From Candidatus Sulfomarinibacteraceae bacterium (GTDB lineage Bacteria > Acidobacteriota > Thermoanaerobaculia > Thermoanaerobaculales > Sulfomarinibacteraceae): a stretch of DNA of 64,000 nucleotides. The stretch's first letter is position 1; each line of letters starts with the position of its first letter. This document shows, piece by piece, positions 1 to 64,000 of this stretch. Both the position numbers and the translations under genes were made by a program. The DNA lies in the NCBI GenBank assembly GCA_041552055.1, contig JBFELO010000006.1, positions 6,613-70,612 of the forward strand, given 5' to 3'. The notes below the pieces were generated by a model that saw only the letters and a list, made by a program, of their open reading frames with translations, did no database searches and was not told where the DNA came from.

Positions 1-290
1 CGATCGAGGGCGTCGCCGCGGACCGTGCGGTGAGCTTCTTCTGTGCCGTGGATTTCGATCTGCTGGGCGAGGAGGAACGCGCCGTCCTGCGCCTTCTCGC
101 CGCGCACCCCGGCGCCTCGGCGAGCTCGATCGCGAGCCGCCTCTCCGAGCGTGCGGATACGCTGCCGGCGAGCCTCGAGTCGCTGCAGCGCCTCGGCCTG
201 ATGCGGGAGCACCCGGCTGACGCATTCCGTGTCGCGAACGAGTTCCTCCGTCGCTGGCTGCTGACAGAGGCAGGTCCACCCGACCGGTAG
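1..290 (+). CDS. 3' end of a gene entering from upstream. C-terminal winged-helix-like domain, function unknown.
   Basis: The frame is open from the window edge to the stop at 288-290, so the GTG at 30 is only the first in-window start. The text EEERAVLRLLAAHPGASASSIASRL...LQRLGLM resembles a MarR/ArsR-type wHTH tail. Confidence 0.4.
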   Translation, partial: IEGVAADRAVSFFCAVDFDLLGEEERAVLRLLAAHPGASASSIASRLSERADTLPASLESLQRLGLMREHPADAFRVANEFLRRWLLTEAGPPDR

Positions 291-389
291 AGTGCGCCTT
301 GGTGCACTGGTATCTGCGCAGGTCGACAAGCCCACAAGCCCTCAGGCCCTGGGTGGATGGGCGGTCGAGCGACCAGCGACCAGTTTCAA

Positions 390-2831
390 TCACGGAGAAA
401 ACGTCTTTGCGCGGTAGGAGCTGACGACGACGGTGATCGAGCTGAGGGGCATCAGGATCGCGGCGAGCAGGGGGTGCATGTGGCCGGTCATGGCGAGGGT
501 GACTGCGACGACGTTGTATGCGAGCGAAAAAACCAGGTTGCGGCGGATGACGCCGAGGGTACGGCGGGATCCGGTCAGGAGGTCGGCGATCGGCGACAGC
601 CCCGGGCGTCCCAGGTAGACGTCGGCCGCGGCCAGTGCGGCTTCCGCCCCACCGTGGACCCCGACCCCGACGTCGGCCGCGGCCAGCGCGGCGGCGTCGT
701 TGACGCCGTCGCCCACCATGACCACTCGCTCCCGGGCAGCGGCTGCGGCCACGAGCTCGGCCTTGGTCTCCGGGCTGGCGCCACCCCGACCGCGGGCAAT
801 CCCGACCCGGGGCAGCAGCGAATCCACCGTGCCCTGGTGGTCGCCGGACAGGACCTCGACCTGCCAGCCGAGATCGTGGATCTCCTCAAGCGCCGCGCGG
901 GCGTCGTCGCGGATCGCGTCGCCGAGCGCGGCGAGAGCGGCCGGGGAGCCGTCGGCCGCCACCACCACGGGGGTCAGGCCTTCGGCTACGGCCCCGTCGA
1001 TGATGCCCTGCCACTCCTCATCAATGTCGACTCCTGAGGTCGCGACAAAGGCCGGTGATCCGACGATCAGCGCCCGGCCGTTCAAGAAGCCGGACACGCC
1101 CTGGCCGGGGTGGTGGCGGACGTTCTCCACGGGATACTGCGCCTTGTCCATGAGCCCCTCCACCATTGCGGCCGCGATCGGGTGCGACGAGTCGGCCTCG
1201 AGCGCCGCCACCGCCGGTCGCAGGCTTTCGTCCCCAAACCAGCGGACCAGCGCGAGGCGGCCTTGGGTGATGGTGCCGGTCTTGTCGAGGAACATCCGGC
1301 CTGTCCGGGCGAGCTGCTCGAGGGCATCGCCGCCTTTGAGCAGGATCCCAGAGCGCGCCGCCTGGCCGATGGCGGCGGCGACCGCCAGCGGTGTGGCGAG
1401 CCCAAGCGCGCACGGGCAGCTCACGATGAGCAGCGCGACCGCGTTGTCCACGGCTCGCTCGGGGTCGATGCGGAACCAGATGAGCGCCGTGGCGGCTGCG
1501 AGCGCCAGGACTATCGCCACGAACCAGCCCGAGACCCTGTCGGCGAGCAGCACCACCGGCGCCCGCCGCCGCGCGTGCTCCTCGACCAGCCGCAGAATCC
1601 TGCCGACGCGCGTGTTCTCGCCGGTGCTCCGCACGCGCACCTCGAGCCGGCTCGTCAGGTTGACGGTGCCGGCATGGATCGGATCACCGGGCCGCGCTGC
1701 CACGGGGCGCGACTCGCCGGTGAGCAGCGACAGATCGAGGGTGGACTGTCCCGCCTCGACTACGCCGTCCGCCGGGACGGAGTCTCCCGCTCGCAGCTCG
1801 ACCAGATCACCCTCGGCCAGCGCGGCTACAGGAACCTCCTGGATGCCGTCCTCCCGGAGCACGCGTGCCGAGCGCGGCGCGAGCGAGAACAGCATCTCGG
1901 TGGCGCGGGCCGCAGTCCGCTGCTGCCGGCGCTGGAGAAACCGTCCCACCAGCAGCAGGAAAATGAGCACGCTGACCGAGTCGAAGTAGATCTCGCCGCG
2001 GCCCCTCAACGTATTGTGGACGCCCCAGATGAAGCCGGCCAGGATGCCGACGGCGATCGGTACGTCCATGTGCAGGGTTCGAGTTTTCGCCGAACCCCAG
2101 GCGCCGCGGTAGAACGGGCTCGCGCACCACAGCACCGACGGCAGGGCGAGCACCAGGCTCGTCCACCGGAACAGGCGCTCGTACTGCTCCTCGATGCCGT
2201 GAAAGTACCCGCCATACAGGGCGAACGCGAGCAGCATGATGTTGCCGGCCACGGCCCCGGCGACCGCGATCTTGATGAGGAGTGCGCGATCGGAGCGGCG
2301 CTCCATCTCCCGGGTCTCGACGCCGTGGTAGGGGTGGGGCGGGTAACCGATGGCGTCGAGGAAGCGTGCGATCTTCGACAACGGGACCTGCTCGGGATTC
2401 CACGTCACGGTGGCCAGCGAGCGTCCGATGTCGAGACGGCACTCGGCGGTTCCCGGCAGGACGATCGGCGTGCGCTCGACCAGCCAGACGCAGGCCGCGC
2501 AGTGCACGCCCTCGAGGTAGAGGTCGACGGTGGCGAGGCCGTTAGGGGCCGATCGCCCGTACAGCTCGAGGAATGTCGGGTCGTCGAACTCGCCGAAGCC
2601 GCGGCCACTCGACCGTGCGGGTCGCGCCGGGGCGTCGACCCTGCGGCGGACTTCGTAGTAGCGCTGCAGCCCGAAGCCCTGGATCACGTCGTAGGCGAGA
2701 TGACAGCCGGAGCAGCAGAACTGGTGCTCCGCGTCAGGCACGACGAGCCCGGCCGGTACGGGCAGCCCGCAGTGGGTGCAGCTCGGCGCGTCGTTCATCT
2801 GGGACGAGTCCAAGGGAAACCACGAAGGCAC
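390..2831 (-). CDS. ccoI: Copper-translocating P1B-type ATPase of the cbb3 assembly set (CcoI/FixI)
   Basis: N-terminal CTHCGLPV...CCSGCH, membrane CPC motif (SCPCALGLATP), DKTGT (FLDKTGTITQG) and GDGVNDAAAL. It sits in a ccoG/fixH context. The start is either GTG 2831 or ATG 2798. Confidence 0.9.
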   Translation of the reverse strand: MPSWFPLDSSQMNDAPSCTHCGLPVPAGLVVPDAEHQFCCSGCHLAYDVIQGFGLQRYYEVRRRVDAPARPARSSGRGFGEFDDPTFLELYGRSAPNGLATVDLYLEGVHCAACVWLVERTPIVLPGTAECRLDIGRSLATVTWNPEQVPLSKIARFLDAIGYPPHPYHGVETREMERRSDRALLIKIAVAGAVAGNIMLLAFALYGGYFHGIEEQYERLFRWTSLVLALPSVLWCASPFYRGAWGSAKTRTLHMDVPIAVGILAGFIWGVHNTLRGRGEIYFDSVSVLIFLLLVGRFLQRRQQRTAARATEMLFSLAPRSARVLREDGIQEVPVAALAEGDLVELRAGDSVPADGVVEAGQSTLDLSLLTGESRPVAARPGDPIHAGTVNLTSRLEVRVRSTGENTRVGRILRLVEEHARRRAPVVLLADRVSGWFVAIVLALAAATALIWFRIDPERAVDNAVALLIVSCPCALGLATPLAVAAAIGQAARSGILLKGGDALEQLARTGRMFLDKTGTITQGRLALVRWFGDESLRPAVAALEADSSHPIAAAMVEGLMDKAQYPVENVRHHPGQGVSGFLNGRALIVGSPAFVATSGVDIDEEWQGIIDGAVAEGLTPVVVAADGSPAALAALGDAIRDDARAALEEIHDLGWQVEVLSGDHQGTVDSLLPRVGIARGRGGASPETKAELVAAAAARERVVMVGDGVNDAAALAAADVGVGVHGGAEAALAAADVYLGRPGLSPIADLLTGSRRTLGVIRRNLVFSLAYNVVAVTLAMTGHMHPLLAAILMPLSSITVVVSSYRAKTFSP

Positions 2832-3181
2832 GAAGACACGAGGGAGATCATCTCATGGGTCGGGCGCTTTGTCGGTGATCCAGCGCCGTCGGGGAGGGGA
2901 TGAGGATCGCCTTCGGTGTCAGAGAGCCGATGCGAGAGGCAGGCTGACGACAGCGCGTCGTGCGGGCGTGGCGCCCTCTCGCCTTCTGCGGGGTGCCGTA
3001 TTTCACAATGTTGGGATCACCTCCGCCACGGCGAGGCGGTTCTTCAAGTCCCAACATTGTGACAGGGGGCACCCTCGGGGAGCGCGACTAGGAGAGGGCG
3101 CGCCGAAGTCGAGATGGAGCCGCGAAACGGCACTGATCACGCCCACAGGCCCACAAGCCCCCACGCCCTGGGTGGGTGGCA

Positions 3182-3934
3182 TCAGTCAGCGCAGCAATAT
3201 GGAGTGGATTCGCTGAGCGAGGGGACCATGCGTTGCGAGTGTTCATGGGTGGAAATGGCTGCGGTGACCGAGGTCGGGCGGGCGAGGATCGCGAACACGC
3301 CGAGCGCGACCAGCAGGATCGCGGTGAGCGCCGGCACGTGGCGGCGCAGCGGCGCCCCTATGAGCTGGGCGCCGAGCCCCACCGCGACCAACGACGGCAC
3401 CGTCCCGAGCCAGAACGCCGTCATCACGGCGGCGCCGGCTATCGCAGATCCGGTGCCCGCCGCCGTGACCAGGAAGGCCCACAGCCAGCCGCAGGGCAGG
3501 GCTCCGGAGAGCAGCCCGACCGCCGCGGCGCGCACGAGCGGCGGCCGCCGACCGACGATCGAGAAAGCACGTCGCGACCACCGGGCCAGGAATGAAGGAC
3601 TCGAATGACTGAAGATCTTGAAACCGCGAATCCTCAGCAGGGAGATCACGCCCCACGCCACCATGACGACCCCGGCCGCGACCGCTGCGATCCGCTGGAC
3701 CCCGGCCAGGGCGCCGGCGAGATCGAGGGCCGCACCGATCGCGCCGGCAGCGAGACCCAGCAAGATGTAGGCGGCCAGTCGGCCGCCGCTGTAGACGGCG
3801 TGGCTGAGCAGCCGCCGTGCACCGGTCGACCCGTCGGCGCCCGAGTAGAAGGCCACGAACGGCCCGCACATGCCGACGCAGTGGAGCGATCCCACGAGGC
3901 TCGCGGCGAGCACGGTGACGAGGAGAGCGGTCAT
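3182..3934 (-). CDS. DsbD_2 / TauE-SafE-like polytopic membrane protein, commonly the last gene of cco clusters that carry fused ccoNO
   Basis: N-terminal LHCVGMCGPF motif and about six hydrophobic helices. ATG 3934 is preceded by GGGGGTAGAGG. Confidence 0.6.
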   Translation of the reverse strand: MTALLVTVLAASLVGSLHCVGMCGPFVAFYSGADGSTGARRLLSHAVYSGGRLAAYILLGLAAGAIGAALDLAGALAGVQRIAAVAAGVVMVAWGVISLLRIRGFKIFSHSSPSFLARWSRRAFSIVGRRPPLVRAAAVGLLSGALPCGWLWAFLVTAAGTGSAIAGAAVMTAFWLGTVPSLVAVGLGAQLIGAPLRRHVPALTAILLVALGVFAILARPTSVTAAISTHEHSQRMVPSLSESTPYCCAD

Positions 3935-4056
3935 GCGCTGGCCTCTACCCCCGGTTGCACCTGCGGTCCCCTGTCGAGGGGATGACGACAGATCAGTCGC
4001 CGCACTGCACCGAGCGATTCCGCGTCATCAACGCCCTCCGCGGGCAGGCGGAAGAT

Positions 4057-4091
4057 CCAGCATCCAGCATCCAGCATCCAGCATCTGGCAT
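4057..4091. repeat. Heptamer tandem array (CCAGCAT)x4 plus a CTGGCAT variant
   Basis: Read directly from the sequence. It lies in the intergenic gap between fixH and the DsbD_2-like gene. Confidence 0.9.
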
Positions 4092-4103
4092 CTCCCCTCA
4101 CTG

Positions 4104-4598
4104 TCACCTCCATCCCAACGCGAGGTATCGAGTCTCGGTGTGGGTGAAGCGATCCTCGCCGCGCTCGGCAACGAAGCGGACCTCCCACACGCCGCGTCGG
4201 GTCATCGGCAACGACGTCGAGTACCGACCGTCACCGTGGCCGTCCAGTCGTGCGCGGAGGACATCATCCGCCCGGGCGTTGTGAAAGGCCTCGAGTTCGA
4301 GCAGCGCCCCGTCGACGGGCGAACCGTCCGTGTCGGTCAGGACCACAGACAGCGCGGCTTGGTCACCAGCGGTCGTGGCTGGCTCGACCTCGTACGTGAG
4401 TGTCCAGCCGAGCTTCAGGTTGCGACGATCCTGTGCCCGTTTGGCGTTCCATGCGAGGGCCTTCTGGTAGTAGTCGTCCTCGACGGCGTACGACGGGTTG
4501 CTGGTGGCCAGGTAGATGGTCACGAGCGAGGCGATCACCTGCAGGGCGAGGGCGCCGGCGATGAACGCGGGCCAGCGGATGTGGGCGGGAAGCCTCAC
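4104..4598 (-). CDS. ccoH: FixH/CcoH family protein
   Basis: Single N-terminal TM helix (WPAFIAGALALQVIASLVTIYLA) followed by EDDYYQKALAWN. Its start overlaps the ccoG stop by 4 nt. Confidence 0.7.
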   Translation of the reverse strand: MRLPAHIRWPAFIAGALALQVIASLVTIYLATSNPSYAVEDDYYQKALAWNAKRAQDRRNLKLGWTLTYEVEPATTAGDQAALSVVLTDTDGSPVDGALLELEAFHNARADDVLRARLDGHGDGRYSTSLPMTRRGVWEVRFVAERGEDRFTHTETRYLALGWR

Positions 4599-5995
4599 GA
4601 GTCTCCTTCTTTCGATGGTCCGATCAGTCGGTACGACACCTCGCGCTCGAATTCGACCCCGTCGGAGATGCGCAGCGTCACCGACGACTCACCGTCGATG
4701 AACACGGACCTCGGCGCGGTGATGAACGCTGCGGTCATCTGAGTGTCCCCAACGGCGACCTCGAGCGGGTTCTCAGGCGCGATCAGCGTGTACACCTCTT
4801 CCTCCAACAGCCGGAACGAGTAGCTCCGGTCCTCGCCCGAGCGGTTGGCGATCTTGATCCGGATCTGGTTCGACACCTCGCCGGTCTGGAGCACCTGGAA
4901 CGGGGCGCCGAGGCCGCGCAGGATCGTGACGTCGGCCGTCGCCGAGCCGACGAGAGAGAACGCGAACACGCCGAACATCAGGCACAGAATCGCCGAGTAC
5001 ACCACGAGGCGCGGTCGAACGAACCGGCGGCTGCCGGTTTCGAGCTGTTCCTGCGACGTGTAGCGCACGAGCCCGCGCGGTAGACCGACCTTGTCCATGA
5101 CCTCTTCACAGGCGTCGATGCACTGGGTGCAGGCGATGCACTCCATCTGCAGGCCATCCCGGATGTCGATCCCGGTCGGACAGCTGGCGACGCACAATCC
5201 GCAGTCCACGCAATCACCGACTGTCCTTTCCTCTCCCTTCCTGAAGCGCCCCCTGGGCTCGCCGCGTCTGACGTCAAAGCCCACGATCAGCGACTGCCGG
5301 TCGAGCAGCACCGACTGGAATCGGCCGTACGGGCAGGCCACGATACAGGTCTGCTCTCGAAACCAGGCGAAGTCCAGGAACATCAGCACCGTGGTGCCGA
5401 GCATCACCAGGAACGCCATCGGGTGGGCGGTGGGTGGGCTGGTGATCCAGCCGATCAATGAATCCCAGCCGACGAAGTAGGCCAGGAAGGTGTTGGCGAG
5501 GAACGCCGAGATGGCGAAGAACACCACGTACTTGAGGATGCGGCGAGCGTCGGGGCCCTGGGCGTCGAGGCGCAGCTGGCGGACGCGACCGCCCTCGATC
5601 CACCGCTCCAGCGGCCGGTACAGGTACTCCATGTAGACCGTCTGGGGACAGGCCCAGCCGCACCACACCCGGCCGAACAGCGCGGTCAGCAGGAAGATGC
5701 CGATGAAGATCGAGAACAGCAGCATCATCAGCAGGAAGGTGTCGGTCGGCAGGAAGGTTCGGCCGAAGAAGGTGAACTCGCCCCGCGGGATGTCGAACAG
5801 CATCAGAGGTCTGCCGCCCATCTTCAGGATCGGGATCAGGGTGAAGGTGAGGATCAGCCCCCAGGCGGTGACCAGGCGGCGCCGGTAGAACCTTCCCTTC
5901 GAAAGTTTGGGTCGGATCAGGCGTCGGCTGCCGTCGCGGTTGAGGGTCGACAGCACCCGCTCATCGGCCTCGGGGGCGTTGGAAGTGATGGCCAC
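4595..5995 (-). CDS. ccoG: Cytochrome c oxidase accessory protein CcoG/FixG (polyferredoxin)
   Basis: Two ferredoxin motifs, CVDCGLCVASCP and CIACTQCIDAC, plus N-terminal TM helices with CGWACPQ. Confidence 0.9.
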   Translation of the reverse strand: MAITSNAPEADERVLSTLNRDGSRRLIRPKLSKGRFYRRRLVTAWGLILTFTLIPILKMGGRPLMLFDIPRGEFTFFGRTFLPTDTFLLMMLLFSIFIGIFLLTALFGRVWCGWACPQTVYMEYLYRPLERWIEGGRVRQLRLDAQGPDARRILKYVVFFAISAFLANTFLAYFVGWDSLIGWITSPPTAHPMAFLVMLGTTVLMFLDFAWFREQTCIVACPYGRFQSVLLDRQSLIVGFDVRRGEPRGRFRKGEERTVGDCVDCGLCVASCPTGIDIRDGLQMECIACTQCIDACEEVMDKVGLPRGLVRYTSQEQLETGSRRFVRPRLVVYSAILCLMFGVFAFSLVGSATADVTILRGLGAPFQVLQTGEVSNQIRIKIANRSGEDRSYSFRLLEEEVYTLIAPENPLEVAVGDTQMTAAFITAPRSVFIDGESSVTLRISDGVEFEREVSYRLIGPSKEGDS

Positions 5996-6007
5996 GGGCG
6001 TAGTCCC

Positions 6008-6664
6008 TCAGGAGGCCACGGCCTCCGCGTCGGCCGCGGTCTCGTCGACAGTGCCCGCCTCCACGGGAGACGCGTCCGCCGGGGTTTGCCGCTCGAACGC
6101 ATCGCCCTGCGGCGGCTTCGCGTTGGGCGGCTCGCTGCCGAGCAGGCTGCCGGTGTACGACGATACCGCCAGCAGCTCGGCCGGCCGCAGTTGCCGTTCC
6201 CAGGCGAGCATTCCCTTGGTGGGCACGCCCTCGCGCACGGTGCGATAGATGTCCATGAACTGGCCGCCGTGCAGCCAGTACTCGTCGGCCAGGTTGGGAC
6301 CGATGCCGCCCTCGCCGAACATGCCGTGGCAGGTGGCGCACTTGCCCTGGAAGATCTTCTCGCCGCTGTTCATCATGCTCTGGTCACCGGTCAGCTCGAC
6401 CAGGGTGGCCTCGGTGATCTCCCCCATGGCCAAAAGCTCCTCGGCCTGCTTGTCATAAAACGCGACCATCGCAGCGTCGTAGCGGTCGTGGGCCAGTGGG
6501 CCGGGACCGAAGTGGTAGTAGAGGATGTACAGCGGTGTGATCGCGATAGTCAGCCAGAACAGGGCCACCCACCAGCGCGGCAGCGGGTTGTCGTACTCCT
6601 GGATGCCGTCGTACGAGTGCTCGAGGAGGTGGTCGTCGTGTGAATCGTAATGGTGCTCGTTCAT
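6008..6664 (-). CDS. ccoP: cbb3 oxidase subunit III (CcoP), mono-haem form
   Basis: The FixP N-terminal signature HSYDGIQEYDNPLPRWW is present, with a single CXXCH (CATCH). The start was chosen at ATG 6664, which forms an ATGA overlap with the ccoQ stop. The longer listed ORF (to 6805) has an Arg/Gly-rich non-protein-like head. Confidence 0.85.
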   Translation of the reverse strand: MNEHHYDSHDDHLLEHSYDGIQEYDNPLPRWWVALFWLTIAITPLYILYYHFGPGPLAHDRYDAAMVAFYDKQAEELLAMGEITEATLVELTGDQSMMNSGEKIFQGKCATCHGMFGEGGIGPNLADEYWLHGGQFMDIYRTVREGVPTKGMLAWERQLRPAELLAVSSYTGSLLGSEPPNAKPPQGDAFERQTPADASPVEAGTVDETAADAEAVAS

Positions 6665-6846
6665 CGTGGATCTCCACTGTTGGGCTCGTCGTCCTCGAGC
6701 GGCAGGTACCGAGCCCGATCCCAGCTCGCGCTGCGTCGAAACAGCACCCATGCCGCGACCGCGGTGAAGGTGATGAAGCTGATGATCAGGCCGAGTTCGG
6801 CCCACGATGACAGCCCTGCGGCGCTCATGATGTCGGACAGTCTCAC
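6661..6846 (-). CDS. ccoQ: CcoQ/FixQ-like small membrane subunit
   Basis: 61 aa with one TM helix (WAELGLIISFITFTAVAAWVLF). GTG 6846 overlaps the ccoNO stop (GTGA), and its own stop overlaps the ccoP ATG. Confidence 0.55.
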   Translation of the reverse strand: MRLSDIMSAAGLSSWAELGLIISFITFTAVAAWVLFRRSASWDRARYLPLEDDEPNSGDPR

Positions 6847-9158
6847 TGTGCCTCCGCGACCTCGACCTCGTCCGCAGAGGTGTGTCCGCTCTCCGGGACG
6901 GCCTCGACCTCGTCGGCGACCGGCTCCGGCTTGGAGATGTCGGTGCCGAGCCGCTGCAGGTAGGCGATGAGCGCGACGATCTGCTTGTCTCCGAGGCCCG
7001 CCGGTCCTCCCTGGTCGGAAATCTCGGCGGCGATGGTCTCCGCCTGGGCGCGCGCGGCCGCGGCAGCGCCCTCGATCTCCTGATCGCTATACGGGACCCC
7101 CAGCGTCCGGTGGGCGCGCACGATGCCCGGAATCCGTTCGAAGTCGAGACCGTCGGTGAGCATCCACGGAAAGGCAGGCATGATCGAACCCGCCGTGATC
7201 GCTCTGGGATCGTCCATGTGGCGCACGTGCCACAGGTGCGGGTACCTGTTCCCGACCCGGTGGAGGTCCGGGCCGATCCGTCTAGACCCCCACTGGAACG
7301 GGTGGTCGTAGACGAACTCGCCTGGCTTCGAGTACTCCCCGTAACGCTCGGTCTCGGCGCGGATCGGGCGCACCATCTGCGAGTGGCAGTTGTAGCAACC
7401 TTCGCGCAGGTAGATGTCCCGGCCGGCCAGCTCGAGCGGGGTGTACGGCGTGACCGTGGCGATCGTCGGCACGTTGGACCTGATGAGGAAGGTCGGGAGG
7501 ATCTCGAACAGCGAGGCCACCACCACCGCCACAGTGACCATCACCGTGAAGGTCAGGGGCAACCTCTCCCAGCGGCGGTGCCACGTGATCCGTGCGAACC
7601 GCTCCAGCTTGTAGGCGAAGTCGACCACGTGAGCGCCCGAGGTGCGCAGCGGCGACGGCGGCTCGGGGCGGTCGGTGTAGCCCTTGGCGAGCGCCGGCGC
7701 GGAGTGCACGGGGATCTCGTAGGAGGACGGACGCCGGCGCCAGGTCATGACCATGTTGAACGCCATCAGCAGCACCCCGGCCAAGTAGGCCGTGCCGCCG
7801 ATGACCCGCACCCAGTACATCGGGATCAGCCGGAGCGTGGTCTCCACAAAGTCGCCGTACTTCAGGTAGCCTTCCTCGTCGAAGGCGAGCCACATCAGGC
7901 CCTGGGTGAGGCCGGCCGCGTAGATTGCAACGATGTACAGCAGGATGCCGATGGTGCCGATCCAGAAGTGGGCCTCGGCCAGCTTCTTCGACCAGAGCTC
8001 CGTCTGGTAGATCCTCGGCAGCAGCCAGTAGATCATGCCGAAGGTCAGAAAGCCCACCCAGCCGAGCGCGCCGGAGTGGACGTGGGCGATGGTCCAATCG
8101 GTGTAGTGGGACAGCAGGTTGACCGACTTCACCGACAGCATCGGGCCCTCGAACGTGGACATGCCGTAAAAGGTGACCGCCACCACGAAGAACTTGAGCA
8201 CGGGCTCCTCGGCGACCTTGTGCCAGGCACCGCGCAGCGTCAGGAGACCGTTGAGCATGCCGCCCCAGGAAGGCATCCACAGCATCACCGAGAACAGCAT
8301 CCCGAGTGTCGAAGCCCACGCCGGCAGGGCGGTGTAGTGGAGGTGGTGCGGCCCTGCCCAGATGTAGATGAACACCAGCGTCCAGAAGTGGATGATCGAC
8401 AGCCGGTAGGAGAACACGGGCCGGTTCGCGGCCTTGGGCATGAAGTAGTACATGATGCCGAGAAACGGCGTGGTGAGCAGGAAACCGACCGCGTTGTGGC
8501 CGTACCACCACTGCATGAAGGCGTCCTGGACGCCCGCGTACACCGAGTAGCTCTTGAACAGGCCCGCCGGCACCTCGAGGCTGTTGAACACGTGCAGCAC
8601 GGTGATGGTGATGATGGTCGCGATGTAGAACCAGATGGCGACGTAGAGGTGGCGCTCGCGTCGTCTCGCGATCGTGCCGAAGACGTTGACCGCGAACGCG
8701 ACCCAGACGACGGCGATCGCGAGATCGATGGGCCACTCGAGTTCGGCGTACTCCTTGCCCGTGGTGAAGCCCAGCGGCAGGGTGACGGCGGCGGCGATGA
8801 TGATCGCCTGCCAGCCCCAGAAGTGGAACAGGCTGAGCGCGCGCGAGAACATCGGCGTCTTCAACAGCCGCTGCAGCGAGTAGTAGATGCCGGCGAACAC
8901 CGCGTTCGCGGCGAAGGCGAAGATCACCGCATTGGTGTGCAGCGGGCGGAGCCGGCCGAAGCTGGTCCACGGCAGCTCGAGGTTGAAGACGGGGTTTGCG
9001 AGCTGCAGTGCGACCAGCAGCCCGACCACCATGCCGACGATGCCCCAGAGCACGGTCACCATGGTGAACTTGCGGACGATGTCGTCGTCGTAGCTGAACT
9101 GCTCGATTCGGGTCGAATCCGTCACGGGTTGGTCGATCGTAGCGGCATCGCTGGTCAC
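6843..9158 (-). CDS. ccoN: Fused cbb3 oxidase subunits I+II (CcoN-CcoO)
   Basis: A haem-copper oxidase core with about 12 TM helices is followed in-frame by the CcoO signature EGCYNCHSQMVRP...YDHPFQWGSRRIGPDL. The start was chosen at GTG 9158, 10 nt after AGGAG and overlapping the Rrf2 stop (GTGA). Confidence 0.9.
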   Translation of the reverse strand: MTSDAATIDQPVTDSTRIEQFSYDDDIVRKFTMVTVLWGIVGMVVGLLVALQLANPVFNLELPWTSFGRLRPLHTNAVIFAFAANAVFAGIYYSLQRLLKTPMFSRALSLFHFWGWQAIIIAAAVTLPLGFTTGKEYAELEWPIDLAIAVVWVAFAVNVFGTIARRRERHLYVAIWFYIATIITITVLHVFNSLEVPAGLFKSYSVYAGVQDAFMQWWYGHNAVGFLLTTPFLGIMYYFMPKAANRPVFSYRLSIIHFWTLVFIYIWAGPHHLHYTALPAWASTLGMLFSVMLWMPSWGGMLNGLLTLRGAWHKVAEEPVLKFFVVAVTFYGMSTFEGPMLSVKSVNLLSHYTDWTIAHVHSGALGWVGFLTFGMIYWLLPRIYQTELWSKKLAEAHFWIGTIGILLYIVAIYAAGLTQGLMWLAFDEEGYLKYGDFVETTLRLIPMYWVRVIGGTAYLAGVLLMAFNMVMTWRRRPSSYEIPVHSAPALAKGYTDRPEPPSPLRTSGAHVVDFAYKLERFARITWHRRWERLPLTFTVMVTVAVVVASLFEILPTFLIRSNVPTIATVTPYTPLELAGRDIYLREGCYNCHSQMVRPIRAETERYGEYSKPGEFVYDHPFQWGSRRIGPDLHRVGNRYPHLWHVRHMDDPRAITAGSIMPAFPWMLTDGLDFERIPGIVRAHRTLGVPYSDQEIEGAAAAARAQAETIAAEISDQGGPAGLGDKQIVALIAYLQRLGTDISKPEPVADEVEAVPESGHTSADEVEVAEAQ

Positions 9159-9607
9159 GGCTGCTTCACTCCTGCAGGATTGTCGTCGAACACCAGCGGC
9201 GTGCGCACGGCACGCTCGGCGATGTCCGCGAGGGTTGTCCTCTCCAAAAGGTCGCACATCGACTTGCGAATTCCGACCCACTCGTCGTGGATCGGACAGG
9301 CGGCCTGATCCGTGCAGTACGCCTGCCCGAGGATGCACTCGACCCCGTTCCATCGGTGCTCGAACGGCAGCACCAGCTCGATCAGCGAGATCTGGTCGGC
9401 CGGTCGGTTGAGCCGAAAGCCTCCCGAGCGGCCGCGCTGACTGGTCACCAGATCGGTGGCGGTGAGCCGGCGCAGGATCTTGCTCAGGAACTGCGGCGGC
9501 AGGTCGAGATCGGCCGCGATCTCGCGGCTCTGCAGGGCACCGTTTTCGTGCCTGACGGCGAGCAATGACAGGGCTCGGATCGCGTACTCGGCGCTGCGGC
9601 TCAGCAT
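9155..9607 (-). CDS. Rrf2-family transcriptional regulator with a three-Cys cluster-binding motif
   Basis: MLSRSAEYAIRALSLLA...SREIA...FLSKILRRL...RGRSGGFRL, and a C-terminal C-x6-C-x5-C (CILGQAYCTDQAAC). Start taken at ATG 9607. Confidence 0.85.
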   Translation of the reverse strand: MLSRSAEYAIRALSLLAVRHENGALQSREIAADLDLPPQFLSKILRRLTATDLVTSQRGRSGGFRLNRPADQISLIELVLPFEHRWNGVECILGQAYCTDQAACPIHDEWVGIRKSMCDLLERTTLADIAERAVRTPLVFDDNPAGVKQP

Positions 9608-9649
9608 CGGGCGGGATATTAGGACCCTGACGTCCGATTTGTCAAGAGC

Positions 9650-9670
9650 GCAATTCGCGTCGCGAATTGC
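9650..9670. promoter_or_regulatory. Perfect 10-bp-arm palindrome GCAATTCGCG-T-CGCGAATTGC, about 43 nt upstream of the Rrf2/cco operon start. Candidate operator.
   Basis: Read directly from the sequence. Position relative to ATG 9607. Confidence 0.4.
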
Positions 9671-9764
9671 TGTGGAGTGGCAGCGCGCTCCGCAGGGCAC
9701 GAGCGATGGGAAACCTCCAGTCGAAGGCGGGTGGTTTAGCGACCAGCGACGGCCGGGCGGGCGA

Positions 9765-10829
9765 CTACGGCCCCGGCGCCGGAGCGTCCGGATGAGTCGC
9801 GTACCACGCGAACCAGAACGAGTACCGCGTGACCGGAGGTGGTCCGAGGCCGTCGCGCCGCGTCACCGTAGCAATGCCCGGATGGACGGCGAAGCGGATG
9901 CGAAGAGGAATGCCGCCCACGACCGTGTCGTACGAGCCCAGAGGCGTTCCAGCCGCGTCGGCGAGTCGGGGCAGCGCGAACGCGGCCTCGTCGGCGCCGG
10001 CGTTGATCACCACCAGCCGGTCCTTGAGGCCGAGATCGCCGGTCTCGGGCAGAGGATCGACCGGGAAGCGCAGCACGTCGGACCCGAAGTAGGAGTGGTA
10101 GGGATCCCGTTTGTACGCCTGCTTCATGCGGTACAGCGGTGCCAGCACGCGACTGTGGGGGTGGTCGGATCGCCACTCTTCCCAGGTGCACAGGGTCGCC
10201 GGCAGCAGCTCGAGATGGCGCCCTTCGGCAGCGTGTGGTCCGCTGATCGCGCGCGCCTGCAGCTGGCTCCAGAGACTCGGAACGCCGTCCGCGTCCTGCC
10301 GGTCGTAGAGCAGCAGGTTGGAGTTGTACAGGAGACCCGAGACCCCGAAATGTTGGACCTCGGATCCGATGGTTCGTTTCGCGGCCACCACGGAGTCGCA
10401 CAGGGGGTTGTACGTGACGACCACAGGGATTCCGCCGACCGTGTCGTTGACGACCTCGTGCCAGCGCATGAGTCGTTGCGGGTAGGCACGGGCTTCGTCA
10501 CCGAGGGTCACACCGATCACCCGGTCGCCGTCGAGCAGGAACTTGCCCCGTCCTTCTTCGTTCTCTTGCTCGACCTCCTGGATCGACAAGGTCTCGGGCT
10601 CATCCAGAACCGGCAGACCGTCTCGATCCATGCCTGACGCCACGAGCTGTGCAGTGGGCACCAGGCAGGTCGACAGGTCGAAGCCGTAGCTCGCCACAGT
10701 TCGGCCGTCTCCGGGCTGCTTCGGCTTTTGGCGAGGGCCGAGAACACCGAGGAGCAGGACGGCAAGGCTGAGCAGCGCGGCGACGACCGCCGCCCACCAT
10801 CCGCTGCTGATCAGGCGTGGTGTCTTCAG
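9765..10829 (-). CDS. DUF3179 domain protein with an N-terminal membrane anchor. The 5' end probably uses a non-canonical CTG.
   Basis: The DUF3179-like core is AYPQRLMRWHEVVNDTVGGIPVVVTYNPLCDS. The listed ORF starts at GTG 10697. However, 44 in-frame codons upstream encode a signal anchor (SSGWWAAVVAALLSLAVLLLGVLG) with no ATG/GTG/TTG. Confidence 0.7.
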   Translation of the reverse strand: MKTPRLISSGWWAAVVAALLSLAVLLLGVLGPRQKPKQPGDGRTVASYGFDLSTCLVPTAQLVASGMDRDGLPVLDEPETLSIQEVEQENEEGRGKFLLDGDRVIGVTLGDEARAYPQRLMRWHEVVNDTVGGIPVVVTYNPLCDSVVAAKRTIGSEVQHFGVSGLLYNSNLLLYDRQDADGVPSLWSQLQARAISGPHAAEGRHLELLPATLCTWEEWRSDHPHSRVLAPLYRMKQAYKRDPYHSYFGSDVLRFPVDPLPETGDLGLKDRLVVINAGADEAAFALPRLADAAGTPLGSYDTVVGGIPLRIRFAVHPGIATVTRRDGLGPPPVTRYSFWFAWYATHPDAPAPGP

Positions 10830-11839
10830 AATCTCACCTTCGTGTGTGTCGCGTCCGATGGCGGCTCGACGGTCGTGACGATTCGGGCTTCCACGCTGTG
10901 TTCTGTTGCGGGCGGCGGAACGGTCCTGTCGCCCACCATCACGATCATCAACAACGGGAGATACACGATACTCGCGAGGAACAGACGGCGCGCGGCCGTT
11001 TGACTGCGCAGCCGCAGGAACTTCCAGCCGACCAGGGCGAAGCCGGCGCCGAGCAGCTGGGAGCTCACCAGGAACACGGTTCCGGACAGGCCGGTCCAGG
11101 ACAGCGCCGCGGTGATCGGCAGCAGGGCCGCCGCGTAGAGCACGGCCAGGCGCCCGGTCAGATCTCCGTCACGGTCGACGGACGGCATCATCCGAAATCC
11201 GGCGCGCTGGTAGTCGGACCGGTAGAGCCACGCCAGCGACAGAAAGTGCGGCACCTGCCAGAAGAACAGGATCCCGAACAGGATCCAGGCGCCGAGCTCG
11301 AGCCGACCGGCTCCGGCGGTCCAGCCCATCATCGGTGGAACCGCGCCGCACACTGCGCCGACTGCAGTGTTGAAAGGGGTTCGCACCTTGAGCGGTGTGT
11401 ACACCAGAACGTACAGAAGGATTGTGAACAGCGAGAGCCCGGTGGTCAGCCAGTTGGTGCCGACGGCCAATACGGTCAGTCCTGCCGCGGCAGACGCGAG
11501 CCCCCAGACAGCGACTTCGCGACGGCCGACGCGGTGCGACGGCAGCGGGCGGCCGCGGGTGCGCTCCATGAGACGATCGCGATCTGCCTCGAGCAGCTGG
11601 TTGAGGATATTCGCGCCGAATGCCGACAGCGCGGTGCCGATCGCGATCCACGCCAGGCCGGTCAGGCTCGTGCTGCCGGCGGCACCGACGAGGTACCCGA
11701 CCACCGCCGTCAGCACGACGAAGCTGGCGAGTCGAGCCTTCGACAGCTCGAGATAGCAGCTGATGAGTTGCCGTGTGCTCCGGTCTGCCGCAACCTGTTT
11801 CGAGTCCGTGATGTTCTTGTCCACGAGTGTGAGTCCCAA
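10826..11839 (-). CDS. ctaB: Protohaem IX farnesyltransferase (haem O synthase)
   Basis: UbiA-family text: YLELSKARLASFVVLTA...NILNQLLEADRDRLMERTRGRPLPS, with multiple TM helices. Confidence 0.9.
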   Translation of the reverse strand: MGLTLVDKNITDSKQVAADRSTRQLISCYLELSKARLASFVVLTAVVGYLVGAAGSTSLTGLAWIAIGTALSAFGANILNQLLEADRDRLMERTRGRPLPSHRVGRREVAVWGLASAAAGLTVLAVGTNWLTTGLSLFTILLYVLVYTPLKVRTPFNTAVGAVCGAVPPMMGWTAGAGRLELGAWILFGILFFWQVPHFLSLAWLYRSDYQRAGFRMMPSVDRDGDLTGRLAVLYAAALLPITAALSWTGLSGTVFLVSSQLLGAGFALVGWKFLRLRSQTAARRLFLASIVYLPLLMIVMVGDRTVPPPATEHSVEARIVTTVEPPSDATHTKVRF

Positions 11840-11924
11840 TTCCCGGAAGTGATCTGCGATGATGGCACCGGGTTCGGGCAGTATAACCGCAGCCCGAGAG
11901 TCGCAATTTCAGGGGGAGGCGGCC

Positions 11925-13226
11925 ATGGAAGCGCTGGTCCGGAACGATCGCAGCTACGTCCTCGCCGTGGGTTTCGCCGCCACGGTGACGATGTGGGCCG
12001 TTGCCTACGTGGGGCGACTGCCGTTGGTGATGGCCCCGAGCGGGTTGTTGGGCCTGCTCATGCTGGCGGCCGTGGCCGCGTGGGGCTGGTTCGCCGGGCG
12101 ATCGTCCGGTGACGGCTGGGTCGCCGGTGCCCTGGTGGGCGCCACGGCGGCAGTCCTCAACCTGCTCATCCTCGGCAGCCTGCTGGCGGCCGCGGACGGA
12201 AGACTCCGCCCTTCCGCTCTGTGGTGGGTGCCGGGCTCGATCCTGGGTATCGCCTTGCTGGCAGGGATCACAGCAGCCATCGGGTCGCGATCGGCGTCGA
12301 CCGAGCGGCGACCGCAGGACTGGACAGCGATGTTTTCCAAGGTCGCGGTGGCTGCGACCTTTCTGCTGATCGTGGCGGGCGGGCTGGTGACCAGCCAGGA
12401 GGCCGGCCTGGCCGTCGTCGACTGGCCGAATACCTTCGGTTCGAACATGTTTATGTATCCGCTGTCGCGGATGACGGGCGGCATCTACTACGAGCACGCC
12501 CACCGGCTGTTCGGTGCGCTCGTCGGCATCACCACGCTCGCGCTGGCCGCGCACCTGTGGCGAGTGGACAGCCGCGGCTGGGTGCGGCGGCTGGCGCTGG
12601 TTGCCGTGATCGTGGTGGTGACGCAGGGGATCCTCGGTGGCCTGCGGGTGACCGGCCAGTTCACCCTGTCGACGTCTGCCGAGGACATGACGCCGAGCAT
12701 CGGGCTGGCCATCGTTCACGGCGTGCTCGGCCAGCTGTTCCTGGCGCTGATCGTGTTCCTGGCGGTGGTCACGAGCAAGTGGTGGCGAGAGGCTCCGCCG
12801 GCGGAGGTCCGGCCGACTGCGGCGACCGATCGCTCGATCCAGGTCGGGCTGGTGTCGGTGCTCGCGATCCAGCTCGTGTTCGGTGCGGTGCAGCGGCACA
12901 TCGCGCAGGGGCTGCTGATCCACATCGCGCTGGCGACCGTCGTGACGGTGCTCGCGATCGCGGCCGGTGCGCGGGCGTGGGGGCTCTACCATGGCGTCTG
13001 GCCGGTCCAACGGCTGGGTCAGCTCCTGATGGGTCTCGTCTGCGTGCAGGTCGCGCTCGGCATCGCCGCGCTGGCCGTGACCCAGGGTCGGGCGGTGGTG
13101 GGCAGTCCGACGACCATCGAGGTGACGATCGCGACCGCTCACCAGGCGACAGGCGCGGCGCTGCTCGCCGTCAGCGTGATGTTGGCCGTGTGGACGCAGC
13201 GGCTGTACCACCACGAAGAACACTGA
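11925..13226 (+). CDS. ctaA: Haem A synthase (COX15/CtaA) with an extra N-terminal four-helix membrane extension
   Basis: The COX15 core is FLLIVAGGLVTSQEAGLAVVDWPNTFG...YYEHAHRLFG. ATG 11925 follows GGGGGAGG. The gene is divergent from ctaB. Confidence 0.85.
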   Translation: MEALVRNDRSYVLAVGFAATVTMWAVAYVGRLPLVMAPSGLLGLLMLAAVAAWGWFAGRSSGDGWVAGALVGATAAVLNLLILGSLLAAADGRLRPSALWWVPGSILGIALLAGITAAIGSRSASTERRPQDWTAMFSKVAVAATFLLIVAGGLVTSQEAGLAVVDWPNTFGSNMFMYPLSRMTGGIYYEHAHRLFGALVGITTLALAAHLWRVDSRGWVRRLALVAVIVVVTQGILGGLRVTGQFTLSTSAEDMTPSIGLAIVHGVLGQLFLALIVFLAVVTSKWWREAPPAEVRPTAATDRSIQVGLVSVLAIQLVFGAVQRHIAQGLLIHIALATVVTVLAIAAGARAWGLYHGVWPVQRLGQLLMGLVCVQVALGIAALAVTQGRAVVGSPTTIEVTIATAHQATGAALLAVSVMLAVWTQRLYHHEEH

Positions 13227-13339
13227 TCGTCAGGAGCCACGGGCGAGGCAGAGGTTCGAGGACCGAGCGGGAGCTGAGGGACGACGATTCGAGGTCGGCA
13301 GGGCTCGGTCAAGTCGTCGCGGTCTTCTGCAGTCGCGCT

Positions 13340-13500
13340 CCCCGAGGTTGCCGCCTGCAACATTCTTGGGCCCAGTCGACGTTGGTATTGAATGCGGACA
13401 GGGTCCCAAGAATGTCGCAGATGGCACGCCCGCACAACGCGCACCTCGTGTTCTGTCGGGCCCCGACATTGTCAAGGAGGCACCCGTGGCAAGCGCGCAG
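13340..13500. repeat. Composite intergenic repeat, hairpin copy (arms 13356-13372 / 13402-13419, stem word caacattcttggg)
   Basis: Inverted repeat flanked by the shared boxes ...gaggttgccgcc and gatggcacgcccgcacaacgcgc, the same flanks as the copy at 22060-22180. Confidence 0.8.
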
Positions 13501-13742
13501 GGGAGTGGCGCGTCGGATCTTCGGGCAACGATTTCGTCATGTCAGGCACCTATGGATGAGGGATGCTCCCCAACCTGACACTTCGTCATTTCGTCATGCC
13601 AGGCACCCATGGGCTTCGAAACGTCATGCCGGGCGCCCGCAGGGGGCGCCCCGGGGGAAGACCGCGTCGGGTGTCATGTGGCCGATGCGAGTGGCAGGCC
13701 CTGACCCTTGCCTCCGGCCGCGCTGTCGGTAAGGTGTGCGCT

Positions 13743-15245
13743 CTACTTTCCTTCCGGCGGCAAACCGCGGTGTCCGGTCTGCCAGTCCTCGAGGACGTGG
13801 AACGCGCGCAACTCTTCTCCGAAAGCGGTGCCGTCGATCAGCGCCTCGATCTCCTGTCGCGTCTGTCGATGCCAGGTGACGTCCATGTTGGCGAACTGCC
13901 AGGTCACGACCGCCGCGATGGCCGCGTTGATGCGCATCGTGTCGAGCTCGACCTTGTCGAAGGTGTCTGTGGCCGCGTGGTAGTTGGGCCCGTAGTTGGC
14001 CGGGTCCTGGTTCGCCACCAGGTTGGCCACGCCCTGGAGCATGAAGTCGAAGTGGTCGGTGCCAAAGCTCGGTTGGTCGAGGTTGGTGAACGGTCCGAGG
14101 CCCGCGATCGGCACAAGAGCGCGTTCCGCGGCCTCGAGGACATCAGGGTTGCCACCGGTGTACAGGCCGATGATCCGGCCGGTCCCCGTGTCGTACGACG
14201 AGACCATCACGTGACGGTCCATCTCGTCGGCGTGGGCCTTCGTGTACTCCCAGGACCCGTAGAGGCCCTGCTCTTCGCCGTTCCACAGCGCGAACCGAAT
14301 CGTCCGCTTCGGCCGCATGCCGAGTCGCGCCATCTGGCGCGCGATGTCGAGGACCATGGCGACGTTGCAGGCGTTGTCCAGGGCGCCGGTACCGAGCCCC
14401 CACGAATCGATGTGGGCGCCGATGATGACGATGTCTTTGGGTTCTGCCGAGCCCTCGATCTCGCCGATCACGTTCCAGCTCGTGTAGGCGGGGCCCGACT
14501 CGGCATCGATCCGGAGCGTGAGGTCGAGCCGATGGCCCGCCCTGAGCAGGCGCAGCGCCCGGCCCGCCGCCTCGCGCTCCAGTATCGCGAGCGGGTGCTC
14601 GTTGTCAGGTCCGAGCGACGCGTTGTGGCGGTGGAGCACACCGCTGGGACGGGCTCCCATGTAGACCACGCCCGCGGCGCCTGCGGCAAACGCCCGCTCC
14701 TCGATCCGCGAAGCCTCGATGTACTCTCTGAACAGCCCGTCGATGTCTTCCAGCGGAATGGTTTCCACGAGCAGAATCGCACCACGGGTTTTCTCGCCGA
14801 GCTCCTCGAGTTCTTCGTCGGTCGCGAATCCGGCGTCAACGAGTGGTGCAGTGATGCCCTCCAGAGGTGTGGCCACCGAGAACGGCATCGCGGCTGCCCG
14901 TACCTCGAACCGAATGCCGTCGCCTTCGACGACGGCCGTGGTCGAGCGCGCGAGCCACAGCTCGGGGACTGTAAACGGCTCCTTTGTGGCGGGCACTCCG
15001 GCGGCGCCGAACCGCTCGAGCGCCCACTCCACCGCACGCTGGTTCTGCTCGGATCCGGTCGGGCGGCCACCAAACCCGTCGGTGAGCGCGGCAAGGTCCG
15101 CCTCGAACGGCGTGTCCCCGAGCAGGGCCGCCACCAACCTGGAAACATCGTCCGACGGTGCGGTGGCGTGCTCCTCCGCTGCCGCGGAGAACCACGCCAA
15201 TGAGACGACGAGCACGAATGTGGCCCGCTTCGACAGTCTGGACAT
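13743..15245 (-). CDS. Secreted M28-family metallopeptidase with a PA domain
   Basis: Signal peptide MSRLSKRATFVLVVSLAWFSAAA. Zinc-site text IIGAHIDSWGLGTGALDN and FALWNGEEQGLYGS. ATG 15245 follows GGGAGG. The 819-aa listed ORF is a read-through of this gene. Confidence 0.85.
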   Translation of the reverse strand: MSRLSKRATFVLVVSLAWFSAAAEEHATAPSDDVSRLVAALLGDTPFEADLAALTDGFGGRPTGSEQNQRAVEWALERFGAAGVPATKEPFTVPELWLARSTTAVVEGDGIRFEVRAAAMPFSVATPLEGITAPLVDAGFATDEELEELGEKTRGAILLVETIPLEDIDGLFREYIEASRIEERAFAAGAAGVVYMGARPSGVLHRHNASLGPDNEHPLAILEREAAGRALRLLRAGHRLDLTLRIDAESGPAYTSWNVIGEIEGSAEPKDIVIIGAHIDSWGLGTGALDNACNVAMVLDIARQMARLGMRPKRTIRFALWNGEEQGLYGSWEYTKAHADEMDRHVMVSSYDTGTGRIIGLYTGGNPDVLEAAERALVPIAGLGPFTNLDQPSFGTDHFDFMLQGVANLVANQDPANYGPNYHAATDTFDKVELDTMRINAAIAAVVTWQFANMDVTWHRQTRQEIEALIDGTAFGEELRAFHVLEDWQTGHRGLPPEGK

Positions 15246-15298
15246 CCTCACGGAAACCTCCCGCGTCGTTGGTTCGTGGAGTGACTTTCGTTTGCCGA

Positions 15299-16246
15299 TC
15301 ACGTTGACTCCGCGGTGTCGCCCGTCGCAGCGTCGAGCTGAAACGCCTGACTCGAGAACGCACCGTGGGTGTAGAAGTGCTCGAGCAGGCGATCCTTCTC
15401 TCGGTACCGTGCGAGCAGCCACTCCTGGAGCTCCCGCTCCAGGCAGGGGAGCTCGTCGGCCGGGAAGCGTCGCACGTGGACGTGGATCCGGCGCACCGAG
15501 CCGACGATGAGCTGCCACAGCGTGGGAACGCCGTCGACGTACCCGATGGTCACGTCGTACACCGCGTGCAGATGGTCTTCGAGACCCTCGACCGTGGCGA
15601 CGAAACCCTTGGTGCGTGGAATCTGGACGTGCCGTGTGGCATCGATGCCCCGTTCCATTGCCCACTCCGCGCTCGTGCGGATCTTCTCCGGGGTGGCCCT
15701 GGTGCCTTCGGCAAACGTCACGAGCCACATCGGGATGGCTTCTCTGACCAGGGTCTCGAAGGTGCGGTGGATGGTTGCCCGATCCTGCGTCCAGTCGCGG
15801 CGCAGGAACGGGCAGTTGAGGAACTGCATGCCCCAACCGAGTCCGGGAATCCACTTGAGTGCGTGCTTGACGAAGAACTTGAGGTCGCCGAGCCGGCCCT
15901 TGCTCTTCGCCAGTGCCATGAGGGCCAGGATGTCCGGCATCTGTTGATGGTTGGACACGACGAGCGCGTTGTCGTCGACCGGGAGGTTCTCGCCCGTGAC
16001 GATGATCTGCGTCTGGTTGAACTTCCGTGCGGCGGCGACGCACCAGCCCCACCAGGTGTCGGCACACCACCGGTTGAAGCGACGAAAGGTGCGGCGCGAG
16101 AACGGCACCAGGACGAGGCTCGCGGTCTGGGCCACGTTGAATGCCAGCAGCGAGGCCACGCCAGCGATCACGAGCGGCAACACTCGGACCGTCCGGGTCC
16201 ACCGGGTGAGTCGACCGGCGTCATCGGTCAGGGGATCGAGAGGCAT
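15299..16246 (-). CDS. Lysophospholipid (1-acyl-sn-glycerol-3-phosphate-type) acyltransferase
   Basis: HX4D-type box VVSNHQQMPDI and a FAEGTR box. Start taken at ATG 16246. Confidence 0.8.
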   Translation of the reverse strand: MPLDPLTDDAGRLTRWTRTVRVLPLVIAGVASLLAFNVAQTASLVLVPFSRRTFRRFNRWCADTWWGWCVAAARKFNQTQIIVTGENLPVDDNALVVSNHQQMPDILALMALAKSKGRLGDLKFFVKHALKWIPGLGWGMQFLNCPFLRRDWTQDRATIHRTFETLVREAIPMWLVTFAEGTRATPEKIRTSAEWAMERGIDATRHVQIPRTKGFVATVEGLEDHLHAVYDVTIGYVDGVPTLWQLIVGSVRRIHVHVRRFPADELPCLERELQEWLLARYREKDRLLEHFYTHGAFSSQAFQLDAATGDTAEST

Positions 16247-17682
16247 GCCAGGCCCTCTTCGAGAAGTTCGCGACAGCGCTCGATGTCGCGTTCGGTCGTC
16301 GCCAGGTTGCCGATCGCGACCCGCAGTGCCACGCCGTGATCCAGGCGCGTGTGGGACAGGTACACGTCGCCGGCCGCGTTGACCCGTTCGAGCAGTGCCA
16401 TGTTGAGCTCGTCGAGTCGCTCGGGGTCGTCGACGCCTCTTGGGTGCGCCCTGAAGCACACCACAGAGAACGGCGCCGGCGCCAGCCGTTCCAGCTCGGA
16501 TTGCCCGTCGACCCAGCTCGCGAAGTCCCGGGCCATCTCTATGTGATTGCCGATACGTTCACAGATCCCCTGCCTGCCGAACGTGCGCAGCACCCACCAC
16601 AGCTTGAGCGCGCGGAATCGGCGTCCGAGCTGGACGCCGTAATCCATGAGATCGACAACGTGACCCGACAGCGGAGTGGTGAGGTACTCCGGCACCAGCG
16701 AGAACGCCTTGCGAAACGTATCGGGATGCCGCGTGTACAGCGCCGAGCAATCCACGGGCGTGAACATCCACTTGTGCGGATTGAAGGTCAGGCTGTCGGC
16801 CCGGTCGCAGCCCTCCAGACACCACCGGTGCTCGGGGCAGAGGGCTGCCGAGCCCGCATAGGCGGCGTCGACGTGCAGCCAGAGATTCTCGGCGGCGCAG
16901 ACCTCTACGATGGCCGGTACCGGATCCACCGACGTGGTGGACGTGGTGCCCACCGTGGCCACAACCGCCAAGGGTCGAATCCCGGTCGACCTGTCTTCGG
17001 CGACGACCCGGGCCAGGGCGTCCGGGTCCATCCGGTACTGGGAATCGTGCGGGATGGCCCGGTAGCCGTCGAGCCCGATTCCGAGGGCGACGCAGGCCTT
17101 GGCGATCGAGTTGTGGGCCTGGTCCGACGCGTAGACCCGAAGCCGCGGTAGATCGGCGCGGCCGGCCATGCCCAGCGAGCGAATCTCGAGGTTCGCCGCC
17201 TCGCGCGCCGCGGCGAGCGACAACAGGGACGAGATCGAGGCCGTGTCATTGATGAAACCGAAGAAGTCCCCGGGCAATCCGAGCCCGTCCCGCAACCAAT
17301 CCAGGACCCGGAGCTCGAGCTCGGTGGCCGACGGACATGTGCGCCACAACATGCCGTTGACGTTGAGCGCGGCCGATGCGAGCTCTCCCAGGATGCCGGG
17401 TCCGGATCCGGTGATGCCGAAGTAGGCCATGAACCCGGGGTGGTTCCAGTGCGTCACCCCGGGGAGGATGACGTCGAGGAAGTCCTGCCACACGTCGTCG
17501 AGCTCTTCGCCGGTGTCGGGCATCGCACTCTGGAGCCTGGCGGCCACATCGCCGGGGTGGACTCGCGACAAAACCGGGTGGGACCGGTTTTCGCCGTCCA
17601 GGTAGTCGGCGATCCAGTCCACCATTCGGTGGGCCTGGCGCCGGAACTCGTCCGCCTCGAGGTGGCCGGACCTCTCGGTCAT
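16228..17682 (-). CDS. PLP-dependent group II (aromatic amino acid / tyrosine-type) decarboxylase
   Basis: HWNHPGFMAYF, and NPHKWMFTPVDCSALY containing the PLP lysine. Confidence 0.85.
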   Translation of the reverse strand: MTERSGHLEADEFRRQAHRMVDWIADYLDGENRSHPVLSRVHPGDVAARLQSAMPDTGEELDDVWQDFLDVILPGVTHWNHPGFMAYFGITGSGPGILGELASAALNVNGMLWRTCPSATELELRVLDWLRDGLGLPGDFFGFINDTASISSLLSLAAAREAANLEIRSLGMAGRADLPRLRVYASDQAHNSIAKACVALGIGLDGYRAIPHDSQYRMDPDALARVVAEDRSTGIRPLAVVATVGTTSTTSVDPVPAIVEVCAAENLWLHVDAAYAGSAALCPEHRWCLEGCDRADSLTFNPHKWMFTPVDCSALYTRHPDTFRKAFSLVPEYLTTPLSGHVVDLMDYGVQLGRRFRALKLWWVLRTFGRQGICERIGNHIEMARDFASWVDGQSELERLAPAPFSVVCFRAHPRGVDDPERLDELNMALLERVNAAGDVYLSHTRLDHGVALRVAIGNLATTERDIERCRELLEEGLACLSIP

Positions 17683-17743
17683 CGTGACCTCCAGGTGGCT
17701 AGGATACAGAAGATGCTGCCAGTTGCGGAGTGCTTACGTAGAA

Positions 17744-17802
<59 letters not shown>

Positions 17803-17820
17803 GGTCCCCAGCCCGCCCGC

Positions 17821-17844
17821 GTCCGAGTCCGAGTCCGCGTCCGT
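17821..17844. repeat. Hexamer tandem array (GTCCGN)x4
   Basis: Read directly from the sequence. Confidence 0.85.
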
Positions 17845-18213
17845 GCCCGGCCCGCACACCCAGCCGTTGCCCGTCGCTGGTCGCTTGGCCGCCCACCCGC
17901 CCAGAGAGCAGATGCCGGATTCCCTGACCCAGAGATGGTTCCGTGTCTTTCTGAGCCAGCGCAGCGAGCGAACAATCCCCTCATGCGCGAGCGCCGGTGC
18001 GATCGCGTCATCTCTCGGGAGCACGCGGGGGGGTCTCTCGACTCGCTTTGGCCGTTCCGGCTTCGCCCTCCGGGATACTCGTGACGAGTCCGGTCTGCGC
18101 TCGCTCGAGCCGACAATCGCGCAGTAGGGTGCGGCTCGCCGCACGATCCACTGGCGTTTCGCGAGGAGGTGTTTTTGGAATTTGAACGGACGAGGGGTCG
18201 TTGCCATTGCCTG

Positions 18214-18615
18214 ATGATGCGCTTCCTCTTGTTCGTTTTGCTCCTCGCCAGTGTGGCATGCGGCCCGAGTGTGGCGATCGTGCCGGAGGACCAGCCGGTG
18301 TCCTACGTCGAGCACCTCGAGCCGTTGATCATCGAGCGGTGCCTCGGCTGTCACACGGCAGAAGAACCCAAGGAGGAGCTGGTGCTGGAGCGCGGGCGTG
18401 GGTACGCACAGCTCGTGGAGCGGGCCTCGGAGCAGGTGCCTTCGCTGCAGCTGGTCGTCCCGGGCGACGCAGACGCGTCCTACCTGTGGCACAAGGTGGA
18501 CCACACCGCCGGCACGGGCAAAGGTATGCCGCGGACTTTGACGGGATCGAAGCGGCTGCCGGAACCCGAGCTCGAGCTGATCCGCAGATGGATCGAGGAC
18601 GGCGCCGCGCCGTAG
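18214..18615 (+). CDS. Small exported PSCyt1-like c-type haem domain protein
   Basis: Signal/lipobox-like MMRFLLFVLLLASVAC, one CXXCH (CLGCH), then VVPGDADASYLWHKV and LPEPELELIRRWIEDGA. Confidence 0.6.
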   Translation: MMRFLLFVLLLASVACGPSVAIVPEDQPVSYVEHLEPLIIERCLGCHTAEEPKEELVLERGRGYAQLVERASEQVPSLQLVVPGDADASYLWHKVDHTAGTGKGMPRTLTGSKRLPEPELELIRRWIEDGAAP

Positions 18616-18755
18616 TTAGAACCACGGCGCAACATGTGGCTGCGATCCGCGAAGCGACTCGCAATCGCAACCCAACGGAAGCAGACCGCAAGGTAGGACA
18701 GAGACGGCCTCTGGTGTCGGATGGTTGACGCGATCGGCAGGCCGACGACATCGCC

Positions 18756-18855
18756 ATCTGCGGGGTGCCGCTCTTGATAATGTTGGGAGCACCGTCTCTC
18801 AAACGGCGTGGCCCGTCGGGGCCCAACATTGTCAAGGGGGGCACCCGCGGGAGCT
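18756..18855. repeat. Composite intergenic repeat, hairpin copy (arms 18776-18787 / 18822-18833, stem word aatgttggg)
   Basis: Inverted repeat flanked by ctgcggggtgccg and gggggcacccgcgggagc. Confidence 0.85.
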
Positions 18856-19133
18856 AATCTGAGAGAACGGCGCGTCGCAGCTGCGCTGGTCTCACCGATC
18901 GAGTAGTCCCGGCCCTCCGGACTCCCACGGGGAGCGCGCCGGGGAGTGGGCGCGTGGAAGAAGCTAGAGAGTCGCGAGTCGCACGACGAATCCCTCGCTC
19001 ACCTGATTGTCGATGACGATGAGGATGACGATCGCGAACAAGTGTTGTGTACACTGAAAGCCGTCATGAACTTGCAGCTGAGACCACACATCGAGGTTGA
19101 GCGAGAAGTGGTTTGGCCAGCGGGAGTCCGACC

Positions 19134-20489
19134 GTGCACGTGGTGATCGTGGGGGGTGGGCTCGTCGGCTCTTCGCTGGCTGAAAAACTCTCCGGCGACG
19201 GCCACGACGTCGTGCTCGTCGAGCAGGACCGTGAGCTCGTCGCCGAGCTCAACGATCGGCTCGACGTCCAGACGATCCGCGGCAATGGGGCCACGGTGCC
19301 CGTGCTGCTCCAGGCGGGCATCGAGAACTGCGACCTGCTGCTGGCGACCACCGACTCCGACGAGGTGAATATGGTCGTCGCCTTGGTCGGGTCGACCCTG
19401 TTCAAGGTGCCCCGCGTGGTGGCCCGTCTGCGCCATCAGGGTCACGAGGAGAGCTTCAACAAGATCGCAAGCGAGATCGGTGGCGAGATGCTCGCCATCA
19501 ACCCGGATGAGGCGACGGTGGAACGGATCATGTCACTGTTGCCCGTGCCGGGGGCGGTCGACGTGGTGCCGTTCTTCGATGGTCGCCTCCTGGTGGCCGG
19601 CTTTCGCGTTCGTCCGGACAGCGAGTTCGCGGGTCTGATGCTGTCACACTTGCGGCTGTTGTTCCCGGCGACCCCGATGCTCGTGGTGGCGATCCGCAGG
19701 GACGGTCAGTGGACCGTTCCACATGGCGAGGACGAGATCCAGGCCGGCGATCTGGTGTACTTCGCGATGGACGTGGCCGAGCTGGACAACGTGTTGACCC
19801 TGCTCGGCCTCAGGAAGGGCGTCGAACGCAAGGTAATGATCGCGGGCGCCACCCGGATCGGCATCTCGCTGGCCAAGCGCCTCGAGGCGGAGGATATGCC
19901 GGCGACGCTGATCGACGCTGTCCTGGCGCGCTGCGAGGTGGCCGCGGCGGAGTTGATGAATACGGTTGTTGTGCACGGCAGTCCCACCGATCGGTCGTTG
20001 TTGATCGAGGAGGGCGCCGACCGTGCGGAGAGCTTTGTCGCCTGCACCGACGACCACGAAGAGAACGTTGTGGCGTGCCTGCTTGCCCGGCAGCTCGGAA
20101 CGACCCACACTTTCGCGCTCGTGGACAACCCGGCGCTGGCCGGATTGATCGGAGATCTGGGGATCGACGCGGTGATCTCGCCCCGCCAGCTCGCGGTGGC
20201 ACTCGCCCTGCAATTCGCCCGCAAGGGCAGGGTCAAGGCGGTCGCCACGCTGATGGAAGACTACGTCGAGGTCATCGACGTCGAGGCTGCGCCCGGCAGC
20301 CGGCTGGTGAGTGCCCCGCTCGCGGAGCTCGGCCTACCGCGCGGCGTCCTGGTCGCGGCGGTCCGGCGTGGCGATCGACTGCTGGTTCCGAAGGGCGACG
20401 ATCGTATCCAGCCCGCTGACGAGGTGTTGCTGATCACCAAGACACGTGACGCGGCCCGCCTCGATCCGTTCCTGGAAGGGGAGCGGTGA
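19134..20489 (+). CDS. trkA: Trk potassium uptake NAD-binding subunit TrkA
   Basis: Two Rossmann-type GxGxxG domains (VVIVGGGLVGSSL and MIAGATRIGISL). GTG 19134 follows GGGAG. Confidence 0.9.
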   Translation: MHVVIVGGGLVGSSLAEKLSGDGHDVVLVEQDRELVAELNDRLDVQTIRGNGATVPVLLQAGIENCDLLLATTDSDEVNMVVALVGSTLFKVPRVVARLRHQGHEESFNKIASEIGGEMLAINPDEATVERIMSLLPVPGAVDVVPFFDGRLLVAGFRVRPDSEFAGLMLSHLRLLFPATPMLVVAIRRDGQWTVPHGEDEIQAGDLVYFAMDVAELDNVLTLLGLRKGVERKVMIAGATRIGISLAKRLEAEDMPATLIDAVLARCEVAAAELMNTVVVHGSPTDRSLLIEEGADRAESFVACTDDHEENVVACLLARQLGTTHTFALVDNPALAGLIGDLGIDAVISPRQLAVALALQFARKGRVKAVATLMEDYVEVIDVEAAPGSRLVSAPLAELGLPRGVLVAAVRRGDRLLVPKGDDRIQPADEVLLITKTRDAARLDPFLEGER

Positions 20490-21922
20490 ACCGACGGTTC
20501 GTCATCCACCTCCTCGGTCGGCTGTTGCTGATCATGGCCGCCTTTCTTGGGGTGCCGCTGCTGGCTGCGGGGTGGTTTCGAGAGCCGCTGTACCCGTACA
20601 TCGGCAGCATGTTGGTCGCGGCCGCGGCGGGCGCCGCGATGATCGCGCTCAGCCGGCCCGAGAACAGTCACATCAGGCCACGCGACGGGTTTCTCATCGT
20701 GGGCGGTTCGTGGATCGCGGTCTCGTTGCTTGGTGCGCTCCCGTACCTGATCGCGGGCGTGCTGGGCCCGGAGGACGCGCTCTTCGAGTCCGTGTCCGGC
20801 TTCACGACGACCGGCTCCACCGTGATCGCGGAGGTCACCGTCGTGCCGCGCGCACTGCTGCTCTGGCGGGCACTCAGCCAGTGGCTCGGCGGCATGGGCA
20901 TCATCCTGTTCACCATCGCCATACTGCCATTGCTCGGAATCGGCGGCATGCAACTGTTCAAGGCCGAGGTGCCCGGCCCCGTGGTCGACAAGGTGCGGCC
21001 GCGGTTGGCGGCAACGGCGCGCTCGCTGTGGGGAGTCTACGTCGGGCTGACCGCGGCCGAGTGGGTGTTGTTGCAGGTTGCCGGCGTGTCGTCCTACGAG
21101 GCACTATGCCACGCCTTTACGACCCTTCCAACGGGCGGCTTTTCCACCCGCAACACCTCGGTGGGAGAGTTCGGCATTCCCGCCGTGGAGTGGATTGTCA
21201 CGCTGTTCATGCTGCTCGCCGGCATCAACTTCGTGCTCCACTACCGGCTGCTCACCGGTCGTGGGCGACAGGTGTTGAGAGATCGTGAGCTCCGGTACTT
21301 TCTCGGTGTCGTAGGCGTCGCGACGATCATTTTGACCGTCTGCGTCCACACTCCTGGGGAGAGGATCATCGACACTTTGAGGATCGCCGCATTTCAGACC
21401 GCGTCAATTCTCACCACGACGGGATACGTCACCGCGGACTTCGAGGTGTGGCCGAGCCTGGCGTTGATCGTGATCCTGGTACTGATGATGCTCGGGGGGA
21501 TGTCGGGCTCCACCGGAGGAGGCGTCAAGAGCCTGCGAGCCATGTTGGCCATGCGCTCGTTGAGGGCCACCCTGCACCGGCTCATCCACCCGCACGCCGT
21601 GCGACCGGTGAAGTACGCCAACCAGGTCGTCCAGGAGTCGGTCTTGTCCGGGATCTGGGCATTCCTGACCGCCTACATCGTGATCGCGATCATCGGGACC
21701 GCCGTCGTCGCCGCCCACGGCTACGACCTGCTGACATCCATCTCCGCTTCCCTCACCGCCATCAGCAACGTGGGGCCGGGCCTGGGCGAGGTCGGTGCGT
21801 ACGACAACTTCGCGCATACGCCGGGATTGGTGAAGATCACCCTGGCGATCATCATGCTGTTCGGCCGGCTCGAGATCTTCACCCTGCTCGCGATGCTCTC
21901 CAGGGAGTTTTGGCGGCGGTGA
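20486..21922 (+). CDS. trkH: Trk potassium uptake membrane subunit TrkH
   Basis: Polytopic protein with repeated TTTG/GGxSGSTGGG selectivity-type motifs. GTGA overlap with the trkA stop. Confidence 0.9.
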   Translation: MNRRFVIHLLGRLLLIMAAFLGVPLLAAGWFREPLYPYIGSMLVAAAAGAAMIALSRPENSHIRPRDGFLIVGGSWIAVSLLGALPYLIAGVLGPEDALFESVSGFTTTGSTVIAEVTVVPRALLLWRALSQWLGGMGIILFTIAILPLLGIGGMQLFKAEVPGPVVDKVRPRLAATARSLWGVYVGLTAAEWVLLQVAGVSSYEALCHAFTTLPTGGFSTRNTSVGEFGIPAVEWIVTLFMLLAGINFVLHYRLLTGRGRQVLRDRELRYFLGVVGVATIILTVCVHTPGERIIDTLRIAAFQTASILTTTGYVTADFEVWPSLALIVILVLMMLGGMSGSTGGGVKSLRAMLAMRSLRATLHRLIHPHAVRPVKYANQVVQESVLSGIWAFLTAYIVIAIIGTAVVAAHGYDLLTSISASLTAISNVGPGLGEVGAYDNFAHTPGLVKITLAIIMLFGRLEIFTLLAMLSREFWRR

Positions 21923-22059
21923 GCGCGCCGCTCGCGGCCAACGCTGCGAGCACGATTCCTCGCATCGGTCGCTCCCGAACGCAAGCGTTCGTCCGTGCCT
22001 CATACTCCACGTTGGGCGCAGGCGTGATGATCGGACAGCAAACCTTCGTCGCGGTGACT

Positions 22060-22180
22060 CCCCGGCGCGCTCCCCGCGGTTGCCACCTTCAACAATCCTT
22101 GGCCCTGTCGGCTGTGGAATTCCGAGTCGTGATGCCCCCAAGATTGTTGAAGATGGCACGCCCGCACAACGCGCCGTTCT
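22060..22180. repeat. Composite intergenic repeat, hairpin copy (arms 22088-22103 / 22139-22153, stem word caacaatccttgg)
   Basis: Inverted repeat with a one-base bulge. The flanks match the 13340-13500 copy. Confidence 0.8.
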
Positions 22181-22287
22181 GCCATCGCGCTCACCGACGC
22201 AATGGCAACCCTCGTTGTTCCTCTGGGCGCTGAGTCCTTGTGGTTATCCCATCACGCCGTCGATCGGCGAGGGCGCTTGGGATCCAC

Positions 22288-22310
22288 TGCGATTCGCGCA
22301 GCGAATCGCA
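22288..22310. repeat. Short palindrome TGCGATTCGC-gca-GCGAATCGCA, a co-varying sibling of 24526-24548 and 9650-9670
   Basis: Read directly from the sequence. Preceded by tccac, as in the 24526 copy. Confidence 0.8.
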
Positions 22311-22381
22311 CTCCCCAATCCTCGAGACCTCTCGCCCTCTGCGCGATGCGGTAGAATCCGCCGCTCGAGCACGGAGAGAGC

Positions 22382-23599
22382 TTGCGCCACCACAAGGCCA
22401 CCCTTGGAATCATCTTTCTGATCGTGTTCATCGATCTGGTCGGTTTCGGGATCGTGATCCCGTTCCTGCCCCTGTACGCCGAGGAGTACGGTCCGTCGCC
22501 GGTGGTGTTCGGACTGCTCATGGCGTCGTTCTCGCTGATGCAGTTCATGGCCGCTCCGATCCTCGGTCGGCTGTCGGACCGGTACGGTCGACGGCCGGTG
22601 CTGCTGGTCTCGCTGGTGGGGTCGGTTCTCGGGTACGTGATGTTCGCGTTCGCCGGATCGATCGCGATGTTGTTCCTTTCGAGAATTATTGACGGCATCT
22701 CGGGAGGCAACATCTCGACCGCTCAGGCGGTGATAGCCGACATCACCGACGAGAGGGACCGCGCCAAGGGAATGGGCCTGATCGGCGCCGCCTTCGGGCT
22801 CGGCTTCATCTGCGGCCCCGGCATCGGTGGCCTGCTCGCCGAAGTCGCGACGTGGCTGCCGGGAGTTGCCGCGGCGACCACGTCGGCGATCGCCTTCGTG
22901 TTGGTGTTGCTGCGGCTGCCCGAGACTCTGGATCCAGCGGCACGGGAGCACGCTCGAGCCCACGCGTTCGGGCTCAGGAGTCTGTCGGAAGCACTGTCGC
23001 ACCCTCTGGTCGGCCTCTGCCTGATCATGATCTTCCTGATCATCTTCGCGTTTGCCAATTTCGAGACCACGTTTGCCCAGTTCGGTCGCCTCGTTTTCCA
23101 GCTGTCGACCTCCCAGATCGGCTGGCTCTTCGTGTACGCGGGCGTGCTCGGGGCAGTCATCCAGGGGGGGCTCGCCGGTGCGTTGGCGCGGCGGTTCGGT
23201 GAAGGTCGCCTGGTGGCTGTCGGGGCTTTTCTCAGCTTCGTGGCTCTCGGTTTCCTGCCGTACGTCCGGCATCAGAGTTGGCTGCTGGTGGCTCTGGCCC
23301 TGCTCGCAGTCGGGCACGGTATCGCGGCACCATCGCTGTCCGCGTTGACCTCCAAGCTGGTGACGCGAGACGAGGTCGGAGGAGTGATGGGCATCTACCA
23401 GTCGCTGTCGAGCCTCGGCAGGATCACGGGCCCGTTCTGGGGCGAGCTGGTGTACGGCTCGCTGGGTTTCGAGTGGCCCTACCGCACTGGATCGGTGTTC
23501 ATGCTCGCGGCGAGCGCGGTGGGCGTGGCGCTGCTGATCCGCCTGCGCCGTGTCGGCGCGGCGACGGCCGAGAAGAGAGTGAACGCCGACGCAGCTTGA
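22382..23599 (+). CDS. MFS transporter (drug/H+ antiporter-like, 12 TM)
   Basis: FIDLVGFGIVIPFLPLY, GRLSDRYGRRPVLL and DITDERDRAKGMG motifs. TTG start follows GGAGAGAG. Confidence 0.85.
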   Translation: MRHHKATLGIIFLIVFIDLVGFGIVIPFLPLYAEEYGPSPVVFGLLMASFSLMQFMAAPILGRLSDRYGRRPVLLVSLVGSVLGYVMFAFAGSIAMLFLSRIIDGISGGNISTAQAVIADITDERDRAKGMGLIGAAFGLGFICGPGIGGLLAEVATWLPGVAAATTSAIAFVLVLLRLPETLDPAAREHARAHAFGLRSLSEALSHPLVGLCLIMIFLIIFAFANFETTFAQFGRLVFQLSTSQIGWLFVYAGVLGAVIQGGLAGALARRFGEGRLVAVGAFLSFVALGFLPYVRHQSWLLVALALLAVGHGIAAPSLSALTSKLVTRDEVGGVMGIYQSLSSLGRITGPFWGELVYGSLGFEWPYRTGSVFMLAASAVGVALLIRLRRVGAATAEKRVNADAA

Positions 23600-23689
23600 G
23601 GTTCGCGTTCGGTCCGAGATCGAGTATCATCAGCCGGCCCGCGTCGCGCGGTGCCGCAAGAACGGAGCGCAGGAAAGAGGAGTCGACGG

Positions 23690-24298
23690 ATGCATCGAAA
23701 CCCCTGGTTCACACTGATCCTCGGATTGATGGTCGGGCTGGTGCTCGGGTATGTGTTTGCCGAGCGGCAGGCCGTGCCGTCGGCGACCACCGCCGCGCGA
23801 CAGGCCGGAGCAGCCGCTCAGAGCGGTCTGCCGGAGGGACACCCCCCGGTCGATGCGGGCGCCGGCGGCGCCGAGGCCCAGCGCCTGTCTCAGCAGGCGG
23901 CAGAGCTGCAGCGGATGCTCGCCCAGAGCCCGGACGATCACCGCCTGATGGTGGCACTCGGGAACCTGTACTTCGACGGGGGCCGGTGGACCGAGGCCCG
24001 GATGTGGTACGAGAGGTCGCTCGAGCTCGAGGCGGCGGACCCGAACGTGGTCACCGATCTCGCCGTTGTCCATCGCAATCTGCAGCAGCCGGACCGGTCG
24101 CTCGAGCTGCTCGATCAGGCCATCGCCATGGATGCCGAGCACTGGCAGGCTTATTACAACAAGGTCATCGTGCTCCAGTTCGATCTCCACCGGCACGACG
24201 AGGCGGCCGCGACGCTCGCCCGGCTGAAGGAGATTGCGGCAACCAACCGCGAGGTTCCGGACCTGTCCGGGCTGGAGGCGGAGGTCCTGGGGGGCTAA
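23690..24298 (+). CDS. Membrane-anchored TPR repeat protein
   Basis: ATG 23690 follows AAGAGGAG. It has a TM helix (WFTLILGLMVGLVLGYVF) and TPR-like LGNLYFDGGRWTEARMWYERSLEL. Confidence 0.7.
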   Translation: MHRNPWFTLILGLMVGLVLGYVFAERQAVPSATTAARQAGAAAQSGLPEGHPPVDAGAGGAEAQRLSQQAAELQRMLAQSPDDHRLMVALGNLYFDGGRWTEARMWYERSLELEAADPNVVTDLAVVHRNLQQPDRSLELLDQAIAMDAEHWQAYYNKVIVLQFDLHRHDEAAATLARLKEIAATNREVPDLSGLEAEVLGG

Positions 24299-24525
24299 CA
24301 CCGCCGCCGGAGCGCCCGGGGCAGGGCTTGAGGCCTTGGTCGCCCGGCACTCACGCATGAGCGCCGGGCTGGGCTTGGGGGCATGAGGGGTTCTCAGAGC
24401 TGCTCTGTGTGAGCCCCCACGTCCTCACGCCCTGAAAGGGCGGGCGGTCGAGCGACCGGCGACCAGCGACGGGCAGGTTGGGCAATCCCATCGCGTGGCG
24501 AGAGAGACGATTGACCCCTTTCCAC

Positions 24526-24548
24526 TGCAATTCGCGCAGCGAATTGCA
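24526..24548. repeat. Short palindrome TGCAATTCGC-gca-GCGAATTGCA immediately 3' of the beta-barrel gene
   Basis: Read directly from the sequence. Confidence 0.8.
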
Positions 24549-24550
24549 CA

Positions 24551-25870
24551 CTAGAACCTGAAGGTCAACCCCGTCAGCGCGCGCACTTCCTCGAAGTCGT
24601 CGTGGTCCATGAACTCGGCGACCAGCAGCAGGGAGAACAGTCGGCTGATGTTGGCGTTCATGGACAGGGCCCAGCGCTCGCTCTCCGGCCGCAGTTCGAC
24701 GTATCCGCCGTCGCCGTCGGAGTAGTGGAAGATCGAGAGCGAGGTGTTGTAGTCGAGCGTCAGGTAGACGCGACGGCCCAGGGTCTTGCCGAGCGACACG
24801 TAGGTCGAGTCGTACTCGTGGTCGAGCCGGTCGATGCGCGAGTTCGAGGCGGTAAGATCGAGCCCGACGCCAAGGATGTCATTGACAGAGAAGCCGTAAT
24901 TGAGGCGGTCACTCCACTCGTCGTCGCGGTTGTTGCGGTCGCGGCCGTAGCCGGCCCAGAAGCGCACCCGACGCCACGGATTGAGGGTAACCCTGAAACG
25001 GCCCGACTCGAAGAGCAGCCCGTCGAGGCGCTCCGGGGAGACCGGCCGACCATCGAGCACGTCGTCGGTGATCGAACGGGCGTCGATCGAACGTCCCCGG
25101 TGGTAGGTCCCCTGGAACTCGATGAGGCGGACCGGGGCGTAACGGATGTTGGTGAAGAAGTAGCTGAGCTGGCTGTCGCCGAGGCCGGCAGGGCCCTCGG
25201 TGTCGTACTGCAAACCCTGATAGAGGAAGAACTTCCGTGCCACCGGTATGAAGTTGTTGAAGGTGATGACCGAGCGCTCGGTGAGGTCGTCGTTGCGGAT
25301 CATGGTCCAGCCGAGCACGTGACGCCGGCCGTGACTGCCGTCGACCGCGACGTAGACGCCGCCCTTCATGATGTCGTCGACGTAGCCCGCCTCGCGGATC
25401 TTGGGCTCGAGGCCGCCGTAGAGGCCGAACCGGAACTGTCCGAACGAAGACGCGTTCGCCGCGCGGTACTCGCCCCACAGGCCGCCCACCGAGCCGAGAC
25501 CACCGAGGTCACGCAGCCACATCTGGCCGACCCGGAGCCTGAACCGACCCTCGCTCGCCCTGAGCCCGATCCAAGCCTCGTAGATCGAGACCCGTTCGTC
25601 GCGCGCCTCGGAACTCGGGTAGGTGGCGACCCTGGTGTCGAGGCCGTACTCGAAGTTGGTGTCAGCGCGGCGGTCGGAGTAGAACGACAGGGTGGCGATC
25701 AGCTCGCTGAAGTCGTAGCTCTCGCCCTCGACCGGCTCGCGCTGGGACCAGTTGGCGAACAGTGAGAAACGACCGGAGGAGGGGATCGCCTGAGCGAGCG
25801 TTGTCCGGGCCGGCAGCAGCGTCGCCAGCACGAGCGCCAGTACTGCGGTTCGCGAGGTCGACCTAGTCAT
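24551..25870 (-). CDS. Outer-membrane beta-barrel (porin-like) protein, partner of the multihaem cytochrome
   Basis: Signal peptide MTRSTSRTAVLALVLATLLPARTTLAQA, alternating amphipathic strands, and a C-terminal LTFRF. ATG 25870 overlaps the cytochrome stop by 8 nt. The 930-aa listed ORF is an out-of-frame run-on. Confidence 0.65.
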   Translation of the reverse strand: MTRSTSRTAVLALVLATLLPARTTLAQAIPSSGRFSLFANWSQREPVEGESYDFSELIATLSFYSDRRADTNFEYGLDTRVATYPSSEARDERVSIYEAWIGLRASEGRFRLRVGQMWLRDLGGLGSVGGLWGEYRAANASSFGQFRFGLYGGLEPKIREAGYVDDIMKGGVYVAVDGSHGRRHVLGWTMIRNDDLTERSVITFNNFIPVARKFFLYQGLQYDTEGPAGLGDSQLSYFFTNIRYAPVRLIEFQGTYHRGRSIDARSITDDVLDGRPVSPERLDGLLFESGRFRVTLNPWRRVRFWAGYGRDRNNRDDEWSDRLNYGFSVNDILGVGLDLTASNSRIDRLDHEYDSTYVSLGKTLGRRVYLTLDYNTSLSIFHYSDGDGGYVELRPESERWALSMNANISRLFSLLLVAEFMDHDDFEEVRALTGLTFRF

Positions 25871-28800
25871 GGCTCGCCCTCGTTCGGAAGGAGATTCGTG
25901 GAGGTGGTTCCCCATCGGGGTGGCACGAGTAGCAGAACGCGGAGTCGTACTGGTAAGCCTCACCCTCGCTTTCGTGCCTGTCGTCCATGTCGCTCTGCGG
26001 GTGGCAGCCGGCGTCGAGGCAATTGAAGACGCCGAAGTTGGACGGGTTTGGGTGGCAGTCGATGCAGTCCGCACTCGCGTGCGGTCCTCCAGTGATCGGG
26101 AAGTACGGGTGGTTGAACGTGCCGTCGTTCCAGGTGGGGTCCGACGCCCTGTGGCAGAGCGTGCAGTCGGTCGGATAGCCCGCGGCCACGTGGTTGGGTC
26201 CCGTCGCCCCCTCGTAGTCGGAAAGGTGGCAGTCGACGCAGTCCGACGGCAACCCGGCGTAGACGCCGCTGGAGTGGCAGGCCGAGCAGTCGAGGGTCGC
26301 GTGGACTCCGACAAGGGTGTACGGGTGCGTGAAGTCGGCGTCGCCCCAGTTGGTCGGCGTGTGGCAGGTCTCGCAGGTGGTGGGGAATCCGGCGTCGGGG
26401 TGGTTCGGGTCGGTGGTGGCGTTGTAGTCCTCGAGGTGGCAGTCGACGCAGTCGGACGGCAGCCCGTCGTACACGGTGCCGGTGTGGCAGGCGTTGCAGG
26501 ACTGGGCCGTGTGCGAGCCGACCAGCGGCCACACCGTGTGCGGGTAGGTGGCCTGGAACCAGTCCGGATCCGAGTTGCTGTGGCACGAATCGCATGTGGT
26601 CGGGAATCCGGCCGCCGAGTGGTTCGGGTTGGTGGTGGCGTCGTAGTTGTCGATGTGGCAGTCGACGCAGTCCGACGGCAACCCGGCGTAGACGCCGCTG
26701 GAGTGGCAGGCCGAGCAGTCGAGGGTCGCGTGGACTCCGACAAGGGTGTACGGGTGCGTGAAGTCGGCGTCGCCCCAGGTGGTGGGCGTGTGGCAGGTCT
26801 CACAGGTGGTCGGGAAGCCGGCGCTCGCGTGGTCCGGATCGGTGGTGGCGCTGTAGTCGTCGAGGTGACAGTCGACGCAGTCGGACGGCAGGCCTGCGTA
26901 CACGGTGCCGGTGTGGCAGGCGTTGCAGGCCTGGCTGGTGTGAGATCCGACCAGCGGCCACACGGTGTGCGGGTAGGTGGCCTGGAACCAGTTCGGATCC
27001 GACGCCCTGTGGCAGCGGGTGCAGTCGGTCGGGAATCCGGCCGCCGGATGGTTCGGGTTCGTGGAACTGTCGTAGTCCGTGCGGTGGCAGTCGACGCAGT
27101 CGGACGGCAGGCCCTCGTATACCCCGCTGGAGTGGCAGGCCGAGCAGTCGAGGGTCGCGTGCACCCCGACCAGCGCGTAGGCGTGGTCGAATCCGCTGCC
27201 GTCGCCGTCCTCCCATCCGCCGTCGGACGGGTCGTGGCAGTTCTCGCAGTCGGTCGGGAATCCGGCGGCACCGTGGTCCGGATCGTCGGCGTCGTTGTAG
27301 TCGTCGATGTGGCAGTCCACGCAGTCGGACGGCAGCCCGGCATAGATGCCGCTCGAGTGGCAGTCGTCGCAGTCGAGGGTGGCGTGCACGCCGGTCAGTC
27401 GGAACGCGTGATCGAAGTCCGCGTCCTCCCACGAGGTCGGCTCGTGGCAGGTCTCGCAGGTTGTCGGGAAGCCGGCGGCGGCGTGGTCCGGGTCGTCGGC
27501 GCGGTTGTAGTCGTCGATGTGGCAGTCCACGCAGTCGGACGGCAGCCCCGCGTACACGTCTCCGGTGTGGCACGCAATGCACCGCTGCGAGCTGTGGGAC
27601 GCGACCAGTGGCCAGACGGTGTGGGGGTAGGTCGCCTGATGCCAGTTCGGATCGGTCTGGCTGTGGCAGGTCTCGCAGTCGGTCGGGAAACCGGCCGCAA
27701 CGTGGTTCGGATCTCTCGATGCGTCGTAATCCGACTGATGGCAGCCGACGCAGTCGGTCGGTGTGCCGGCGTACACGCCACCCGCGTGGCAGTCGGAACA
27801 GTCGAGCGTCGCGTGGACGCCGACGAGCTGGTACTCATGATCGAACTCCGCGTCCTCCCACGAGCTGTCGCTGCGGTCGTGGCAGAGGCGACAGTTGGTG
27901 GGGAATCCCGCGGCAACGTGGTCCGGATCGTCGGTGTCGTTGTAGTCGTCGATGTGACAACCGACGCAGTCCCTCGGCGTGCCCAGATAGACGCCGTTCG
28001 GGTGGCAGGCCGCGCAGTCGAGGGTCGCGTGCTGGCCGAGAAGGCGATACGGGTGGTCGAAGGTCGCCAGGTTCCACGACGCGTCGTTCGGGCGGTGGCA
28101 GACGTCGCACTGGGTCGGGAAGCCGGCGGCGACGTGGTCCGGATCGTCAGCCCGCTGGTAGTCGTCGCTGTGGCAGGAGTAGCAGTCCGGACTCACGCTG
28201 CCGTCGAACCGCCACCCGGGGTGACAACCGGTGCAGTCGACGGTCTGGTGCTGGCCGCCGATGTCGAAGCCGGTGTAGGAGTGATCCCAGTTGACCGTGG
28301 TCCACGAGATCGCCTGGTGGCAGTTCTCGCATTCAAAGCCGAACTGTGTGCGGTGCGGGGCGTCCTCGCGCCGGATCCAGTGACAGTCGTAGCACCGCGT
28401 CGGGGTCCCCTTGATCTGCTGGTTCCAGTGGCAGTCGGCGCACGGCACGGCGAGGTGCCGACCCTCGAGCGGGAACAGGCCCGACTTGTGGAACGCCCGC
28501 GACGCGTTCTTGAAGTGGGCGTCGGTCGCGTGACACTGGGTGCAGTCGCCACCGAGCGTGCCCTGGTGGGCGTCCTCGTGACAGTGCGAGCACTCGGTGG
28601 AGAGGGTCAGAAACGATCGAGTCGTGTGGCATCGTGAGCACTCGCCGGCGAACTCGCCGTGATAGCCTTCGAGGGCGAAGCCGGTCTCCCCGGCGTGGTC
28701 GAAGCCTGCAGTGTCCAGGGGTCTCAGGTCCGCGTCGCGTCCCTGGTGCTCGACGTGACAGATCGCACAGTCGGCCGGCGTGACCTCGCGGTGGACGCCC

Positions 28801-29189
28801 TTCTGGGCCGCGATCCGCTCCGCGATCTGGTCGTGGCACACCAGGCAGCGCTCACCGTCGACGTTGAGGTCGTCGTCGTGGCAGTTGTCACAGCTGTCGG
28901 GATCCTCGAGCCCCTCGTGGGCGCGACTCAGGTGCCCCGGCATGAAGTCGATTTCGTCGTCCTGCGCGCGGACCATCAGCGTGGGCATCGCCACCACGAC
29001 CGCGGCGAGAAGCCAGGGGGTGAACCGTCGCAAGGGGGGTCTGCCGAGTCGTCGGAGGTCGACGGCAGAGGTCGAGGGTGCTGCTGGATCGGCTCGATGT
29101 TCGTGATCGTCGAAGGGGGTTTCGAGTTGCCTTTTTGCCACGTCCTGCCCTCTTCCTTCAACCTTCTGCGGTCGTGCTGAATTGTACAT
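25863..29189 (-). CDS. Giant multihaem c-type cytochrome (41 CXXCH plus one CX4CH) built from repeated trihaem modules
   Basis: I counted 41 CXXCH motifs in the 1108-aa translation. A signal-like LRRFTPWLLAAVVVAMPTLMVRAQ is present. The repeat unit is DCVDCHxDDY...DPxHxxAGFPTxCxxCH...HATLDCxxCH. The exact start is uncertain. Confidence 0.9.
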   Translation of the reverse strand: MYNSARPQKVEGRGQDVAKRQLETPFDDHEHRADPAAPSTSAVDLRRLGRPPLRRFTPWLLAAVVVAMPTLMVRAQDDEIDFMPGHLSRAHEGLEDPDSCDNCHDDDLNVDGERCLVCHDQIAERIAAQKGVHREVTPADCAICHVEHQGRDADLRPLDTAGFDHAGETGFALEGYHGEFAGECSRCHTTRSFLTLSTECSHCHEDAHQGTLGGDCTQCHATDAHFKNASRAFHKSGLFPLEGRHLAVPCADCHWNQQIKGTPTRCYDCHWIRREDAPHRTQFGFECENCHQAISWTTVNWDHSYTGFDIGGQHQTVDCTGCHPGWRFDGSVSPDCYSCHSDDYQRADDPDHVAAGFPTQCDVCHRPNDASWNLATFDHPYRLLGQHATLDCAACHPNGVYLGTPRDCVGCHIDDYNDTDDPDHVAAGFPTNCRLCHDRSDSSWEDAEFDHEYQLVGVHATLDCSDCHAGGVYAGTPTDCVGCHQSDYDASRDPNHVAAGFPTDCETCHSQTDPNWHQATYPHTVWPLVASHSSQRCIACHTGDVYAGLPSDCVDCHIDDYNRADDPDHAAAGFPTTCETCHEPTSWEDADFDHAFRLTGVHATLDCDDCHSSGIYAGLPSDCVDCHIDDYNDADDPDHGAAGFPTDCENCHDPSDGGWEDGDGSGFDHAYALVGVHATLDCSACHSSGVYEGLPSDCVDCHRTDYDSSTNPNHPAAGFPTDCTRCHRASDPNWFQATYPHTVWPLVGSHTSQACNACHTGTVYAGLPSDCVDCHLDDYSATTDPDHASAGFPTTCETCHTPTTWGDADFTHPYTLVGVHATLDCSACHSSGVYAGLPSDCVDCHIDNYDATTNPNHSAAGFPTTCDSCHSNSDPDWFQATYPHTVWPLVGSHTAQSCNACHTGTVYDGLPSDCVDCHLEDYNATTDPNHPDAGFPTTCETCHTPTNWGDADFTHPYTLVGVHATLDCSACHSSGVYAGLPSDCVDCHLSDYEGATGPNHVAAGYPTDCTLCHRASDPTWNDGTFNHPYFPITGGPHASADCIDCHPNPSNFGVFNCLDAGCHPQSDMDDRHESEGEAYQYDSAFCYSCHPDGEPPPRISFRTRASHD

Positions 29190-29256
29190 ACGCTCAAGTG
29201 AAATGAGCGCTTCTCGAATCTCAATCGCAACTAAATCCTATTAGTCTTCAACCCCT

Positions 29257-30675
29257 GTGACTCGGATCACACTTGGTCGAGCGCGCCATCCGTTGTATCG
29301 TTCGCTTGGAGTTCCATCATGGACGGGAATCGTGTCTGAACGAAACAGGGTTATCGCCTTGATCTGCATCATGATGACCGGCACCATGCTGGTCGCCGGG
29401 ATGGCGTTGTGGGTGCTGTACCGAACGGCGTTCGATGAGGAGCGCGCGCGCCTGCTCGAGATGGCTCAGAGTCACGCCCGCGTGATCGAGGCGGTCGCCG
29501 ACTTCGACGCGAGACACTCGCGCGACTTCCCGGGCGGTCCCGGAGCGGCCACGCTCGAGCAGATCATCGACGCCCACGGCCGGTACCAGGGATTCGGCGA
29601 GACGGGTGAGTTCACGATCGCCCGGCGGTCCGTGGACCAGATGGATTTTCTGCTCCTGCACGGCGGCGCAGGACTTCAACTACCGTTTCAGATTCCGTTC
29701 GACTCGGAGCGGGCCGAGCCGATGCGGCGAGCGCTCCTGGGCCAGTCCGGAACCGTAGTCGGGCTCGATTACCGCGGTGCGGCCGTGCTCGCGGCATACG
29801 AACCGGTCGGTGAGCTGGACCTCGGCATCGTCGTCAAGATCGATCTCGCCGAGGTCCAGGCGCCGTTCAAGCGGGCGGGCCTGTTGGCCGGGGGGTTCAC
29901 TCTCCTCGTGGTCGTCGCCGGTGCGGCCCTGTTCGTTCGAATTACGGGACCGATCATCTCGCGGCTCGAGGAGCATTCGCAACGGCTCGAGCACACGGTC
30001 GATGCGCTGCAGGAGAGCGAAGCCGCGGTGCGGGCCTCCCTCGACGAAAAGGACGTGTTGCTGCGCGAGATCCATCACCGGGTGAAGAACAACATGCAGG
30101 TGGTGTCGAGCCTGCTGAAGCTGCAGGAGGGCCGGCTGATCGACGAGCGGCTCCGACGGGCGTTGCAGGGGAGCCAGAGTCGAGTCCGCGCCATGGGGCT
30201 CGTTCACGAGGTTCTGTACAAGTCGAGCGACCTGGGACAGATCGACCTGCAGCGATACATCACGGGGTTGGTGAGCAGCCTGGTGAAGATGTACGGCAGC
30301 CAGGAGGATCGCGTCAGTCTCTCGGTCAACGCGGACGGCCTGCGTCTCGGCATCGACGAGGCCGTGCCGTGTGCGCTGGTGATCAACGAGCTGATCTCGA
30401 ACTCACTCAAGTACGCGTTCCCGGCTGGAGCGGAGGGCGAGATTCGGATCGAGGCCGCACAGATCGGAGACGACGAGGTGGAGCTGACCGTGAGCGACAA
30501 CGGCGTCGGCATCCCCCCTGATGTGACCTTCGACAGCGCAACCACGATGGGTATGCGACTGGTCAAGGGGCTCGTCGAGAACCAGCTCGGCGGGCTGGTG
30601 CGAGTCGACCGCGACAACGGGACCCGTTTCTCGATCGTATTCGAGCGGAGTCCGGTCCGCCCCGAGGCGACGTAG
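29257..30675 (+). CDS. Membrane sensor histidine kinase (HisKA_2 type)
   Basis: Two TM helices flank an extracytoplasmic domain. H-box EIHHRVKNNMQVVSSLLKLQ, and HATPase text LVINELISNSLKYAF. The start is uncertain. Confidence 0.8.
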   Translation: MTRITLGRARHPLYRSLGVPSWTGIVSERNRVIALICIMMTGTMLVAGMALWVLYRTAFDEERARLLEMAQSHARVIEAVADFDARHSRDFPGGPGAATLEQIIDAHGRYQGFGETGEFTIARRSVDQMDFLLLHGGAGLQLPFQIPFDSERAEPMRRALLGQSGTVVGLDYRGAAVLAAYEPVGELDLGIVVKIDLAEVQAPFKRAGLLAGGFTLLVVVAGAALFVRITGPIISRLEEHSQRLEHTVDALQESEAAVRASLDEKDVLLREIHHRVKNNMQVVSSLLKLQEGRLIDERLRRALQGSQSRVRAMGLVHEVLYKSSDLGQIDLQRYITGLVSSLVKMYGSQEDRVSLSVNADGLRLGIDEAVPCALVINELISNSLKYAFPAGAEGEIRIEAAQIGDDEVELTVSDNGVGIPPDVTFDSATTMGMRLVKGLVENQLGGLVRVDRDNGTRFSIVFERSPVRPEAT

Positions 30676-31080
30676 GTGAACGGCCGCCGCATCCTCGTCG
30701 TCGAGGACGAATTCATCGTCGCGTTCGAGATCCAACAGACGCTCGAGGACAGGGGGTTCGCGGTGTGCGACGTGGTCGCCTCGGGTGAGGAGGCGGTGGC
30801 CGCGGCCGAGCGGGAGCGACCCGACTGCGTCCTGATGGACATCAACATCAGGGGGGCCATGGGTGGTGTCGAGGCCGCACGTCGCATCAGTGCGCAGTTC
30901 GGAGTTCCGGTTGCGTTCTTGACCGGTTTCCCCTCCGGGCAGGTGAAAGAGCAGGCGCGGGACCTGATACCGATTGCGTACTTCACCAAACCGTTGAATC
31001 TCGACGAGATCTGCGCGGTGCTGGAACGAACGCTCGGCCCGGGGGGCGTAGACTCCGATTCGGATGGCGAGGCGCCGTGA
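30676..31080 (+). CDS. Single-domain CheY-like response regulator
   Basis: RILVVEDEFIVA...PDCVLMDINI...FLTGF. The GTG follows directly after the kinase stop. Confidence 0.85.
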   Translation: MNGRRILVVEDEFIVAFEIQQTLEDRGFAVCDVVASGEEAVAAAERERPDCVLMDINIRGAMGGVEAARRISAQFGVPVAFLTGFPSGQVKEQARDLIPIAYFTKPLNLDEICAVLERTLGPGGVDSDSDGEAP

Positions 31081-31137
31081 GGGGCTCGTGGGTGGAGACC
31101 GCTCATTTTCGCTCTGCCGTCGGACTGCGAGGGTCAA

Positions 31138-32769
31138 ATGACCGACGATGTCGAGAGTAGAAGATCGCGTGCCGATCCACAGGAGGCTAACGTCGACGGT
31201 GTGGAGGCACGCCCGACCGAGTCGGAATGGGAGCTCGCGATCCACAACCGAATCGCGGATTCCTTCCTGACGACCCCGGGCGACGAGATGTTTGCGACGG
31301 TGCTCGACATCGTCCTGGAGGCGCTCGACAGCCGGCATGGGATCTTCGGCTACCTCAACTCCGACGGCGATCTCGTTGTGCCGTCCTTGATGCGAGAGAT
31401 CTTCGACGAGTGTCGGGTCGCCGACAAGAGCATCGTCTTCCCCCGGTCCTCGTGGGGCGGCATCTGGGGTGAGGCCCTTCAACACGGGCGGTCGGTGCTG
31501 TCGAACTCTGCGGGGACTTTTCCCGCAGGGCATATTCCTATCGATCGCGCGCTCTTTGCCCCGGTCATCGACGGACGGAAGGTGATCGGCCTGGTGGGCG
31601 TTGCGAGCCGCTCTGAGGATTACTCCGAGCATGATCGGGTCGTGATCGAGACGATCGCGCGCCACGCGGGTCCGATCCTCAACGCGAGACTCGAGCGTGA
31701 CGCCATCGAGACCTCGCGAGCGCGGGTCCAGTCCGAGCTGAGCGACAGCGAGCGTCGGTATCGGGCGGTGGTCGATCAACAGACCGAGCTGGTCTTGCGG
31801 TTCATGGAAGACGGAACCATCACCTTCGTCAACGATGCGTTGTGCAGGTACGCCGGGATGACCCGGGAGGAGGTCGTAGGCGAGAGATTTCATCGCTTCG
31901 TGTCCGACGAGGTGGCCGAACAGACCGAGCGGCATCTCTCGACGCTGAATCGTGACGCTCCGGTCGGCGAGAACGAGATCGAGTGGCGGGCTCCTGACGG
32001 CAGCACCCGGTGTCTCGACTGGATCAATCATGCTCTGTACGACGACGACGGCCGCCTGATCGAATATCAGGCGGTTGGCCGTGACATCACCGCCCGGCGG
32101 CGCGCCGAGCAGAAGTTGAAGGAGGCACTCGCCCAGAAGGAAATCCTGCTGCGCGAGGTCCACCACCGGGTGAAGAACAACATGGCCGTGATCTCGAGCC
32201 TGCTCAACCTGCAGGCCGAGGGCGTGACCGATCCCGCGGCGATCGCGGTGCTGCGGTCGATGGGAGACAGGATCCGCACGATGGCACTGGTCCACGATCA
32301 GCTCTACCGGACAGGAGATTTCGTCAACGTCGATCTCGGAGGGTACATCGCGAGCGTGACCGACGCGATGTTCCAGGCGCACAGCAGACGCGCGGACCAG
32401 GTGACGATCCGGACCGAGGTCGCCGACGTCACGCTGGAGATCGACAAGGCGATTCCGTGCGGCCTGATCCTGAGCGAGCTCATCAGCAACTCCCTCAAGC
32501 ACGCCTTCCCGGGTGACCGGCGTGGAGAGATCCTGGTCGTGCTCGATGAGACGCCCGATGGAGCGCTCGAGCTCATGGTGAAGGATGACGGTGTGGGCTC
32601 TCCGACGGATGAGGTGTTCCGGGCGAGTTCGGGCTTCGGGCTCGAAATGGTCGTGCTGCTCGTCAAGCAGCTGGGCGGAGCGATCGAGCTCAGCTGCCGC
32701 GAGGGCATGGAAGCCATCGTGCGTTTCCCCGGACTCGCCGACGCGCCGGAACGACAGCAGGAAACCTGA
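31138..32769 (+). CDS. Cytoplasmic GAF-PAS sensor histidine kinase (HisKA_2 type)
   Basis: No TM helices. PAS text YRAVVDQQTELVLRF...ITFVNDALCRYAGMTREE, and H-box EVHHRVKNNMAVISSLLNLQ. Confidence 0.8.
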   Translation: MTDDVESRRSRADPQEANVDGVEARPTESEWELAIHNRIADSFLTTPGDEMFATVLDIVLEALDSRHGIFGYLNSDGDLVVPSLMREIFDECRVADKSIVFPRSSWGGIWGEALQHGRSVLSNSAGTFPAGHIPIDRALFAPVIDGRKVIGLVGVASRSEDYSEHDRVVIETIARHAGPILNARLERDAIETSRARVQSELSDSERRYRAVVDQQTELVLRFMEDGTITFVNDALCRYAGMTREEVVGERFHRFVSDEVAEQTERHLSTLNRDAPVGENEIEWRAPDGSTRCLDWINHALYDDDGRLIEYQAVGRDITARRRAEQKLKEALAQKEILLREVHHRVKNNMAVISSLLNLQAEGVTDPAAIAVLRSMGDRIRTMALVHDQLYRTGDFVNVDLGGYIASVTDAMFQAHSRRADQVTIRTEVADVTLEIDKAIPCGLILSELISNSLKHAFPGDRRGEILVVLDETPDGALELMVKDDGVGSPTDEVFRASSGFGLEMVVLLVKQLGGAIELSCREGMEAIVRFPGLADAPERQQET

Positions 32770-32966
32770 ATCGGGTCATCCGGGTGTCGCTCGATAGTGC
32801 ACAGGCGGGGTTGGACGCGCCGACCTCGGGTACCACGTGTCCGAATTCTGCGAAATCAGGATCGAATGTGCATGAGTGAGCTTCGTGGAACCGGGCTGGC
32901 AAGCCCGTGCCGACGCGACACGACGTGCGTCGGAGTTGTGCAACTGGATCGACTCCTGATAGTATA

Positions 32967-34820
<1,854 letters not shown>

Positions 34821-35132
34821 CGTGCGCCGTAGGGTGCGCCTCGGCGCACCGCCGTCGATGGGCATGGGGGCTTGGTCGGCGCCTACGGCGCGTGGGCGTG
34901 AGGGCTTGCCCGAACTGCTCCGTTCATTCCCCCAGGCCCTCATGCCCTCAGGCCCTTCCGGGCGGGCGGGGGATCCGGCTTCGCGCTTCGCCTTGAAAAG
35001 CCTTCAACCTTGAGCCGTGGACCCGGGTGCGTGGGCGGGCGAGCGACTCGCGACCAGCCACCAGCGACGGCCGTGTGGGTGGGCGGATCGGGCACGGACG
35101 CGGACTCGGACGCGGGCGGGCGGGGAAGCCTC

Positions 35133-35160
35133 TAGCGTATAGCTTATAGCCTATAGCTGC
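35133..35160. repeat. Heptamer tandem array (TAGCNTA)x4
   Basis: Read directly from the sequence. Intergenic. Confidence 0.85.
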
Positions 35161-35191
35161 TTCCCCCACGCCCGCACGGCCTCACGCCCTT

Positions 35192-37486
35192 CTACAACCT
35201 CCACCCCAGCGTCACCGCGTAGCTCCGCCCCGGCTCGTTGATCGTGTTCCCGGACCGAAACGGGTTCCGCAGATAGGAGAAGTGCTCGCGGTATGTGCGG
35301 TCGAACACGTTCTCCAGGATGAGCTGGACGCGCCAGCGACCGAAGGTGATGCCGCCCTTCAGATTCAGGATCGCCCACCCCGGTGTGGCGACCTCGTCGA
35401 GGTCGGTGTCGATCTCGTCCTGATCCGCCGCTGCGAGCCATTCGGCCTCGGCGAACAGACGCGGGTTCTGCCACCGCAGGGCGAGGCGCGCCGTGAGCGG
35501 CGGCATCTCCGCGAGGTTCCCGGATGTCAAGTTCCGATCCGGATCCGTGTCCTTGGTGCCGCGGACGTACGACAGATTGCCGGACAGGTAGAACCTCGAG
35601 CTGACGGCGGCTGTGCCATCCAGCGAGACGCCCCGGAGGAGCGCGTCGACGTTGGTGTAGGTCTGCGCGCTCGGGTTCATCACTCCAGGCACCATGTTGA
35701 TCCGCTCCTGGCCGTACAGTGTGATGAAGCCGTCCACACGGTCGGCCCACATGCGGGCGGTCAGCAAACCGCTTCCGGCGCTCCACGTCAGCCCGACCTC
35801 GGCGCCGGTCGTGACCGGAGGATCGAGGACGGGGTTCCCGACCCACTCGACCCCCATCCTCTCGAGACCGAAGTACCGCTCGCGAGAATCCGGCGCACGG
35901 CTGGTGCGCGCAACACCGGCCGTCAGGTCGAGCCCCCTGCCGATGCGCTGGACCAGGAGCAGCGAGAACGACGGTTCGACGTCCTCTCGCGAGGTGTCCC
36001 GGACCCCGTGGTAGGCGAAGTACAGGTCGGTGTTGGCCTTGCCCTCGTCGGCCCTGGTCGACACGCGGTCGATCCTCCCGCCGGCCTCGAGCTGGGTGCT
36101 CGCCGAGAACTCGTGTCGCCAGCGGGCGGACAGGCCCAGAGCTTCGAGGTTCACGTCCGGGATCGAGAACTGGCGCATGTAGCTCATCATGCCGAGTTCG
36201 GTCCACGCGTCCCAGTTGCGCTGGTAGGCCTCGACGCCGACGGTGACCTCGCCGAGCACGACGTCGACCGACCCGCCGATGACCTCGGTGGAGGCGTTGG
36301 TGCCCATGCCCCAGCCGCGCGGCGCCGTGGCGCCGGTGGTGCGGTAGGTGTCTGTCATCCAGTGATCGACCCGCGTGCCGTAGGCGGTGGCGCGGATCTC
36401 GCGCAGGGTTCCGTCGCCGGATTTGGCGTAGCGGTATCCAAGAACGAGCCGGTCGGTGTTGTCGTACTCCGCGTCCATCTTCAGGGCCGAGTACAGGACG
36501 TCGTCCGACCGCTGGCCGGCGTACGACAGGTTGAGCTCGTGCACGTCGGCGGGCCGGAAGTACATCCGTGCCCAGCCGCTGTCGATGTTGTAGGCATCGA
36601 CACCCCCGACGGCGTCGGTGTAGTTGGCGGTCTCCGTGAACTTCTCGCCCGAGCCGTCGGCGAACGGCTCGCCGGAGCGATGGGACAGGCCGCCCAGGAC
36701 CGCCCATCGGTCGGTGCCGTAGCTGACGGTCGCAGACGGGTTGATCATGCCCCAGCTCCCGGTCGCCATCGAGACGTCGGCGGCCAAGCCCGCACCGGGC
36801 TTCTTGGTGACCACGTTGACCATGCCGCCCATGCTGCCCTGGGCCTCCATTCGTCCGGTCGTGGGAGCCACCTCGATGCGGTCGACCTCAGCGAAATCGA
36901 GGTGGAATGCGGGTGGGTCCATCCGGTTGGGACACGCTCCTGCGACCCGGGCGCCGTCGATCAGCACGGTGATGTCGTCCTGACGAAAGCCTCGAATCGA
37001 CACGTCATTGGCGATGCCGCCCTTGCGGACCTTCCACACGCCACCCATCCTGGACAGCGCCTCGCCGACGTCGCGCGCCGCGCTCTCGCGGAGCTCGGTC
37101 GCCTCCATCGTGGTGTGGGGCATCGGGGCGTCGACCTGCATGGTGTCGCGAAAGGTCGCGACCGAGAGCGCCAGGCGAATCCTGGTGGTCTCGCCCTCGC
37201 GGACGGCGACCTCGAGCGAGGCCGGGTGGAAACCGTGCAGGCTGCCGTTCACGGTGTAGCTCCCGGAATCGAGACCCGACATGCGAAACGCGCCGCCCTC
37301 GCCCGTGATGATCGTGCGGTCGGCGCCGCCCTCCTCACCCTGAACCGTCACGGTGACTCCCGGAAGGCCGGTGTCTCCGGGGCCCGTCACGGTTCCCGCC
37401 AGGCCGCTGGTGGCGGCCAGGGCAGGCACCGTCAGCGACGACAGCGCGAGGGCGATCGAGATCTTGCTCAACATTGAAATACTCAT
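35192..37486 (-). CDS. TonB-dependent receptor with an OprC/NosA-like copper-site signature
   Basis: Signal peptide, a CarboxypepD_reg-like N-domain and a plug. The plug contains GACPNRMDPP (CxxxM). VDHWMTD (HxM) lies 190 residues downstream. Confidence 0.85.
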   Translation of the reverse strand: MSISMLSKISIALALSSLTVPALAATSGLAGTVTGPGDTGLPGVTVTVQGEEGGADRTIITGEGGAFRMSGLDSGSYTVNGSLHGFHPASLEVAVREGETTRIRLALSVATFRDTMQVDAPMPHTTMEATELRESAARDVGEALSRMGGVWKVRKGGIANDVSIRGFRQDDITVLIDGARVAGACPNRMDPPAFHLDFAEVDRIEVAPTTGRMEAQGSMGGMVNVVTKKPGAGLAADVSMATGSWGMINPSATVSYGTDRWAVLGGLSHRSGEPFADGSGEKFTETANYTDAVGGVDAYNIDSGWARMYFRPADVHELNLSYAGQRSDDVLYSALKMDAEYDNTDRLVLGYRYAKSGDGTLREIRATAYGTRVDHWMTDTYRTTGATAPRGWGMGTNASTEVIGGSVDVVLGEVTVGVEAYQRNWDAWTELGMMSYMRQFSIPDVNLEALGLSARWRHEFSASTQLEAGGRIDRVSTRADEGKANTDLYFAYHGVRDTSREDVEPSFSLLLVQRIGRGLDLTAGVARTSRAPDSRERYFGLERMGVEWVGNPVLDPPVTTGAEVGLTWSAGSGLLTARMWADRVDGFITLYGQERINMVPGVMNPSAQTYTNVDALLRGVSLDGTAAVSSRFYLSGNLSYVRGTKDTDPDRNLTSGNLAEMPPLTARLALRWQNPRLFAEAEWLAAADQDEIDTDLDEVATPGWAILNLKGGITFGRWRVQLILENVFDRTYREHFSYLRNPFRSGNTINEPGRSYAVTLGWRL

Positions 37487-37488
37487 GG

Positions 37489-37794
37489 TCAGGCTCTCCG
37501 CCCGAGGTCCGTAAATCCTGTCGGTAATTCGATCTGGCTGCAGCGACCCCGAGATTTCCGGGTTGTCACGCCGAAGGGGCGTTCAGCCCCCGGCTGATGG
37601 TGGTCGGTCGGGCGTGGTCGGGCCGTCCGGCCCCTGGTGATCATTCCGACCAGCAAGGCCGAGACGGCTGCGCCTCCCGCGCCCACGCAGGCGAAACAGG
37701 ACGAGCACGCGCCGCCCGCGCACACGAAGGACGGCAGGTAGGCCGACAGGCCGGCCGACACGCCGACCGCGGCGGCGACATATGTGGCCCGCAT
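37489..37794 (-). CDS. Small membrane protein with a C-x4-C-x2-C-x2-C cluster between two hydrophobic segments
   Basis: ATG 37794 lies 8 nt after a strong AGGAGGTGA. Sequence: YVAAAVGVSAGLSAYLPSFVCAGGACSSCFACVGAGGAAVSALLVGMI. It is tightly packed between neighbours, with 2-3 nt gaps. Confidence 0.55.
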   Translation of the reverse strand: MRATYVAAAVGVSAGLSAYLPSFVCAGGACSSCFACVGAGGAAVSALLVGMITRGRTARPRPTDHHQPGAERPFGVTTRKSRGRCSQIELPTGFTDLGRRA

Positions 37795-37797
37795 AGC

Positions 37798-38808
37798 TCA
37801 CTCACCTCCTGCCGCGGCGCGCCTATGCACCCCATCCAGCGGCGCTTTGGTGCCGCAGGGTGCTTGACGTACCGCGGCGAACGCCGCCGCGCCCTTCGGA
37901 ATCGAAAATCCCGCTGACAGCGGCAATTCGCCGTCCTCATTCCGAAACCCGGTGAGATGCCCGGGCTCGCTCGCAGGCCTGCCGTAGTAGATGGCCTCGG
38001 TCGGACAGCTCTCCTGGCACAGCCGGCACGGTATGCACGACAGCTGGTTAATGGTGGGCGAGCCCTTGGTCTCGATCGCCCACGTCGGGCAGACGCGGGC
38101 GCACTCGCCGCAGTTGGTGCAACTGCTATGGTCGATGTGCATCCTGCGACCGAAACGCACTCCAATCCGGTTGGAGAGCGCATCGAGGGCACCAATCGGG
38201 CACAGCATGTTGCAGTAGGCGCGGCCGCCCTTGGCGAAGATGCCGAGAAACAGCAGCAGCCCGAGGTTGACGACTCCCTGGAACCTCAGGAGGTACGCCA
38301 GATCACCCTGGTTGAACGCGGCCCCGAACAGCCGCGGGACGGCGGCGAAGTTGCAGTAGTTGCAGCACAGGCTGCCGATCCCGATCGCCGGGGCGATCAT
38401 GAAGACCGACAGGTAGGCGTAGCGGAACGAGGGCGCCGGTGTGTTGGAGAAGTCGAGCTTCAACGAGGAGGGTACGATCGTGCTGCCGAGCTCGAGCGGG
38501 GCGGCCACCGGGCACAGGTGGCTGCACCAGTGCCTTCCGAGCGCGAAGGTTGTCGCGAGGATGCCGACGACCAGCGCCACGCCCATGTAGCTGCGGACGA
38601 AACCCGTCAGGAACGCCGTCGCGCTGGTGCCCTCCCGCCACACGAAGAACATGCGTGGACACCACCGCCCGCAGAAGTTCACGTCCGCTGTGAGCTGGAC
38701 GACCGCTGCCAGCGGCGGTAGGAACAGGATGATCGAGGCCAGAAGGATCACGGTCCGGTATCGGGCCCAGAACGATGTGGCGCGGGGTGTGTCGTGATCA
38801 GCCTTCAT
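37798..38808 (-). CDS. NapH/NosH/MauN-type membrane polyferredoxin
   Basis: Three CxxxCP motifs (CGRWCP, CSHLCP, CNMLCP) and two 4Fe-4S motifs (CTNCGECARVCP, CIPCRLCQESCP). ATG 38808 follows GGAGGGGAGGG. Confidence 0.8.
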   Translation of the reverse strand: MKADHDTPRATSFWARYRTVILLASIILFLPPLAAVVQLTADVNFCGRWCPRMFFVWREGTSATAFLTGFVRSYMGVALVVGILATTFALGRHWCSHLCPVAAPLELGSTIVPSSLKLDFSNTPAPSFRYAYLSVFMIAPAIGIGSLCCNYCNFAAVPRLFGAAFNQGDLAYLLRFQGVVNLGLLLFLGIFAKGGRAYCNMLCPIGALDALSNRIGVRFGRRMHIDHSSCTNCGECARVCPTWAIETKGSPTINQLSCIPCRLCQESCPTEAIYYGRPASEPGHLTGFRNEDGELPLSAGFSIPKGAAAFAAVRQAPCGTKAPLDGVHRRAAAGGE

Positions 38809-39412
38809 GGTGGTGACCCTCCCCTCCACCGAAGATCACCGGGATCTCGAGCACCGGTTTGTCGGTGGCCGTGTCGTGGAAGGTGACCGCGTACCTCCCG
38901 GCGGGGCGTGGCCCGGCGTGGAAGCGATCCGGGTCTCGGGAAAACTGGTCGAGACAGGACTGCGAGCAGAGCCACACGGTCCGTCCGTGATGCGCGAATC
39001 CGATGAAGTCGTCCTGCTTCCCCATCCCGCACACCGGATCGACCTCGGCCGGCCGCATCACCACCCACAGCGTGAAGCGGTCCCTGGGTTGGAGACCGAT
39101 CAATGTGTGGTCTTCGAAGCGGGGACGCCTTCGCAGACCGAGGTCGATGACGGGATCGGAACCGTACACGTCGTAGGAGAGCGCCGGCCCTCCCTCCACG
39201 GCCACACGAGTGTCGCCGCGGTAGGGGGGCAGGATCGTGCCGGTCACCACCAGGGTGTAGCGGTCCTTGCCGCTCGGCAGGTGCACCGGATGATGGGCCT
39301 TGCCTCCCTTGACGGAGACCATGCCCATTGCGTGAGCCGAGTCTCCGGGCCGGTACCAGGCGGCCGCGACCGAGAGGACGACAGCGAACGAGAACACCGC
39401 GAGACGTTTCAT
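38798..39412 (-). CDS. Exported YHS/TRASH-domain protein with a His-rich C-terminus
   Basis: Signal peptide MKRLAVFSFAVVLSVAAA. YHS-like DPVCGMGKQ...WLCSQSCLDQFSRDP. Tail GGGEGHHHEG. Confidence 0.7.
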   Translation of the reverse strand: MKRLAVFSFAVVLSVAAAWYRPGDSAHAMGMVSVKGGKAHHPVHLPSGKDRYTLVVTGTILPPYRGDTRVAVEGGPALSYDVYGSDPVIDLGLRRRPRFEDHTLIGLQPRDRFTLWVVMRPAEVDPVCGMGKQDDFIGFAHHGRTVWLCSQSCLDQFSRDPDRFHAGPRPAGRYAVTFHDTATDKPVLEIPVIFGGGEGHHHEG

Positions 39413-39471
39413 GGGGTCACCCCCTGTCTGATCGGTTGAACGAGGCGCTTCATGTGGTCCTCCGGATCCGG

Positions 39472-41868
39472 TCAGAAGCGGTAGGCGACGCGCGCGAGCA
39501 CGTACCTGGGCGCGGTTGGTGAGTAGCGACGACCGCCGTACAGGTCTTTCTGAGCCTCCACCGCGTACCGCCTGTCGAACAGGTTCTGGATGAGCAGCGC
39601 CACCTCGAACTTGCGAGCCTGGAAACCCAGGGTGAGGTCGGTGACGAAGCTGTACCCCTCGTACATCTCGCTGTTGGCGTTGTCCATCCAGTACTCGCCC
39701 CAGGTGTTGGCCGTGGCCTGCACGAAGGCGCCCGAGCGGTGCACGTACCCGGCGAACACCGAGTAGTAGTGTTCCGGGATGAACGGCAGGGCGTTGCCGC
39801 TCCGGTCGAGGTTGCGGCCGAACGCCGGCTCGGAGAACTCCTTGAACGTGTAGTCGGAGTAGGTGTAGCTGCCGCCCAACGAGACCCCGAGCCACGGCAT
39901 CCAGGTGACGGCCAGCTCGAGGCCCTTCTTTTCGGTCTCACCCGCGTTGACGTAGGCGGTTTCGCCGTAGGGCTGGATCACCTGGACCACCTCGTCCTGC
40001 ACCGGGCTGTAGTACACCGCGGTGTCCAGGGTGAGGTACTGCCGGCGGGCCTTGAAGCCGACCTCGTAGTTCATGACCTTGGTGAGGTCCAGGTCGGGGT
40101 TGAGGATCAGCTCGTCCGAGGTCGGCGTCTGGGTGCCGGTCGAGATGTTGCCGTAGAAGTGGAATGCGTCGCTCAGGTTGCATACCGCACCGATTCGAGG
40201 GCTGAACGCCGTGTAGGTCTTGACGGTGTCGATCGGGCCCTCGCCGTCGACGTAGCTCCCGCTGCTCCAGTCGTAGTCGATCCACTCGTGGCCTGAGACG
40301 TCGAATTTGATGCGGTCGAATCGGACACCCACGTCCACCAACCAGCGATCTCCGAGCTGGAGCGACTCCTGGGCGTAGATGCCGTACAGCGAGGTTTCCC
40401 TGCTCAGCGACCGCATCCGGTCGCCGACCTCGTCCGACAGGGTCGAGAGGATGCGGCCGCTCGGTGTCGTCACGACGTCGGCGTAGGTGTACGCCTCTGA
40501 GTCCTGGTTGTCGGCACGCGCGGTGACCCCGCCGGTGAGAACGCCGAACCCGTGATCGTAGTCGGCCTGCAGGTCGAGACCGCCGACCCAGGTGTCGGCC
40601 TCGTTGATCCGCGCCGTGATCGGGTGGAAGTGACTCCACGAGTTGAGGTACAGCAGCGGCATGAACTGGACCTTGCCAAAGCTCTTGACCAGCTTCGAGC
40701 CGAAGAACAGGATCTCCGAGTTCCTGGAGTTGTGCTTCCACGGCTCGCCGGTGCGTTCGACATCGCCGCTCTCCAAGTAGGGGGTCCACTGGTCGACGCC
40801 GGAGTCATTGCTGACGATGAGCCGCCCCGGAAGCTGGAGATCGGCGTCGGTGTAGCTGATGAAGTTCTCCCACACCCATCCGTTCCCCAGAATCCACGAG
40901 GGCTGCAGGGTGAACTGGGTGGTGTCGAACTCGTTCCACTCGCGCCAGTCGTTGGTCGACTGACGACGGCTGAAGTTGAGATTGAAGAAGTGCGTGTCCG
41001 CGATGTCGCCGGTGTAGCCGACCTGCAGGTTCCGGGCGCCGTAGTTGCCCACGTCCAATCGCGCATTCGCACCCTGGCCGTCGAACGGGCTCTTGGTGAC
41101 GACGTTGATGGCGCCGCCGGTCGAGTTGATCCCCCACAGGGTCGAGTTCGGCCCGCGCACGACCTCGATCCTGTCCACCAGATGGGTGTCCACGAGGTCG
41201 AGCCTGGTCAGGCTGTCGGGGTCCGTGATCGGGATCCCGTTGAGCAGTAGCATGACCTCGCGGATGGCGTAGCGCGCCTTGAGCCCCGCACCCCGGATGA
41301 TCAGGCGTGCGTCGTACCCCTGATTCTTGGACTCGATCAGCGTGCCCGGGGTGCCGGCGATCGCCTCCTTGATGTTGGTCATGGGGGTCTTGGATATGGT
41401 GTCCGGGCCGATGACGCTCACGGCCGCCGGGACCTGCTCGGTGGGCCGTGCGGTCCTGGTCGCCGTGACGGTGATCGACTCTTTGAAGCGGGCGGTCAGC
41501 GCGACGTCGTGCTCCACCTCGCGGCCGTCTTCGAGCTCGATGGTGGCGGCGTAGGATTCGTACTCGGGGTTGTCCACCTTGATTGTGTAGTTCCCCGGCT
41601 CCAGCCCGGTGAACGCGTACCTGCCGTGGTCCTGAGTCGTGGCGCGGCTCGCGAGCTCGAGCTCCGCGCGCTCGAGGTGCAGGGTGACCCCCGGAACCCC
41701 GTCAAGCTGGTCGTACGAAGCGGTCACCACCCGGCCGGTTATCGCGCCGATGGCGCCGTCTTCGGCCCTCGGGTCCGCACCGGGTGCACAGACGAATATG
41801 CACAGCAAACCGCAGATCAGGTGGACGGCTCGACGTTCACCCGAATCGCGAGATCGTGAGCAGGTCAT
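39472..41868 (-). CDS. TonB-dependent receptor (CarboxypepD_reg N-domain, plug, barrel)
   Basis: Plug text IIRGAGLKARYAIREVMLLLNGIPITDPD and VVRGPNSTLWG, with a C-terminal VAYRF. ATG 41868 follows GGGAGGAAG. Confidence 0.9.
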   Translation of the reverse strand: MTCSRSRDSGERRAVHLICGLLCIFVCAPGADPRAEDGAIGAITGRVVTASYDQLDGVPGVTLHLERAELELASRATTQDHGRYAFTGLEPGNYTIKVDNPEYESYAATIELEDGREVEHDVALTARFKESITVTATRTARPTEQVPAAVSVIGPDTISKTPMTNIKEAIAGTPGTLIESKNQGYDARLIIRGAGLKARYAIREVMLLLNGIPITDPDSLTRLDLVDTHLVDRIEVVRGPNSTLWGINSTGGAINVVTKSPFDGQGANARLDVGNYGARNLQVGYTGDIADTHFFNLNFSRRQSTNDWREWNEFDTTQFTLQPSWILGNGWVWENFISYTDADLQLPGRLIVSNDSGVDQWTPYLESGDVERTGEPWKHNSRNSEILFFGSKLVKSFGKVQFMPLLYLNSWSHFHPITARINEADTWVGGLDLQADYDHGFGVLTGGVTARADNQDSEAYTYADVVTTPSGRILSTLSDEVGDRMRSLSRETSLYGIYAQESLQLGDRWLVDVGVRFDRIKFDVSGHEWIDYDWSSGSYVDGEGPIDTVKTYTAFSPRIGAVCNLSDAFHFYGNISTGTQTPTSDELILNPDLDLTKVMNYEVGFKARRQYLTLDTAVYYSPVQDEVVQVIQPYGETAYVNAGETEKKGLELAVTWMPWLGVSLGGSYTYSDYTFKEFSEPAFGRNLDRSGNALPFIPEHYYSVFAGYVHRSGAFVQATANTWGEYWMDNANSEMYEGYSFVTDLTLGFQARKFEVALLIQNLFDRRYAVEAQKDLYGGRRYSPTAPRYVLARVAYRF

Positions 41869-42032
41869 ATCGCTTCCTCCCTTGCTCGGAACGCCTGATG
41901 ACAGTCCCTGGGGGGTCGCTTCGCCCGCGGAGCGATGCGCGCCGTTGCGGACGCGCAGCGCCGGTCAGACCTCGGATCGCGTGCGACCGCGGCCCGGGTT
42001 GTGGCGGGTTTGCGCTCCCAGAATTCTTGTGA

Positions 42033-42464
42033 TCAGGCGGTCGGGGGAGCGCGCGGGGAGGATGGCGAGAGGGCCGCGGTCGACGATGGGATCACGTCGA
42101 GGCGCGTGGCTGTCAGCCGGTGCCCGCACGGCGCGGCAACGGCGAGCCCCCGATCGGTCGTCAGCAAGACCCATGACTGGCCCGGCGGCCGCTGGAGGGT
42201 CCCCGCTGCGGCGCCGCAGCGCTCGTGGGAGTGCCACGCCGGTGCGCCGGCACCTCTGCGAATGATCGGCGGCCGGGGATCGTCGGGCCGGGCCGGGCCG
42301 TGGTTGCAGCAGTCGGCCGTGCAGTGGCACTCGCCGGGACAGCAGCAGTAGTAGGTGGACGCCGGAGTGCCGCCGGCGGCGCTCGGAGCGACGCCCGCAC
42401 CGGCGACTTGGCCCATCGCCACCACCAGCGCCAGTGTCACTCGGAGAAGGCGTCTGTCCTTCAC
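42033..42464 (-). CDS. Secreted Cys/His-rich small protein (YYCCCPGECHCTADCCNHG). First gene after the sigma54 promoter.
   Basis: GTG 42464 gives the signal-like KDRRLLRVTLALVVAMGQVAGAG. Eight Cys and two His fall within 19 residues. The SD is weak, and the coding status of the Pro/Arg-rich C-terminal part is uncertain. Confidence 0.45.
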   Translation of the reverse strand: MKDRRLLRVTLALVVAMGQVAGAGVAPSAAGGTPASTYYCCCPGECHCTADCCNHGPARPDDPRPPIIRRGAGAPAWHSHERCGAAAGTLQRPPGQSWVLLTTDRGLAVAAPCGHRLTATRLDVIPSSTAALSPSSPRAPPTA

Positions 42465-42576
42465 GCTTCTGTTCCGTTCTTCGACACGGCCACCTCTGTT
42501 GTCCTCCGAACCGGCGCCCCAGGCGCGACCCCGGGGCGGGGATCCGGGTCGGAAGGAGTTGAGCGTCAGAAGAGTT

Positions 42577-42593
42577 CGCAAGATCCGTGCCGA
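42577..42593 (-). promoter_or_regulatory. Sigma54 (-24/-12) promoter cGGCACGgatcTTGCg
   Basis: The reverse complement of 42578-42592 matches TGGCACG-N4-TTGC at all positions except the first T. It lies about 110 nt upstream of GTG 42464, with an A8 tract about 27 bp further upstream. Confidence 0.6.
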
Positions 42594-42823
42594 TTTCAGG
42601 GAATCAAGTTTATGTCATTTTTTTTCAATATATTGGAGTGTTTCTGGGGGACTCGACGCGACCTCGCAAGGCCGGTGTGCGACACTCGGTCTGAGACACT
42701 CGGATGGAGGCGTGGGTTGTCACTCTCAGCCAGTACAAGTGGGTTGAAATGTTGTGAATATTGAATTTACTGAGTCCTACAGCTGCCGCGATCGGCAGCC
42801 GAAGCTGTCTCACGACAGCGTTC

Positions 42824-42850
42824 GAGACACCGAGACACTGAGACACTCGG
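42824..42850. repeat. Octamer array GAGACACN x3, which is GTGTCTC x3 when read toward the minus-strand promoter
   Basis: Read directly from the sequence. The mirror copy is at 51498-51524. Confidence 0.85.
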
Positions 42851-42974
42851 GAAGGGCGTGAGGGCTTGGCCGGTGCCTGCGGCACCTGGGCTTGGGGGCC
42901 TGGGGGAGGAACGTCAGGAGAGGGGCGTCTCGGGTGTCGGATGGTGGACGCGAACTGTAGGCCGATGACAGCGC

Positions 42975-43135
42975 CTACTGCGGGCGTGCCGTCTTTGACA
43001 ATGTTGGGAGCACGACCACCCAGTCGGGGTGGAACGTTGGGTCCCAACATTGTCTAAGGGGGCAACCGCGGGGAGCGCGCCGGGGAGAGGGGACGTAGAA
43101 GCGTCTCCAACCTGTCGGACCGAGAGGCTCCGGCC
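42975..43135. repeat. Composite intergenic repeat, hairpin copy (arms 42997-43009 / 43042-43054)
   Basis: gacaatgttggga ... tcccaacattgtc, with flanks ctgcgggcgtgccg and ggggcaaccgcggggagcgcgccggggagagggg. Confidence 0.85.
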
Positions 43136-43248
43136 CACCCGCCCTCATGCCCCCACGCCCTCAAGCAAGCCCCCATGCCCTCAGGCCCTCAAGCCTTTCC
43201 CGGGCGGGTGGGGAATCCGGCTTCGACTTCGGCTACGCCGTGACGAGT

Positions 43249-43269
43249 CCAGCATCCAGGATCCAGGAT
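43249..43269. repeat. Heptamer array CCAGCAT CCAGGAT CCAGGAT
   Basis: Read directly from the sequence. Confidence 0.8.
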
Positions 43270-43319
43270 CGGACGGGTGGGTGGCAGTTCCCGCCTTGAC
43301 AACCGAAAGCGCGCTCACC

Positions 43320-43802
43320 ATGATTCGGTCCATGTCGTGTACACCGATCCGGTTGTTGTTCGGCGCTTTCGTGCTGACCGCGGTGCTGGTCGGCCCCGCG
43401 ACCGCGGCGGACCCGCGGCCGCCCGGACCGAAGGACCGCTGCCCGGTGTGCGGCATGTTCGTCGAGAAGTACCGCAACTGGACCGCGACAGTCATGTTCG
43501 AGGACGGATCTCAGGTCTTCTTCGACGGGCCCAAGGACCTGTTCAAGTTCCTGCTCGACCCGACCAGGTACGGCCGCGAGAAGTCGCCGATCGCAGACGT
43601 GTTCGTGACGGACTACTACACCACCAAGCTCCTGGACGCCAGGGAGACGCTGTTCGTGGTGGGCAGCGACGTCATGGGCCCGATGGGACCCGAGCTGGTG
43701 CCAATCACGACCCCGGAGCATGCGGAGGCGTTCCGCGCCGACCACGGGGGAGAGCAGGTCCTCACCTTCGACCAGGTCACGGCGGACGCGATCCCGAAGT
43801 GA
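43320..43802 (+). CDS. nosL: NosL-family copper chaperone (exported)
   Basis: DRCPVCGMFVEKYRNWTATVMFEDGSQVFFDGPKDLFKF, with a signal peptide. Confidence 0.85.
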   Translation: MIRSMSCTPIRLLFGAFVLTAVLVGPATAADPRPPGPKDRCPVCGMFVEKYRNWTATVMFEDGSQVFFDGPKDLFKFLLDPTRYGREKSPIADVFVTDYYTTKLLDARETLFVVGSDVMGPMGPELVPITTPEHAEAFRADHGGEQVLTFDQVTADAIPK

Positions 43803-43804
43803 CC

Positions 43805-44116
43805 ATGCTCAAGCACAGGGTCTTCGCCGCGGTCACGCTGCTCGAGGTCGCCCTCCTGGTGGTACTGGTGCTCCACTGCAACGCGCGCCGTCAGCGAGAG
43901 TCGGCGAGCGTGATCCCCGCCAACCGGCACCTCGCCCGGCAGCTCGAGCTCACGGACCTCGCGATCTGGACGGAGGCGCGCTACACCCGCCACCCCTCGC
44001 AGGCGGACCGGTTCGCACCATTCCAGGACCTGCCGTCCTCGCTCGAGCACTTCCCCGCGGGATCGGTCGTCCCGCCCCCCGAGCGCGCCCCCGAGCCGGG
44101 GCGGGGATCGCGGTAG
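43805..44116 (+). CDS. Small single-pass membrane protein, unknown function
   Basis: The ATG lies 3 nt after the nosL stop. TM helix VFAAVTLLEVALLVVLVL. Confidence 0.45.
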   Translation: MLKHRVFAAVTLLEVALLVVLVLHCNARRQRESASVIPANRHLARQLELTDLAIWTEARYTRHPSQADRFAPFQDLPSSLEHFPAGSVVPPPERAPEPGRGSR

Positions 44117-44127
44117 GCTGGGGCGCC

Positions 44128-45285
44128 ATGCAACGGTTCAAGATCCTCGAGTACGCGCTGTCGTCGCTCGGACGCCGCAAGGGCAAACACCTTTCGATCA
44201 TAGCCGTCTACGCCTTCACCATCAGCGTGCTGGCGTCGATCCTGCTCCTCAGCCACGCCCTGCGGGAGGAGGCGTCCGCGATTCTGGCCGACGCTCCGCA
44301 CGTCGTGGTCCAGCGGATCTCCGCCGGCCGCCACGACCTGATCTCCACCGACATCATCGATCCGGTGCGGCAGATCCCCGGCGTCGGGGAGGTCCGCCCG
44401 CGCTACTGGGGCTACTACTTCGACGGAATCACCGGCGCCAACTACACCGTGCTCGGCATCGATGACCGGCGCACGGTCGAGCTCGAGTTGCTGGAAGGCG
44501 CGCTGCCCGAGGCACCGGGTGAGTGTGCGGTCGGCGGCGGGGTGTCGGAGCTGCGAGAGGCCGGCATCGGCGACGAGCTGGTGCTGGTCGACAGCCGCGG
44601 TGTCGGGGTGATCTTCGAGGTGGTCGGCGCGTTTCGCTCGGAGTCGAACCTTCTGACCAACGATCTTGTAGTGATGTCGAACGCCGACGTGATCGAGTTC
44701 TTCGACCTGCCGCAGAACCGGGCCACCGACCTCTCGGTCGAGGTTTTCAACCCCAAGGAGGTCCAGACCGTCGCGGCCAAGATCAAGGTGCTCTACCCCG
44801 ATACCAGGCCGATCACCAGGAGCGAGATCATCAGGACCTACGACGCGGTGTTCCACTGGCGCAGCGGCATGGTGCTCATGGTCTTCTTCTCGGCGTTGAT
44901 CGCCTTCTGCATCCTGGCGTGGGACAAGGCCACCGGCATAAGCGCCGAGGAGCGGCGGGAGATCGGGATCCTCAAGGCGATCGGCTGGTCCACCTCGGAC
45001 GTGCTCGAGCTCAAGTTCTGGGAGGGAGCGGCGATCTCGGTGACCTCTTTCCTGCTCGGTCTGATCGCCGCCTTCGTCCACGTGTTCCTGCTCGACGCCC
45101 CGGCACTGGCCGCGGTGGTCAAGGGCTGGTCAGTGCTGTTCCCGCAGTTTCGGCTCACCCCCTCCCTCAACCTGTACCAGATCTTCGTCATGGGCTTCCT
45201 CACGGTGGTGCCGTACGTCGCCAGCACGGTGATCCCGTCCTGGACGGCCGCCATCACCGACCCGGAGGAGGTGATGCGGGCATGA
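44128..45285 (+). CDS. ABC transporter permease, FtsX/MacB-LolC type with a periplasmic domain
   Basis: TM1, then a roughly 220-aa extracytoplasmic domain, then three TM helices. Contains GILKAIGWS. Confidence 0.85.
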   Translation: MQRFKILEYALSSLGRRKGKHLSIIAVYAFTISVLASILLLSHALREEASAILADAPHVVVQRISAGRHDLISTDIIDPVRQIPGVGEVRPRYWGYYFDGITGANYTVLGIDDRRTVELELLEGALPEAPGECAVGGGVSELREAGIGDELVLVDSRGVGVIFEVVGAFRSESNLLTNDLVVMSNADVIEFFDLPQNRATDLSVEVFNPKEVQTVAAKIKVLYPDTRPITRSEIIRTYDAVFHWRSGMVLMVFFSALIAFCILAWDKATGISAEERREIGILKAIGWSTSDVLELKFWEGAAISVTSFLLGLIAAFVHVFLLDAPALAAVVKGWSVLFPQFRLTPSLNLYQIFVMGFLTVVPYVASTVIPSWTAAITDPEEVMRA

Positions 45286-45980
45286 CCGCGACCGCGTCGA
45301 CCCTGATCGCCACCGAGGGCGTCACCAAGGTGTACAACTCACGCCGGCCGGACGAGACGGTCGCGGTCGCCGGCGTGTCGATGGAGGTCGGTCAGGGAGA
45401 GGTCGTCGTGCTGAAGGGGCCGAGCGGCTCGGGCAAGACCTCGCTGCTCAGCCTGGTCGGCTGCATGGCCCGGCCGACCTCCGGGCGGATCGTGGTCGAC
45501 GGGCGCGACGTCGCCAAGCTCGCCGAGAGCGTGCTCACCGAGGTGCGCCGGCAGACGTTTGGATTCATCTTCCAGCAGTTCAACCTGATCCCCGGACTGA
45601 GCGTGATCGAGAACGTGTCCCTGCCGCTGGTCCCGGTGACGATCGGGCTTGCGGACATGAGGCACCGTGCCGAGGGCGTGCTCCGGCGACTGGAACTCGG
45701 CGCAAAGGCGCGGCGCAAGGTCCGCCAGCTGTCCGGGGGCGAGCAGCAGCGGGTGGCGATCGCGCGGGCCCTCATCAACGAGCCCGAGGTGGTGGTCGCC
45801 GACGAGCCCACGGCCCACCTCGACCGCGCCCTGTCCGAGGAGCTGCTCGTGATCCTCGCGGAGCTCAACCGGGAGGGGCGAACCGTGATCGTGGCGACCC
45901 ACGACCCACTGGTCTACGAGCACCCGTTCGTGACCCGCGTGCTGGCGATGCGCGACGGCCGGATCGAGACGGCGAGCTGA
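45282..45980 (+). CDS. ABC transporter ATP-binding protein
   Basis: Walker A GPSGSGKTS, signature LSGGEQQRVAIARAL and Walker B VVVADEPT. ATGA overlap with the permease. Confidence 0.9.
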   Translation: MTATASTLIATEGVTKVYNSRRPDETVAVAGVSMEVGQGEVVVLKGPSGSGKTSLLSLVGCMARPTSGRIVVDGRDVAKLAESVLTEVRRQTFGFIFQQFNLIPGLSVIENVSLPLVPVTIGLADMRHRAEGVLRRLELGAKARRKVRQLSGGEQQRVAIARALINEPEVVVADEPTAHLDRALSEELLVILAELNREGRTVIVATHDPLVYEHPFVTRVLAMRDGRIETAS

Positions 45981-45982
45981 CG

Positions 45983-46990
45983 GTGATCCTGCATCCGGGC
46001 ACCCTGTCGCTCATCCTCGGCAGTGCCATCGTGCTGGTCATGGTGACGTACGGCGGTTGGATCGGGCTGCAGATCCTGTTCCGGTGGGACTTCAGCAGCA
46101 GTTCCGAGGGTCAGCTCGACCTCGAGCGCAAGACCTCGCTGGTGTCGACGCTCGCCGCCTACGCGCTCGGCTTCCAGGCGGTGTCGACCCTGCTCTACCT
46201 GTACACCGTGGACGACATCCACAGCCTCTTCGTGGGCGCCATGTGCGCCACCGGCTCGCTCAACGCCGCGCCTGGTGGCTGGGCGGTGCTGGCCGTCAAG
46301 AGCGCGGCGCTCTTTCTGTCGCTGATCTGGATCGCGTTCAACCACTTCGACCAGAGGGCGGGGGACTACCCGATCGTGCGCTTCAAGTACGCGGCGCTGC
46401 TGGTTCTCGCCCCACTCGTCGCGGCGGACCTGGCGTTACTTGTCCGCTACTTCACCGGGCTCGAACCCGAGGTCATCACCTCGTGCTGCGGCGCCCTGTT
46501 CAGCGAGGGGGGAACCGGAGTGGCGAGCGAGGTCGCGAGCCTGCCCGTGGTGCCAATGCTGTGGCTGTTCTACGCCACGGTCGCCGCGTTCCTGGCGGCC
46601 GCGCTCGTATGCGTGGTGGGCCGGGCGCGGGGCTCGAGGTACGCGCTCGCGGGAATCTCGATGGCACTTCTCGCGGTGGTGCTGGCGTCAATCGTGTCGT
46701 TCCTGTCGCTGTACGTCTACGAGCTGCCGACCCACCACTGTCCGTTCGACATGCTCCAGCGGCAATACGGCTTTATCGGCTATCCGATCTACCTGACGCT
46801 GCTCGCGGCGGTGTACTTCGGCCTCCTGCCGGGGCTGTTCCAGCCGTTGCGGAGGATCCCGAGCCTGTCAGGGTTGATCGCGGCCGCCGAGCCGAGGTGG
46901 CTGACCTGGGCGCTGGTGTCGGTGCTCGCGTTCGTCGCCATCGCCTCGTGGCCGGTGCTGTTCGGGTCGCTTACGATGATCGGTTACTGA
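45983..46990 (+). CDS. Polytopic membrane protein of unknown function (conserved-looking SCCG and HHCPFD motifs)
   Basis: About eight hydrophobic helices. The GTG lies 3 nt after the ATPase stop. Confidence 0.55.
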   Translation: MILHPGTLSLILGSAIVLVMVTYGGWIGLQILFRWDFSSSSEGQLDLERKTSLVSTLAAYALGFQAVSTLLYLYTVDDIHSLFVGAMCATGSLNAAPGGWAVLAVKSAALFLSLIWIAFNHFDQRAGDYPIVRFKYAALLVLAPLVAADLALLVRYFTGLEPEVITSCCGALFSEGGTGVASEVASLPVVPMLWLFYATVAAFLAAALVCVVGRARGSRYALAGISMALLAVVLASIVSFLSLYVYELPTHHCPFDMLQRQYGFIGYPIYLTLLAAVYFGLLPGLFQPLRRIPSLSGLIAAAEPRWLTWALVSVLAFVAIASWPVLFGSLTMIGY

Positions 46991-47162
46991 GCGAGGATCG
47001 GTCGTTTCGTATTCGGCCGTGGACTCCTGGGGAGCAATGATCGTGCGGCGAGCCGCACTGAGGGGGTGAGGGGATGACCGCCCGCTGCGTGGGCTGGGGA
47101 TGAGGGGATGAGGGCCCCCCAAGGGTCAGTTGGCCGATGCGCAGGGGAAGCCAACGACAGCG

Positions 47163-47330
47163 CCTTCTGCGGGGTGCCGTCTTTCACAATGTTGGGACCG
47201 CCGCCGCCCGGGGGGGGCGGTTCATCTGGGTCCCAACAGTGTGACAGGGGGCACCCGCGGGCAGCGCGCCGGGGAGAGGGGGCGTGGAAGCGTCTCCAGC
47301 CTATCCGACCGAGAGGCCCCGGCCCACCCG
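47163..47330. repeat. Composite intergenic repeat, hairpin copy (arms 47184-47196 / 47230-47242)
   Basis: cacaatgttggga ... tcccaacagtgtg. The flanks are nearly identical to the 42975-43135 copy. Confidence 0.85.
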
Positions 47331-47573
47331 CCGTCATGCCCGCACGCTCCGGTTGGGTGAGCGGTCCAGCGACCAGCGAAGGGCGGTCGGCGTCCGAGCC
47401 CCGAGTCCCGAGTCCCTTCTCCCGAACGAGCCGACAGCCCCCGAGCGCGAAGACAACGATCACAGGAGCTGCGGGGCCCGCCTGCGAACGACACAGGGTA
47501 AGATGTCATCGAACGTCGTGTCCGGCGCCGAGGGCGTGCTCGAAGGCCGGACAACGGAGGAGGCTGGTCGTAC

Positions 47574-48188
47574 ATGAGCAGATTCAGGCAGGTGGTGACA
47601 GTTTTATCTCTAAGTGCGGCGCTCACGACGATATTCGCCCCGTCTCCTGCGGCGGCCGACGACAAGCAGCGTTTCACCCGCGACGAGGTCACGGTCGTGC
47701 CGCCGGCCGTCACCCTGATCGACCAGAACGGCGACACGGTTGACTTCGAGGCGGCGCTGTCTTCGGACAGACCGGTGTTCGTGGACTTCATCTTCGCCAC
47801 CTGCACCACCATCTGCCCGGTGCTCTCCGCCGGCTACTCGAGCATCCAACGCAAGCTCGGCGAAGACCGGGAGCGGGTCCACCTGATCTCGATCACCATT
47901 GATCCCGAGCACGACGGTCCCGAGGAGCTGACCGGCTACCTCGAGCGGTACCGCGCGCAGTCCGGCTGGGATTTCCTGACCGGGACCCGCCAGGACATCG
48001 ATGCTGTGATGCGCGCTTTCGACGCCTTCGTGCCCGACAAGATGTCCCACAAACCGCTGATCTTCATCCGCTCGCCACAGGACGACAGCTGGGTGCGGCT
48101 GTACGGCTTCGCCCGCAGCTCCGACCTGATGGCCGAGCTGGAGCGGGCTGCAGGAGAAGCCGAGGCGGGAGAGGAGGTGGCGCGATGA
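47574..48188 (+). CDS. SCO1/SenC-family copper chaperone / thiol-disulfide protein
   Basis: Signal peptide. FIFATCTTICP (CxxxCP), LISITIDPEHD and a downstream His (MSHKP). Confidence 0.85.
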   Translation: MSRFRQVVTVLSLSAALTTIFAPSPAAADDKQRFTRDEVTVVPPAVTLIDQNGDTVDFEAALSSDRPVFVDFIFATCTTICPVLSAGYSSIQRKLGEDRERVHLISITIDPEHDGPEELTGYLERYRAQSGWDFLTGTRQDIDAVMRAFDAFVPDKMSHKPLIFIRSPQDDSWVRLYGFARSSDLMAELERAAGEAEAGEEVAR

Positions 48189-49951
48189 CTCTGAGGAGTG
48201 GGCAGTCACCGCGGCCCGGAAATGATCCGCCGTTTCGAGCGCGCTGGCAGCCGCTGCGAGTGGGAGCAGTCGCTGGTCGCTGGTCGCTGGTCGCTGGGCT
48301 ACTCTCAGGGGCGTTGTGCGCCGTGGTGGCGGCGCAAGAGGGGACCATCGGGGGCTACCCGCCCGACGAGGCGCTGGAGCTCGGCGAGCGCATGTACCGC
48401 GAGGGCCTGCTGCCATCCGGCGAGCCGATGCGCGCCTTCGTGTCCGAGGACATCGAGGTCGACGGCACCATGTTCAGCTGTGAGAGCTGCCACCTGCGCA
48501 GCGGCATGGGCTCGATCGAGGGCACGGTAATCACCTACCCGACCTGCGGCTCGTGGCTGTTCAAACCGCTGCAGGGCGCCGAGATGAAGCCGCTGTCCCA
48601 GGAGCGGGTGCCCGACCGCCTCGACCCGCCGCCGTTCCGGCCGTCCTACACCGCCTCCACCCTGTCGCGCGCGATCCGGCTCGGCAGGGATCCCAACGGC
48701 CGCACCCTGAACTACGTGATGCCGCGATACTCCCTGTCGAGCGCCGACACGGAGGTCCTGATTCACTACCCGAAGAACCTGTCGGCCGAGTTCTCCCCCG
48801 GGGTGGACGACACGACCCTGCGCTTCGCCACGGTGGTCAGCCACGACGTCGACCCCGAGGACCGAGAGGCGATGGTCGCGACGCTGGAGGCCCACGTCCG
48901 CGACCACAACAGCCAGAGCCGGCACGAGGAGCGCCGCGCCAGGGGAGGGCCGTTCTACAAGGAGGAGAAGTACGCTCCCTACCGGAGGTACGCTCTGTCG
49001 GTGTGGCAGCTCGACGGTGCACCGGAGACCTGGGGCGACCAGCTCGAGGCGCACTATCGGGAGGAGCCGGTGTTCGCCCTGCTCGGCGGCATCGCGACCG
49101 GCGAGTGGGCACCCATCCACGAGTTCTGCGAGCGCAACCGGATCCCGAACCTGTTTCCGCTGACCGAGTACCCGGTAATCTCCGACACAGACTGGTACAC
49201 CCTGTATCTCGACAAGGGTCACTACAAGGAGGGCGAGACAGCCGCTCGGTACATTCGACGGTCGGACGCGATTCCGGTCGATGCGCCGGTCGTCCAGGTA
49301 TTCAGGGACGAGCCGTCGGCGCGGATGTGCGTGCGCGGATTCGCCGACGCTCGATCCAAAATGCGGCTGACCGCCGCTGGTGAAGTCGAGCTGGGTGCCG
49401 ACGACGCGGCCGATGCGCAGTTGTGGCGTCGGCTGGCAGAGGAACATCCGGGCGCGGTGTTCGCGCTGTGGCTCGGCGAGGACATTCTCACCATGCTCGG
49501 TGAGCTGTCGTCGGCCGATCCCCCCCCGCCGGCGGTCTTCGTGTCGGCGAGCTTGGTCGGGGACGGGCTGGGCTCGCTCGCAAAAGAGGCACGTCCATTC
49601 ACGTACATCACCCATTCAGCGTCGATCCCGGCCGACGAGGAGCGCACGCGCCTCGCCGTGAAGCGATGGCTGCAGGCGCGGAAAGTACCGGAAATCAATT
49701 TCGACCTACAGTCCAAGATGTACTTCCTTGGCTGGACTCTTGCCGGCATGGTCAAGATGATGCGCGACGACTTCTACCGCGACTACTTCTTCGACATCGC
49801 CGACATGATGCGGGACCAGTACTACTCGATCGCGGTCTACCCCCGCCTCAGCTTCGGCCCGGGCCAGCGCTACGCCTCCAAGGGCTGCTATGTCGTGCAG
49901 CTGACCGAGGACGGCACCTTGGAGAAGGTCAGCAACTGGGTGGTGCATTGA
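48185..49951 (+). CDS. Exported mono-haem cytochrome c domain fused to a large periplasmic solute-binding-like domain
   Basis: ERMYREGLLPSGEPMRAFV...FSCESCHLRSGMGSIEG, followed by about 430 aa that look alpha/beta. ATGA overlap with the SCO1 stop. The identity of the C-terminal domain is uncertain. Confidence 0.65.
   Translation: MTLRSGQSPRPGNDPPFRARWQPLRVGAVAGRWSLVAGLLSGALCAVVAAQEGTIGGYPPDEALELGERMYREGLLPSGEPMRAFVSEDIEVDGTMFSCESCHLRSGMGSIEGTVITYPTCGSWLFKPLQGAEMKPLSQERVPDRLDPPPFRPSYTASTLSRAIRLGRDPNGRTLNYVMPRYSLSSADTEVLIHYPKNLSAEFSPGVDDTTLRFATVVSHDVDPEDREAMVATLEAHVRDHNSQSRHEERRARGGPFYKEEKYAPYRRYALSVWQLDGAPETWGDQLEAHYREEPVFALLGGIATGEWAPIHEFCERNRIPNLFPLTEYPVISDTDWYTLYLDKGHYKEGETAARYIRRSDAIPVDAPVVQVFRDEPSARMCVRGFADARSKMRLTAAGEVELGADDAADAQLWRRLAEEHPGAVFALWLGEDILTMLGELSSADPPPPAVFVSASLVGDGLGSLAKEARPFTYITHSASIPADEERTRLAVKRWLQARKVPEINFDLQSKMYFLGWTLAGMVKMMRDDFYRDYFFDIADMMRDQYYSIAVYPRLSFGPGQRYASKGCYVVQLTEDGTLEKVSNWVVH
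48269..48296. repeat. Heptamer tandem array (GTCGCTG)x4 inside the signal-peptide coding region of the 48185 gene
   Basis: Read directly from the sequence. The same word occurs as a module of the intergenic repeats, for example at 370-385, 24455-24470 and 50970-50985. Confidence 0.9.
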
Positions 49952-50095
49952 GGGCGTGAGGGCTTGGCCGCCCGGCACTCATGCATGAGTGCCGGGCTGG
50001 GCTTGAGGGCTTGGGGGGTTCTCCGATACCTGATCCGGTGAAGCCCTCATGCCCGCAAGCCCGCACGCCCCCAGGCCCTGGTTGGTAGCGTGGGC

Positions 50096-50803
50096 CTAAC
50101 TCGCCTGCCTCGTCAGCACGCTCCGCAGCCGTGACTGGTCCGAGTCGGAGAACGACACGAAGCGGGCGCCGATGCCTTCGACGCGCTCGCGCCGGGGATC
50201 GGTGGTGCGCGCGACGCACGCCCGGCCGCGAATCGGCACCTCGTCGCCCGGCACCGCCATCGCGAAGCTCAGGGTCGCGCCGACAGGGAGCACCGCCGCG
50301 CGCGAGCAGTTCACGAGCATGCCCGACAGCGACACGTTCTCGGTCAGGCACGCCGCGGTCAGCGGGGAGCCGTGGAGCTCGGCGGTGACCTTGACCGGCG
50401 TCCGGAGCTCGAACCGGCGAGCCACGTCGAGCAGGGAGAGCACGGTGTCCTGCCACAGCTCCTGCGACTTGTCGATGGACACGACGTGGTTGACGCCGCG
50501 TCCGATGAGGCGGCGCGCCTCGGCCATCGACGCGGGCCCGGCGAACAGCACGATCGCGGCGTGGCGACTCAAGGATGAGGGCGACCGGTACTCCTCGACA
50601 CAGGCACGAATTCGGGATCCGTCCTCCGGACAGCCGGCGAGGATCAGGTCGAGCTCGGTGCGGGTGATCACGGATGGTGTGTGGTCGCCCCAGGGGAGGC
50701 GGATGAAGTCGACGTCGAACGCACCGAGCAGCAGCACGAGCTGTCGCGCCAGCTCGTCGCCGAGCCCGAGGAGTGCAACGTGATGCCGGGTGGATTCCGT
50801 CAT
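50096..50803 (-). CDS. PilZ-domain protein with an N-terminal receiver-like domain
   Basis: The C-terminal text LTENVSLSGMLV...VARTTDPRRERVEGIGARFVSF is typical of PilZ. The N-terminal half has a flavodoxin-like alternation. Confidence 0.6.
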   Translation of the reverse strand: MTESTRHHVALLGLGDELARQLVLLLGAFDVDFIRLPWGDHTPSVITRTELDLILAGCPEDGSRIRACVEEYRSPSSLSRHAAIVLFAGPASMAEARRLIGRGVNHVVSIDKSQELWQDTVLSLLDVARRFELRTPVKVTAELHGSPLTAACLTENVSLSGMLVNCSRAAVLPVGATLSFAMAVPGDEVPIRGRACVARTTDPRRERVEGIGARFVSFSDSDQSRLRSVLTRQAS

Positions 50804-51109
50804 AATTGATACCCGCTGTCAGATAGTACCCGCTTCAACGCGATCGAGACACCCCATCCGTCATGAACCTTGTAGCACCAACCGGATCCGGGTCTGAAGA
50901 GATCCGGGTCACATTCTTCCCCTCGTTCCCGTTCCCGTTCCCGATCCCCGGTCGCCCCGAGGACATGTCGCTGGTCGCTGGACCGCCCACCCGCTCGCAG
51001 GCGCGTGGCCCACTGCGCGCCGGTATGTCTCGATGGGGATGACCGGAGCAGCATCATCGCGCCGTCGGGGCCTGCCGATCGCGTCGATCGTCTGACACCC
51101 GAGGCGCCC

Positions 51110-51240
51110 TCTCCCCGGTGCGCTCCCCGTGGGAGCCCGGCATGACGTTTCGAGGACTGAACGCCACACGTTACCCACAACGTTGGTGGACCTCGAAACG
51201 TCATGCCCGGCACGCCCGCAGGAGGCGCGGTCATCGCCCT
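51110..51240. repeat. Composite intergenic repeat, hairpin copy with a different stem word (arms 51136-51154 / 51190-51209, ggcatgacgtttcgagg)
   Basis: Inverted repeat. The flanks gcgccctctccccggtgcgctcccc and ggcacgcccgcagg are shared with the other copies. Confidence 0.8.
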
Positions 51241-51289
51241 GCTGTTCGCGTTGACCATCTAACACCCGAGGCGCCCTCTCCCCAGCGCC

Positions 51290-51440
51290 CTCCCCGTGTG
51301 TGCCCCCCTTGACAATGTTGGGCAGCGGCCCGCCTCCCCCGTTTCGGCGACGGTGCCCCCAACATTGTCAAGAACGGCACCCCGCAGATCGCGCTGTCGT
51401 CCGCCCGCCGTTCGCGTCAATCGTCCGACACCCGAGGGGC
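51290..51440. repeat. Composite intergenic repeat, hairpin copy in inverted orientation (arms 51311-51322 / 51358-51369)
   Basis: gacaatgttggg ... cccaacattgtc, with the flank aacggcaccccgcagat. Confidence 0.85.
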
Positions 51441-51497
51441 GCTCTCCCGACGTTCCTCCCGCAAGCCCTCGAGCCCCCAAGCCAACACGTCCCTCCC

Positions 51498-51524
51498 GAG
51501 TGTCTCAAGTGTCTCAGTGTCTCA
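51498..51524. repeat. Octamer array GTGTCTCA x3
   Basis: Read directly from the sequence. It is the mirror of 42824-42850 relative to its promoter. Confidence 0.85.
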
Positions 51525-51775
51525 ATCGGCCCGTGCAACAGCCCCGACACGACCGTCCCGGCCCAGCCTGAATGTTAATAAATGGTACACCGAAGTAAGT
51601 TAGCCGGAGGTGCTGTGTTCGATCCGGACGCGTTTGGCGGCTCGTGGACGCGTCCCGGGCGTGTCTCAGGACCATTGTGAGACAGTTCCGGGCCCGGCGA
51701 TTGTGTTGTGTGTGAATGGCAGTAAATCATTGCGCCAAAAAAACTTCAGAATTCGTCCCGGCCCCGGCACAAAGG

Positions 51776-51791
51776 TGGCACGGACATTGCT
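51776..51791 (+). promoter_or_regulatory. Sigma54 (-24/-12) promoter TGGCACGgacaTTGCT
   Basis: Exact match to TGGCACG-N4-TTGCW. It lies 57 nt upstream of GTG 51847, with an A7 tract at 51737-51743. Confidence 0.7.
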
Positions 51792-51846
51792 TTAACGTGG
51801 CGCATAGCCACGGATGATGGCCGGAACGATCGGATCGAGGTGATTC

Positions 51847-52113
51847 GTGAGATGCGACGAACATGTGCAGCGTGCACTCAGGCTCACAACCGAACTCCTC
51901 GATCTCGCCAACGAGGAGCGTGAGGAATGCAACCACGACCACTGCCTGCTGCTCGACGGCATCGTGCGCGACTGCGCGATGGCGATCCGCACGCAGGCGC
52001 TCCAGTCGGTCCTGGAACTGACGGACGCAGAGGAAAGGAGAGGGAAGAACGATGTTGACGACGCCATGTCCCCGGCCCGCCGGGCCGGCATCACACCACC
52101 GAAACGAGGGTAA
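51847..52113 (+). CDS. Small helical Cys/His-rich protein (ECNHDHC), unknown function
   Basis: The GTG follows GAGGTGA. 88 aa. Third-position GC looks coding-like. Confidence 0.4.
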   Translation: MRCDEHVQRALRLTTELLDLANEEREECNHDHCLLLDGIVRDCAMAIRTQALQSVLELTDAEERRGKNDVDDAMSPARRAGITPPKRG

Positions 52114-52158
52114 CGAGAGGAAAAGGAGCAACCTGATGGAACAGAGGGAGGACTCTCC

Positions 52159-55100
52159 ATGAACACGGATGTCACATCGCGTATTCGACCCGCGCGCGGG
52201 GCGCACCTCAAGCTGCTGCTCGGGGTGCTCTGCGTCGCCGTGCTGGCGGCGACACCGGCCGGCGCGCAGACCATCAAACTTGTGAATGGCGAAACCGGGG
52301 CGGACATCACCGGAACCGTCGGTTACAAGTGGACCCTCGAGCGGGACACCACCTACCACGTCGTGCCCGGACAGCCGGACTCGACCACCCCGACGCAGGC
52401 GGTGGACTTCCACGTCAGCTACTACCCGGTGGTCGCCCAGGGGTGCGTCGGTGCGTGGTGCGAATCCGTGCTCGCTCCGAGCGTGCCGGACGACACCCTG
52501 CACTACTTCCTGTCGGTGTTGCCCGAGAGCGGCTACACCATCGGCGGCGCGCAGATCGCGCCCGGACAGACCGATGTCACGGTCTACCTGAACCCGTGGC
52601 CGATCCCCACCGCGCAGATCAGCCTGTTCGTCTTCGAGGACAACTTCCCGATCAACAACGCGCCCGATCTGCCCGAGGAGTTGGGCATCGAAGGCTGGCA
52701 GGTCGTGGTCGAGGACGCGGGCGGCCGCTACGGCGCGTCCGCGGGCCAGAACATCATGGACGCGTTCGGCAACCCGCTCGGCACCACCTACGTGGACGGC
52801 TGCAACCCGTACGACCAGCTCTGCAGCCCATGGGACCCGACGTGCATACCGGAGACAGGGTCCTGCGTCGACACCCTCGGCACAGGGATGCTCTACACCG
52901 GACCGGGCGGCCGGCTGACCATCAAGAACCTGGCGCCGGGCAAGTACGGCATCATCGTGGTCCCGCCCGCCGGCCAGGGCTGGCAGCAGACCTCCACCAT
53001 CGAGGGGACCAAGGTGATCGACGCCTGGGTCAAGGCCCGCGAGCCGGAGTTCTTCGCCGAGTTCGGTCCGCCGGGACCGCACGTGTTCATCGGCTTCACC
53101 CGGACCTACGACTGCTTCAACGGTCCGTTCGACGCCCCGACGTGTGAGGGTGTAGCTGCCGGCGGCAACACCATCTCCGGCCAGATCACCAATTTGCACA
53201 TCTCGCGGCCACCCGCCACCCAGTTCTTCGGCGGCGCCCCGATCGGCCACACCACGGCGTGGGTCGCGCTCAACGACCTCAGTGCGCCGCCCAAAGGCAA
53301 GACGGTGTTCGCCGGACCGACCGGAGACGAAGGCCTCTTCTCCATCGCCGGCGTGCCTGACGGCAGCTACGAGCTCGTGGCCTTCGACAACAACCAGGAC
53401 GTCATCATCGGCTTCGTGCCCATCACGATCGGTCCCCCCGGCACGGTGCCACCACCGACGTGCGAAACCGGGGTGCCCTGCGATCTCGGCGAGGTGCCGG
53501 TCCGCCAGTGGTTCACGCGGCTCGAGAACTTCGTGTTCTACGACGACGACGGCAACGGCTACTGGGATTCCGGTGAGAGCGGCCTGCTCGAGCAGAACGT
53601 CAACGTGCGCTGGCGCGACGGCACCATCAACCAGGCGGCGGCCACCGACGGCGACGGCTTCGTGCCGTTCGACGAGGTGTTCCCGTTCTTCGCCTGGTTG
53701 GTGGCCGAGGTCGACTTCGCCCGCTTCAAGGCCACCGGCGCCACCGTGATCGTGGACGACGGCGGGGAAATCCCCACGTATACCGAGAACCTGAACTGGC
53801 CCGCCGACCCGGCCGCGGATCCCACCGTGGGCGGGCAGCTCAACCCGCAGCTGCAGCCGGACAACGGAGAGGCGCCCTACCGGATCGAGGAAGGCACGGT
53901 GCTCACCCAGGGCTTCCAGGGCTTTCTCGGCCAGACCAGCGCCATCTACTGGGGCAAGCAGGCCTGGGGTGCCAACGAGAACGGCGGCATCTCGGGCATG
54001 GTCTACTACGCCGTCACCCGCGCCGAGGACGACCCGCGCTGGGCCGCGGCCGAGGTGTGGGAGCCGGGTATCCCCGGGGTCACGCTGAATCTCTATACGG
54101 ATTACGACCTCGACGGCCTTCCCGATAACGGCGCAATCATGACGACCGTGACCGACAGCTGGGACGCCGACAAGCCGACCGGTTGCGTGTACCACGGAGA
54201 TCAGGTGTACGTCTTCGATCCGGACGGTAGCGGGTCTCAGCCCGCGCTTACTACCGACTGCTTCGACGGCCTGCGGGTCTTCAACCAGGTGCGGCCGGGC
54301 GTGTTCGATGGCGGCTACGCCTTCGGACCCGAGATCGACTGCACGGATCCAGGATTCCTGGGTGACTGCACCCTACACACCAACGTCGGCGCCGACCTCA
54401 ACAACTATCTCAAGCCCGGCGGCTACATCGTCGAGGCGATCACGCCGGACGGCTACACCCTGGTCAAGGAGGAGGACCGCAACGTCGACTTCGGCGACGA
54501 GTACGTGCCGAGCGGCCTGCTCACCCCGCCGGAGTGCGTGGGTGCCATGCGGACGGTGCCGGCCGACCTGACCCTGTTCCCGGGCGTCGAGGTCGGCTCC
54601 GGCTTCGGCGGCACTTCTCGCCCGCTGTGCGACAAGAAGCAGGTGCTGCTGTCCGGCGGCGCCAACGCGGCGGCCGAGTTCTTCTACTTCACCGAGGCGT
54701 CGATCGCCGGCCACATCGTCGGCTTCATCCTCGACGACACCGCCAACGAGTTCGACCCCCGGTCGCCGCAGTTCGGCGAGAAGTACGCGCCGCCGTGGCT
54801 GCCGGTGTCGATCCGTGACTTCAACGACAACGAGGTGGCGCGCATCTACTCGGACCAGTTCGGCCGCTACAACGTGCCGGTGCCGTCCACCTTCACGGCC
54901 AACCTGCCGATGCCGAGCGGCATGTCGCCGAACATGCTCACGGCGTGCATGAACCACGCGGTCGCGCCCGACCCGGTCACGGGAGGGTTCAAGATCGACG
55001 ACTGGTTCAACGAGCAGTACAGCCAGTTCTGCTACACCTTCCAGTACATGCCGGGCGCCACCACCTACCTCGACACCCCGGTGGTGCCGGCGGCGGCCTT

Positions 55101-57300
55101 TGCCGGACCGGACCGGTTCCCGCTCGACTGCGAGCTGCCGGACGCCACACCGATGATCCACTCGGTGAACGGCCCGGCGAACCAGGGGCCGGTGGCCAAC
55201 AGCGACGAGACCTTGACCATCCAATCGATGGGAACGGTCGATGTCCCGAACCCCGACTTCTGCGACCCGGCGGCGATCGCCGAGTGTCCGCTGGGATCGT
55301 CTCCGGACCGGAACATCCCCCGGGACTACGGCTTCGGTGAAGGTGCCACGGCGACGCTGGGTGGAGTGCCGCTCATCTGTGACGGGGACACGAACACCAT
55401 CAGCTGTACGGTGCTGGGAATCGGTGCCGGTGCCCACCAGCTGCTGGTCACCCGGGCGGGCGGTGCGACCACCGAGGTCGGCGTCACGGTCACGGTCGGT
55501 GAGACCGCGGCGGCGGTTGTGCCGACGGGTGGCTCGATCCAGGCCGCCATCGACGCCGCATCTCCCGGCGATCTGATCACCGTCGAGCCCGGGCTGTACC
55601 AGGAGATGGTCATCATGTGGAAGCCGGTCCGGCTCCAGGGATGGGGCGCGGGCTCGGTGCTCATCAACGCCATCAACACCCCGAACGAGAAGCTGCAGCT
55701 GTGGCGCGACAAGATCGCCGAGCTGGAGGCAGCCGGCGAGTTCGACCTGCTGCCCGGCCAGGAGGCCGGCGCGGGCGTCGGCTTCGAGCCCGCCACCCTG
55801 GGCACCGAGCAGGCGCCGGCGATCATCGTGCTCGGCAAGCGCAACGGTGCAGCCACATACGACAAGCACGCGGCGCGCATCGACGGCCTCGGCATGTTCG
55901 GCTCGAGCACCGGCGGCGGCGTGCTGGTCAACGGCTACGGCAAGACCCTGCAGGTCTCCAACAACCGGATCGAGAACAACACCGGCTTCTACGGCGGTGG
56001 CGTCCGCCTCGGCTACCCGCTCCTGACCGAGTTCCAGGGCCAGCCGGGCTACACCGACGCCGAGAACTCCGACATCGCGATCCACCACAACCAGATCCTG
56101 CGCAACTCCAGCCTCGAGGCCGGCGGCGGGATCGCACTCTACACCGGCAGCGACGGCTACCAGGTGTACGACAACTACATCTGCGGCAACTTCGCAGCCG
56201 GTGACGGCGCCGGCATCGGCCACGTCGGACTGTCCGACGGCGGCCGGATCGCCGACAACACCATCAACTTCAACGAAAACTTCAACCAGGGCCAGGCCAT
56301 CCACGGCGGCGGCATCCTGATCGGCGGCTCGGCCCCGATCGCTGTCGGCGAGTTCACCGAGGGCGCTGGCAACGTGGCGGTCGAGCGCAACCTGATCCTG
56401 GGCAACATGGCCGGTGCCGGCGACGGCGGCGGCATCGCGCTCAGGCAGGTCAACGGCCAGGAGGTCCGCGTCACGGGCTCGCTGCTCCAGGGCTTCACCA
56501 TCGACATCTTCAACAACACCATCGCCAACAACATCGCGGGCACGGCCGGCGGCGGCATCTCGCTCGCGGATGCGGCGCTGGTCAACATCCACCACAACAC
56601 CCTGTTCCGCAACGACAGCACCGCGACCACCGCGGCGGTGTGGGATACCATCGCGAAGGTCTCGACACCGCAACCGGCCGGGATCATGTCCTACCCCCAC
56701 AGCGCGCTGCTCGCGGCCGAGACCGGGCAGACCTTCTCCGACCCGGACCTGCGCAACAGCATCGTGATGGAGAACCGGTCGTTCTCCGTGGACGCCAATT
56801 CGGGCGACTTCCTAATCGTTCCGGACGTCACCACCGACCCCGAGGTCTTCGACGACCTCGGAACGCTCACCTGCGACGAGGGCTGCCTGCTCACGTCTGG
56901 GGCCGTCCCGTCGTTGCTGTTCGTCGCGCCGGCCAAGAACACCGGCCGCGCCGAGATCGGTTTGCCCGAGGGAACCACCGGACTGCAGATCTCGGTGGCG
57001 CCCGACGAGGGCGGCAACTTCATCCGGGTGATCTTCGGTCTCAGGCCGTACGATGCTCCGGATGCCAACCCGCTGCTCAGCAACATCGCCGACTACCACC
57101 TGCTGGTGGACAACCTGGCGGCGGTGGATGCGGCCGCTGACGTAGGCGTTGTCGACGACATCGACGGCGGGGCCCGTCCGGCAGGCGCCGGGTTCGACAT
57201 CGGCTCCGACGAGGTCGATTCGCCGGCTGCGGTCGCCGCTCCTGCCGGAGCGGGCGTGCGGGCCGTCGCCAAAGGCCGCCGCGTCGGCGGGGGGAGCTGA
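52159..57300 (+). CDS. 1713-aa secreted protein: N-terminal beta-sandwich-rich region plus a C-terminal NosD/CASH-like right-handed beta-helix
   Basis: Signal peptide LKLLLGVLCVAVLAATPAGAQ. The helix entry is GGSIQAAIDAASPGDLITVEPGLYQE. Periodic turns follow: NNRIENNTG, HHNQILRNSS, DNYICGNFA, ADNTINFNEN, ERNLILGNMAG, FNNTIANNIAG and HHNTLFRNDS. Confidence 0.85.
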   Translation: MNTDVTSRIRPARGAHLKLLLGVLCVAVLAATPAGAQTIKLVNGETGADITGTVGYKWTLERDTTYHVVPGQPDSTTPTQAVDFHVSYYPVVAQGCVGAWCESVLAPSVPDDTLHYFLSVLPESGYTIGGAQIAPGQTDVTVYLNPWPIPTAQISLFVFEDNFPINNAPDLPEELGIEGWQVVVEDAGGRYGASAGQNIMDAFGNPLGTTYVDGCNPYDQLCSPWDPTCIPETGSCVDTLGTGMLYTGPGGRLTIKNLAPGKYGIIVVPPAGQGWQQTSTIEGTKVIDAWVKAREPEFFAEFGPPGPHVFIGFTRTYDCFNGPFDAPTCEGVAAGGNTISGQITNLHISRPPATQFFGGAPIGHTTAWVALNDLSAPPKGKTVFAGPTGDEGLFSIAGVPDGSYELVAFDNNQDVIIGFVPITIGPPGTVPPPTCETGVPCDLGEVPVRQWFTRLENFVFYDDDGNGYWDSGESGLLEQNVNVRWRDGTINQAAATDGDGFVPFDEVFPFFAWLVAEVDFARFKATGATVIVDDGGEIPTYTENLNWPADPAADPTVGGQLNPQLQPDNGEAPYRIEEGTVLTQGFQGFLGQTSAIYWGKQAWGANENGGISGMVYYAVTRAEDDPRWAAAEVWEPGIPGVTLNLYTDYDLDGLPDNGAIMTTVTDSWDADKPTGCVYHGDQVYVFDPDGSGSQPALTTDCFDGLRVFNQVRPGVFDGGYAFGPEIDCTDPGFLGDCTLHTNVGADLNNYLKPGGYIVEAITPDGYTLVKEEDRNVDFGDEYVPSGLLTPPECVGAMRTVPADLTLFPGVEVGSGFGGTSRPLCDKKQVLLSGGANAAAEFFYFTEASIAGHIVGFILDDTANEFDPRSPQFGEKYAPPWLPVSIRDFNDNEVARIYSDQFGRYNVPVPSTFTANLPMPSGMSPNMLTACMNHAVAPDPVTGGFKIDDWFNEQYSQFCYTFQYMPGATTYLDTPVVPAAAFAGPDRFPLDCELPDATPMIHSVNGPANQGPVANSDETLTIQSMGTVDVPNPDFCDPAAIAECPLGSSPDRNIPRDYGFGEGATATLGGVPLICDGDTNTISCTVLGIGAGAHQLLVTRAGGATTEVGVTVTVGETAAAVVPTGGSIQAAIDAASPGDLITVEPGLYQEMVIMWKPVRLQGWGAGSVLINAINTPNEKLQLWRDKIAELEAAGEFDLLPGQEAGAGVGFEPATLGTEQAPAIIVLGKRNGAATYDKHAARIDGLGMFGSSTGGGVLVNGYGKTLQVSNNRIENNTGFYGGGVRLGYPLLTEFQGQPGYTDAENSDIAIHHNQILRNSSLEAGGGIALYTGSDGYQVYDNYICGNFAAGDGAGIGHVGLSDGGRIADNTINFNENFNQGQAIHGGGILIGGSAPIAVGEFTEGAGNVAVERNLILGNMAGAGDGGGIALRQVNGQEVRVTGSLLQGFTIDIFNNTIANNIAGTAGGGISLADAALVNIHHNTLFRNDSTATTAAVWDTIAKVSTPQPAGIMSYPHSALLAAETGQTFSDPDLRNSIVMENRSFSVDANSGDFLIVPDVTTDPEVFDDLGTLTCDEGCLLTSGAVPSLLFVAPAKNTGRAEIGLPEGTTGLQISVAPDEGGNFIRVIFGLRPYDAPDANPLLSNIADYHLLVDNLAAVDAAADVGVVDDIDGGARPAGAGFDIGSDEVDSPAAVAAPAGAGVRAVAKGRRVGGGS

Positions 57301-57329
57301 CCATGACCATTCAGACAAAGGAGCGAGCC

Positions 57330-58766
57330 ATGCAACTGCTCAAACGACTCGACCGAACCGTGGTCCTGGTCGGCGCCCTGGCCCTGGTGCTGGCGGCGAC
57401 GCCGGCCGGTGCCCAGGTGTTCGTGCAGTGCCCGGGGGACCTGGACGGTGACGCCATCCCGGATCCGCCGGCCAGCAATCTCAACCCCGAGGTGAAGTGC
57501 ACCCACCTCTCGTCCGGGGACGGCTTCGCCATGACGGCGGACGGCGAGCCGACCTACATCTTCAGCTTTGCCGACCTGACCGGCCAGGTGTCGGCCCCCA
57601 CGGGGCCCGACTTCGATCCGTTCGCCCAGGGCGCCGCGCTGCGGCGGGGCATGCTGGCCGCCGAGTGGCCGGCGCCCACCGTCGAGCTGGACGAGGGCGA
57701 CGAGTGGTACCTCACTCTGACCAACGTCGGCATGATGATCCGGCCCGACCTGTTCGACCCGCACACGGTGCACTTCCACGGCCACCCCAACATGGCCCCC
57801 GTGTTCGACGGCCTGCCCGAGTCGGGCCTGTCCATCAACATGGGTGCCAGCCTGAGCTACTACTACAAGATCGTCGAGCCGGGCACCTACATGTACCACT
57901 GCCACGTCGAGGCCACCGAGCACATGCAGATGGGCATGCTCGGCAACCTCTACGTGAACCCGGCGCAGAACGGCACGCCGCTGGGCGTGTGTGCCGGTGG
58001 CGCCCCGTGCACGCAGTTCGTCTACAACGACGGCGACGGGTCGACCGGCTACGACGTCGCCTATCCAATCCAGCTCGGCTCGTTCGACAAGGAGTTCCAC
58101 GACGCGAGCTGGAACGTGCAGCCGCTGCCGTTCGCCGACATGAAGGACGAGTACTTCATGATCAACGGCCGCGGCTACCCGGACACCATCAACGTCTCCG
58201 AAGCGTACTGCAGCGTCGGCGGCAGCGTGTACTGTGGCGGGAGGCTAGGGACCAACTTCTGTAAGAACTTCAAGATCGCGCTGCCGCCACCGCTGGGCAA
58301 CATCCAACTCGACCTCGGTGAGTGCGTCGCTTCGTTGGCGCCGCCTACCGACGGTGTCGACCGGCTCAACGGCGGCAAGCCGACGCAGCGGATCGACAGC
58401 CGCATCGTGGCGACCCAGGGCGAGAGGGTGCTGCTCAGGATCTCCAACCTGAACGTCACCACGTTCAACACCCTGACCAGCCCGTGGCTGCCGATGCAGG
58501 TCGTGGGGCGCGACGCCAAGCTGCTGCGCAGCCCGGCCGGTGGCGACATCTACCGCACCACCAACTCGGTGACCCTCGGTGGCGGCATGTCGATGGATGT
58601 GATCCTCGACACCGCCGGCGTGGCACCGGGCACCTACTTCCTGTACTCGAACAACCTGTACCAGCTAAACAATCAGCTGTGCGATCCGACAGATCTGGAT
58701 TGCTTCCAGTACGACAACTTCCAAGGCGGTCTCGGTGGCATGCTGACCGAGATCGTGATCCAGTGA
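57330..58766 (+). CDS. Two-cupredoxin-domain multicopper-oxidase subunit A. The T1 site and half of the trinuclear ligands lie in domain 1.
   Basis: ATG 57330 follows AAGGAG, and a signal peptide is present. Domain 1 carries HTVHFHGH and YHCHVEATEHMQMGM. Domain 2 has no His motif. Confidence 0.85.
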   Translation: MQLLKRLDRTVVLVGALALVLAATPAGAQVFVQCPGDLDGDAIPDPPASNLNPEVKCTHLSSGDGFAMTADGEPTYIFSFADLTGQVSAPTGPDFDPFAQGAALRRGMLAAEWPAPTVELDEGDEWYLTLTNVGMMIRPDLFDPHTVHFHGHPNMAPVFDGLPESGLSINMGASLSYYYKIVEPGTYMYHCHVEATEHMQMGMLGNLYVNPAQNGTPLGVCAGGAPCTQFVYNDGDGSTGYDVAYPIQLGSFDKEFHDASWNVQPLPFADMKDEYFMINGRGYPDTINVSEAYCSVGGSVYCGGRLGTNFCKNFKIALPPPLGNIQLDLGECVASLAPPTDGVDRLNGGKPTQRIDSRIVATQGERVLLRISNLNVTTFNTLTSPWLPMQVVGRDAKLLRSPAGGDIYRTTNSVTLGGGMSMDVILDTAGVAPGTYFLYSNNLYQLNNQLCDPTDLDCFQYDNFQGGLGGMLTEIVIQ

Positions 58767-58779
58767 GAGGAGGAGCGTC

Positions 58780-60204
58780 ATGAAAGTGAAGACCAACCGC
58801 ACTGGGCGCTGGCTCGGCGTGACGCTCGCGGCCGCCGCCCTGCTGGTGCTGACGCCGGTCGCCGAGGCGGCGATCGACGGCATCACCGGGACCGACTTCC
58901 AGTTCGTCGCGAGGGACGGCTACATCAGCACCCCCGACGGCGGCTCGATCTACTGCTGGGGCTACGCCGACGACGGCGGATCGCTCGGCGGCGCCATGCA
59001 GTACCCGGGCCCGACCCTGATCGTCAATCAGTCTGAAACTATTACGATCACCCTCAAGTCGGAGATCCTCGACACGAAGACGCCCGACCCTGCGGACTAC
59101 CTGCCGGTGTCCCTGATCTTTCCCGGCCACTCGGCGTCCGCAACCGGTGGGTCGACCGGGGCGATTACCCAGGAGTCAACGGGTCCCGCAGACACAGTGA
59201 CCTACAGCTTCATCGCCAACTCGCCCGGCACCTACCTCTACCACAGCGGCACCGATCCCAAGGTGCAGGTCGAGATGGGCCTGCTCGGCGTGATCGTCGT
59301 GCGGCCGACCGGCTACAACGATATCAACCGCACCGCCTACGGCACGGAAGCGACCGCCTACGGCCACGAGTACCTGTTCCTGCACACCGAGATGGACCCG
59401 CGGGTCCACCAGCACTACGAGTTCGGCCACGTGGGACCGGAGTGGGACAACACCGAATGGTTTTCGGTCTACTGGTTCCTCAACGGCCGCGCCGCGCCGG
59501 ACGACCTGCTCGAATCCTATGTGCCGTGGCTGCCGCACCAGCCGTACAACATCACCCCGCGCGCCCACCCGGGCGACAAGGTGCTGATGCGGGTGGTCGG
59601 CGCCGGCCGCGAGTCGCACCCGTTCCACCACCACGGCGACCACGCACAGGTGATCGCCCAGGACGGGCAGCTGCTCGACAGTGACGGCCTCGACGAGCTC
59701 GATCTCGCCTACCAGGTGTTCACCATCATGGTCAACCCGGGTCAGACCACGGACGCCTTGTTCGACTGGACCGGCGAGAAAATGGGCTGGGACATCTACG
59801 GCACCCTGGCCGACGGCATGTCGGCGCACGACTGTCTCGATATCTACAACAACGCGACCGGCGCGATGGTGCCGGACAACTACGCCGACACGGAGACGCA
59901 GGGATGCGATCCTGCTGCGGCGACCCCGTGCTTCCCCTATGAGTGGTGTCCCGACCACGACCTGCCGATCCCGGTGACCCTGCCCGAGACCCAGAACCTG
60001 GCGTTCGGCGCCTGGTGGTCGGGCAGCCCGTACCTCGGCACCGGCGGCGCGCTGCCTCCTGGTGAAGGCGGCCTCAACCCGAACTCGGGCTACCCCTTCA
60101 TGTGGCACTCCCACACCGAGAAGGAGCTCACCAACAACGACATCTTCCCCGGCGGCATGCTGACCATGTTCTTCATCGAGCCGCACGGCGTGGCGATCGA
60201 CTGA
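58780..60204 (+). CDS. Two-cupredoxin-domain multicopper-oxidase subunit B. Trinuclear-type ligands lie in domain 2, and there is no T1 cysteine.
   Basis: GGAGGAG SD and a signal peptide. Domain 1 carries degenerate IFPGH and YLYHSG. Domain 2 carries HPFHHHGDH and FMWHSH, with Ser where the T1 Cys would be. Confidence 0.85.
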   Translation: MKVKTNRTGRWLGVTLAAAALLVLTPVAEAAIDGITGTDFQFVARDGYISTPDGGSIYCWGYADDGGSLGGAMQYPGPTLIVNQSETITITLKSEILDTKTPDPADYLPVSLIFPGHSASATGGSTGAITQESTGPADTVTYSFIANSPGTYLYHSGTDPKVQVEMGLLGVIVVRPTGYNDINRTAYGTEATAYGHEYLFLHTEMDPRVHQHYEFGHVGPEWDNTEWFSVYWFLNGRAAPDDLLESYVPWLPHQPYNITPRAHPGDKVLMRVVGAGRESHPFHHHGDHAQVIAQDGQLLDSDGLDELDLAYQVFTIMVNPGQTTDALFDWTGEKMGWDIYGTLADGMSAHDCLDIYNNATGAMVPDNYADTETQGCDPAAATPCFPYEWCPDHDLPIPVTLPETQNLAFGAWWSGSPYLGTGGALPPGEGGLNPNSGYPFMWHSHTEKELTNNDIFPGGMLTMFFIEPHGVAID

Positions 60205-60220
60205 ACGGAGGAGTACTGAG

Positions 60221-61249
60221 ATGAAGAAGCAACCACTGATGACAGCCGTCAGGCGGTCGGCGCTGGTGGCGGCGGTGCTCGCCCTCGTGGCAGTGCCCTC
60301 GTTCGCCGTCGATCTGGTCGCCGTCGCAGCCGTGTGGACGCCGCCCGGTGGCGGGACCCCGATCCCGATGTGGGCCTTCCAGGAAGGCGCGACCTGTCCG
60401 ACACCTCCCGTTGCCTGGGACGTGGGGCCCGCGATCCGGGCGACAGCCGGCGAACTGATTTCGATCAACCTCCTGAACTGCCTCGCAGAGCCGATATCGC
60501 TCATCGCGCCGGGCCTGATGCCCACGACGCCTCCCGATCCCGTGTGGGTCGACGCGGCAGGGACTTTCGTGGCGACCGGTGCGCGACCCCTGGGCGACAC
60601 CACGTCGCGGGTGCGCTCGTTCACGAACGAGGTCGCGCCGGCTGCGAGCGTGATCTACGAGTGGACCGCCAGCGCCGGATCGTTCATCTACCAGAGCGGA
60701 ACCATGGTCTCGATGCAGGTGCCGATGGGCCTGTACGGCCCGGTGATCGTTGAGGCGGCTGCTGGAGAGGCCTATACAGGGATCACGTACGGCAACGAGG
60801 CGATCCTGTTCTACTCCGAGATCGACCCGGCGGTGAATAACGCCGGTGTTCCGGCCAGTGCCGACTACCGGCCGCAGTACTTCCTGGTCAACGGCGAGTC
60901 ATACCCGACGGCCGTGCCGGAGTACGCGACGCCGCCGGCTGCGGGTGAGGATCTGCTGGTCCGGTTCTTCAACGCCGGCCTCGAGACCTCGATGCCGATG
61001 CTCGACGGCGTGCTCATGCAGGTCGTGGCCGAGGACGGCAACGTCACGCCGGGCGGCAGCGTGTATCCCGCGACGCCGGCGGCCTACTCGCTGCTGCTGC
61101 CGGCGGGCAAGACCATCGACGCCATGATCGCGGCGGTTCCGGACGGCAAGTACGCGGTGATCGACCGCACGCTGCGGCTCGACAACGGACCTGGTGTCGA
61201 CGACGACGGCGGCCAGCTGGTGTTCCTCGACTACGCGCCCGCACCGTAG
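60221..61249 (+). CDS. Two-cupredoxin-domain paralogue C with no histidine at all
   Basis: GGAGGAG SD and a signal peptide. MCO-like strand text is FIYQSGTMVSMQVPMGLYGPVIVE and YFLVNGESYP. I found zero His in the 342 aa. Confidence 0.7.
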   Translation: MKKQPLMTAVRRSALVAAVLALVAVPSFAVDLVAVAAVWTPPGGGTPIPMWAFQEGATCPTPPVAWDVGPAIRATAGELISINLLNCLAEPISLIAPGLMPTTPPDPVWVDAAGTFVATGARPLGDTTSRVRSFTNEVAPAASVIYEWTASAGSFIYQSGTMVSMQVPMGLYGPVIVEAAAGEAYTGITYGNEAILFYSEIDPAVNNAGVPASADYRPQYFLVNGESYPTAVPEYATPPAAGEDLLVRFFNAGLETSMPMLDGVLMQVVAEDGNVTPGGSVYPATPAAYSLLLPAGKTIDAMIAAVPDGKYAVIDRTLRLDNGPGVDDDGGQLVFLDYAPAP

Positions 61250-61289
61250 GGCTTCGAGGGCACCGACTGCCCTTAATGACTCGACAATG

Positions 61290-61326
61290 CCGGGCGCCCT
61301 CTTCAGCGGGGGCGCCCGGTCTTCTC
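61290..61326 (+). terminator. Rho-independent-type terminator after the cupredoxin trio
   Basis: A 10-bp GC stem, ccgggcgccc / gggcgcccgg, with a 10-nt loop, followed by tcttctc. Confidence 0.6.
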
Positions 61327-61426
61327 GGGGGCGGGTGTGCGTGGCCACCGAGCGATATACTCCAGAGTCGCGACGCGCGCTACCAGGATCGCGGACCGTC
61401 GAACCGGATAAGGAGAAGGCACAGGG

Positions 61427-61909
61427 ATGAGTGATTCGTCGAGCTTCAACAACCGCCGGCTGCGTCCGACCCTCACCGCATTTCTTCTCATCGGGACGTG
61501 CCTGGTGCTGGCAGGCTGCGCCTCCTCGGGCGGCGACGTCGAGTCCGAGGCGGCGTCCGAGCCGCCGCCGCCGAGCGCCGAGGAGCAGTGGGGGGTCGAG
61601 GTCACCAGCGTGCGGGTGTCGGCGGCCGGCCACATGATCGACTTCCGCTACCGGATCCTGGACGCGGAGAAATCGAAACCTCTGTTCGAGCGCCAGACCA
61701 AGCCGTACCTGGTCGATCAGGCGAGCGGCAAGGTGTTGCAGGTGCCGCGCACCGCCAAGCTCGGCCCGTTGCGCCCCTCCAACGTGACCCCGGCCGAGGG
61801 CAAGATCTACACCATGCTGTTCGGCAACACCGGCGGCGTGGTCCAGCCCGGCGCCAGGGTGACCGTGGTGATCGGCGACTTCCGGGTCGAGGACCTGGTG
61901 GTGGAGTAG
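61427..61909 (+). CDS. Lipoprotein of unknown function
   Basis: AAGGAGAAGG SD, and the lipobox LVLAGC. Confidence 0.6.
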   Translation: MSDSSSFNNRRLRPTLTAFLLIGTCLVLAGCASSGGDVESEAASEPPPPSAEEQWGVEVTSVRVSAAGHMIDFRYRILDAEKSKPLFERQTKPYLVDQASGKVLQVPRTAKLGPLRPSNVTPAEGKIYTMLFGNTGGVVQPGARVTVVIGDFRVEDLVVE

Positions 61910-61913
61910 GCCG

Positions 61914-64000
61914 ATGGCGCGGCAGCGGGTTCCAATCCGAATTGCGCTGGTCGCGGTCGGTGTTCTCGCCGCGGTCTGGAACCCAACTGCAGCAGCGGGT
62001 GAGATCGGGCGTGCCCTGCGCGAATCTCTGGCGGGGGCGGCGCCGACCGACGAACTCGCGGTCATCGTTGATTTCCACGATCGGTTCGAGGTCGCGAGCA
62101 TCAAGCGCGTCAGAGGGAGAGCCGAGCGCCGCACCGCGCTGGTGCGCGAGCTGAAGCGCCGCAGCGAGGAATCCCAGGCGCCGGTGCGTGACCTGCTGCG
62201 TGCACGCAGCGTCACGGATCACACCGTGCTGTGGGCGATCAACGGTCTCGCGGTGGCCGCCACTCCGGAGGTCATCCGGGAGCTCGCCGCGCGACCCGAG
62301 GTCGCCGGGGTGCGGCTCGACGCCACGGTGGTTTTCGCCTCGGCCACCGCGGTAGCGAAGGCCGAGCCCGAGTGGAACCTCGAGATGGTGGGCGCTCCGG
62401 ATCTGTGGGCGCGCGGCCACACTGGCGCAGGGGTCGTGGTGGCGATCCTCGACACCGGGGTGGACGCGCTGCACCAGGACCTCGCGGACCGATATCGGGG
62501 CGGCAGCAACAGCTGGTTCGACCCGTACGGCCAGCGCGCCGAGCCGCACGACACGGACGGCCACGGCACCCAGGCGGCCGGACTGACCGTCGGCGGCGAT
62601 GCCGGCGGCACGGCCATCGGTGCTGCGCCCGGTGCCCGATGGATCGCGGCGCGGGTCTTCGACGACGACGGTGTGGGGACCCTGTCCGGCATTCACCAGG
62701 CGTTCCAGTGGCTGCTCGATCCGGACGGTGACCCGGCGACCGACGATGCGCCCGACATCGCCAACAACTCGTGGGGCTTTCAGGAGCAGGTGAACGAGTG
62801 CTACCAGGAGTTCGTCGACGACATCGATCTGCTGCGCTCGGCCGAGATCGTGGTTGTCTTCTCGGCCGGCAACTCGGGCCCGGCATCGGACACCAGCGTC
62901 AGCCCGGGCAACAACTTGGGCGCGTTCCCTGTCGGGGGTGTCGACGACGCCGGCCAGGTGATGTCGTCGAGCAGCCGCGGGCCGTCGGCCTGCGGTGGCG
63001 GGACCTTTCCCACGCTGGCGGCGCCGGGTCTCGGGGTGCGTACGTCGGACCTGACCTTCGGCGGCGTGGTGCCGGACTCGTACGCCGCGGTCTCGGGGAC
63101 GTCGTTCGCTGCGCCGCACGTGGCCGGGGCAGCGGCCCTGCTGCTGAGTGCCCATCCAGGAGCCACCTTGGATCAGCTCGAGCAGGCCTTGACCGAGGGT
63201 GCCGAGGACCTGGGTCCGGACGGGCCGGACGACGACACGGGATACGGCCTGCTCGACGTGGTGCGCGCGGAGAGCGTGCTCGCCGGTCTGGTGGGCAACG
63301 GTGGCGGGGTGACGGCGTTCACCGACGAGACGCTGTTCCTCGCCGCACTGTCCGGCGCCGACACCGTGCAGGAGGGGTTCGAGGACGGAGGGGCTTGGAG
63401 CGCCACGCGCAGCCCGGACGCTGCACCGGCGGTGACTTCCCAGGGCGTCACCTGGACGTCGAACCACCCGGACAACCAGGTCAGCACCAGCGGTGGATCC
63501 GCCCGGACGGGTGATTGGGGGTTCTACTCGAACCCGCACGGCGACCAGAGCGTCGCCAATCCGGCCGACTTCATCGAGGACGGCTTCGTGGGTTCGTCGG
63601 CCGAGCGGTTGATCGCAGTCGGCGGCTGGTTCGCAGGCACTGCCGGCGGCAAGCTGCGGCTGGTGTTGGACGGCAACGAGGGCGGAGTCGTCGAGTTCGG
63701 TCCGATAGACCCGGGACACCGGTTCTACGGCGTCGTGGCGGACGCCGGCTTCACCAGCTTCGAGTTCCGCGAGATCGAGGGAAAGCTGGAGGACCAGAAG
63801 TTCGTGTTCGCGGACGACGTCACGCTCGCCATCGCGACGGGTGGGAACTCGCCGCCGGACGGCACGATCGTTCGTCCGGCCACCGACGTGACGGCGGCAA
63901 TCGGCCAATCGGTGTTCTTCGAAGGCTCCGCCACCGATCCCGACGGCGATCTGGTCACGGTGGCGTGGGACTTCGGCGACGGGACGACCTCGACGCAGCT
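61914..64000 (+). CDS. Secreted S8 (subtilisin-family) peptidase with C-terminal extension and a PKD-like domain. The 3' end lies beyond the window.
   Basis: It is absent from the ORF track because it has no stop in the window. My translation from ATG 61914 gives the catalytic triad text VAILDTGVD, DGHGTQAAG and GTSFAAPHVAG, and later DPDGDLVTVAWDFGDGTTS. Confidence 0.85.
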   Translation, partial: MARQRVPIRIALVAVGVLAAVWNPTAAAGEIGRALRESLAGAAPTDELAVIVDFHDRFEVASIKRVRGRAERRTALVRELKRRSEESQAPVRDLLRARSVTDHTVLWAINGLAVAATPEVIRELAARPEVAGVRLDATVVFASATAVAKAEPEWNLEMVGAPDLWARGHTGAGVVVAILDTGVDALHQDLADRYRGGSNSWFDPYGQRAEPHDTDGHGTQAAGLTVGGDAGGTAIGAAPGARWIAARVFDDDGVGTLSGIHQAFQWLLDPDGDPATDDAPDIANNSWGFQEQVNECYQEFVDDIDLLRSAEIVVVFSAGNSGPASDTSVSPGNNLGAFPVGGVDDAGQVMSSSSRGPSACGGGTFPTLAAPGLGVRTSDLTFGGVVPDSYAAVSGTSFAAPHVAGAAALLLSAHPGATLDQLEQALTEGAEDLGPDGPDDDTGYGLLDVVRAESVLAGLVGNGGGVTAFTDETLFLAALSGADTVQEGFEDGGAWSATRSPDAAPAVTSQGVTWTSNHPDNQVSTSGGSARTGDWGFYSNPHGDQSVANPADFIEDGFVGSSAERLIAVGGWFAGTAGGKLRLVLDGNEGGVVEFGPIDPGHRFYGVVADAGFTSFEFREIEGKLEDQKFVFADDVTLAIATGGNSPPDGTIVRPATDVTAAIGQSVFFEGSATDPDGDLVTVAWDFGDGTTSTQ

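Follow-up and report, generated by a model that had tools for sequence, protein, structure and literature searches.

MofC–SCO1 is already known as an accessory pair of MofA/OmpB oxidase clusters, where it accompanies secreted multicopper oxidases (MCOs), and the MofC family has been described (PMC5566968). SCO1 proteins are also known to serve haem-copper oxidases, while NosL and NosA/OprC owe their first definition to the maturation of the nitrous-oxide reductase NosZ (PMC7558416). We analyzed a 64-kb stretch of DNA (the window), in which the three operons of the 35–64 kb interval appear to serve both the assembly of a secreted multicopper oxidase complex and its copper supply, a reading drawn from sequence comparison to which we assign a probability of about 0.6 (Table 1). 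Because the gene set stays linked to oxidase genes in several bacterial phyla, while nitrous-oxide reductase is absent from the window, a NosL-family chaperone and its linked genes most likely provide copper for a secreted three-part copper oxidase.

Table 1. Features of the locus, with positions counted from the first nucleotide of the window.
Feature	Position	Strand	Basis or characteristics
Sigma-54-dependent response regulator (REC, sigma-54 AAA+, HTH_8)	32907..34820	+	Pfam
OprC/NosA-like TonB-dependent copper receptor, N-terminal CarboxypepD_reg domain	35192..37486	-	NCBIfam, PDB match, ligand alignment
101-aa small membrane protein, Cys-rich motif CAGGACSSCFAC	37489..37794	-	Sequence; last gene of receptor-2 cassette
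Membrane polyferredoxin, NapH/MauN/CcoG type (Fer4_5, two 4Fe-4S motifs)	37798..38829	-	Pfam, NCBIfam
Secreted 204-aa protein, YHS/TRASH-like DPVCGM motif, His-rich tail	38798..39412	-	Pfam YHS below cutoff; sequence
Second TonB-dependent receptor, siderophore/PqqU-like	39472..41868	-	Profile matches; first gene of conserved receptor–YHS–polyferredoxin cassette
Sigma-54-like -24/-12 element, one mismatch, CGGCACGGATCTTGC	42578..42592	-	5' of minus-strand receptor operon
NosL-family periplasmic copper chaperone, 160 aa	43320..43802	+	Pfam, PDB match
Conserved 105-aa single-pass membrane protein, motif WTEARYTRHPSQ...FQD...EHFPAGS	43799..44116	+	Conservation in relatives
FtsX/MacB-type (type VII) ABC permease, 385 aa	44128..45285	+	Pfam FtsX; NCBIfam LolC/E-like
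ABC ATPase, FtsE/LolD/MacB group, 232 aa	45282..45980	+	Pfam, NCBIfam
8-helix membrane protein, 335 aa, uncharacterised	45983..46990	+	Homologue conservation, AlphaFold model
SCO1/SenC copper chaperone, CxxxC + His	47574..48188	+	Pfam; motif conserved in relatives
MofC-like protein, c-type haem motif C99-x-x-C102-H103, periplasmic-binding-protein domain	48185..49951	+	Sequence/domain matches
Perfect sigma-54 promoter TGGCACGGACATTGC	51776..51790	+	57 bp 5' of 88-aa ORF and giant gene
88-aa leader ORF, CNHDHC motif	51847..52113	+	First gene after sigma-54 promoter
Secreted 1713-aa giant protein	52159..57300	+	N-terminal Ig-like SdrD_B and CarboxypepD_reg matches; C-terminal right-handed beta-helix
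MCO subunit 1	57303..58766	+	Type-1 copper site H154, C200, H207, M212; trinuclear-cluster H157, H159, H199, H201
MCO subunit 2	58780..60204	+	Complementary trinuclear-cluster H283, H285, H443, H445; no type-1 cysteine
MCO subunit 3, cupredoxin-like	60221..61249	+	Without conserved copper ligands
160-aa lipoprotein, lipobox LAGC	61427..61909	+	Conserved with oxidase genes
S8 subtilase with PKD domains	61914..64000 (runs past window end)	+	Full length 1231 aa

The three cupredoxin proteins claimed by an earlier, sequence-only reading of this DNA correspond to three consecutive genes for cupredoxin/MCO-like proteins of the two-domain type. The copper ligands of a single oxidase are divided between these proteins in a complementary and conserved manner, and those of subunit 1 were 100% conserved among 15 orthologues. 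Because the closest solved structures are, in addition, trimeric two-domain MCOs, the demand for copper at this locus is real. The giant gene co-occurs with the three MCO genes in relatives, and the 88-aa leader ORF is 40–58% conserved in those from Acidobacteriota. The beta-helix of the giant protein, which spans approximately residues 1115 to 1690, had been read as NosD/CASH-like. The helix itself was borne out; however, the NosD profile matched only 41 residues (27 bits against a 300-bit cutoff), phmmer against the PDB returned no NosD at E<=10, and NosD was absent from the top 50 Foldseek matches. The domain is thus a right-handed beta-helix of a generic kind that resembles NosD specifically in neither sequence nor fold. 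Downstream, the order of lipoprotein and S8 subtilase is conserved in several loci, and the subtilase gene is followed by one for a 761-aa cadherin/Big_9 protein.

SCO1 is present as claimed; its gene lies upstream of the oxidase operon, next to the gene for a 588-aa cytochrome c/binding protein. We rejected both as Nos parts since they represent the described MofC–SCO1 pair of MofA/OmpB clusters (PMC5566968). A genome scan anchored on MofC yielded 80 species-level loci, 42 of them at least 18 kb long. SCO1 adjoined the MofC-like gene in 76 of the 80, and an MCO gene was found within 10 kb of the pair in 39 of the 42 long loci.

Between the receptor genes and this pair lies a fixed unit of five genes headed by NosL, followed by the 105-aa protein, the FtsX-type permease, the ABC ATPase, and the 8-helix protein. 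The assignment of NosL was sound: the protein scored 106.5 bits in Pfam (cutoff 24), matched the solved NosL 7OG7 (E 3e-10), and carries a Sec signal peptide and a CPVCGM (CxxCGM) motif without a lipobox; it is a soluble, non-lipoprotein form. In relatives, the 105-aa protein gene is always located between NosL and FtsX. An ABC ATPase/permease pair is indeed present, but it is not of the Nos kind; Pfam and NCBIfam assign it to the FtsX/MacB/LolCDE (type VII) class, and homologues of the permease carry MacB_PCD, so a reading as NosFY was rejected. FtsX-type systems are not known to handle metals. The 8-helix protein had no match in Pfam or NCBIfam; however, it has 856 representative homologues and conserved M87-C88, C168-C169, and H251-x-C253-P-F motifs. 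Its AlphaFold model (pLDDT 95) matched no fold in the PDB.

The distribution of this cassette bears on whether it serves the oxidase or the cell at large. Of 29 loci with a split oxidase, 21 contained it, as compared to 6 of 33 loci with a single-chain oxidase, and 20 of the 21 loci (of 80) with NosL also contained it. The gene set was linked in at least six gene orders across Acidobacteriota, Desulfuromonadales, Desulfobulbaceae, and Gammaproteobacteria. When sampling was anchored on NosL, all six contexts contained the five-gene cassette; intact SCO1 and MofC followed it in three, a fourth (L092) retained only a SCO1 fragment, and giant or MCO genes were seen in two of these contexts within the sampled sequence. 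Among cultured bacteria, Desulforhopalus sp. IMCC35007 carries both the NosL cassette and SCO1–MofC, and the sampled locus of Geothermobacter hydrogeniphilus HR-1 showed SCO1–MofC only. The coupling is not obligatory, since two loci (L011 and L093) carry the cassette with no oxidase or SCO1 nearby, and eight loci with a split oxidase had no cassette within 10 kb.

Such free-standing cassettes would fit a general copper-acquisition locus, in which the receptors would work with NosL and the ABC cassette to import or distribute copper for all cuproenzymes, including cbb3 and aa3, and the oxidase operon would be no more than a neighbor under the same copper-responsive control. In L149/L150, moreover, the cassette forms one array with TonB/ExbB uptake genes, with receptor, YHS, polyferredoxin, ExbB, TonB, NosL, small protein, FtsX, ATPase, and 8-helix protein genes all co-oriented. 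The three cupredoxin proteins had been called the only copper enzymes present, which is correct for 35–64 kb, but a cbb3 oxidase cluster, complete with CcoG, CcoI, and FixH, occupies 0.4–9.4 kb of the window. Together with an aa3 oxidase probably encoded elsewhere in the genome, it offers an alternative client for NosL and for SCO1, given the described role of SCO1 proteins (PMC7558416). We nevertheless consider this explanation rather unlikely, as the cbb3 cluster has copper-assembly genes of its own, the cassette occurs preferentially with split oxidases, its linkage survives the rearrangements described above, and SCO1–MofC is accompanied by an MCO in 39 of the 42 long loci but never, in the related loci examined, by a neighboring CuA protein.

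Two receptors precede the cassette on the opposite strand. The claimed OprC/NosA-like copper receptor was confirmed by its top matches in NCBIfam (TIGR01778, TonB-copper) and the PDB (OprC 6FOK, E 7e-18). All four copper ligands of OprC (C143, M147, H323, and M325) aligned with identical residues of the window receptor (C185, M189, H375, and M377), and orthologues adjoining NosL in Acidobacteriota loci all retained the C-x3-M and H-x-M motifs. The second receptor lacks this copper motif. It belongs with the YHS-like and polyferredoxin genes to a separate conserved cassette, usually found alone, and the latter two were therefore rejected as Nos parts. The 204-aa gene keeps its position between the receptor and the polyferredoxin; it carries a DPVCGM motif, but its match to the proposed YHS family stayed below the Pfam cutoff (20.5 versus 30.3 bits). 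Similarly, the supposed NapH/NosH-like polyferredoxin is a Fer4_5 protein with NapH/MauN as its top, below-cutoff NCBIfam match, but it is no nearer to NapH/NosH than to CcoG, a family of cupric reductases (24% identity over 220 aa to the CcoG of the window, E 3e-7) and is a candidate periplasm-facing reductase. The 101-aa protein encoded 3' of it shows 59–79% identity in closer metagenome loci and was weakly conserved (36–39%) or undetected in distant ones.

An intact OprC copper site on an uptake receptor co-located with the cassette in Acidobacteriota argues against a copper-detoxification locus. On that reading, the MCO would be a CueO/PcoA-like cuprous oxidase, and the ABC cassette would act with NosL to rid the periplasm of surplus copper or to sequester it. 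In favor of detoxification, pumps of the MacB type are known to expel substrates from the periplasm, and the MCO proteins have weak NCBIfam matches to CopA-type oxidases. MCOs and periplasmic chaperones are also classic copper-resistance components (PMC7558416). However, we found no CusCBA, CopB, or P-type efflux pump in the window except the cbb3-linked CcoI, and the insertion chaperone SCO1 is present. Moreover, surface-display proteins and a haem protein are encoded along with the oxidase, an arrangement also seen in MofA/OmpB clusters (PMC5566968). We thus regard detoxification as very improbable.

The original definition of NosL and NosA/OprC through work on NosZ maturation (PMC7558416) would suit a genuine Nos accessory set, with its nitrous-oxide reductase gene in another part of the genome. 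The claim that the window encodes no NosZ-like protein proved right: plausible ORFs had no Pfam match to NosZ, NosD, NosF, or NosY, and all six frames of the window and of related loci L001–L091 were devoid of a CuA motif. A canonical nosZ just past the window edge was looked for in the 10 kb to the right, which contain protease, cadherin-like, and polyketide genes; nosZ, nosD, nosF, nosY, and nosR were absent from the 64 kb and from this extension. None of about 90 related loci encodes a CuA protein within 10 kb. The soluble NosL is approximately 25–30% identical to solved NosL proteins (estimated by eye from printed alignments), as compared to 45–85% among cassette orthologues across phyla. 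Cassette carriers include metal- and sulfur-cycling lineages that are not known as N2O reducers. From the window, its 10-kb extension, and the related loci, service to a distant nitrous-oxide reductase is the explanation we find hardest to credit. The lack of CuA proteins, together with the conserved but rearranged synteny in several phyla, supports the earlier proposal that a copper-handling set including NosL is dedicated to an extracytoplasmic MCO and not to NosZ. Most of the accessory genes listed there are real; the ABC pair and the beta-helix are of other kinds than their Nos counterparts, YHS stayed below cutoff, and the label of a Nos-type toolkit fails, as the Nos-related parts are limited to NosL and the OprC/NosA-like receptor.

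For the preferred reading, supply to the split oxidase, homology and gene neighborhood suggest the following steps. The OprC-like receptor would carry copper across the outer membrane, possibly aided by the second receptor cassette, whose YHS protein may bind metal and whose CcoG/NapH-like polyferredoxin may reduce Cu(II) to Cu(I). The co-oriented array of L149/L150 also favors this reading, as it ties the uptake genes to the NosL cassette. Periplasmic NosL would take up Cu(I). The type VII ABC machine and its two membrane partners could then hydrolyze ATP in the cytoplasm and thereby power the transfer of copper in the periplasm, with import, export, or periplasmic relay as possible directions of flow; this would be analogous to NosFY-NosD, though made of unrelated parts. 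SCO1 and MofC would deliver either copper or reducing equivalents to the oxidase subunits after their export by Sec, and MofC may be an electron carrier instead of a copper handler. The subunits are predicted to form a heterotrimer holding four copper ions, one at a type-1 site and three in a trinuclear cluster. This complex would be displayed alongside the giant beta-helix protein and the products of the downstream lipoprotein, protease, and cadherin-like genes.

The promoter of the oxidase operon is the sole perfect sigma-54 match in the 64 kb, and at least nine related loci have an equivalent site in front of either the 88-aa ORF or the giant gene. Upstream of the NosL operon we found no sigma-54 promoter, and its co-regulation with the oxidase operon thus stays putative. 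The element preceding the receptor operon is weakly suggestive of a sigma-54 site, and similar one-mismatch sites precede the OprC-like receptor in two related loci (L013 and L049). The response regulator is a candidate activator of the oxidase operon; 17 of the 80 related loci encode a homologue, which is often flanked by the cassette on one side and the giant gene on the other.

Because the window is rich in G+C (64-71%), ORFs were picked by third-position G+C bias, and the selected ORFs were scanned against Pfam and NCBIfam. This resolved three transcription units between 35 and 64 kb. A PilZ gene lies between the second and the third unit, and no counterpart of it was detected in any related locus.

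Coordinates of genes, sites, and repeats in the window
Feature	Position (nt)	Strand	Unit or remark
Palindromic element copies, distal to the units	3004-3061, 13405-13473, 18776-18833		
CcoN-CcoO fusion	6843-9353	minus	
Multihaem cytochrome	25863-29189	minus	
Sigma-54-dependent response regulator	32907-34820		
Short C-rich repeats	34929-35190, 43134-43197, 50044-50079		intergenic
Unit (i)	42.6 to 35.2 kb	minus	receptor 2, YHS-like, polyferredoxin, 101-aa protein, OprC-like receptor
OprC-like receptor	35192-37486	minus	unit (i)
101-aa Cys-rich membrane protein	37489-37794	minus	unit (i)
NapH/CcoG-type polyferredoxin	37798-38829	minus	unit (i)
Secreted YHS-like protein	38798-39412	minus	unit (i)
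TonB receptor 2	39472-41868	minus	unit (i)
Possible 143-aa ORF	42033-42464	minus	
One-mismatch sigma-54 site	42578-42592	minus	before receptor operon
Palindromic element copies, between operons	42997-43054, 47185-47243, 51311-51369		
Unit (ii)	43.3 to 49.95 kb	plus	NosL through 588-aa MofC-like protein
NosL	43320-43802	plus	unit (ii)
105-aa single-pass protein	43799-44116	plus	unit (ii)
FtsX permease	44128-45285	plus	unit (ii)
ABC ATPase	45282-45980	plus	unit (ii)
335-aa membrane protein	45983-46990	plus	unit (ii)
SCO1	47574-48188	plus	unit (ii)
588-aa protein (CxxCH motif, Peripla_BP_6 domain)	48185-49951	plus	unit (ii)
PilZ gene	50096-50803	minus	between units (ii) and (iii)
Unit (iii)	from 51.8 kb	plus	88-aa ORF through S8 protease
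Perfect sigma-54 site	51776-51790		
88-aa ORF	51847-52113	plus	unit (iii)
1713-aa secreted protein	52159-57300	plus	unit (iii)
Conserved Cys/His motif of the beta-helix	56182-56223		residues 1342-1355
Three MCO-like proteins	57303-61249	plus	unit (iii)
Lipoprotein	61427-61909	plus	unit (iii)
S8 protease	after lipoprotein	plus	unit (iii), extends past window end

The sequence-only reading had proposed that a Nos-type copper maturation apparatus without NosZ serves a different oxidase. None of the scanned ORFs of the window matched NosZ, NosD, NosF, NosY, or NosR, and the CuA motif (C-x3-C-x3-H-x2-M) was found in no frame of the window or of the related loci fetched, which bears out the absence of NosZ. 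A canonical nosZ just past the window edge had been named as a finding that would speak against the proposal. Metagenome contigs of the same organism extend the right edge by 10 kb; there the protease ends and a cadherin-like protein and polyketide genes follow, with no nosZ or nosDFY, and the related loci have none of these nos genes either.

NosL is present as claimed. It scored 106.5 bits against PF05573 (cutoff 24, E 1.7e-30) and matched the solved NosL structures PDB 7OG7 (E 3e-10) and 7OSF (E 4.5e-5), and its CPVCGM aligned with their CHLCGM and CHVCGM (CxxCGM motif). While characterised NosL is a lipoprotein, inspection by eye of the N terminus MIRSMSCTPIRLLFGAFVLTAVLVGPATAADP, which shows a Sec-type signal but, ahead of the cleavage region, no lipobox, predicts a soluble Sec-exported form in the window. 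The ABC ATPase/permease pair was also found; however, its permease is of the FtsX/LolC/E kind (Pfam FtsX; NCBIfam LolC/E-like) and not, as a Nos-type assignment would have it, an ABC-2 NosY. The MacB_PCD domain was detected in orthologues of the permease and not in the window copy. The best NCBIfam matches of the ATPase were FtsE, LolD, and MacB (E about 1e-56), with NosF not among the best 25 of the 188 matching families. Sequence similarity places the pair, an FtsX permease with an FtsE/LolD/MacB-like ATPase, in the type VII kind (MacB/FtsEX/LolCDE).

The last member of the NosL cassette, which comprises NosL, the 105-aa protein, the ABC pair, and the 335-aa membrane protein, matched nothing in Pfam or NCBIfam; its 856 representative homologues differ very little in length. 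Its AlphaFold model (pLDDT 95, pTM 0.92) consists of eight long helices; against the PDB, the best E was 0.22 and full-length matches had TM-scores below 0.4. Three nearly invariant motifs (G85-A-M-C88, S167-C-C169, and P249-x-H251-x-C253-P-F) are located in the second, fourth, and sixth loops and thus all on one membrane face, and the strongly basic fifth loop (GRARGSRY) suggests by the positive-inside rule that this face is periplasmic. Because the Cys, His, and Met residues gather on one, apparently periplasmic face, the 335-aa protein is a candidate Cu(I)-binding partner of NosL. With 856 representative clusters, the family is a common membrane protein that lacks both an annotation and a solved fold match.

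Compared to the NosDFYL system of Pseudomonas stutzeri (PDB 7OSF-7OSJ, 7OG7), the window shares a NosL-family chaperone with the CxxCGM motif, the position of NosL beside an ABC ATPase/permease pair, and an OprC/NosA-type receptor nearby. In contrast, it lacks NosZ and NosD, has an FtsX/type VII permease in place of the ABC-2 NosY, and encodes the additional 105-aa and 335-aa membrane proteins, which have no counterpart in nos clusters. As NosL is encoded beside an ABC pair here as well, ATP-driven periplasmic copper hand-over is, by analogy, a plausible logic common to both systems. Nos-type relays for other cuproenzymes have one recent bioinformatic precedent, a NosDFYL locus without NosZ in Parageobacillus thermoglucosidasius (Bacillales), which has been proposed to feed another cuproenzyme (PMC13068155). 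That locus keeps true NosD, NosF, and NosY, whereas the window has only NosL in common with it; the proposed client there is a nitrite-reductase-like protein, as opposed to a split multicopper oxidase here. In a full-text literature search of incomplete coverage, neither a NosL/FtsX-type cassette nor its association with a multicopper oxidase (MCO) turned up.

The split oxidase is encoded by MCO1-3, the three MCO-like proteins, which like the 1713-aa giant protein preceding them all start with signal peptides. Subunit 1 carries H154-x2-H157-x-H159 and H199-C200-H201-x5-H207-x4-M212, conserved in 15 of 15 orthologues, which make up the type-1 site and four of the trinuclear-cluster histidines. 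Subunit 2 conserves the complementary four histidines (H280-x2-H283-x-H285 and H443-S-H445) and has no type-1 cysteine, while subunit 3 shows no conserved His or Cys among its orthologues. The type-1 site and the eight trinuclear histidines are therefore complete only across subunits 1 and 2, an arrangement conserved in orthologues. The closest solved relatives of these two subunits are the trimeric two-domain oxidases 3G5W and 2ZWN, and also nitrite reductases. In trimeric two-domain oxidases and nitrite reductases, the copper clusters are located at the subunit interfaces. Because the ligands of a single cluster are distributed over two polypeptides and the third has none, the natural reading is that MCO1-3 would form a heterotrimer with one type-1 copper and one trinuclear cluster. 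The HxxHxH and HCHxxxHxxxxM motifs are common to the window oxidase, the two-domain MCOs (Nitrosomonas europaea 3G5W, metagenomic 2ZWN), and the ceruloplasmin type; however, the 3G5W and 2ZWN homotrimers have three active sites, whereas the implied heterotrimer would have one. Such an oxidase would stand, as a living intermediate, between the trimeric two-domain type and the six-domain type.

The C terminus of the giant protein had been described as a NosD/CASH-like beta-helix. A profile-based AlphaFold model (pLDDT 79, pTM 0.86) supports the first half of this description, as it shows a right-handed beta-helix. The NosD half failed in the similarity search that had been set as its check. Against TIGR04247 (NosD), the protein scored 27.1 bits over 41 residues, confined to the N-terminal cap (cutoff 300); it had no match to Pfam NosD (PF05048), and phmmer against the PDB returned no NosD at E≤10. 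The top 50 Foldseek matches of the beta-helix model were polysaccharide lyases and hydrolases (E≥7.6e-4), with no NosD chain among them. On these searches, NosD identity was rejected as a specific assignment. Within the beta-helix, a nearly invariant C1342 and an invariant H1355 lie in the motif VCGNFxxGxGGGIGH of 37 homologues, and could mark a metal or active site on the secreted protein.

SCO1 was confirmed by its score of 76.4 bits against PF02630 (cutoff 22.8) and by its CxxxC motif and distal His (TCTTICP and KMSHxPL), which are conserved in 54 sequences. The adjacent 588-aa protein has more than 1000 close homologues, an invariant CxxCH motif, and a detectable Peripla_BP_6 domain. Using this protein to scan one genome per species, we obtained 80 loci from Holophagae, Thermoanaerobaculia, Geobacteraceae, Geothermobacter, Desulfobulbaceae, Desulforhopalus, Nitrospirota, Geothrix, and several Gammaproteobacteria. 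The closest loci belong to Holophagae and Thermoanaerobaculia, with 55-66% identity in the best genome matches. tBLASTn with all window proteins and clustering of the locus ORFs separated two groups. In the more distant relatives, SCO1 and the MofC-like protein lie beside single-chain MCOs of 1200-1800 aa with Pfam Cu-oxidase domains, one HCH motif, and four or five HxH motifs, and many of these loci also encode an FKBP isomerase; the closer relatives instead have an oxidase made up of the giant protein and three MCO-like proteins. The former arrangement matches the published clusters of Leptothrix (MofA, mofABC) and Geobacter sulfurreducens, in which OmpB (GSU1394) is accompanied by MofC-like GSU1397 and SCO1 (GSU1398), MofC combining a cytochrome c and a periplasmic-binding domain and GSU1398 being a SCO1/SenC chaperone (PMC5566968). 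Thus, SCO1 and the 588-aa protein of the window are the accessory pair MofC–SCO1 already known from secreted multicopper oxidases.

As in the mofABC/ompB clusters, the MofC-like protein of the window adjoins SCO1/SenC and a secreted MCO. The oxidase itself is different, consisting of three two-domain-type proteins and the 1713-aa beta-helix protein. The MofB isomerase is missing, as the Pfam scan of ORFs in the 35-64 kb interval found no FKBP (MofB-type) gene, and the NosL/ABC cassette and copper receptors are added. We considered whether the split oxidase or the giant protein might be homologous to single-chain MofA/OmpB-type oxidases; by BLASTP, neither the giant protein nor MCO1-3 showed similarity to the single-chain oxidases of related loci at E<1e-3. 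The window locus thus belongs with the MofC–SCO1-assisted oxidase clusters, but it lacks MofB and its oxidase is of another, split kind.

The linkage of the copper genes to the oxidase was evaluated with two samplings. In six independent contexts anchored on NosL, the genes for NosL, the ~105-aa protein, FtsX, the ATPase, and the ~335-aa protein occurred in that order without exception (6/6). Intact SCO1 and MofC followed the cassette in three of the six, with an SCO1 fragment only in L092; two contexts that continued past the cassette contained giant or MCO genes within the fetched sequence. The second sampling, anchored on MofC, covered the 80 loci, with NosL detected by an HMM. SCO1 was adjacent to MofC in 76 of 80; of the 42 loci spanning 18 kb or more, 39 had an MCO at most 10 kb away. 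The ABC cassette was found in 32 of 80 loci and NosL in 21, 20 of them with the cassette. The cassette accompanied 21 of 29 split-oxidase loci as compared to 6 of 33 single-chain-oxidase loci.

Gene order varies across these loci while membership is constant. The order cassette–SCO1–MofC–giant–MCO1-3 is shared by the window, L018, and L049; MCO1-3 precede the giant gene in L014, and the oxidase genes precede the cassette in L007. Other loci have the order oxidase–lipoprotein–protease–SCO1–MofC–cassette (L026, Desulfobulbaceae), a divergent oxidase operon (L035, L041, and L044), or MofC and SCO1 swapped (L042, L047, Gammaproteobacteria). That the linkage has persisted through repeated rearrangements in several phyla is the strongest evidence available for a joint function of the copper genes and the split oxidase. 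The proposal of a copper apparatus serving an oxidase other than NosZ is supported by this rearranged yet retained synteny, but not in its Nos-type reading of the beta-helix and of the ABC pair. In two of the six NosL-anchored contexts, the cassette stands alone beside a 473-aa protein (L011 8388-9809, L093 3358-4779) that joins a NosL domain to an outer-membrane channel domain (Phenol_MetA_deg) and is encoded directly upstream of the cassette and beside a two-component system.

The OprC/NosA-like TonB copper receptor of the sequence-only reading was likewise upheld. Its best-scoring NCBIfam family, with a full-length alignment, was TIGR01778 (TonB-copper), at 161.6 bits and thus below the equivalog cutoff of 472.45, and its closest solved structure was OprC (E 7e-18). 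C185, M189, H375, and M377 align with C143, M147, H323, and M325 of OprC, where CxxxM-HxM forms the copper site (PMC7558416), and these residues are kept in six orthologues. Apart from its lower score, the receptor, which shares the plug and barrel domains and all four copper ligands with OprC (PA3790)/NosA, differs by an extra N-terminal CarboxypepD_reg domain. Because it directly abuts NosL in close Acidobacteriota relatives, the receptor-2 cassette (the second TonB receptor, the YHS-like protein, the polyferredoxin, and the 101-aa protein) looks like an insertion between the two in the window.

When metagenomes were scanned with the polyferredoxin, about 30 contigs of 6 kb or more showed receptor 2, YHS, and polyferredoxin together as a conserved cassette, to which the closer relatives add the 101-aa protein; usually, neither NosL nor oxidase genes lay within reach. 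In L149/L150, the receptor-2 cassette runs on in the same orientation into ExbB, TonB, NosL, a small protein, FtsX, the ATPase, and the 8-helix protein; a kinase and a sigma-54 regulator come next. This array ties the NosL cassette to TonB-dependent uptake.

Two assignments within the receptor-2 cassette held in part. The protein named as YHS displays the DPVCGM motif but scored below threshold against PF04945 (20.5 bits, cutoff 30.3). The NapH/NosH-like protein is a Fer4_5 membrane polyferredoxin; however, it reached 55.4 bits against TIGR02163 (NapH/NosH/MauN; cutoff 213), and no NapG-like gene of the NapG/NosG partner type is adjacent to it. With 24% identity over 220 residues to the CcoG encoded in the window, it appears related to CcoG to a degree similar to that for the NapH family. 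It shares the Fer4_5 membrane domain, the GRxWCxxxCP motifs, and two 4Fe-4S motifs with CcoG and NapH/MauN, but it lacks the FixG_C domain and sits in a receptor–YHS cassette rather than in a cco, nap, or nos operon. Because CcoG-type proteins are cupric reductases (PMC7558416 and others), reduction of Cu(II) to Cu(I) would be at least as plausible for this protein as a NosH-like role.

Only one perfect TGGCAC-N5-TTGC occurs in the 64 kb; it precedes the 88-aa ORF and the giant gene by 57 bp. Matches with up to two mismatches were fewer in the window than expected by chance, and thus, only a perfect and positioned sigma-54 site is meaningful. In nine or more relatives, a counterpart with at most one mismatch lies ahead of the 88-aa ORF or the giant gene, and a sigma-54 response regulator is present in the neighbourhood of 17 of the 80 loci. 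A one-mismatch site precedes the receptor operon, with similar ones ahead of the OprC-like gene in L013 and L049, whereas no sigma-54 promoter with up to two mismatches precedes the NosL operon in the window and none is conserved there in relatives. Co-regulation of all three units is thus possible. The 88-aa ORF directly after the perfect site carries a CNHDHC motif and is conserved in Acidobacteriota relatives only; in Desulfobulbaceae, an unrelated ORF of about 106 aa takes its place.

Ahead of NosL, of SCO1, and of the giant operon, we found a REP- or MITE-like intergenic element built on the palindrome GACAATGTTGGG...CCCAACATTGTC with conserved flanks of 70-120 nt. Three of its six copies in 64 kb fall between operons of this locus, and tandem copies are found at 51.07-51.48 kb. 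The idea that it is an operator or activator site specific to the cluster was rejected, as the element also occurs beside unrelated genes at ~3.0, 13.4, and 18.8 kb. The long leader regions matched no Rfam family at threshold. Short C-rich repeats with eight-base periodicity (CCCTCAGG/CCCGCACG-like) occupy three further intergenic sites, two of them at convergent or terminal gene ends.

In the scheme we propose, copper would enter via the OprC-like receptor, be optionally reduced by the polyferredoxin, and be captured by NosL. The type VII ABC machine with its two membrane partners would then drive an ATP-dependent hand-over to SCO1 and MofC as the next steps of the relay, the Sec-exported oxidase subunits being the final recipients. 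Component identities, conserved motifs, conserved linkage, and the sigma-54 promoter are the established parts. We infer the sequence of the transfer steps, the direction in which copper moves, whether MofC carries copper or electrons, and what the oxidase uses as its physiological substrate. In the most far-reaching reading, the cassette would be a hitherto undescribed ATP-powered periplasmic copper-insertion machine, an independent analogue of NosDFYL on a type VII ABC scaffold, and its dedicated client would be a heterotrimeric "split six-domain" surface MCO of metal- and sulfur-cycling bacteria; we put the probability of this at roughly one in three.

The copper supply of secreted MCOs is poorly understood, with only CopA-dependent routes and CutF/CopG helpers described (PMC8456105, PMC7558416). 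The locus is a candidate for a route that combines outer-membrane copper uptake, NosL, an ABC motor, and SCO1 toward one defined oxidase, and would extend the role of NosL beyond nitrous-oxide reduction. Its carriers include Geobacter relatives, Geothrix/Holophagae, Desulfobulbaceae, Nitrospirota, and sulfur-oxidising Gammaproteobacteria, and the OmpB/MofA-type oxidases of the carrier groups are tied to iron and manganese redox cycling.

Between the one-mismatch sigma-54-like site and receptor 2, close behind the former, lies a possible 143-aa ORF with a signal-like start and a stretch rich in Cys (YYCCCPGECHCTADCCNHG). It has no homologues in related loci and an odd codon-position composition; it is doubtful and may not be a gene. 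The region preceding the three units encodes a cbb3 oxidase cluster (CcoNO fusion, CcoP, CcoG, FixH, DsbD_2, and CcoI), haem O and haem A synthases, TrkAH, two histidine kinases, and a sigma-54-dependent response regulator. The cbb3 catalytic subunit is a CcoN-CcoO fusion with COX1 and FixO domains in one 836-aa ORF, near an Rrf2 regulator and a DUF3179 protein. Adjoining the kinases and the sigma-54 regulator is an 1108-aa multihaem cytochrome with seven cytochrome c7-like stretches and MtrC/MtrF-like domains. Weak relatives of it (24-28% identity) are found beside MofC–SCO1 in the gammaproteobacterial loci L031 and L037, which hints at a context of extracellular electron transfer.

Follow-up and report, generated by a model that had tools for sequence, protein, structure and literature searches.

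Two experimentally studied proteobacterial systems combine a TonB-dependent receptor (TBDR) that imports copper with a putative reductase in the inner membrane, OprC/PA3789 (PMC8610252) and CrtA/CrpH (PMC12914433, PMC13038864). In OprC, copper is liganded by C143, M147, H323 and M325, and the site has been reported to be copper-specific, without Zn binding (PMC8610252). In the cruR-crtA-crpH operons of Bordetella and Pseudomonas, a small first open reading frame (ORF) is followed by a TBDR and a redox protein of the inner membrane; some also have ExbBD-TonB and Sco/PCuAC chaperones, and the operons are tied to respiratory cuproenzyme supply (PMC12914433, PMC13038864). Among membrane-bound polyferredoxins, CcoG is a characterised bacterial cupric reductase (PMC7558416).

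The window analyzed here is a 64,000-nt stretch of DNA from a Candidatus Sulfomarinibacteraceae bacterium. It contains six co-oriented minus-strand ORFs (42464 to 35192) downstream of a sigma54-type -24/-12 element: g1 (42033-42464; 143 aa, GTG start), TBDR1 (39472-41868; 798 aa), g3 (38798-39412; 204 aa), a polyferredoxin gene (37798-38808; 336 aa, or 343 aa from an alternative GTG start at 38829), g5, which encodes a four-Cys microprotein (37489-37794; 101 aa), and TBDR2 (35192-37486; 764 aa; the JGI callers start it at 37474). The spacing is 164 nt between g1 and TBDR1 and 59 nt between TBDR1 and g3; g3 and the polyferredoxin gene overlap by 11 nt (32 nt with the 38829 start), and g5 is separated by 3 nt from the polyferredoxin gene and by 2 nt from TBDR2 (14 nt with the JGI start). 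These figures agree with an earlier note on this DNA, which had described six tightly packed genes behind a sigma54 promoter. The note had also considered the layout atypical of siderophore and copper loci, and it indeed matches no described locus of either kind. The operon shares with cruR-crtA-crpH the small first ORF, the TBDR, the inner-membrane redox protein and a likely link to respiratory cuproenzyme supply; however, TBDR1 falls outside the CrtA cluster, the cassette has no PepSY_TM protein, its first ORF encodes a 143-aa exported Cys-rich protein, and its regulation probably involves sigma54 and an activator.

A five-gene cassette (g1, TBDR1, g3, polyferredoxin, g5) occurs in approximately 40 metagenomic or MAG loci of uncultured organisms, the named loci being from Acidobacteriota, Thermoanaerobaculales. 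The order TBDR1, g3, polyferredoxin, microprotein is kept, as far as contigs reach, in 44 fetched loci (the window's own contigs left out; 2 of the 44 have a deletion remnant), and the genes overlap or nearly abut across loci. Distant versions append ExbB-ExbD-TonB, and this gene content is taken as proof that the cassette TBDR serves in uptake. TBDR2 was found only in the window's clade and, judged by this distribution, is a lineage-specific add-on to the five-gene core. Two statements of the earlier note therefore need to be narrowed. Cys-rich microproteins (143 and 101 aa) bracket the core, not the six-gene operon; and a redox module stands between two importers in this operon but did not do so ancestrally, since the conserved unit has the polyferredoxin after TBDR1 alone and TBDR2 was added in one clade. 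We conclude that the six genes are real and represent a conserved, previously undescribed outer-membrane metal-import cassette, most likely for copper.

Similarity to a known copper importer is found in TBDR2, a protein with CarboxypepD_reg, Plug and barrel domains (Pfam) that aligns along its full length with Pseudomonas aeruginosa OprC (6FOK, E 7e-18). GACPNRMD is identical in the two proteins and DHWM lies opposite DHIM; thus, C185xxxM189 and H375xM377 of TBDR2 register exactly with C143xxxM147 and H323xM325 of OprC, i.e., four of four ligands are in register. The spacing given in the earlier note, CPNRM in the plug and HWM 190 residues later, is exact (C185 to H375). C185 is the only Cys in the protein, and both motifs are conserved in the relatives L011-L014. 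The best NCBIfam match, TIGR01778 'TonB-copper', is far below cutoff (161 vs 472 bits). TBDR2 resembles OprC/NosA in its end-to-end alignment and in having CxxxM in the plug and HxM in the barrel, but it has an extra N-terminal CarboxypepD_reg domain, its similarity is low, the methionine-track loop of OprC is not conserved, and it is accessory to a conserved cassette. As in OprC-PA3789, an outer-membrane copper importer would share an operon with an inner-membrane redox protein, although here an Fe-S polyferredoxin and a four-Cys hairpin take the place of the haem PepSY_TM protein.

Genes for copper handling surround the operon. A divergent operon (43332..46990, plus strand; Pfam) encodes a NosL lipoprotein, a 103-aa protein, an FtsX-type permease, an ABC ATPase and a 335-aa Cys/His membrane protein with eight transmembrane (TM) helices, and the same arrangement is repeated in a 61%-identical relative (JGI gene calls). 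It is followed by a SCO1/SenC copper chaperone (47574..48188, plus strand; PF02630, 76 bits) and by a 1713-aa secreted beta-helix protein with three multicopper-oxidase (MCO)-like proteins of 487, 474 and 342 aa (52159..61249, plus strand; Pfam Cu-oxidase_3/_2); the 487-aa protein shows HxHGH and HCHxxxxHxxxGM motifs. The window also encodes a cbb3 oxidase with ccoGHI. NosL is near the cassette in L043 as well, and in L046 genes for MopE-like, Cu-oxidase-like and CusBA(YHS) proteins are directly downstream of it, so that copper-handling genes recur near the cassette in three independent lineages. Among other neighbors, L001 and L005 have a divergent lipoprotein (179 aa) containing four CxCG...CxC modules; the cassette of L044 is preceded by TauE and an AIRS-domain protein; in L045, an FtrD-like protein follows TonB beside the cassette; and a thioredoxin/SCO-like gene is found near L042.

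The promoter region connects the cassette with the MCO-like genes. The -24/-12 element GGCACGGATCTTGC (42578..42591, minus strand, an exact pattern match) precedes the g1 start by about 110 nt and is directly downstream of an A/T-rich tract. The pattern alone is not significant (2 matches in 64 kb vs 0.61 expected; 12% of shuffles reach 2), and the element is credible because of its position, its conservation in the relative L012 (as GGCACGGAACTTGC, together with the 5'UTR) and the upstream repeats that it shares with a second sigma54 promoter, TGGCACGGACATTGCT (51776-51791, region 51497..51791, plus strand), which is predicted to drive the three MCO-like genes. A proximal CCGAGTGTC(T/G)CA repeat pair (42677..42703, minus strand; direct-repeat family D1), about 90-115 nt upstream of the -24/-12 element, is conserved in L012, and its motif recurs upstream of the second promoter; these repeats are candidate activator (UAS) sites. 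Farther upstream, about 240-270 nt from the cassette promoter, a triple GTGTCTC(A/G) repeat and a TGTC..GAGACA inverted repeat (42805..42850, minus strand) belong to an approximately 275-nt block with homology to 51305-51560, a segment that precedes the MCO-like operon. The second promoter region has GTGTCTCA repeats at 51497-51524 and TGTCTCA-N9-TGAGACA at 51661-51683, and every exact copy of CGAGTGTCTCA in the window (three) falls within the two sigma54 promoter regions. The two promoters thus have in common GTGTCTCA repeats, upstream DNA that is homologous over about 275 nt and -24/-12 elements that are nearly identical, an architecture suggesting that the cassette is switched on together with the MCO-like operon.

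A candidate activator of the operon is a sigma54-dependent response regulator encoded convergently with it (32967..34820, plus strand), in which Pfam recognizes a receiver, a PAS-like sensor with a Cys motif, AAA+ and HTH domains. Over the sensor and AAA+ domains it is 46% identical, with C...CxxC partly conserved, to the sigma54 activator of L046, a lineage independent of the window's; the L046 activator gene is directly upstream of the cassette, and a GG-N10-GC element precedes the g1-like ORF there. The sigma54 control proposed in the earlier note gains support from the conserved promoter, the UAS-like repeats common to both promoters and the orthology of the activators. Most cassette loci (variant B) have a different, sigma70-like promoter, with an A/T-rich, partly palindromic box across the -10 region, and lack TBDR2, NosL and the YHS insert discussed below; the evidence for copper is therefore concentrated in some lineages.

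Both small Cys-rich ORFs belong to real, conserved families that match neither Pfam nor NCBIfam. The g1 product has a signal peptide followed by Y-CCCxGxCxCTxDCCNHGP, RCG and an invariant C-terminal SPRAPP, with nine Cys in total. The gene was not called by the JGI gene callers on the source contigs, and an identical 143-aa product is annotated elsewhere (P0332). It evolves under coding constraint, as indicated by the differences from L012 at the three codon positions (25/22/55), and the GTG start is conserved. None of the 34 homologues has a Pfam domain or name. Where enough upstream sequence is available, most loci have a positional homologue ahead of TBDR1. An AF2 model is disordered past the signal peptide (pLDDT 43), and g1 may be an exported, metallothionein-like protein that is disordered in the apo form. 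The g3 model (pLDDT 89.6) has an N-terminal helix (2-19), a beta-sandwich and an inserted small domain, which suggests a membrane-anchored periplasmic protein with a YHS/TRASH-like insert; the Pfam YHS match is weak (20.5 bits, below the 30.3 cutoff). The insert is a DPVCG...C..C module, the C-terminal tail is GHHHEG, and D24, H27 and H41 are invariant. The YHS insert is present in some of the 112 homologues and absent in others, and contains DPVCG in several lineages; at E<1e-30, about 46 clusters were found among 1.8 billion representatives. The best Foldseek match is a two-domain laccase cupredoxin fold, a weak likeness at a TM of just 0.38.

The polyferredoxin has Fer4_5 twice and a 4Fe-4S dicluster (Pfam), with four predicted TM helices, three CX3CP motifs, a CCxYC motif and two CxxCxxCxxxC(P) 4Fe-4S motifs; 17 Cys are invariant across distant orthologues. 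NapH is its best NCBIfam match (the earlier note had called the protein NapH-like), but at 60 bits vs a 234-bit cutoff, and the protein is below the MauN cutoff also. With no NapG/NapAB partner, a true NapH was rejected, and by sequence the protein is a distinct CcoG/NapH-superfamily member, 24% identical to the window's own CcoG (4595-5995). It shares with the cupric reductase CcoG/FixG, the short CcoG/FixG homologue YccM and NapH a TM helix followed by GRxWCxxxCP (Fer4_5, twice) and the C-terminal dicluster, but differs in the third CX3CP, the CCxYC and a constant pairing with the four-Cys hairpin, in the absence of Fer4_18 and of an Ig-like FixG_C domain, and in being encoded outside any ccoGHIS or nap setting. 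The hairpin protein, g5, has two membrane helices and a C25-x4-C30-x2-C33-x2-C36 cluster at the tip; the four Cys are invariant in 53 homologues, and the gene is always directly 3' of, or overlaps, the polyferredoxin gene. Its loop is uncharged and its C-tail carries 11 K/R.

Hydropathy and charge would place one CX3CP, the CCxYC and the g5 cluster on the periplasmic side, an orientation that would also suit a DsbD/CcdA-like role, in which polyferredoxin and hairpin chiefly supply transmembrane reductant to g1 and other periplasmic Cys and are neither metal reductase nor transporter. Soft-metal binding by g1 needs reduced thiols, and a thioredoxin/SCO-like gene is near L042; however, the cassette has no conserved thioredoxin-fold partner, and 4Fe-4S dicluster domains typically pass electrons to metals or quinones and do not typically serve thiol-disulfide exchange. 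We regard this role as unlikely to be the chief one, although it is compatible with, and partly contained in, the copper model below. Analogy with NapH and CcoG predicts a cytoplasmic location for the 4Fe-4S domain, so that it is not obvious how electrons would reach the periplasm.

The abundance of Cys (nine in g1, four invariant in g5, 17 in the polyferredoxin) would also suit Zn, Cd, Hg, Ni or Fe-S chemistry. In the Mer relay, mercury passes from MerP to MerT/MerC/MerF and then MerA; the cassette resembles it in combining a Cys protein of the periplasm with a small membrane protein whose Cys lie within or close to TM helices, and with a putative reductase that faces the cytoplasm. The substrate might accordingly be another thiophilic element (Zn, Cd, Hg, Ni/Co, or Se/S species) handled by a Mer-like thiol relay and reductase, with the copper neighbors reflecting coincidence or cross-talk, and the 179-aa lipoprotein of L001/L005 and the TauE and AIRS-domain proteins of L044 fit such a substrate. 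However, no sequence relationship to Mer was detected, the putative cassette reductase is an Fe-S protein and not a flavoenzyme, and it is coupled to a TonB-dependent outer-membrane importer. Pfam/NCBIfam searches found no Mer, Znu, Cnt or Nik family matches, and the copper-handling genes in three independent lineages and the copper specificity of the OprC site, which does not bind Zn (PMC8610252), make this reading quite improbable.

TBDR1, the core importer of the cassette, also has CarboxypepD_reg, Plug and barrel domains, and its orthologues in close loci are 71-86% identical. W411xH413xH415P is invariant; the orthologues have no invariant Cys or Met, and the OprC motif is absent. The best PDB relatives are YncD and PqqU (1e-34, mainly over the plug), neighbors include FhuA, FoxA and Fiu, and the match to CrtA (9RVQ) is plug-only (2.6e-14). 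In NCBIfam, the TonB-siderophore subfamily ranks first (180 bits, cutoff 223) and NF041535 PqqU second (148 bits vs an equivalog cutoff of 1200). These relatives, which count against copper, allow two further readings. TBDR1 could import a redox cofactor such as PQQ that the polyferredoxin recycles or reduces, the metal-binding features being secondary; given the distance from the equivalog cutoff, the mainly plug-based match, the absence of PQQ-dependent dehydrogenases among the genes seen nearby, and the Cys-rich proteins, YHS insert and OprC-like partner that it leaves unexplained, we find this very hard to credit.

Alternatively, the core may import iron (a ferric chelate or protein-bound Fe), with copper left to TBDR2 alone and the polyferredoxin acting as ferric-chelate reductase or electron sink, a role of the kind proposed for reductases of the FoxB/FhuF type or for the FtrD protein of FtrABCD. 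FtrABCD and the Campylobacter P19 system likewise have a NapH-like polyferredoxin as electron sink or source in a metal-uptake operon; P19 loci contain an FtrD-like protein and FtsX-type ABC components, and an FtrD-like protein adjoins the cassette in L045. The palindromic box in variant-B promoters could be a Fur-family operator, but no Fur box was recognized. Unlike FtrABCD/P19, the cassette lacks an Ftr1-type permease, P19 and the FtrB cupredoxin, imports via a TBDR and has Cys-rich ligand chemistry. It contains neither siderophore biosynthesis genes nor an ABC/FeoB/Ftr1 iron permease, and the Cys-rich g1, the YHS insert, the NosL, SCO1 and MopE/MCO/CusBA neighbors and the co-regulation with MCO-like genes favor copper, so that iron appears quite improbable as the core substrate.

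Overall, the earlier interpretation is partly supported: the checks on ligand alignment, conservation of the two small ORFs, layout and sigma54 control all favored it. Gene content, motif alignments, synteny and the architecture common to the two promoters are observed, whereas we infer which metal is carried, the redox step, the way electrons flow, which proteins act as partners and what signal regulates the genes. We lean, by a modest preference, towards TonB-dependent acquisition of a thiophilic metal, most likely copper, under sigma54 control. The TBDR2-OprC ligands, TIGR01778, the YHS insert, D/H/H residues and GHHHEG tail of g3, and the NosL, SCO1, cbb3, MopE and CusBA neighbors point to copper. 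The CX3CP-TM and dicluster architecture that the polyferredoxin has in common with CcoG, and the importer-reductase pairs OprC/PA3789 and CrtA/CrpH, would fit reductive handling. In the window's lineage, an OprC-type receptor for ionic copper would have been added at the 3' end of the cassette. Ionic copper would then enter via the CxxxM/HxM site of TBDR2 and a second form, chelated or bound to g1, via TBDR1, to be received in the periplasm by g3 and/or g1. Electrons would pass through the two 4Fe-4S clusters and CX3CP/CCxYC cysteines of the polyferredoxin, with the periplasmic four-Cys tip of the g5 hairpin; this would serve one or more of three ends, namely reduction of Cu(II) to Cu(I), maintenance of the Cys ligands in the reduced state, and relay of Cu(I) through the inner membrane. 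Finally, the copper would be passed to the NosL and SCO1 chaperones and to cuproenzymes, namely the cbb3 oxidase and the three MCO-like proteins whose operon is probably co-regulated.

Copper acquisition by Gram-negative bacteria is still poorly understood. To our knowledge, the only copper receptors studied are those of the OprC/NosA, CrtA and methanobactin types, all in Proteobacteria. The operon considered here lies on the minus strand of the window and encodes, in order, g1 (42033-42464, 143 aa), a TonB-dependent receptor (TBDR1; 39472-41868, 798 aa), g3 (38798-39412, 204 aa), a membrane polyferredoxin (37798-38808, 336 aa), the 4-Cys microprotein g5 (37489-37794, 101 aa) and a second receptor, TBDR2 (35192-37486, 764 aa). 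In Pfam, both receptors have CarboxypepD_reg, Plug and barrel domains, the polyferredoxin has two Fer4_5 domains and a 4Fe-4S dicluster, and the YHS match of g3 is below threshold. The first two gaps measure 164 and 59 nt, the next pair of genes overlaps by 11 nt, and the last two gaps are 3 and 2 nt. An alternative polyferredoxin start, GTG-38829, was discarded: the exact-protein look-up with it was unsuccessful, and JGI calls begin the gene at 38808.

Homologous loci were collected from GTDB genomes, from JGI, ENA and NCBI metagenomes and by exact-protein look-ups, and window proteins were compared with 28 of them by tblastn. TBDR1, g3, the polyferredoxin and g5 keep this order as far as each contig extends, and g1 is upstream in all of these loci that extend far enough. 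Gene calls and Pfam revealed the same order in six more distant loci (L042-L047), whose g3 proteins are 34-52% identical to that of the window. As judged by sequence and gene order, the conserved unit is a five-gene cassette, g1 to g5. Named genomes that carry it are Acidobacteriota and Thermoanaerobaculales MAGs and one MAG labelled 'Deltaproteobacteria'; the phylum of the window was assigned through its closest relatives. Only the window's own clade (L011-L014 and the contig of P0006) has TBDR2, a divergent operon that includes NosL, and a g5 of 101 aa. In four distant loci (L042, L043, L045 and L047), ExbB-ExbD-TonB genes directly follow the microprotein, which firmly ties the cassette to TonB-dependent uptake; the L044 contig stops before any region where such genes could follow. 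TBDRs of L042-L045 and L047 have no CarboxypepD_reg domain, and L046 has neither TonB genes nor this TBDR form.

TBDR2 provides one link to a metal. Its Plug (56 bits) and TonB_dep_Rec_b-barrel (98 bits) scores in Pfam and its plug plus 22-strand barrel are those of a TonB-dependent receptor, and its top match among PDB sequences (phmmer) is OprC (6FOK, E 7e-18). Copper in OprC is bound by Cys143 and Met147 in the plug and by His323 and Met325 in the barrel (PMC8610252). In a single alignment of TBDR2 residues 120-757 with OprC residues 78-716, GACPNRMD is the same in both proteins, so that the CxxxM of TBDR2 falls on C143/M147 in the plug, and vDHWMtd is opposite aDHIMdn of the barrel wall at H323/M325. 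Thus, C185, M189, H375 and M377 of TBDR2 are in register with the four ligands, as the earlier note had anticipated; its spacing of 190 residues between CPNRM and HWM also holds (C185 to H375), and C185 is the only cysteine of the receptor. The copper-site motifs are retained in the TBDR2 orthologues of L011-L014, including HxM in L012. The OprC methionine track (M286, M339, M341, M343 and M348) is not kept in TBDR2 in this alignment: the OprC loop ssmmpmpmas is opposite aprgwgmgtnas, which has one Met. The best NCBIfam match, TIGR01778 'TonB-copper', scores 161.6 bits against an equivalog cutoff of 472.45. Judged by these comparisons, TBDR2 is OprC-like at the binding site, yet a distant relative and not an equivalog.

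Several copper-related genes lie around the operon. A divergent operon (43332-46990, plus strand) encodes NosL as a lipoprotein, a 103-aa protein with a single TM segment, a permease of the FtsX type, an ABC ATPase and a 335-aa protein with 8 TM helices; SCO1/SenC (47574-48188, plus strand) comes next, and the order from NosL to SCO1/SenC recurs in a relative, on the P0006 contig. The 335-aa protein contains CC and HHC motifs and has no Pfam match, and neither it nor the 103-aa protein has a meaningful Pfam or NCBIfam family at E values up to 10. By loose analogy with NosDFY-NosL, the operon may encode a MacB-type mechanotransducer acting with NosL. The window also contains a complete cbb3 oxidase cluster (390-9353, minus strand) with a fused CcoN-CcoO (6843-9353), CcoP (6008-6805), CcoG (4595-5995), FixH (4104-4598), a DsbD_2 membrane protein (3182-3934) and a CcoI-type P1B ATPase (390-2831). 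In other lineages, NosL is near the cassette in L043, a thioredoxin/SCO-like gene is near L042, and MopE-like, Cu-oxidase-like and CusB(YHS)/CusA genes are directly 3' of the cassette in L046. Copper as the metal is suggested by the OprC-type site of TBDR2, NosL/SCO1, cbb3, multicopper-oxidase (MCO)-like genes in the window, the neighbours in other lineages, and the His/Asp and YHS-like features of g3. At the position of NosL in the window, L001 (3246-3785, minus strand) and L005 (4921-5508, minus strand) have a divergent gene for a 179-aa lipoprotein with four CxCG..CxC...G.C.CG repeats; no meaningful Pfam or NCBIfam family was found for the L001 protein at E values up to 10.

The MCO-like genes are connected with the operon through its promoter region. 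A sigma54 -24/-12 element, cGGCACggatcTTGCg (= GGCACGGATCTTGC; 42578-42591, minus strand), lies some 110 nt ahead of the start codon of g1, with GG and GC 10 nt apart in a TGGCAC-N5-TTGC-like arrangement preserved in L012. By itself this motif is not significant (2 matches in the window versus 0.61 expected; 12% of shuffles give at least 2). Next to the element is a pair of GTGTCTCA-type repeats that is also conserved in L012, and CCGAGTGTCTCAG-like repeats occur four times in the window, at 42677-42703 and 42830-42850. A promoter and terminator scan of 34700-43100 detected no sigma70-like promoter and a number of terminators not above chance, and Rfam at gathering thresholds gave no match in the whole window, and hence no riboswitch or leader family. 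The only other exact GGCAC-N5-TTGC match in the window is a full-consensus sigma54 promoter, TGGCACGGACATTGCT (51776-51791, plus strand), preceded by three tandem GTGTCTCA repeats (51497-51524) and TGTCTCA-N9-TGAGACA (51661-51683). CGAGTGTCTCA occurs exactly three times in the 64 kb, each time within one of the two sigma54 promoter regions, and about 275 nt upstream of both promoters are homologous. Genes 3' of the second promoter (to 61249, plus strand) encode a 1713-aa secreted beta-helix protein and three MCO-like proteins, one of which (487 aa) has canonical HxHGH and HCH...H...GM motifs; homologues of these MCO-like proteins are absent from every fetched locus, L046 included. The uptake operon and the MCO-like genes probably belong to the same regulon.

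Next to the operon is the gene for a sigma54-dependent response regulator (32967-34820, plus strand), whose PAS-like sensor bears a Cys motif. In L046, a 46% identical activator is encoded directly upstream of the cassette, with likeness spanning the sensor and C...CxxC, and a GG-N10-GC element, TGGTATGGACATTGC, precedes the g1-like ORF. The sensor pattern HC...C....C..C of the window (33500-33760, plus strand) is partly kept as C...C..C in L046 (1206-2693), and its Cys motif is a candidate metal- or redox-sensing site. We infer one regulon under this activator, linking import genes to cuproenzyme genes.

Several other features of these regions were observed. A REP-like intergenic palindrome, GACAATGTTGGG...CCCAACATTGTC, occurs at 3004-3061, 18776-18833, 42997-43054 and 51311-51369, and partially at 13462 and 47185; its arms are about 46 nt apart (10 arm matches versus 0.1 expected by chance), and two copies lie at the distal ends of the homologous stretches upstream of the two sigma54 promoters. 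The leader of approximately 380 nt that separates the 1713-aa gene from the second promoter contains an 88-aa ORF (51847-52113, plus strand) with C-x24-CNHDHC-x11-C, which may not be a gene. HWE/PAS/GAF histidine kinases (29257-32769) are encoded upstream of the activator and adjoin a gene for a multihaem cytochrome of 1108 aa (25863-29189, minus strand), which combines cytochrome c7 repeats with a domain like that of MtrC/MtrF.

The earlier note had also drawn attention to small Cys-rich ORFs, and these proved to be conserved in relatives. Neither g1 nor g5 has a meaningful Pfam or NCBIfam family at E values up to 10. JGI pipelines left g1 uncalled on the source contigs. Elsewhere, an identical 143-aa product and 11 A-type relatives (identity down to 42%) were called; the GTG start and 5'UTR are preserved in L012; substitutions between g1 and L012 fall 25/22/55 by codon position; and the family retains Y-CCCxGxCxCTxDCCNHGP, an RCG motif and an invariant C-terminal SPRAPP. 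On this evidence g1 is a real gene. In most other loci that reach far enough, the place upstream of TBDR1 is occupied by a diverged B-type g1 that retains CxCx3CxC, ARCGCG and a C-terminal EHxHPPR. AF2 predicted only a signal peptide for this exported Cys-rich protein, with the remainder disordered (pLDDT 43); this would be compatible with metal-dependent folding but is no evidence for it. The g1-TBDR1 spacer is long in all loci (96-305 nt), and in every lineage a GC-rich stem-loop is found 3' of the g1 stop codon (window spacer 41869-42032, minus strand), an arrangement that may raise the g1:TBDR1 expression ratio.

For g5, 53 homologues share VCxGxxCSSCFACVGAGGAA with invariant C25, C30, C33 and C36, and distant versions retain C-x3-4-C-x2-C-x2-C. 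Hydropathy and charge indicate a two-helix hairpin, with an uncharged CAGGACSSC loop predicted at the outer face and a C-tail with 11 K/R residues inside. In L021 (278-789) and L022 (720-1270), TBDR1, g3 and most of the polyferredoxin are seemingly gone, in an apparent deletion variant of the cassette. These loci were considered as a g1-g5 pair without middle genes; by eye, the g1 3' end seems to enter the polyferredoxin 3' end, followed by an intact g5, which suggests a deletion remnant.

The polyferredoxin is strictly coupled genetically to the 4-Cys hairpin. All versions have 17 invariant cysteines, in three CX3CP, one CCxYC and two 4Fe-4S motifs. Its description as NapH-like stands for the layout, i.e., four TM helices, CX3CP motifs and two C-terminal 4Fe-4S motifs. 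It does not extend to family membership or partners: the NapH equivalog score is 60 bits versus a cutoff of 234, and NapG/NapAB or other nap genes are absent among cassette neighbours in any locus. The protein reaches 20 bits with Fer4_18 (cutoff 27), has no FixG_C match, is not in a ccoGHIS context and is 24% identical to the window's genuine CcoG (4595-5995), which has both domains and is beside FixH and CcoI. Since the cbb3 cluster has its own CcoG, the polyferredoxin is a paralogue and not the CcoG. An assignment of g3-polyferredoxin-g5 as a diverged FixH-FixG-FixS was rejected: g3 has no FixH match, genuine ccoG and fixH are at 4104-5995, and the polyferredoxin has neither Fer4_18 nor FixG_C. 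A four-helix topology derived from hydropathy would put one CX3CP, CCxYC and the Cys cluster of the hairpin on the periplasmic side, and the two other CX3CP motifs and the diclusters inside.

The g3 family is small: there are 112 matches, and a set of 1.8 billion representatives contains about 46 clusters at E<1e-30. D24, H27 and H41 are invariant in this anchored periplasmic protein, which also has a GHHHEG tail. Its YHS-like insert, present in some lineages and missing in others, scores 20.5 bits with PF04945 (gathering cutoff 30.3); P0058, P0093, P0122 and other homologues carry a precomputed PF04945 match, and DPVCG is conserved. The AF2 model (pLDDT 89.6) has an N-terminal anchor helix, a beta-sandwich and a separate inserted mini-domain. 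Because a fold search gave only weak cupredoxin-type matches, to domains of two-domain laccases (TM 0.38), we assigned no fold to g3.

For the core cassette, assignment to copper is weakest at the ligand of TBDR1. This receptor has an invariant WxHxHP motif and no invariant Cys or Met. It aligns with the CrtA-type 9RVQ in the plug only (E 2.6e-14), well behind YncD and PqqU, and the PepSY_TM gene is absent from every locus. That YncD and PqqU are the best PDB matches of TBDR1 would fit import of a PQQ-type cofactor, but the score with the PqqU/YncD equivalog NF041535 is 148 bits, far from the cutoff of 1200. Import of iron by the core cassette is a further rival, favoured by the resemblance of TBDR1 to siderophore-type receptors, an FtrD-like protein in L045 and an operator possibly carried by variant-B promoters. 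Variant-B cassettes, which lack TBDR2, NosL and the YHS insert, have a different conserved sigma70-like promoter (TTGC..., TGTTAT, GTGTTCTCAAAATG), with the promoter block at 3930-3985 in L001 and equivalents in L005, L007-L010, L023, L025, L028, L031 and L037. An A/T-rich, partly palindromic box over the -10 region (TTCAATCATTGAA in L001) may be the operator of a metalloregulator. Handling of another thiophilic element in a Mer-style manner is also an alternative to copper, and supply of reductant in a DsbD-like manner would be compatible with copper import.

In the proposed copper route, TBDR2 would admit the ion and TBDR1 another form of copper; g3 and/or g1 would capture the metal; at the inner membrane, the polyferredoxin and hairpin would serve as a source of electrons or as a thiol relay; and copper would pass on to NosL, SCO1 and cuproenzymes. 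Cu(II) reduction has been demonstrated for CcoG (PMC7558416), and by analogy the redox step could be the same reaction. PA3789 and CrpH, which accompany OprC and CrtA, respectively, have been proposed to act as periplasmic reductases (PMC8610252, PMC12914433, PMC13038864). The organisms are uncultured, and these functional assignments are based on sequence, synteny and analogy.

The OprC-PA3789 and cruR-crtA-crpH systems follow the same logic as the cassette, in which a small ORF comes first, accompanied by a TBDR and a redox protein of the inner membrane, and cruR-crtA-crpH-like loci sometimes have ExbBD-TonB and Sco alongside (PMC12914433). None of the cassette proteins belongs to the families of these systems, and three of the five have no Pfam or NCBIfam family at all. 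We found no description of the cassette in the literature, in agreement with the suggestion that its layout is not that of a standard siderophore or copper locus. From its genes, the cassette appears to be a variant of a known sort of system, in which an operon for TonB-dependent acquisition of a metal includes a redox partner. With modest probability, the polyferredoxin-hairpin module would be an inner-membrane device that works by a new mechanism. A bolder proposal, which we consider rather unlikely, is that the polyferredoxin, hairpin and g3 form a hitherto unrecognised type of Fe-S/transmembrane-Cys-relay machine that reduces, and possibly translocates, copper just past a TBDR, and that g1 is a ribosomally synthesised, metallothionein-like 'protein chalkophore' or dedicated periplasmic carrier, with which TBDR1 in truth interacts as its ligand or partner; all of these proteins would make up a complete copper import route distinct from methanobactin, OprC/PepSY, CrtA/CrpH and CcoA.

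Overall, a compact conserved cassette in Acidobacteriota-type environmental bacteria joins outer-membrane import to Fe-S redox chemistry, and brings with it three unnamed protein families (g1, g3 and the 4-Cys hairpin) and a new branch of CcoG/NapH polyferredoxins. Two sigma54 promoters with one upstream motif would link copper import to multicopper-oxidase-like enzymes in a candidate regulon. If the redox/relay model is true, it would reveal the site and manner of Cu(II) reduction and of the onward transfer of copper that follow TonB-dependent import, a step that is open even in model systems.

Follow-up and report, generated by a model that had tools for sequence, protein, structure and literature searches.

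The 64-kb stretch of DNA analysed here (the window) carries two predicted operons, each with a putative sigma-54-dependent promoter upstream. The plus-strand promoter, P1, precedes a gene for a small cytoplasmic Cys/His protein of 88 aa (51847..52113), which is conserved in seven genomes with three Cys residues invariant across them and for which no Pfam or NCBIfam family was found. The next gene on this strand encodes a giant beta-helix protein of 1713 aa (52159..57300) with a weak NosD-like match at its N-terminus, and is followed by three consecutive multicopper-oxidase-like genes (57303-58766, 58780-60204 and 60221-61249; Cu-oxidase_2/_3). The minus-strand promoter, P2, precedes a gene for a secreted Cys-rich protein (42033..42464) with a signal peptide, the sequence YYCCCPGECHCTADCCNHGP and a C-terminal SPRAPP. 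This gene was missed by the JGI pipeline and its exact start is uncertain; the protein is conserved, with the pattern CCC..C.C..CC.H. The P2 operon continues on the minus strand with a TonB-dependent receptor (39472-41868), a 204-aa protein (38798-39412), a NapH/NosR-like Fe-S protein (37798-38829), a 101-aa protein (37489-37794) and a second TonB-dependent receptor (35192-37486). The 710-nt stretch that separates P2 from the receptor gene codes for the conserved Cys-rich protein and does not correspond to any known riboswitch or leader, since an Rfam scan of the window at the gathering threshold gave no matches. A nosL-ABC-SCO1 operon is divergent from P2, so that NosL and SCO1 are encoded in the adjacent cluster, and in other genomes there are MopE-domain neighbours (MopE-type copper proteins). 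The labels 'copper-uptake' (P2) and 'oxidase' (P1) come from domain content alone; with the TonB-dependent receptors, the nearby NosL/SCO1 and the MopE-domain neighbours, the target genes look like acquisition or maturation genes.

There is a -24/-12 element, TGGCACGgacaTTGCT, at 51776..51791 on the plus strand, which matches the sigma-54 motif and has the conserved GG and GC. The predicted P1 transcription start is near 51801-51803. The remaining P1 elements lie upstream on the same strand. The predicted distal enhancer (51496..51524) holds three direct copies of TGTCTCA (51501-51507, 51510-51516 and 51518-51524) in steps of 9 and then 8 bp, at -275, -266 and -258 counted from the T of TGGCAC; the array is matched in nine other plus-type modules. 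It is followed by a degenerate inverted partner, GTGCAACAG (51533..51541), which aligns to cgTGAGACAgc of P2, and by an AT-rich block, gaatgttaataaatggtacaccgaagtaagttag (51571..51604), recognised by AT content across the plus-type modules. The predicted proximal enhancer (51662..51684) is a perfect inverted repeat, TGTCTCA-N9-TGAGACA, with its halves at -114 (TGTCTCA, 51662-51668) and -97 (TGAGACA, 51678-51684); the preliminary description had given the spacer as N8. Between this site and the promoter is a second AT-rich block (51716..51755), defined by AT content in all modules, which includes an A7 tract (51737-51743).

At P2 the -24/-12 element is CGGCACGgatcTTGCG (42577..42592, minus strand), recognised by motif match and in the aligned promoters, and transcription is predicted to start near 42565-42567. 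The predicted distal enhancer (42806..42850, minus strand) has three direct TGTCTC copies (42845-42840, 42837-42832 and 42829-42824; -253, -245 and -237) and an inverted GAGACA (42811-42806; -219) 18 bp past the third copy. An upstream block is AT-rich, cagtaaattcaatattcacaacatttcaacc (42740..42772, minus strand). The predicted proximal enhancer (42678..42703, minus strand) contains TGTCTCA at 42698-42692 (-106) and, 14 bp downstream, the degenerate direct copy TGTCGCA; the element is thus a direct repeat, CCGAGTGTCTCAGA / CCGAGTGTCGCACA, with a period of 14 bp. The promoter-proximal AT-rich block (42617..42652, minus strand) includes an A8 tract (42618-42625). Sigma-70 promoters were considered as the cause of the AT blocks; no sigma-70-like promoter was found in 51250-51900 around P1 or on the minus strand near P2.

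P1 and P2 therefore have the same order of parts: a triple (T/C)GTCTCA array, an AT block, a proximal GTCTCA, an AT block and the -24/-12 element. All the elements listed in the preliminary description are present where it had placed them. The two proximal sites differ in that the one at P2 is a direct and not an inverted repeat.

The -24/-12 form at both promoters is TGGCAC-N5-TTGC, with GG at -24 and GC at -12 one helical turn apart, and both elements are intergenic, correctly oriented and upstream of an operon. GGCACG-N4-TTGC occurs only at P1 and P2 in the 64 kb (two occurrences compared with 0.25 expected), a count that was reached in 3 of 100 shuffles. All six occurrences of GTGTCTCA in the window are inside the P1 and P2 regions, as are 8 of the 12 matches to GTGTCTC. 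There is no cluster of at least three relaxed cores within 60 bp anywhere in the window outside these regions, and no GTCTC site lies upstream of any other sigma-54-like match in the window. A loose triplet near 2.8 kb, TCGTGTCTTCGTGCCTTCGTGG, has no GTCTC core and no sigma-54-like match nearby and was taken as chance.

The same module is found upstream of orthologous operons in at least ten other contigs (Holophagae, Thermoanaerobaculia and unassigned). In 180 kb of related loci there are 13 modules, compared with 0.02 expected from 100 dinucleotide shuffles, and in 73 syntenic loci of other phyla (1.13 Mb) there are none, despite 101 relaxed sigma-54-like matches. GG and GC are kept at fixed spacing in 14 aligned promoters and in three more. 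Orthologues of the giant protein follow plus-type modules in L007, L048, L064, L068, L135 and L008 (start only), and the L209 promoter; in L045 the orthologue is located past the multicopper-oxidase genes. Multicopper-oxidase-like orthologues are downstream of the promoters in L007, L045, L064, L135 and L209. Similarly, the Cys-rich gene is followed by an orthologous receptor in L008, L013, L048, L068, L207 and L210, where the minus-type modules have a P2-like layout. L135 was found by the DNA pattern alone and its module precedes the orthologous giant-protein and multicopper-oxidase operon. The module is a genuine feature that chance would hardly produce and that evolution has conserved, and the proposal of two sigma-54 promoters with a common upstream layout is borne out. 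The near-identical strains L001-L006 have 0-1 differences in the promoter regions and polymorphism is therefore uninformative. In a metagenome scan for the triple array, 79 of 80 array loci among the matches listed were without a module, so the array alone is not diagnostic outside this lineage. The matches listed were mostly unrelated long tandem repeats, and one locus of the 80 was informative.

The P1 and P2 regions are about 85% identical over roughly 170 bp, ending just past the array, and the upstream (outer) half of this similarity belongs to an intergenic repeat family dispersed through the window in at least seven copies. On these grounds the shared architecture might have arisen simply because a dispersed or mobile repeat was inserted beside both promoters, and might have no regulatory meaning. 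However, the other repeat copies end at ...TCCGACACCCGAGG and have no array: there is no GTCTC array at the copies at 18.7, 47.1, 13.6 and 2.9 kb or in the two inner tandem units (51.07 and 51.24 kb). Moreover, the array, proximal site, AT blocks and promoter stand at the same distances in the ten other contigs, which do not have the repeat, and the 13 modules far exceed the shuffle expectation. Cross-genome conservation effectively refutes this explanation, which is hardly credible, and with it the scenario, named in the preliminary description, in which the arrays are nothing more than one of the words of that repeat family.

The geometry of the plus-type modules is well conserved. The array is at -274 to -283 / -258 to -264 in nine other modules, and the third copy is 144-148 bp from the proximal site in 9/9. 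The forward half of the proximal site is at -113 to -117 in 8/10 plus-type modules, and the remaining two have the reverse half, at -95; the partner half has 4-6 of 6 matches in seven of eight modules and 3 of 6 in L008. An inverted copy is usual after the distal cluster (14-36 bp further on, mostly 17-19 bp), and an intact GAGACA/GAGACG is present 19-26 bp past the third copy in L007, L008, L013, L045, L135 and L210.

In the minus-type modules the distance from array to proximal site varies from 120 to 164 bp. This would fit an arrangement in which the distal arrays mainly regulate the divergent neighbour (nosL-ABC-SCO1 at P2, the upstream gene at P1) and the sigma-54 promoter is served by the proximal site alone. 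Judged by eye, the minus-type array is about 30 bp from the TTGACA box of the nosL homologue in L008 and about 200 bp in L013. In the window, however, about 450 bp separate the array from the nosL sigma-70-like promoter (43296-43324), and the plus-type arrays are fixed not only relative to the proximal site but also at about 275 bp from the promoter, whatever sequence adjoins upstream. We consider a mainly divergent role very unlikely, and it and a sigma-54 role of the arrays are not mutually exclusive.

All modules have an AT-rich block (60-70% AT) at -60 to -25. The A7 and A8 tracts, which had been singled out as an element, are present, but they are a local form of this block: runs of at least five A or T at -60 to -20 occur in six of the first 13 modules. 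A second conserved AT-rich block is at about -205 to -175, and in the plus-type modules AT content is 52-60% at -200 to -171 compared with about 30-35% nearby. The IHF consensus WATCAANNNNTTR shows no clear enrichment in the AT blocks: the best matches score a mean of 6.7 of 9 (6.3 in shuffles), with scores of at least 8 in 3/17 modules compared with 5% of shuffles. The AT-rich blocks probably make the DNA bendable.

The candidate activator, of 617 aa with the PAS domain at about residues 150-311, is encoded at 32967..34820 on the plus strand and has the arrangement REC - Cys4-PAS - sigma-54 AAA+ - HTH_8 (Response_reg, PAS_8, PF00158 with E = 1.7e-69, and HTH_8). It is the sole sigma-54 activator detected by BLAST in the window. 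Syntenic orthologues, 52-61% identical, occupy the same relative position in L008, L013, L045, L048, L068, L207 and L210; this synteny is visible wherever a locus with a module extends far enough. The HTH sequence LGVSRAT(L/F)YR is conserved. Across 32 relatives the four PAS cysteines are invariant or almost so, and the PAS model (mean pLDDT 89.6) has a fold that matches cofactor-binding PAS domains. By BLAST, the activator shares 38-46% identity with enhancer-binding proteins from Desulfobacterota loci that have no module, and the Cys motif is absent in both of those that were aligned. Two activator relatives differ in their DNA: no module lies within 10 kb at L208, and at L209 the promoter is accompanied by loose sites only. 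None of the NCBIfam named enhancer-binding protein equivalogs (AtoC, NtrC, NifA, ZraR, NorR, PrpR and others) reaches its curated cut-off; the best is AtoC (368 bits, cut-off 714), and NifA (357/529) and NorR (315/476) are also below. By these scores the activator appears to lie outside every named activator family tested. The AAA+ loop is of the GAFTGA type: the closest relatives have GAYTGA, other orthologues GAFTGA itself and the window activator GSYTGA, a departure from GAFTGA that was counted against the model.

Upstream of the activator gene on the plus strand are genes for a HisKA_2 kinase (29257-30675), a single REC protein (30676-31080) and a GAF-PAS-HisKA_2 kinase (31138-32769), which are likely to be cognate signalling genes; HisKA_2 kinases also adjoin the activator in L207, L208 and L210. 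The sequences upstream of the activator and kinase genes are free of GTCTC sites, and autoregulation was therefore rejected. No RpoN-box motif was found in any of the ORFs of the window or of loci L001-L086.

The GTCTCA sites could also be bound by a different protein at genuine sigma-54 promoters (a second regulator, co-activator or repressor encoded elsewhere), with the syntenic activator binding another sequence or acting from solution. Direct repeats in 8-9-bp steps are nearer to iteron or response-regulator-type sites than to the classical palindromes of enhancer-binding proteins; a two-fold symmetric Fis-type HTH dimer is not expected to bind them, and the classical NtrC-type half-site separation is shorter than 17-19 bp. 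In unrelated contigs three direct TGTCTCA and an inverted GAGACA occur without a sigma-54 promoter, suggesting that other proteins probably recognise this word. Additionally, HTH variation in the activator does not track the TGTCTC and CGTCTC site variants. On the other hand, the Cys4 activator is the only DNA-binding regulator in the annotated neighbourhoods, with no other conserved there, and the GTCTCA sites are at the usual enhancer position. Modules are found together with the Cys4 activator, none being present in the 73 syntenic loci without it, and in L008 the compact module directly abuts the activator stop codon. Binding by a different protein is therefore unlikely.

Taken together, the data make it probable that P1 and P2 are sigma-54-dependent promoters of one conserved regulon under the Cys4-PAS activator. 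The earlier suggestions that one enhancer-binding protein serves both operons, and that it is the product of 32967-34820, gain in silico support from the module upstream of the orthologues of both operons and from the activator orthologues in the same loci. We infer activator binding, looping, signal and copper function of the regulon as follows. The activator would bind the GTCTCA sites via its C-terminal HTH, on a bipartite enhancer of (T/C)GTCTC(A/G) sites made up of the distal triple in 8-9-bp steps and the proximal site at -115 to -95. The active oligomer would assemble on the clustered half-sites, reach sigma-54 RNA polymerase by DNA looping and use ATP to open the promoter, so that both operons would be switched on together. 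Either or both of two inputs would control its activity: phosphorylation by the HisKA_2 kinases encoded next to it, and a ligand of the four-cysteine PAS. Candidates for the latter, in a copper-related physiology, are a metal, redox state or an Fe-S cluster.

The preliminary description had called the architecture unusual. This holds only for the three direct copies of the distal array and for the constant spacing of 145 bp; an enhancer, AT-rich DNA and a -24/-12 element form the conventional sigma-54 layout. Likewise the regulon would be new and copper-linked, of an activator-enhancer-sigma-54 kind that is already known. Nothing relevant emerged from the literature on sigma-54 and this motif, or on copper and enhancer-binding proteins in Acidobacteria. 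A further reading, which is rather unlikely, combines a fixed-geometry nucleoprotein scaffold at the enhancer with an undescribed copper-acquisition pathway of Acidobacteriota. The clustered half-sites, comprising three direct copies, usually an inverted one and one or two proximal ones at a constant 144-148 bp, could engage most or all of the HTHs of one hexamer, wrapping about 145 bp of DNA, which if true would be an assembly mode undescribed for enhancer-binding proteins. The secreted Cys-rich protein, which is ribosomally made, may carry copper outside the cell or in the periplasm, with the TonB-dependent receptors serving for its uptake or handling, and the Cys4-PAS may sense metal status directly.

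The activator subfamily has more than 100 sequence clusters, mostly from uncultured Acidobacteriota and annotated generically only. For this uncharacterised group there is now a defined regulon with a candidate DNA motif, and a sensor domain that can be tested. One co-regulated unit would tie together TonB receptors and Cys-rich, Cys/His, beta-helix and three multicopper-oxidase-like proteins, and is a lead to copper acquisition or handling in abundant uncultured environmental bacteria. The 145-bp spacing and the direct-repeat array should be useful for studying how enhancer-binding proteins assemble on DNA.

The arrangement resembles NtrC-type enhancers (e.g. glnAp2) in its GG/GC -24/-12 promoter, in predicted activator sites roughly 100-150 bp upstream with bendable AT-rich DNA between, and in an activator with REC, AAA+ and HTH_8. 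It differs in the site, (T/C)GTCTCA, in an extra distal cluster of three direct copies (-235 to -283), in a distal-to-proximal spacing fixed at about 145 bp and in half-sites 17-19 bp apart, compared with about 10-11 bp. The activator also has an additional Cys4-PAS domain and scores 354 bits against the NtrC cut-off of 559. The NifA upstream activator sequence is TGT-N10-ACA, and here too there is an inverted repeat TGT...ACA upstream of a sigma-54 promoter with a bend between. In contrast to NifA, the form found is TGT-N17-ACA and the conserved core is GTCTCA rather than TGT/ACA.

The NorR/norVW enhancer has three activator sites, all required for oligomer assembly; they are inverted repeats GT-N7-AC, and NorR senses through a GAF domain that contains non-haem iron. 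The clustered sites upstream of P1 and P2 are similar in that they are plausibly a scaffold for an active oligomer, and the activator has a predicted metal- or cofactor-type N-terminal sensor. They consist, however, of three direct heptamers, an inverted one and a separate proximal site, and the sensor is a PAS with four Cys rather than a GAF.

In the CorSR/curA system of Myxococcus xanthus, the sigma-54-dependent regulator CorR (REC-AAA+-HTH_8) controls a copper-responsive cluster with a multicopper oxidase through several putative sigma-54 promoters (PMC3707914). This is a precedent for the control proposed here of a multicopper-oxidase operon by a sigma-54 response regulator. CorR, unlike the activator described here, has no PAS/Cys4 and receives its signal from a periplasmic-sensing kinase, and it has no defined enhancer motif. 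Finally, the CorR targets serve copper tolerance (CopA, CuoA), whereas the targets here look like acquisition or maturation genes.

Two putative sigma-54 promoters, P1 (TGGCACGgacaTTGCT, 51776-51791, plus strand) and P2 (CGGCACGgatcTTGCG, 42592-42577, minus strand), are the sole occurrences of GGCACG-N4-TTGC in the 64 kb window (0.25 expected). The upstream elements listed in a preliminary description are all found where it placed them. Both promoters have a triple (T/C)GTCTCA array, an AT-rich block, a proximal GTCTCA site and a second AT-rich block, which with the -24/-12 element we call the module. All six window copies of the octamer GTGTCTCA and 8 of the 12 GTGTCTC heptamers lie within the P1 and P2 regions, and there are no relaxed-core clusters elsewhere in the window. 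P1 shows a complete palindrome because both proximal halves are present there; its spacer, described as 8 nt, is 9 nt, and the proximal element at P2 proves to be a direct repeat with a 14-bp period. There is an inverted GAGACA at P2, 18 bp past the third array copy, and its P1 counterpart is degenerate only.

The P1 operon (plus strand) starts with a gene for a small cytoplasmic Cys/His protein of 88 aa (51847-52113; C..H...C.HD.CLLLDG.VRDC), followed by genes for a 1713-aa beta-helix protein and three multicopper-oxidase (MCO)-like proteins. The small protein has three invariant Cys across seven genomes, matches no family in Pfam or NCBIfam, and in some genomes its gene has its own module, adjoining the activator gene. 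The P2 operon (minus strand) starts with a gene for a secreted Cys-rich protein (42033-42464) with a signal peptide and YYCCCPGECHCTADCCNHGP. This gene was not called by the JGI pipeline, so that 1.46 kb is annotated as intergenic. In five genomes the protein has an invariant CCC-x(3-5)-C-x-C-T-x2-CC-x-H-G and a C-terminal SPRAPP, and a TonB-dependent receptor gene is always downstream. The protein is a candidate copper-binding protein or carrier. Both small proteins are real families. The rest of the P2 operon encodes the TonB-dependent receptor, a 204-aa protein, a NapH/NosR-like Fe-S protein, a 101-aa protein and a second TonB-dependent receptor.

Between P1 and P2 are genes for NosL, an FtsX/ABC transporter, a 335-aa membrane protein (45983-46990, plus strand; no Pfam or NCBIfam family), SCO1/SenC and a periplasmic binding protein. 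A sigma-70-like promoter (TTGACA-17-CATGAT, 43296-43324, plus strand) directly precedes the nosL start. In loci L008 and L013, nosL has a comparable TTGACA box before it, which in L008 is about 30 bp away from the minus-type (P2-like) array. Upstream in the window are genes for two HisKA_2 kinases, a single REC protein and then a REC-PAS-AAA+-HTH_8 activator (32967-34820, plus strand). An 88-nt stretch at 82% identity, spanning the H-box region, is common to both HisKA_2 genes (30040-30127 and 32128-32215), so they encode paralogous kinases on either side of the REC gene. The kinase-REC-kinase-activator order is also found in L208. Nine to ten tandem repeats (26123-28187; about 210-219 nt, 60-85% identity) are probably a repetitive-domain coding region. 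Near-exact matches to the window occur in JGI metagenome contigs and in two NCBI MAGs.

The P1 and P2 regions are about 85% identical across about 170 bp, ending just beyond the array, after which the alignment decays. The outer half of this similarity consists of a single copy of an intergenic repeat family, dispersed through the window in at least seven copies (2910-3180, 13314-13720, 18700-18980, 22044-22180, 42923-43160, 47110-47380 and 51064-51480), which contain CCCAACATTGTCAA / TTGACAATGTTGGG; the last includes three tandem units of about 167 bp each at 51.07-51.48 kb. The family terminates at ...TCCGACACCCGAGG, and each array abuts a copy in the same orientation. The array could accordingly have been no more than a piece of a mobile repeat; we rejected this, since none of the other copies has an array after its end. 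A further 60-90 bp are common to the P1 and P2 regions exclusively. The architecture is most improbable as a repeat by-product, and the GTCTC array is not, as the preliminary description had allowed, just another word of the family. In two Holophagae loci (L048, 14250-14650; L068, 14342-14740) another tandem repeat, gtgggggcgcgc.tgagatgcgcgcctac..., immediately precedes the plus-type (P1-like) array, paralleling the repeat build-up in the window.

The 335-aa protein has 299 relatives in Acidobacteriota, Nitrospirota, Desulfobacterota and Gammaproteobacteria, and in annotated Acidobacteriota loci its gene lies within a NosL-FtsX-ABC-...-SCO1 cluster. With this protein, which is encoded midway between P1 and P2, we retrieved 80 syntenic loci from collections that hold one genome per species. 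Only seven of them contain clusters of at least three TGTCTC/GAGACA in 60 bp; six carry the labels Holophagae, Thermoanaerobaculia/-ales or Acidobacteria, and L013 belongs to Thermoanaerobaculales. The Nitrospirota, Desulfobacterota and Gammaproteobacteria loci, about 70 in number, have none. The cluster loci repeat the whole module: triple direct array, inverted GAGACA, AT-rich block, proximal site, second AT-rich block and TGG(C/T)A(C/T)-N5-NTGC. Counting relaxed -24/-12 matches preceded within 340 bp by at least three exact cores, there are 13 modules in the window and the seven related loci (180 kb), where 100 dinucleotide shuffles predict 0.02 and never give more than 1, and none in the 73 other loci (1.13 Mb), although these hold 101 relaxed sigma-54-like matches. 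Downstream of plus-type modules are the small Cys/His gene and/or a giant beta-helix gene with MCO-like genes; minus-type modules are followed by genes for the Cys-rich secreted protein and a TonB-dependent receptor.

We also scanned metagenome contigs, blind to context, with the triple array alone. Among the matches listed, unrelated long tandem repeats prevail. One contig, L135, carries a complete module (sites at 0, 9, 17, 36, 162 and 182; a TGGCACGgatcTGCA-type element, TGGCACGgatgcTGCA, at +279) with the orthologous giant-protein and MCO operon downstream. Several unrelated GC-rich contigs (L105/L151/L136, L133/L134, L117 and L127) have three direct TGTCTCA and, 20-110 bp away, inverted GAGACA copies without a sigma-54 promoter, so the array alone is not diagnostic across all sequence space. 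It seems that this word, in a comparable direct-plus-inverted arrangement, also serves other systems.

Relative to the T of TGGCAC, the array lies at -258 to -283 in plus-type and -222 to -263 in minus-type modules, and the inverted copy at -233 to -245 and -198 to -231, respectively. The forward half of the plus-type proximal site is at -113 to -117 in 8 of 10 modules, the other two having a reverse half at -95; minus-type proximal sites are at -80 to -114. The third array copy is 144-148 bp from the proximal site in all nine measurable plus-type modules and 120-164 bp in minus-type ones. It is quite improbable that the distal arrays chiefly serve the divergent operon. Outside the window, the partner half-site has 4-6 of 6 matches in seven of the eight plus-type modules with a forward half, and 3 of 6 in L008. 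The consensus of 90 sites is (T/C)GTCTC(A/G), ending in A in 65 and G in 21; minus-type arrays have CGTCTCA copies in two Holophagae genomes and mixed copies in L207. AT content peaks at 60-70% from -60 to -25 and at 52-60% from -200 to -171 (neighbouring bins, about 30-35%). The A7/A8 tracts noted earlier are present but not conserved as such: only 6 of the first 13 modules have homopolymer runs of at least 5 at -60 to -20. As the peak positions are conserved, the tracts are this organism's form of the AT-rich block. The IHF consensus shows no clear enrichment in the modules.

The 32967-34820 product is the sole AAA+ activator found in the window. Orthologues (52-61% identity) occupy the same relative position in L008, L013 (contig edge), L045, L048 and L068, and in L008 a compact module abuts the activator stop codon, with the small Cys/His gene downstream. 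The EBPs of module-less Desulfobacterota loci are 38-46% identical (BLAST), and the Cys motif is missing in both that were aligned. In a database search the activator had relatives in more than 100 clusters (47-84% identity), whose names, where given, are generic only, and it reached no NCBIfam cut-off, placing it outside every named activator equivalog. Every sampled relative except variant P0091 has the C-x9-11-C-G-x4-C-x2-C signature, and all, including P0091, have an LGVSRAT(L/F)YR-type helix. Across 32 sequences the Cys positions show little or no variation. We inspected the neighbourhoods of four more family members: L207 has a minus-type module, L210 has both types at window-like distances, L209 has a promoter with loose sites only, and L208 has no module or promoter within 10 kb. 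We consider it unlikely that another protein binds the GTCTCA sites. In L207 (3591-5618) and L210 (11789-14135) the activator orthologue is flanked by proteins with MG2, MopE-type copper-binding and multihaem cytochrome domains, strengthening the copper link of the neighbourhood. The sensor segment was modelled with confidence as a PAS fold (pLDDT 89.6, pTM 0.82) resembling cofactor-binding PAS domains (LOV, FixL and DosP haem-PAS, NifL FAD-PAS), with the four Cys in the helical stretch (residues 68-87) that separates strands two and three. We found no solved Cys4-PAS homologue.

The best-supported reading, and a likely one, is a classical activator-enhancer-sigma-54 system. The data establish the sequence anatomy, its statistics, conservation and synteny and the domain content; from these we infer that the Cys4-PAS activator would bind the GTCTCA half-sites at distal and proximal enhancers, oligomerise and loop across the AT-rich DNA to the closed sigma-54 complex. 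The P1 and P2 operons would thereby be switched on together, with the HisKA_2 kinases, the Cys4-PAS domain or both supplying the input, and with a possible role for copper. The depth of conservation, rigid spacing, Cys4-PAS sensor and uncharacterised copper-linked gene set make this a good experimental lead.

Enhancer sites are expected upstream of sigma-54 promoters, and this system would work like NtrC- or NorR-type enhancers. The distal position, direct repeats in 8-9-bp steps, half-site separation of 17-19 bp and fixed 145-bp spacing are unusual within this otherwise known kind of system. We found no literature on the GTCTCA motif, and the P1/P2 site is not a NifA-type UAS. The closest system in function is CorSR-curA of Myxococcus, a copper-responsive MCO operon under a sigma-54-dependent response regulator (PMC3707914).
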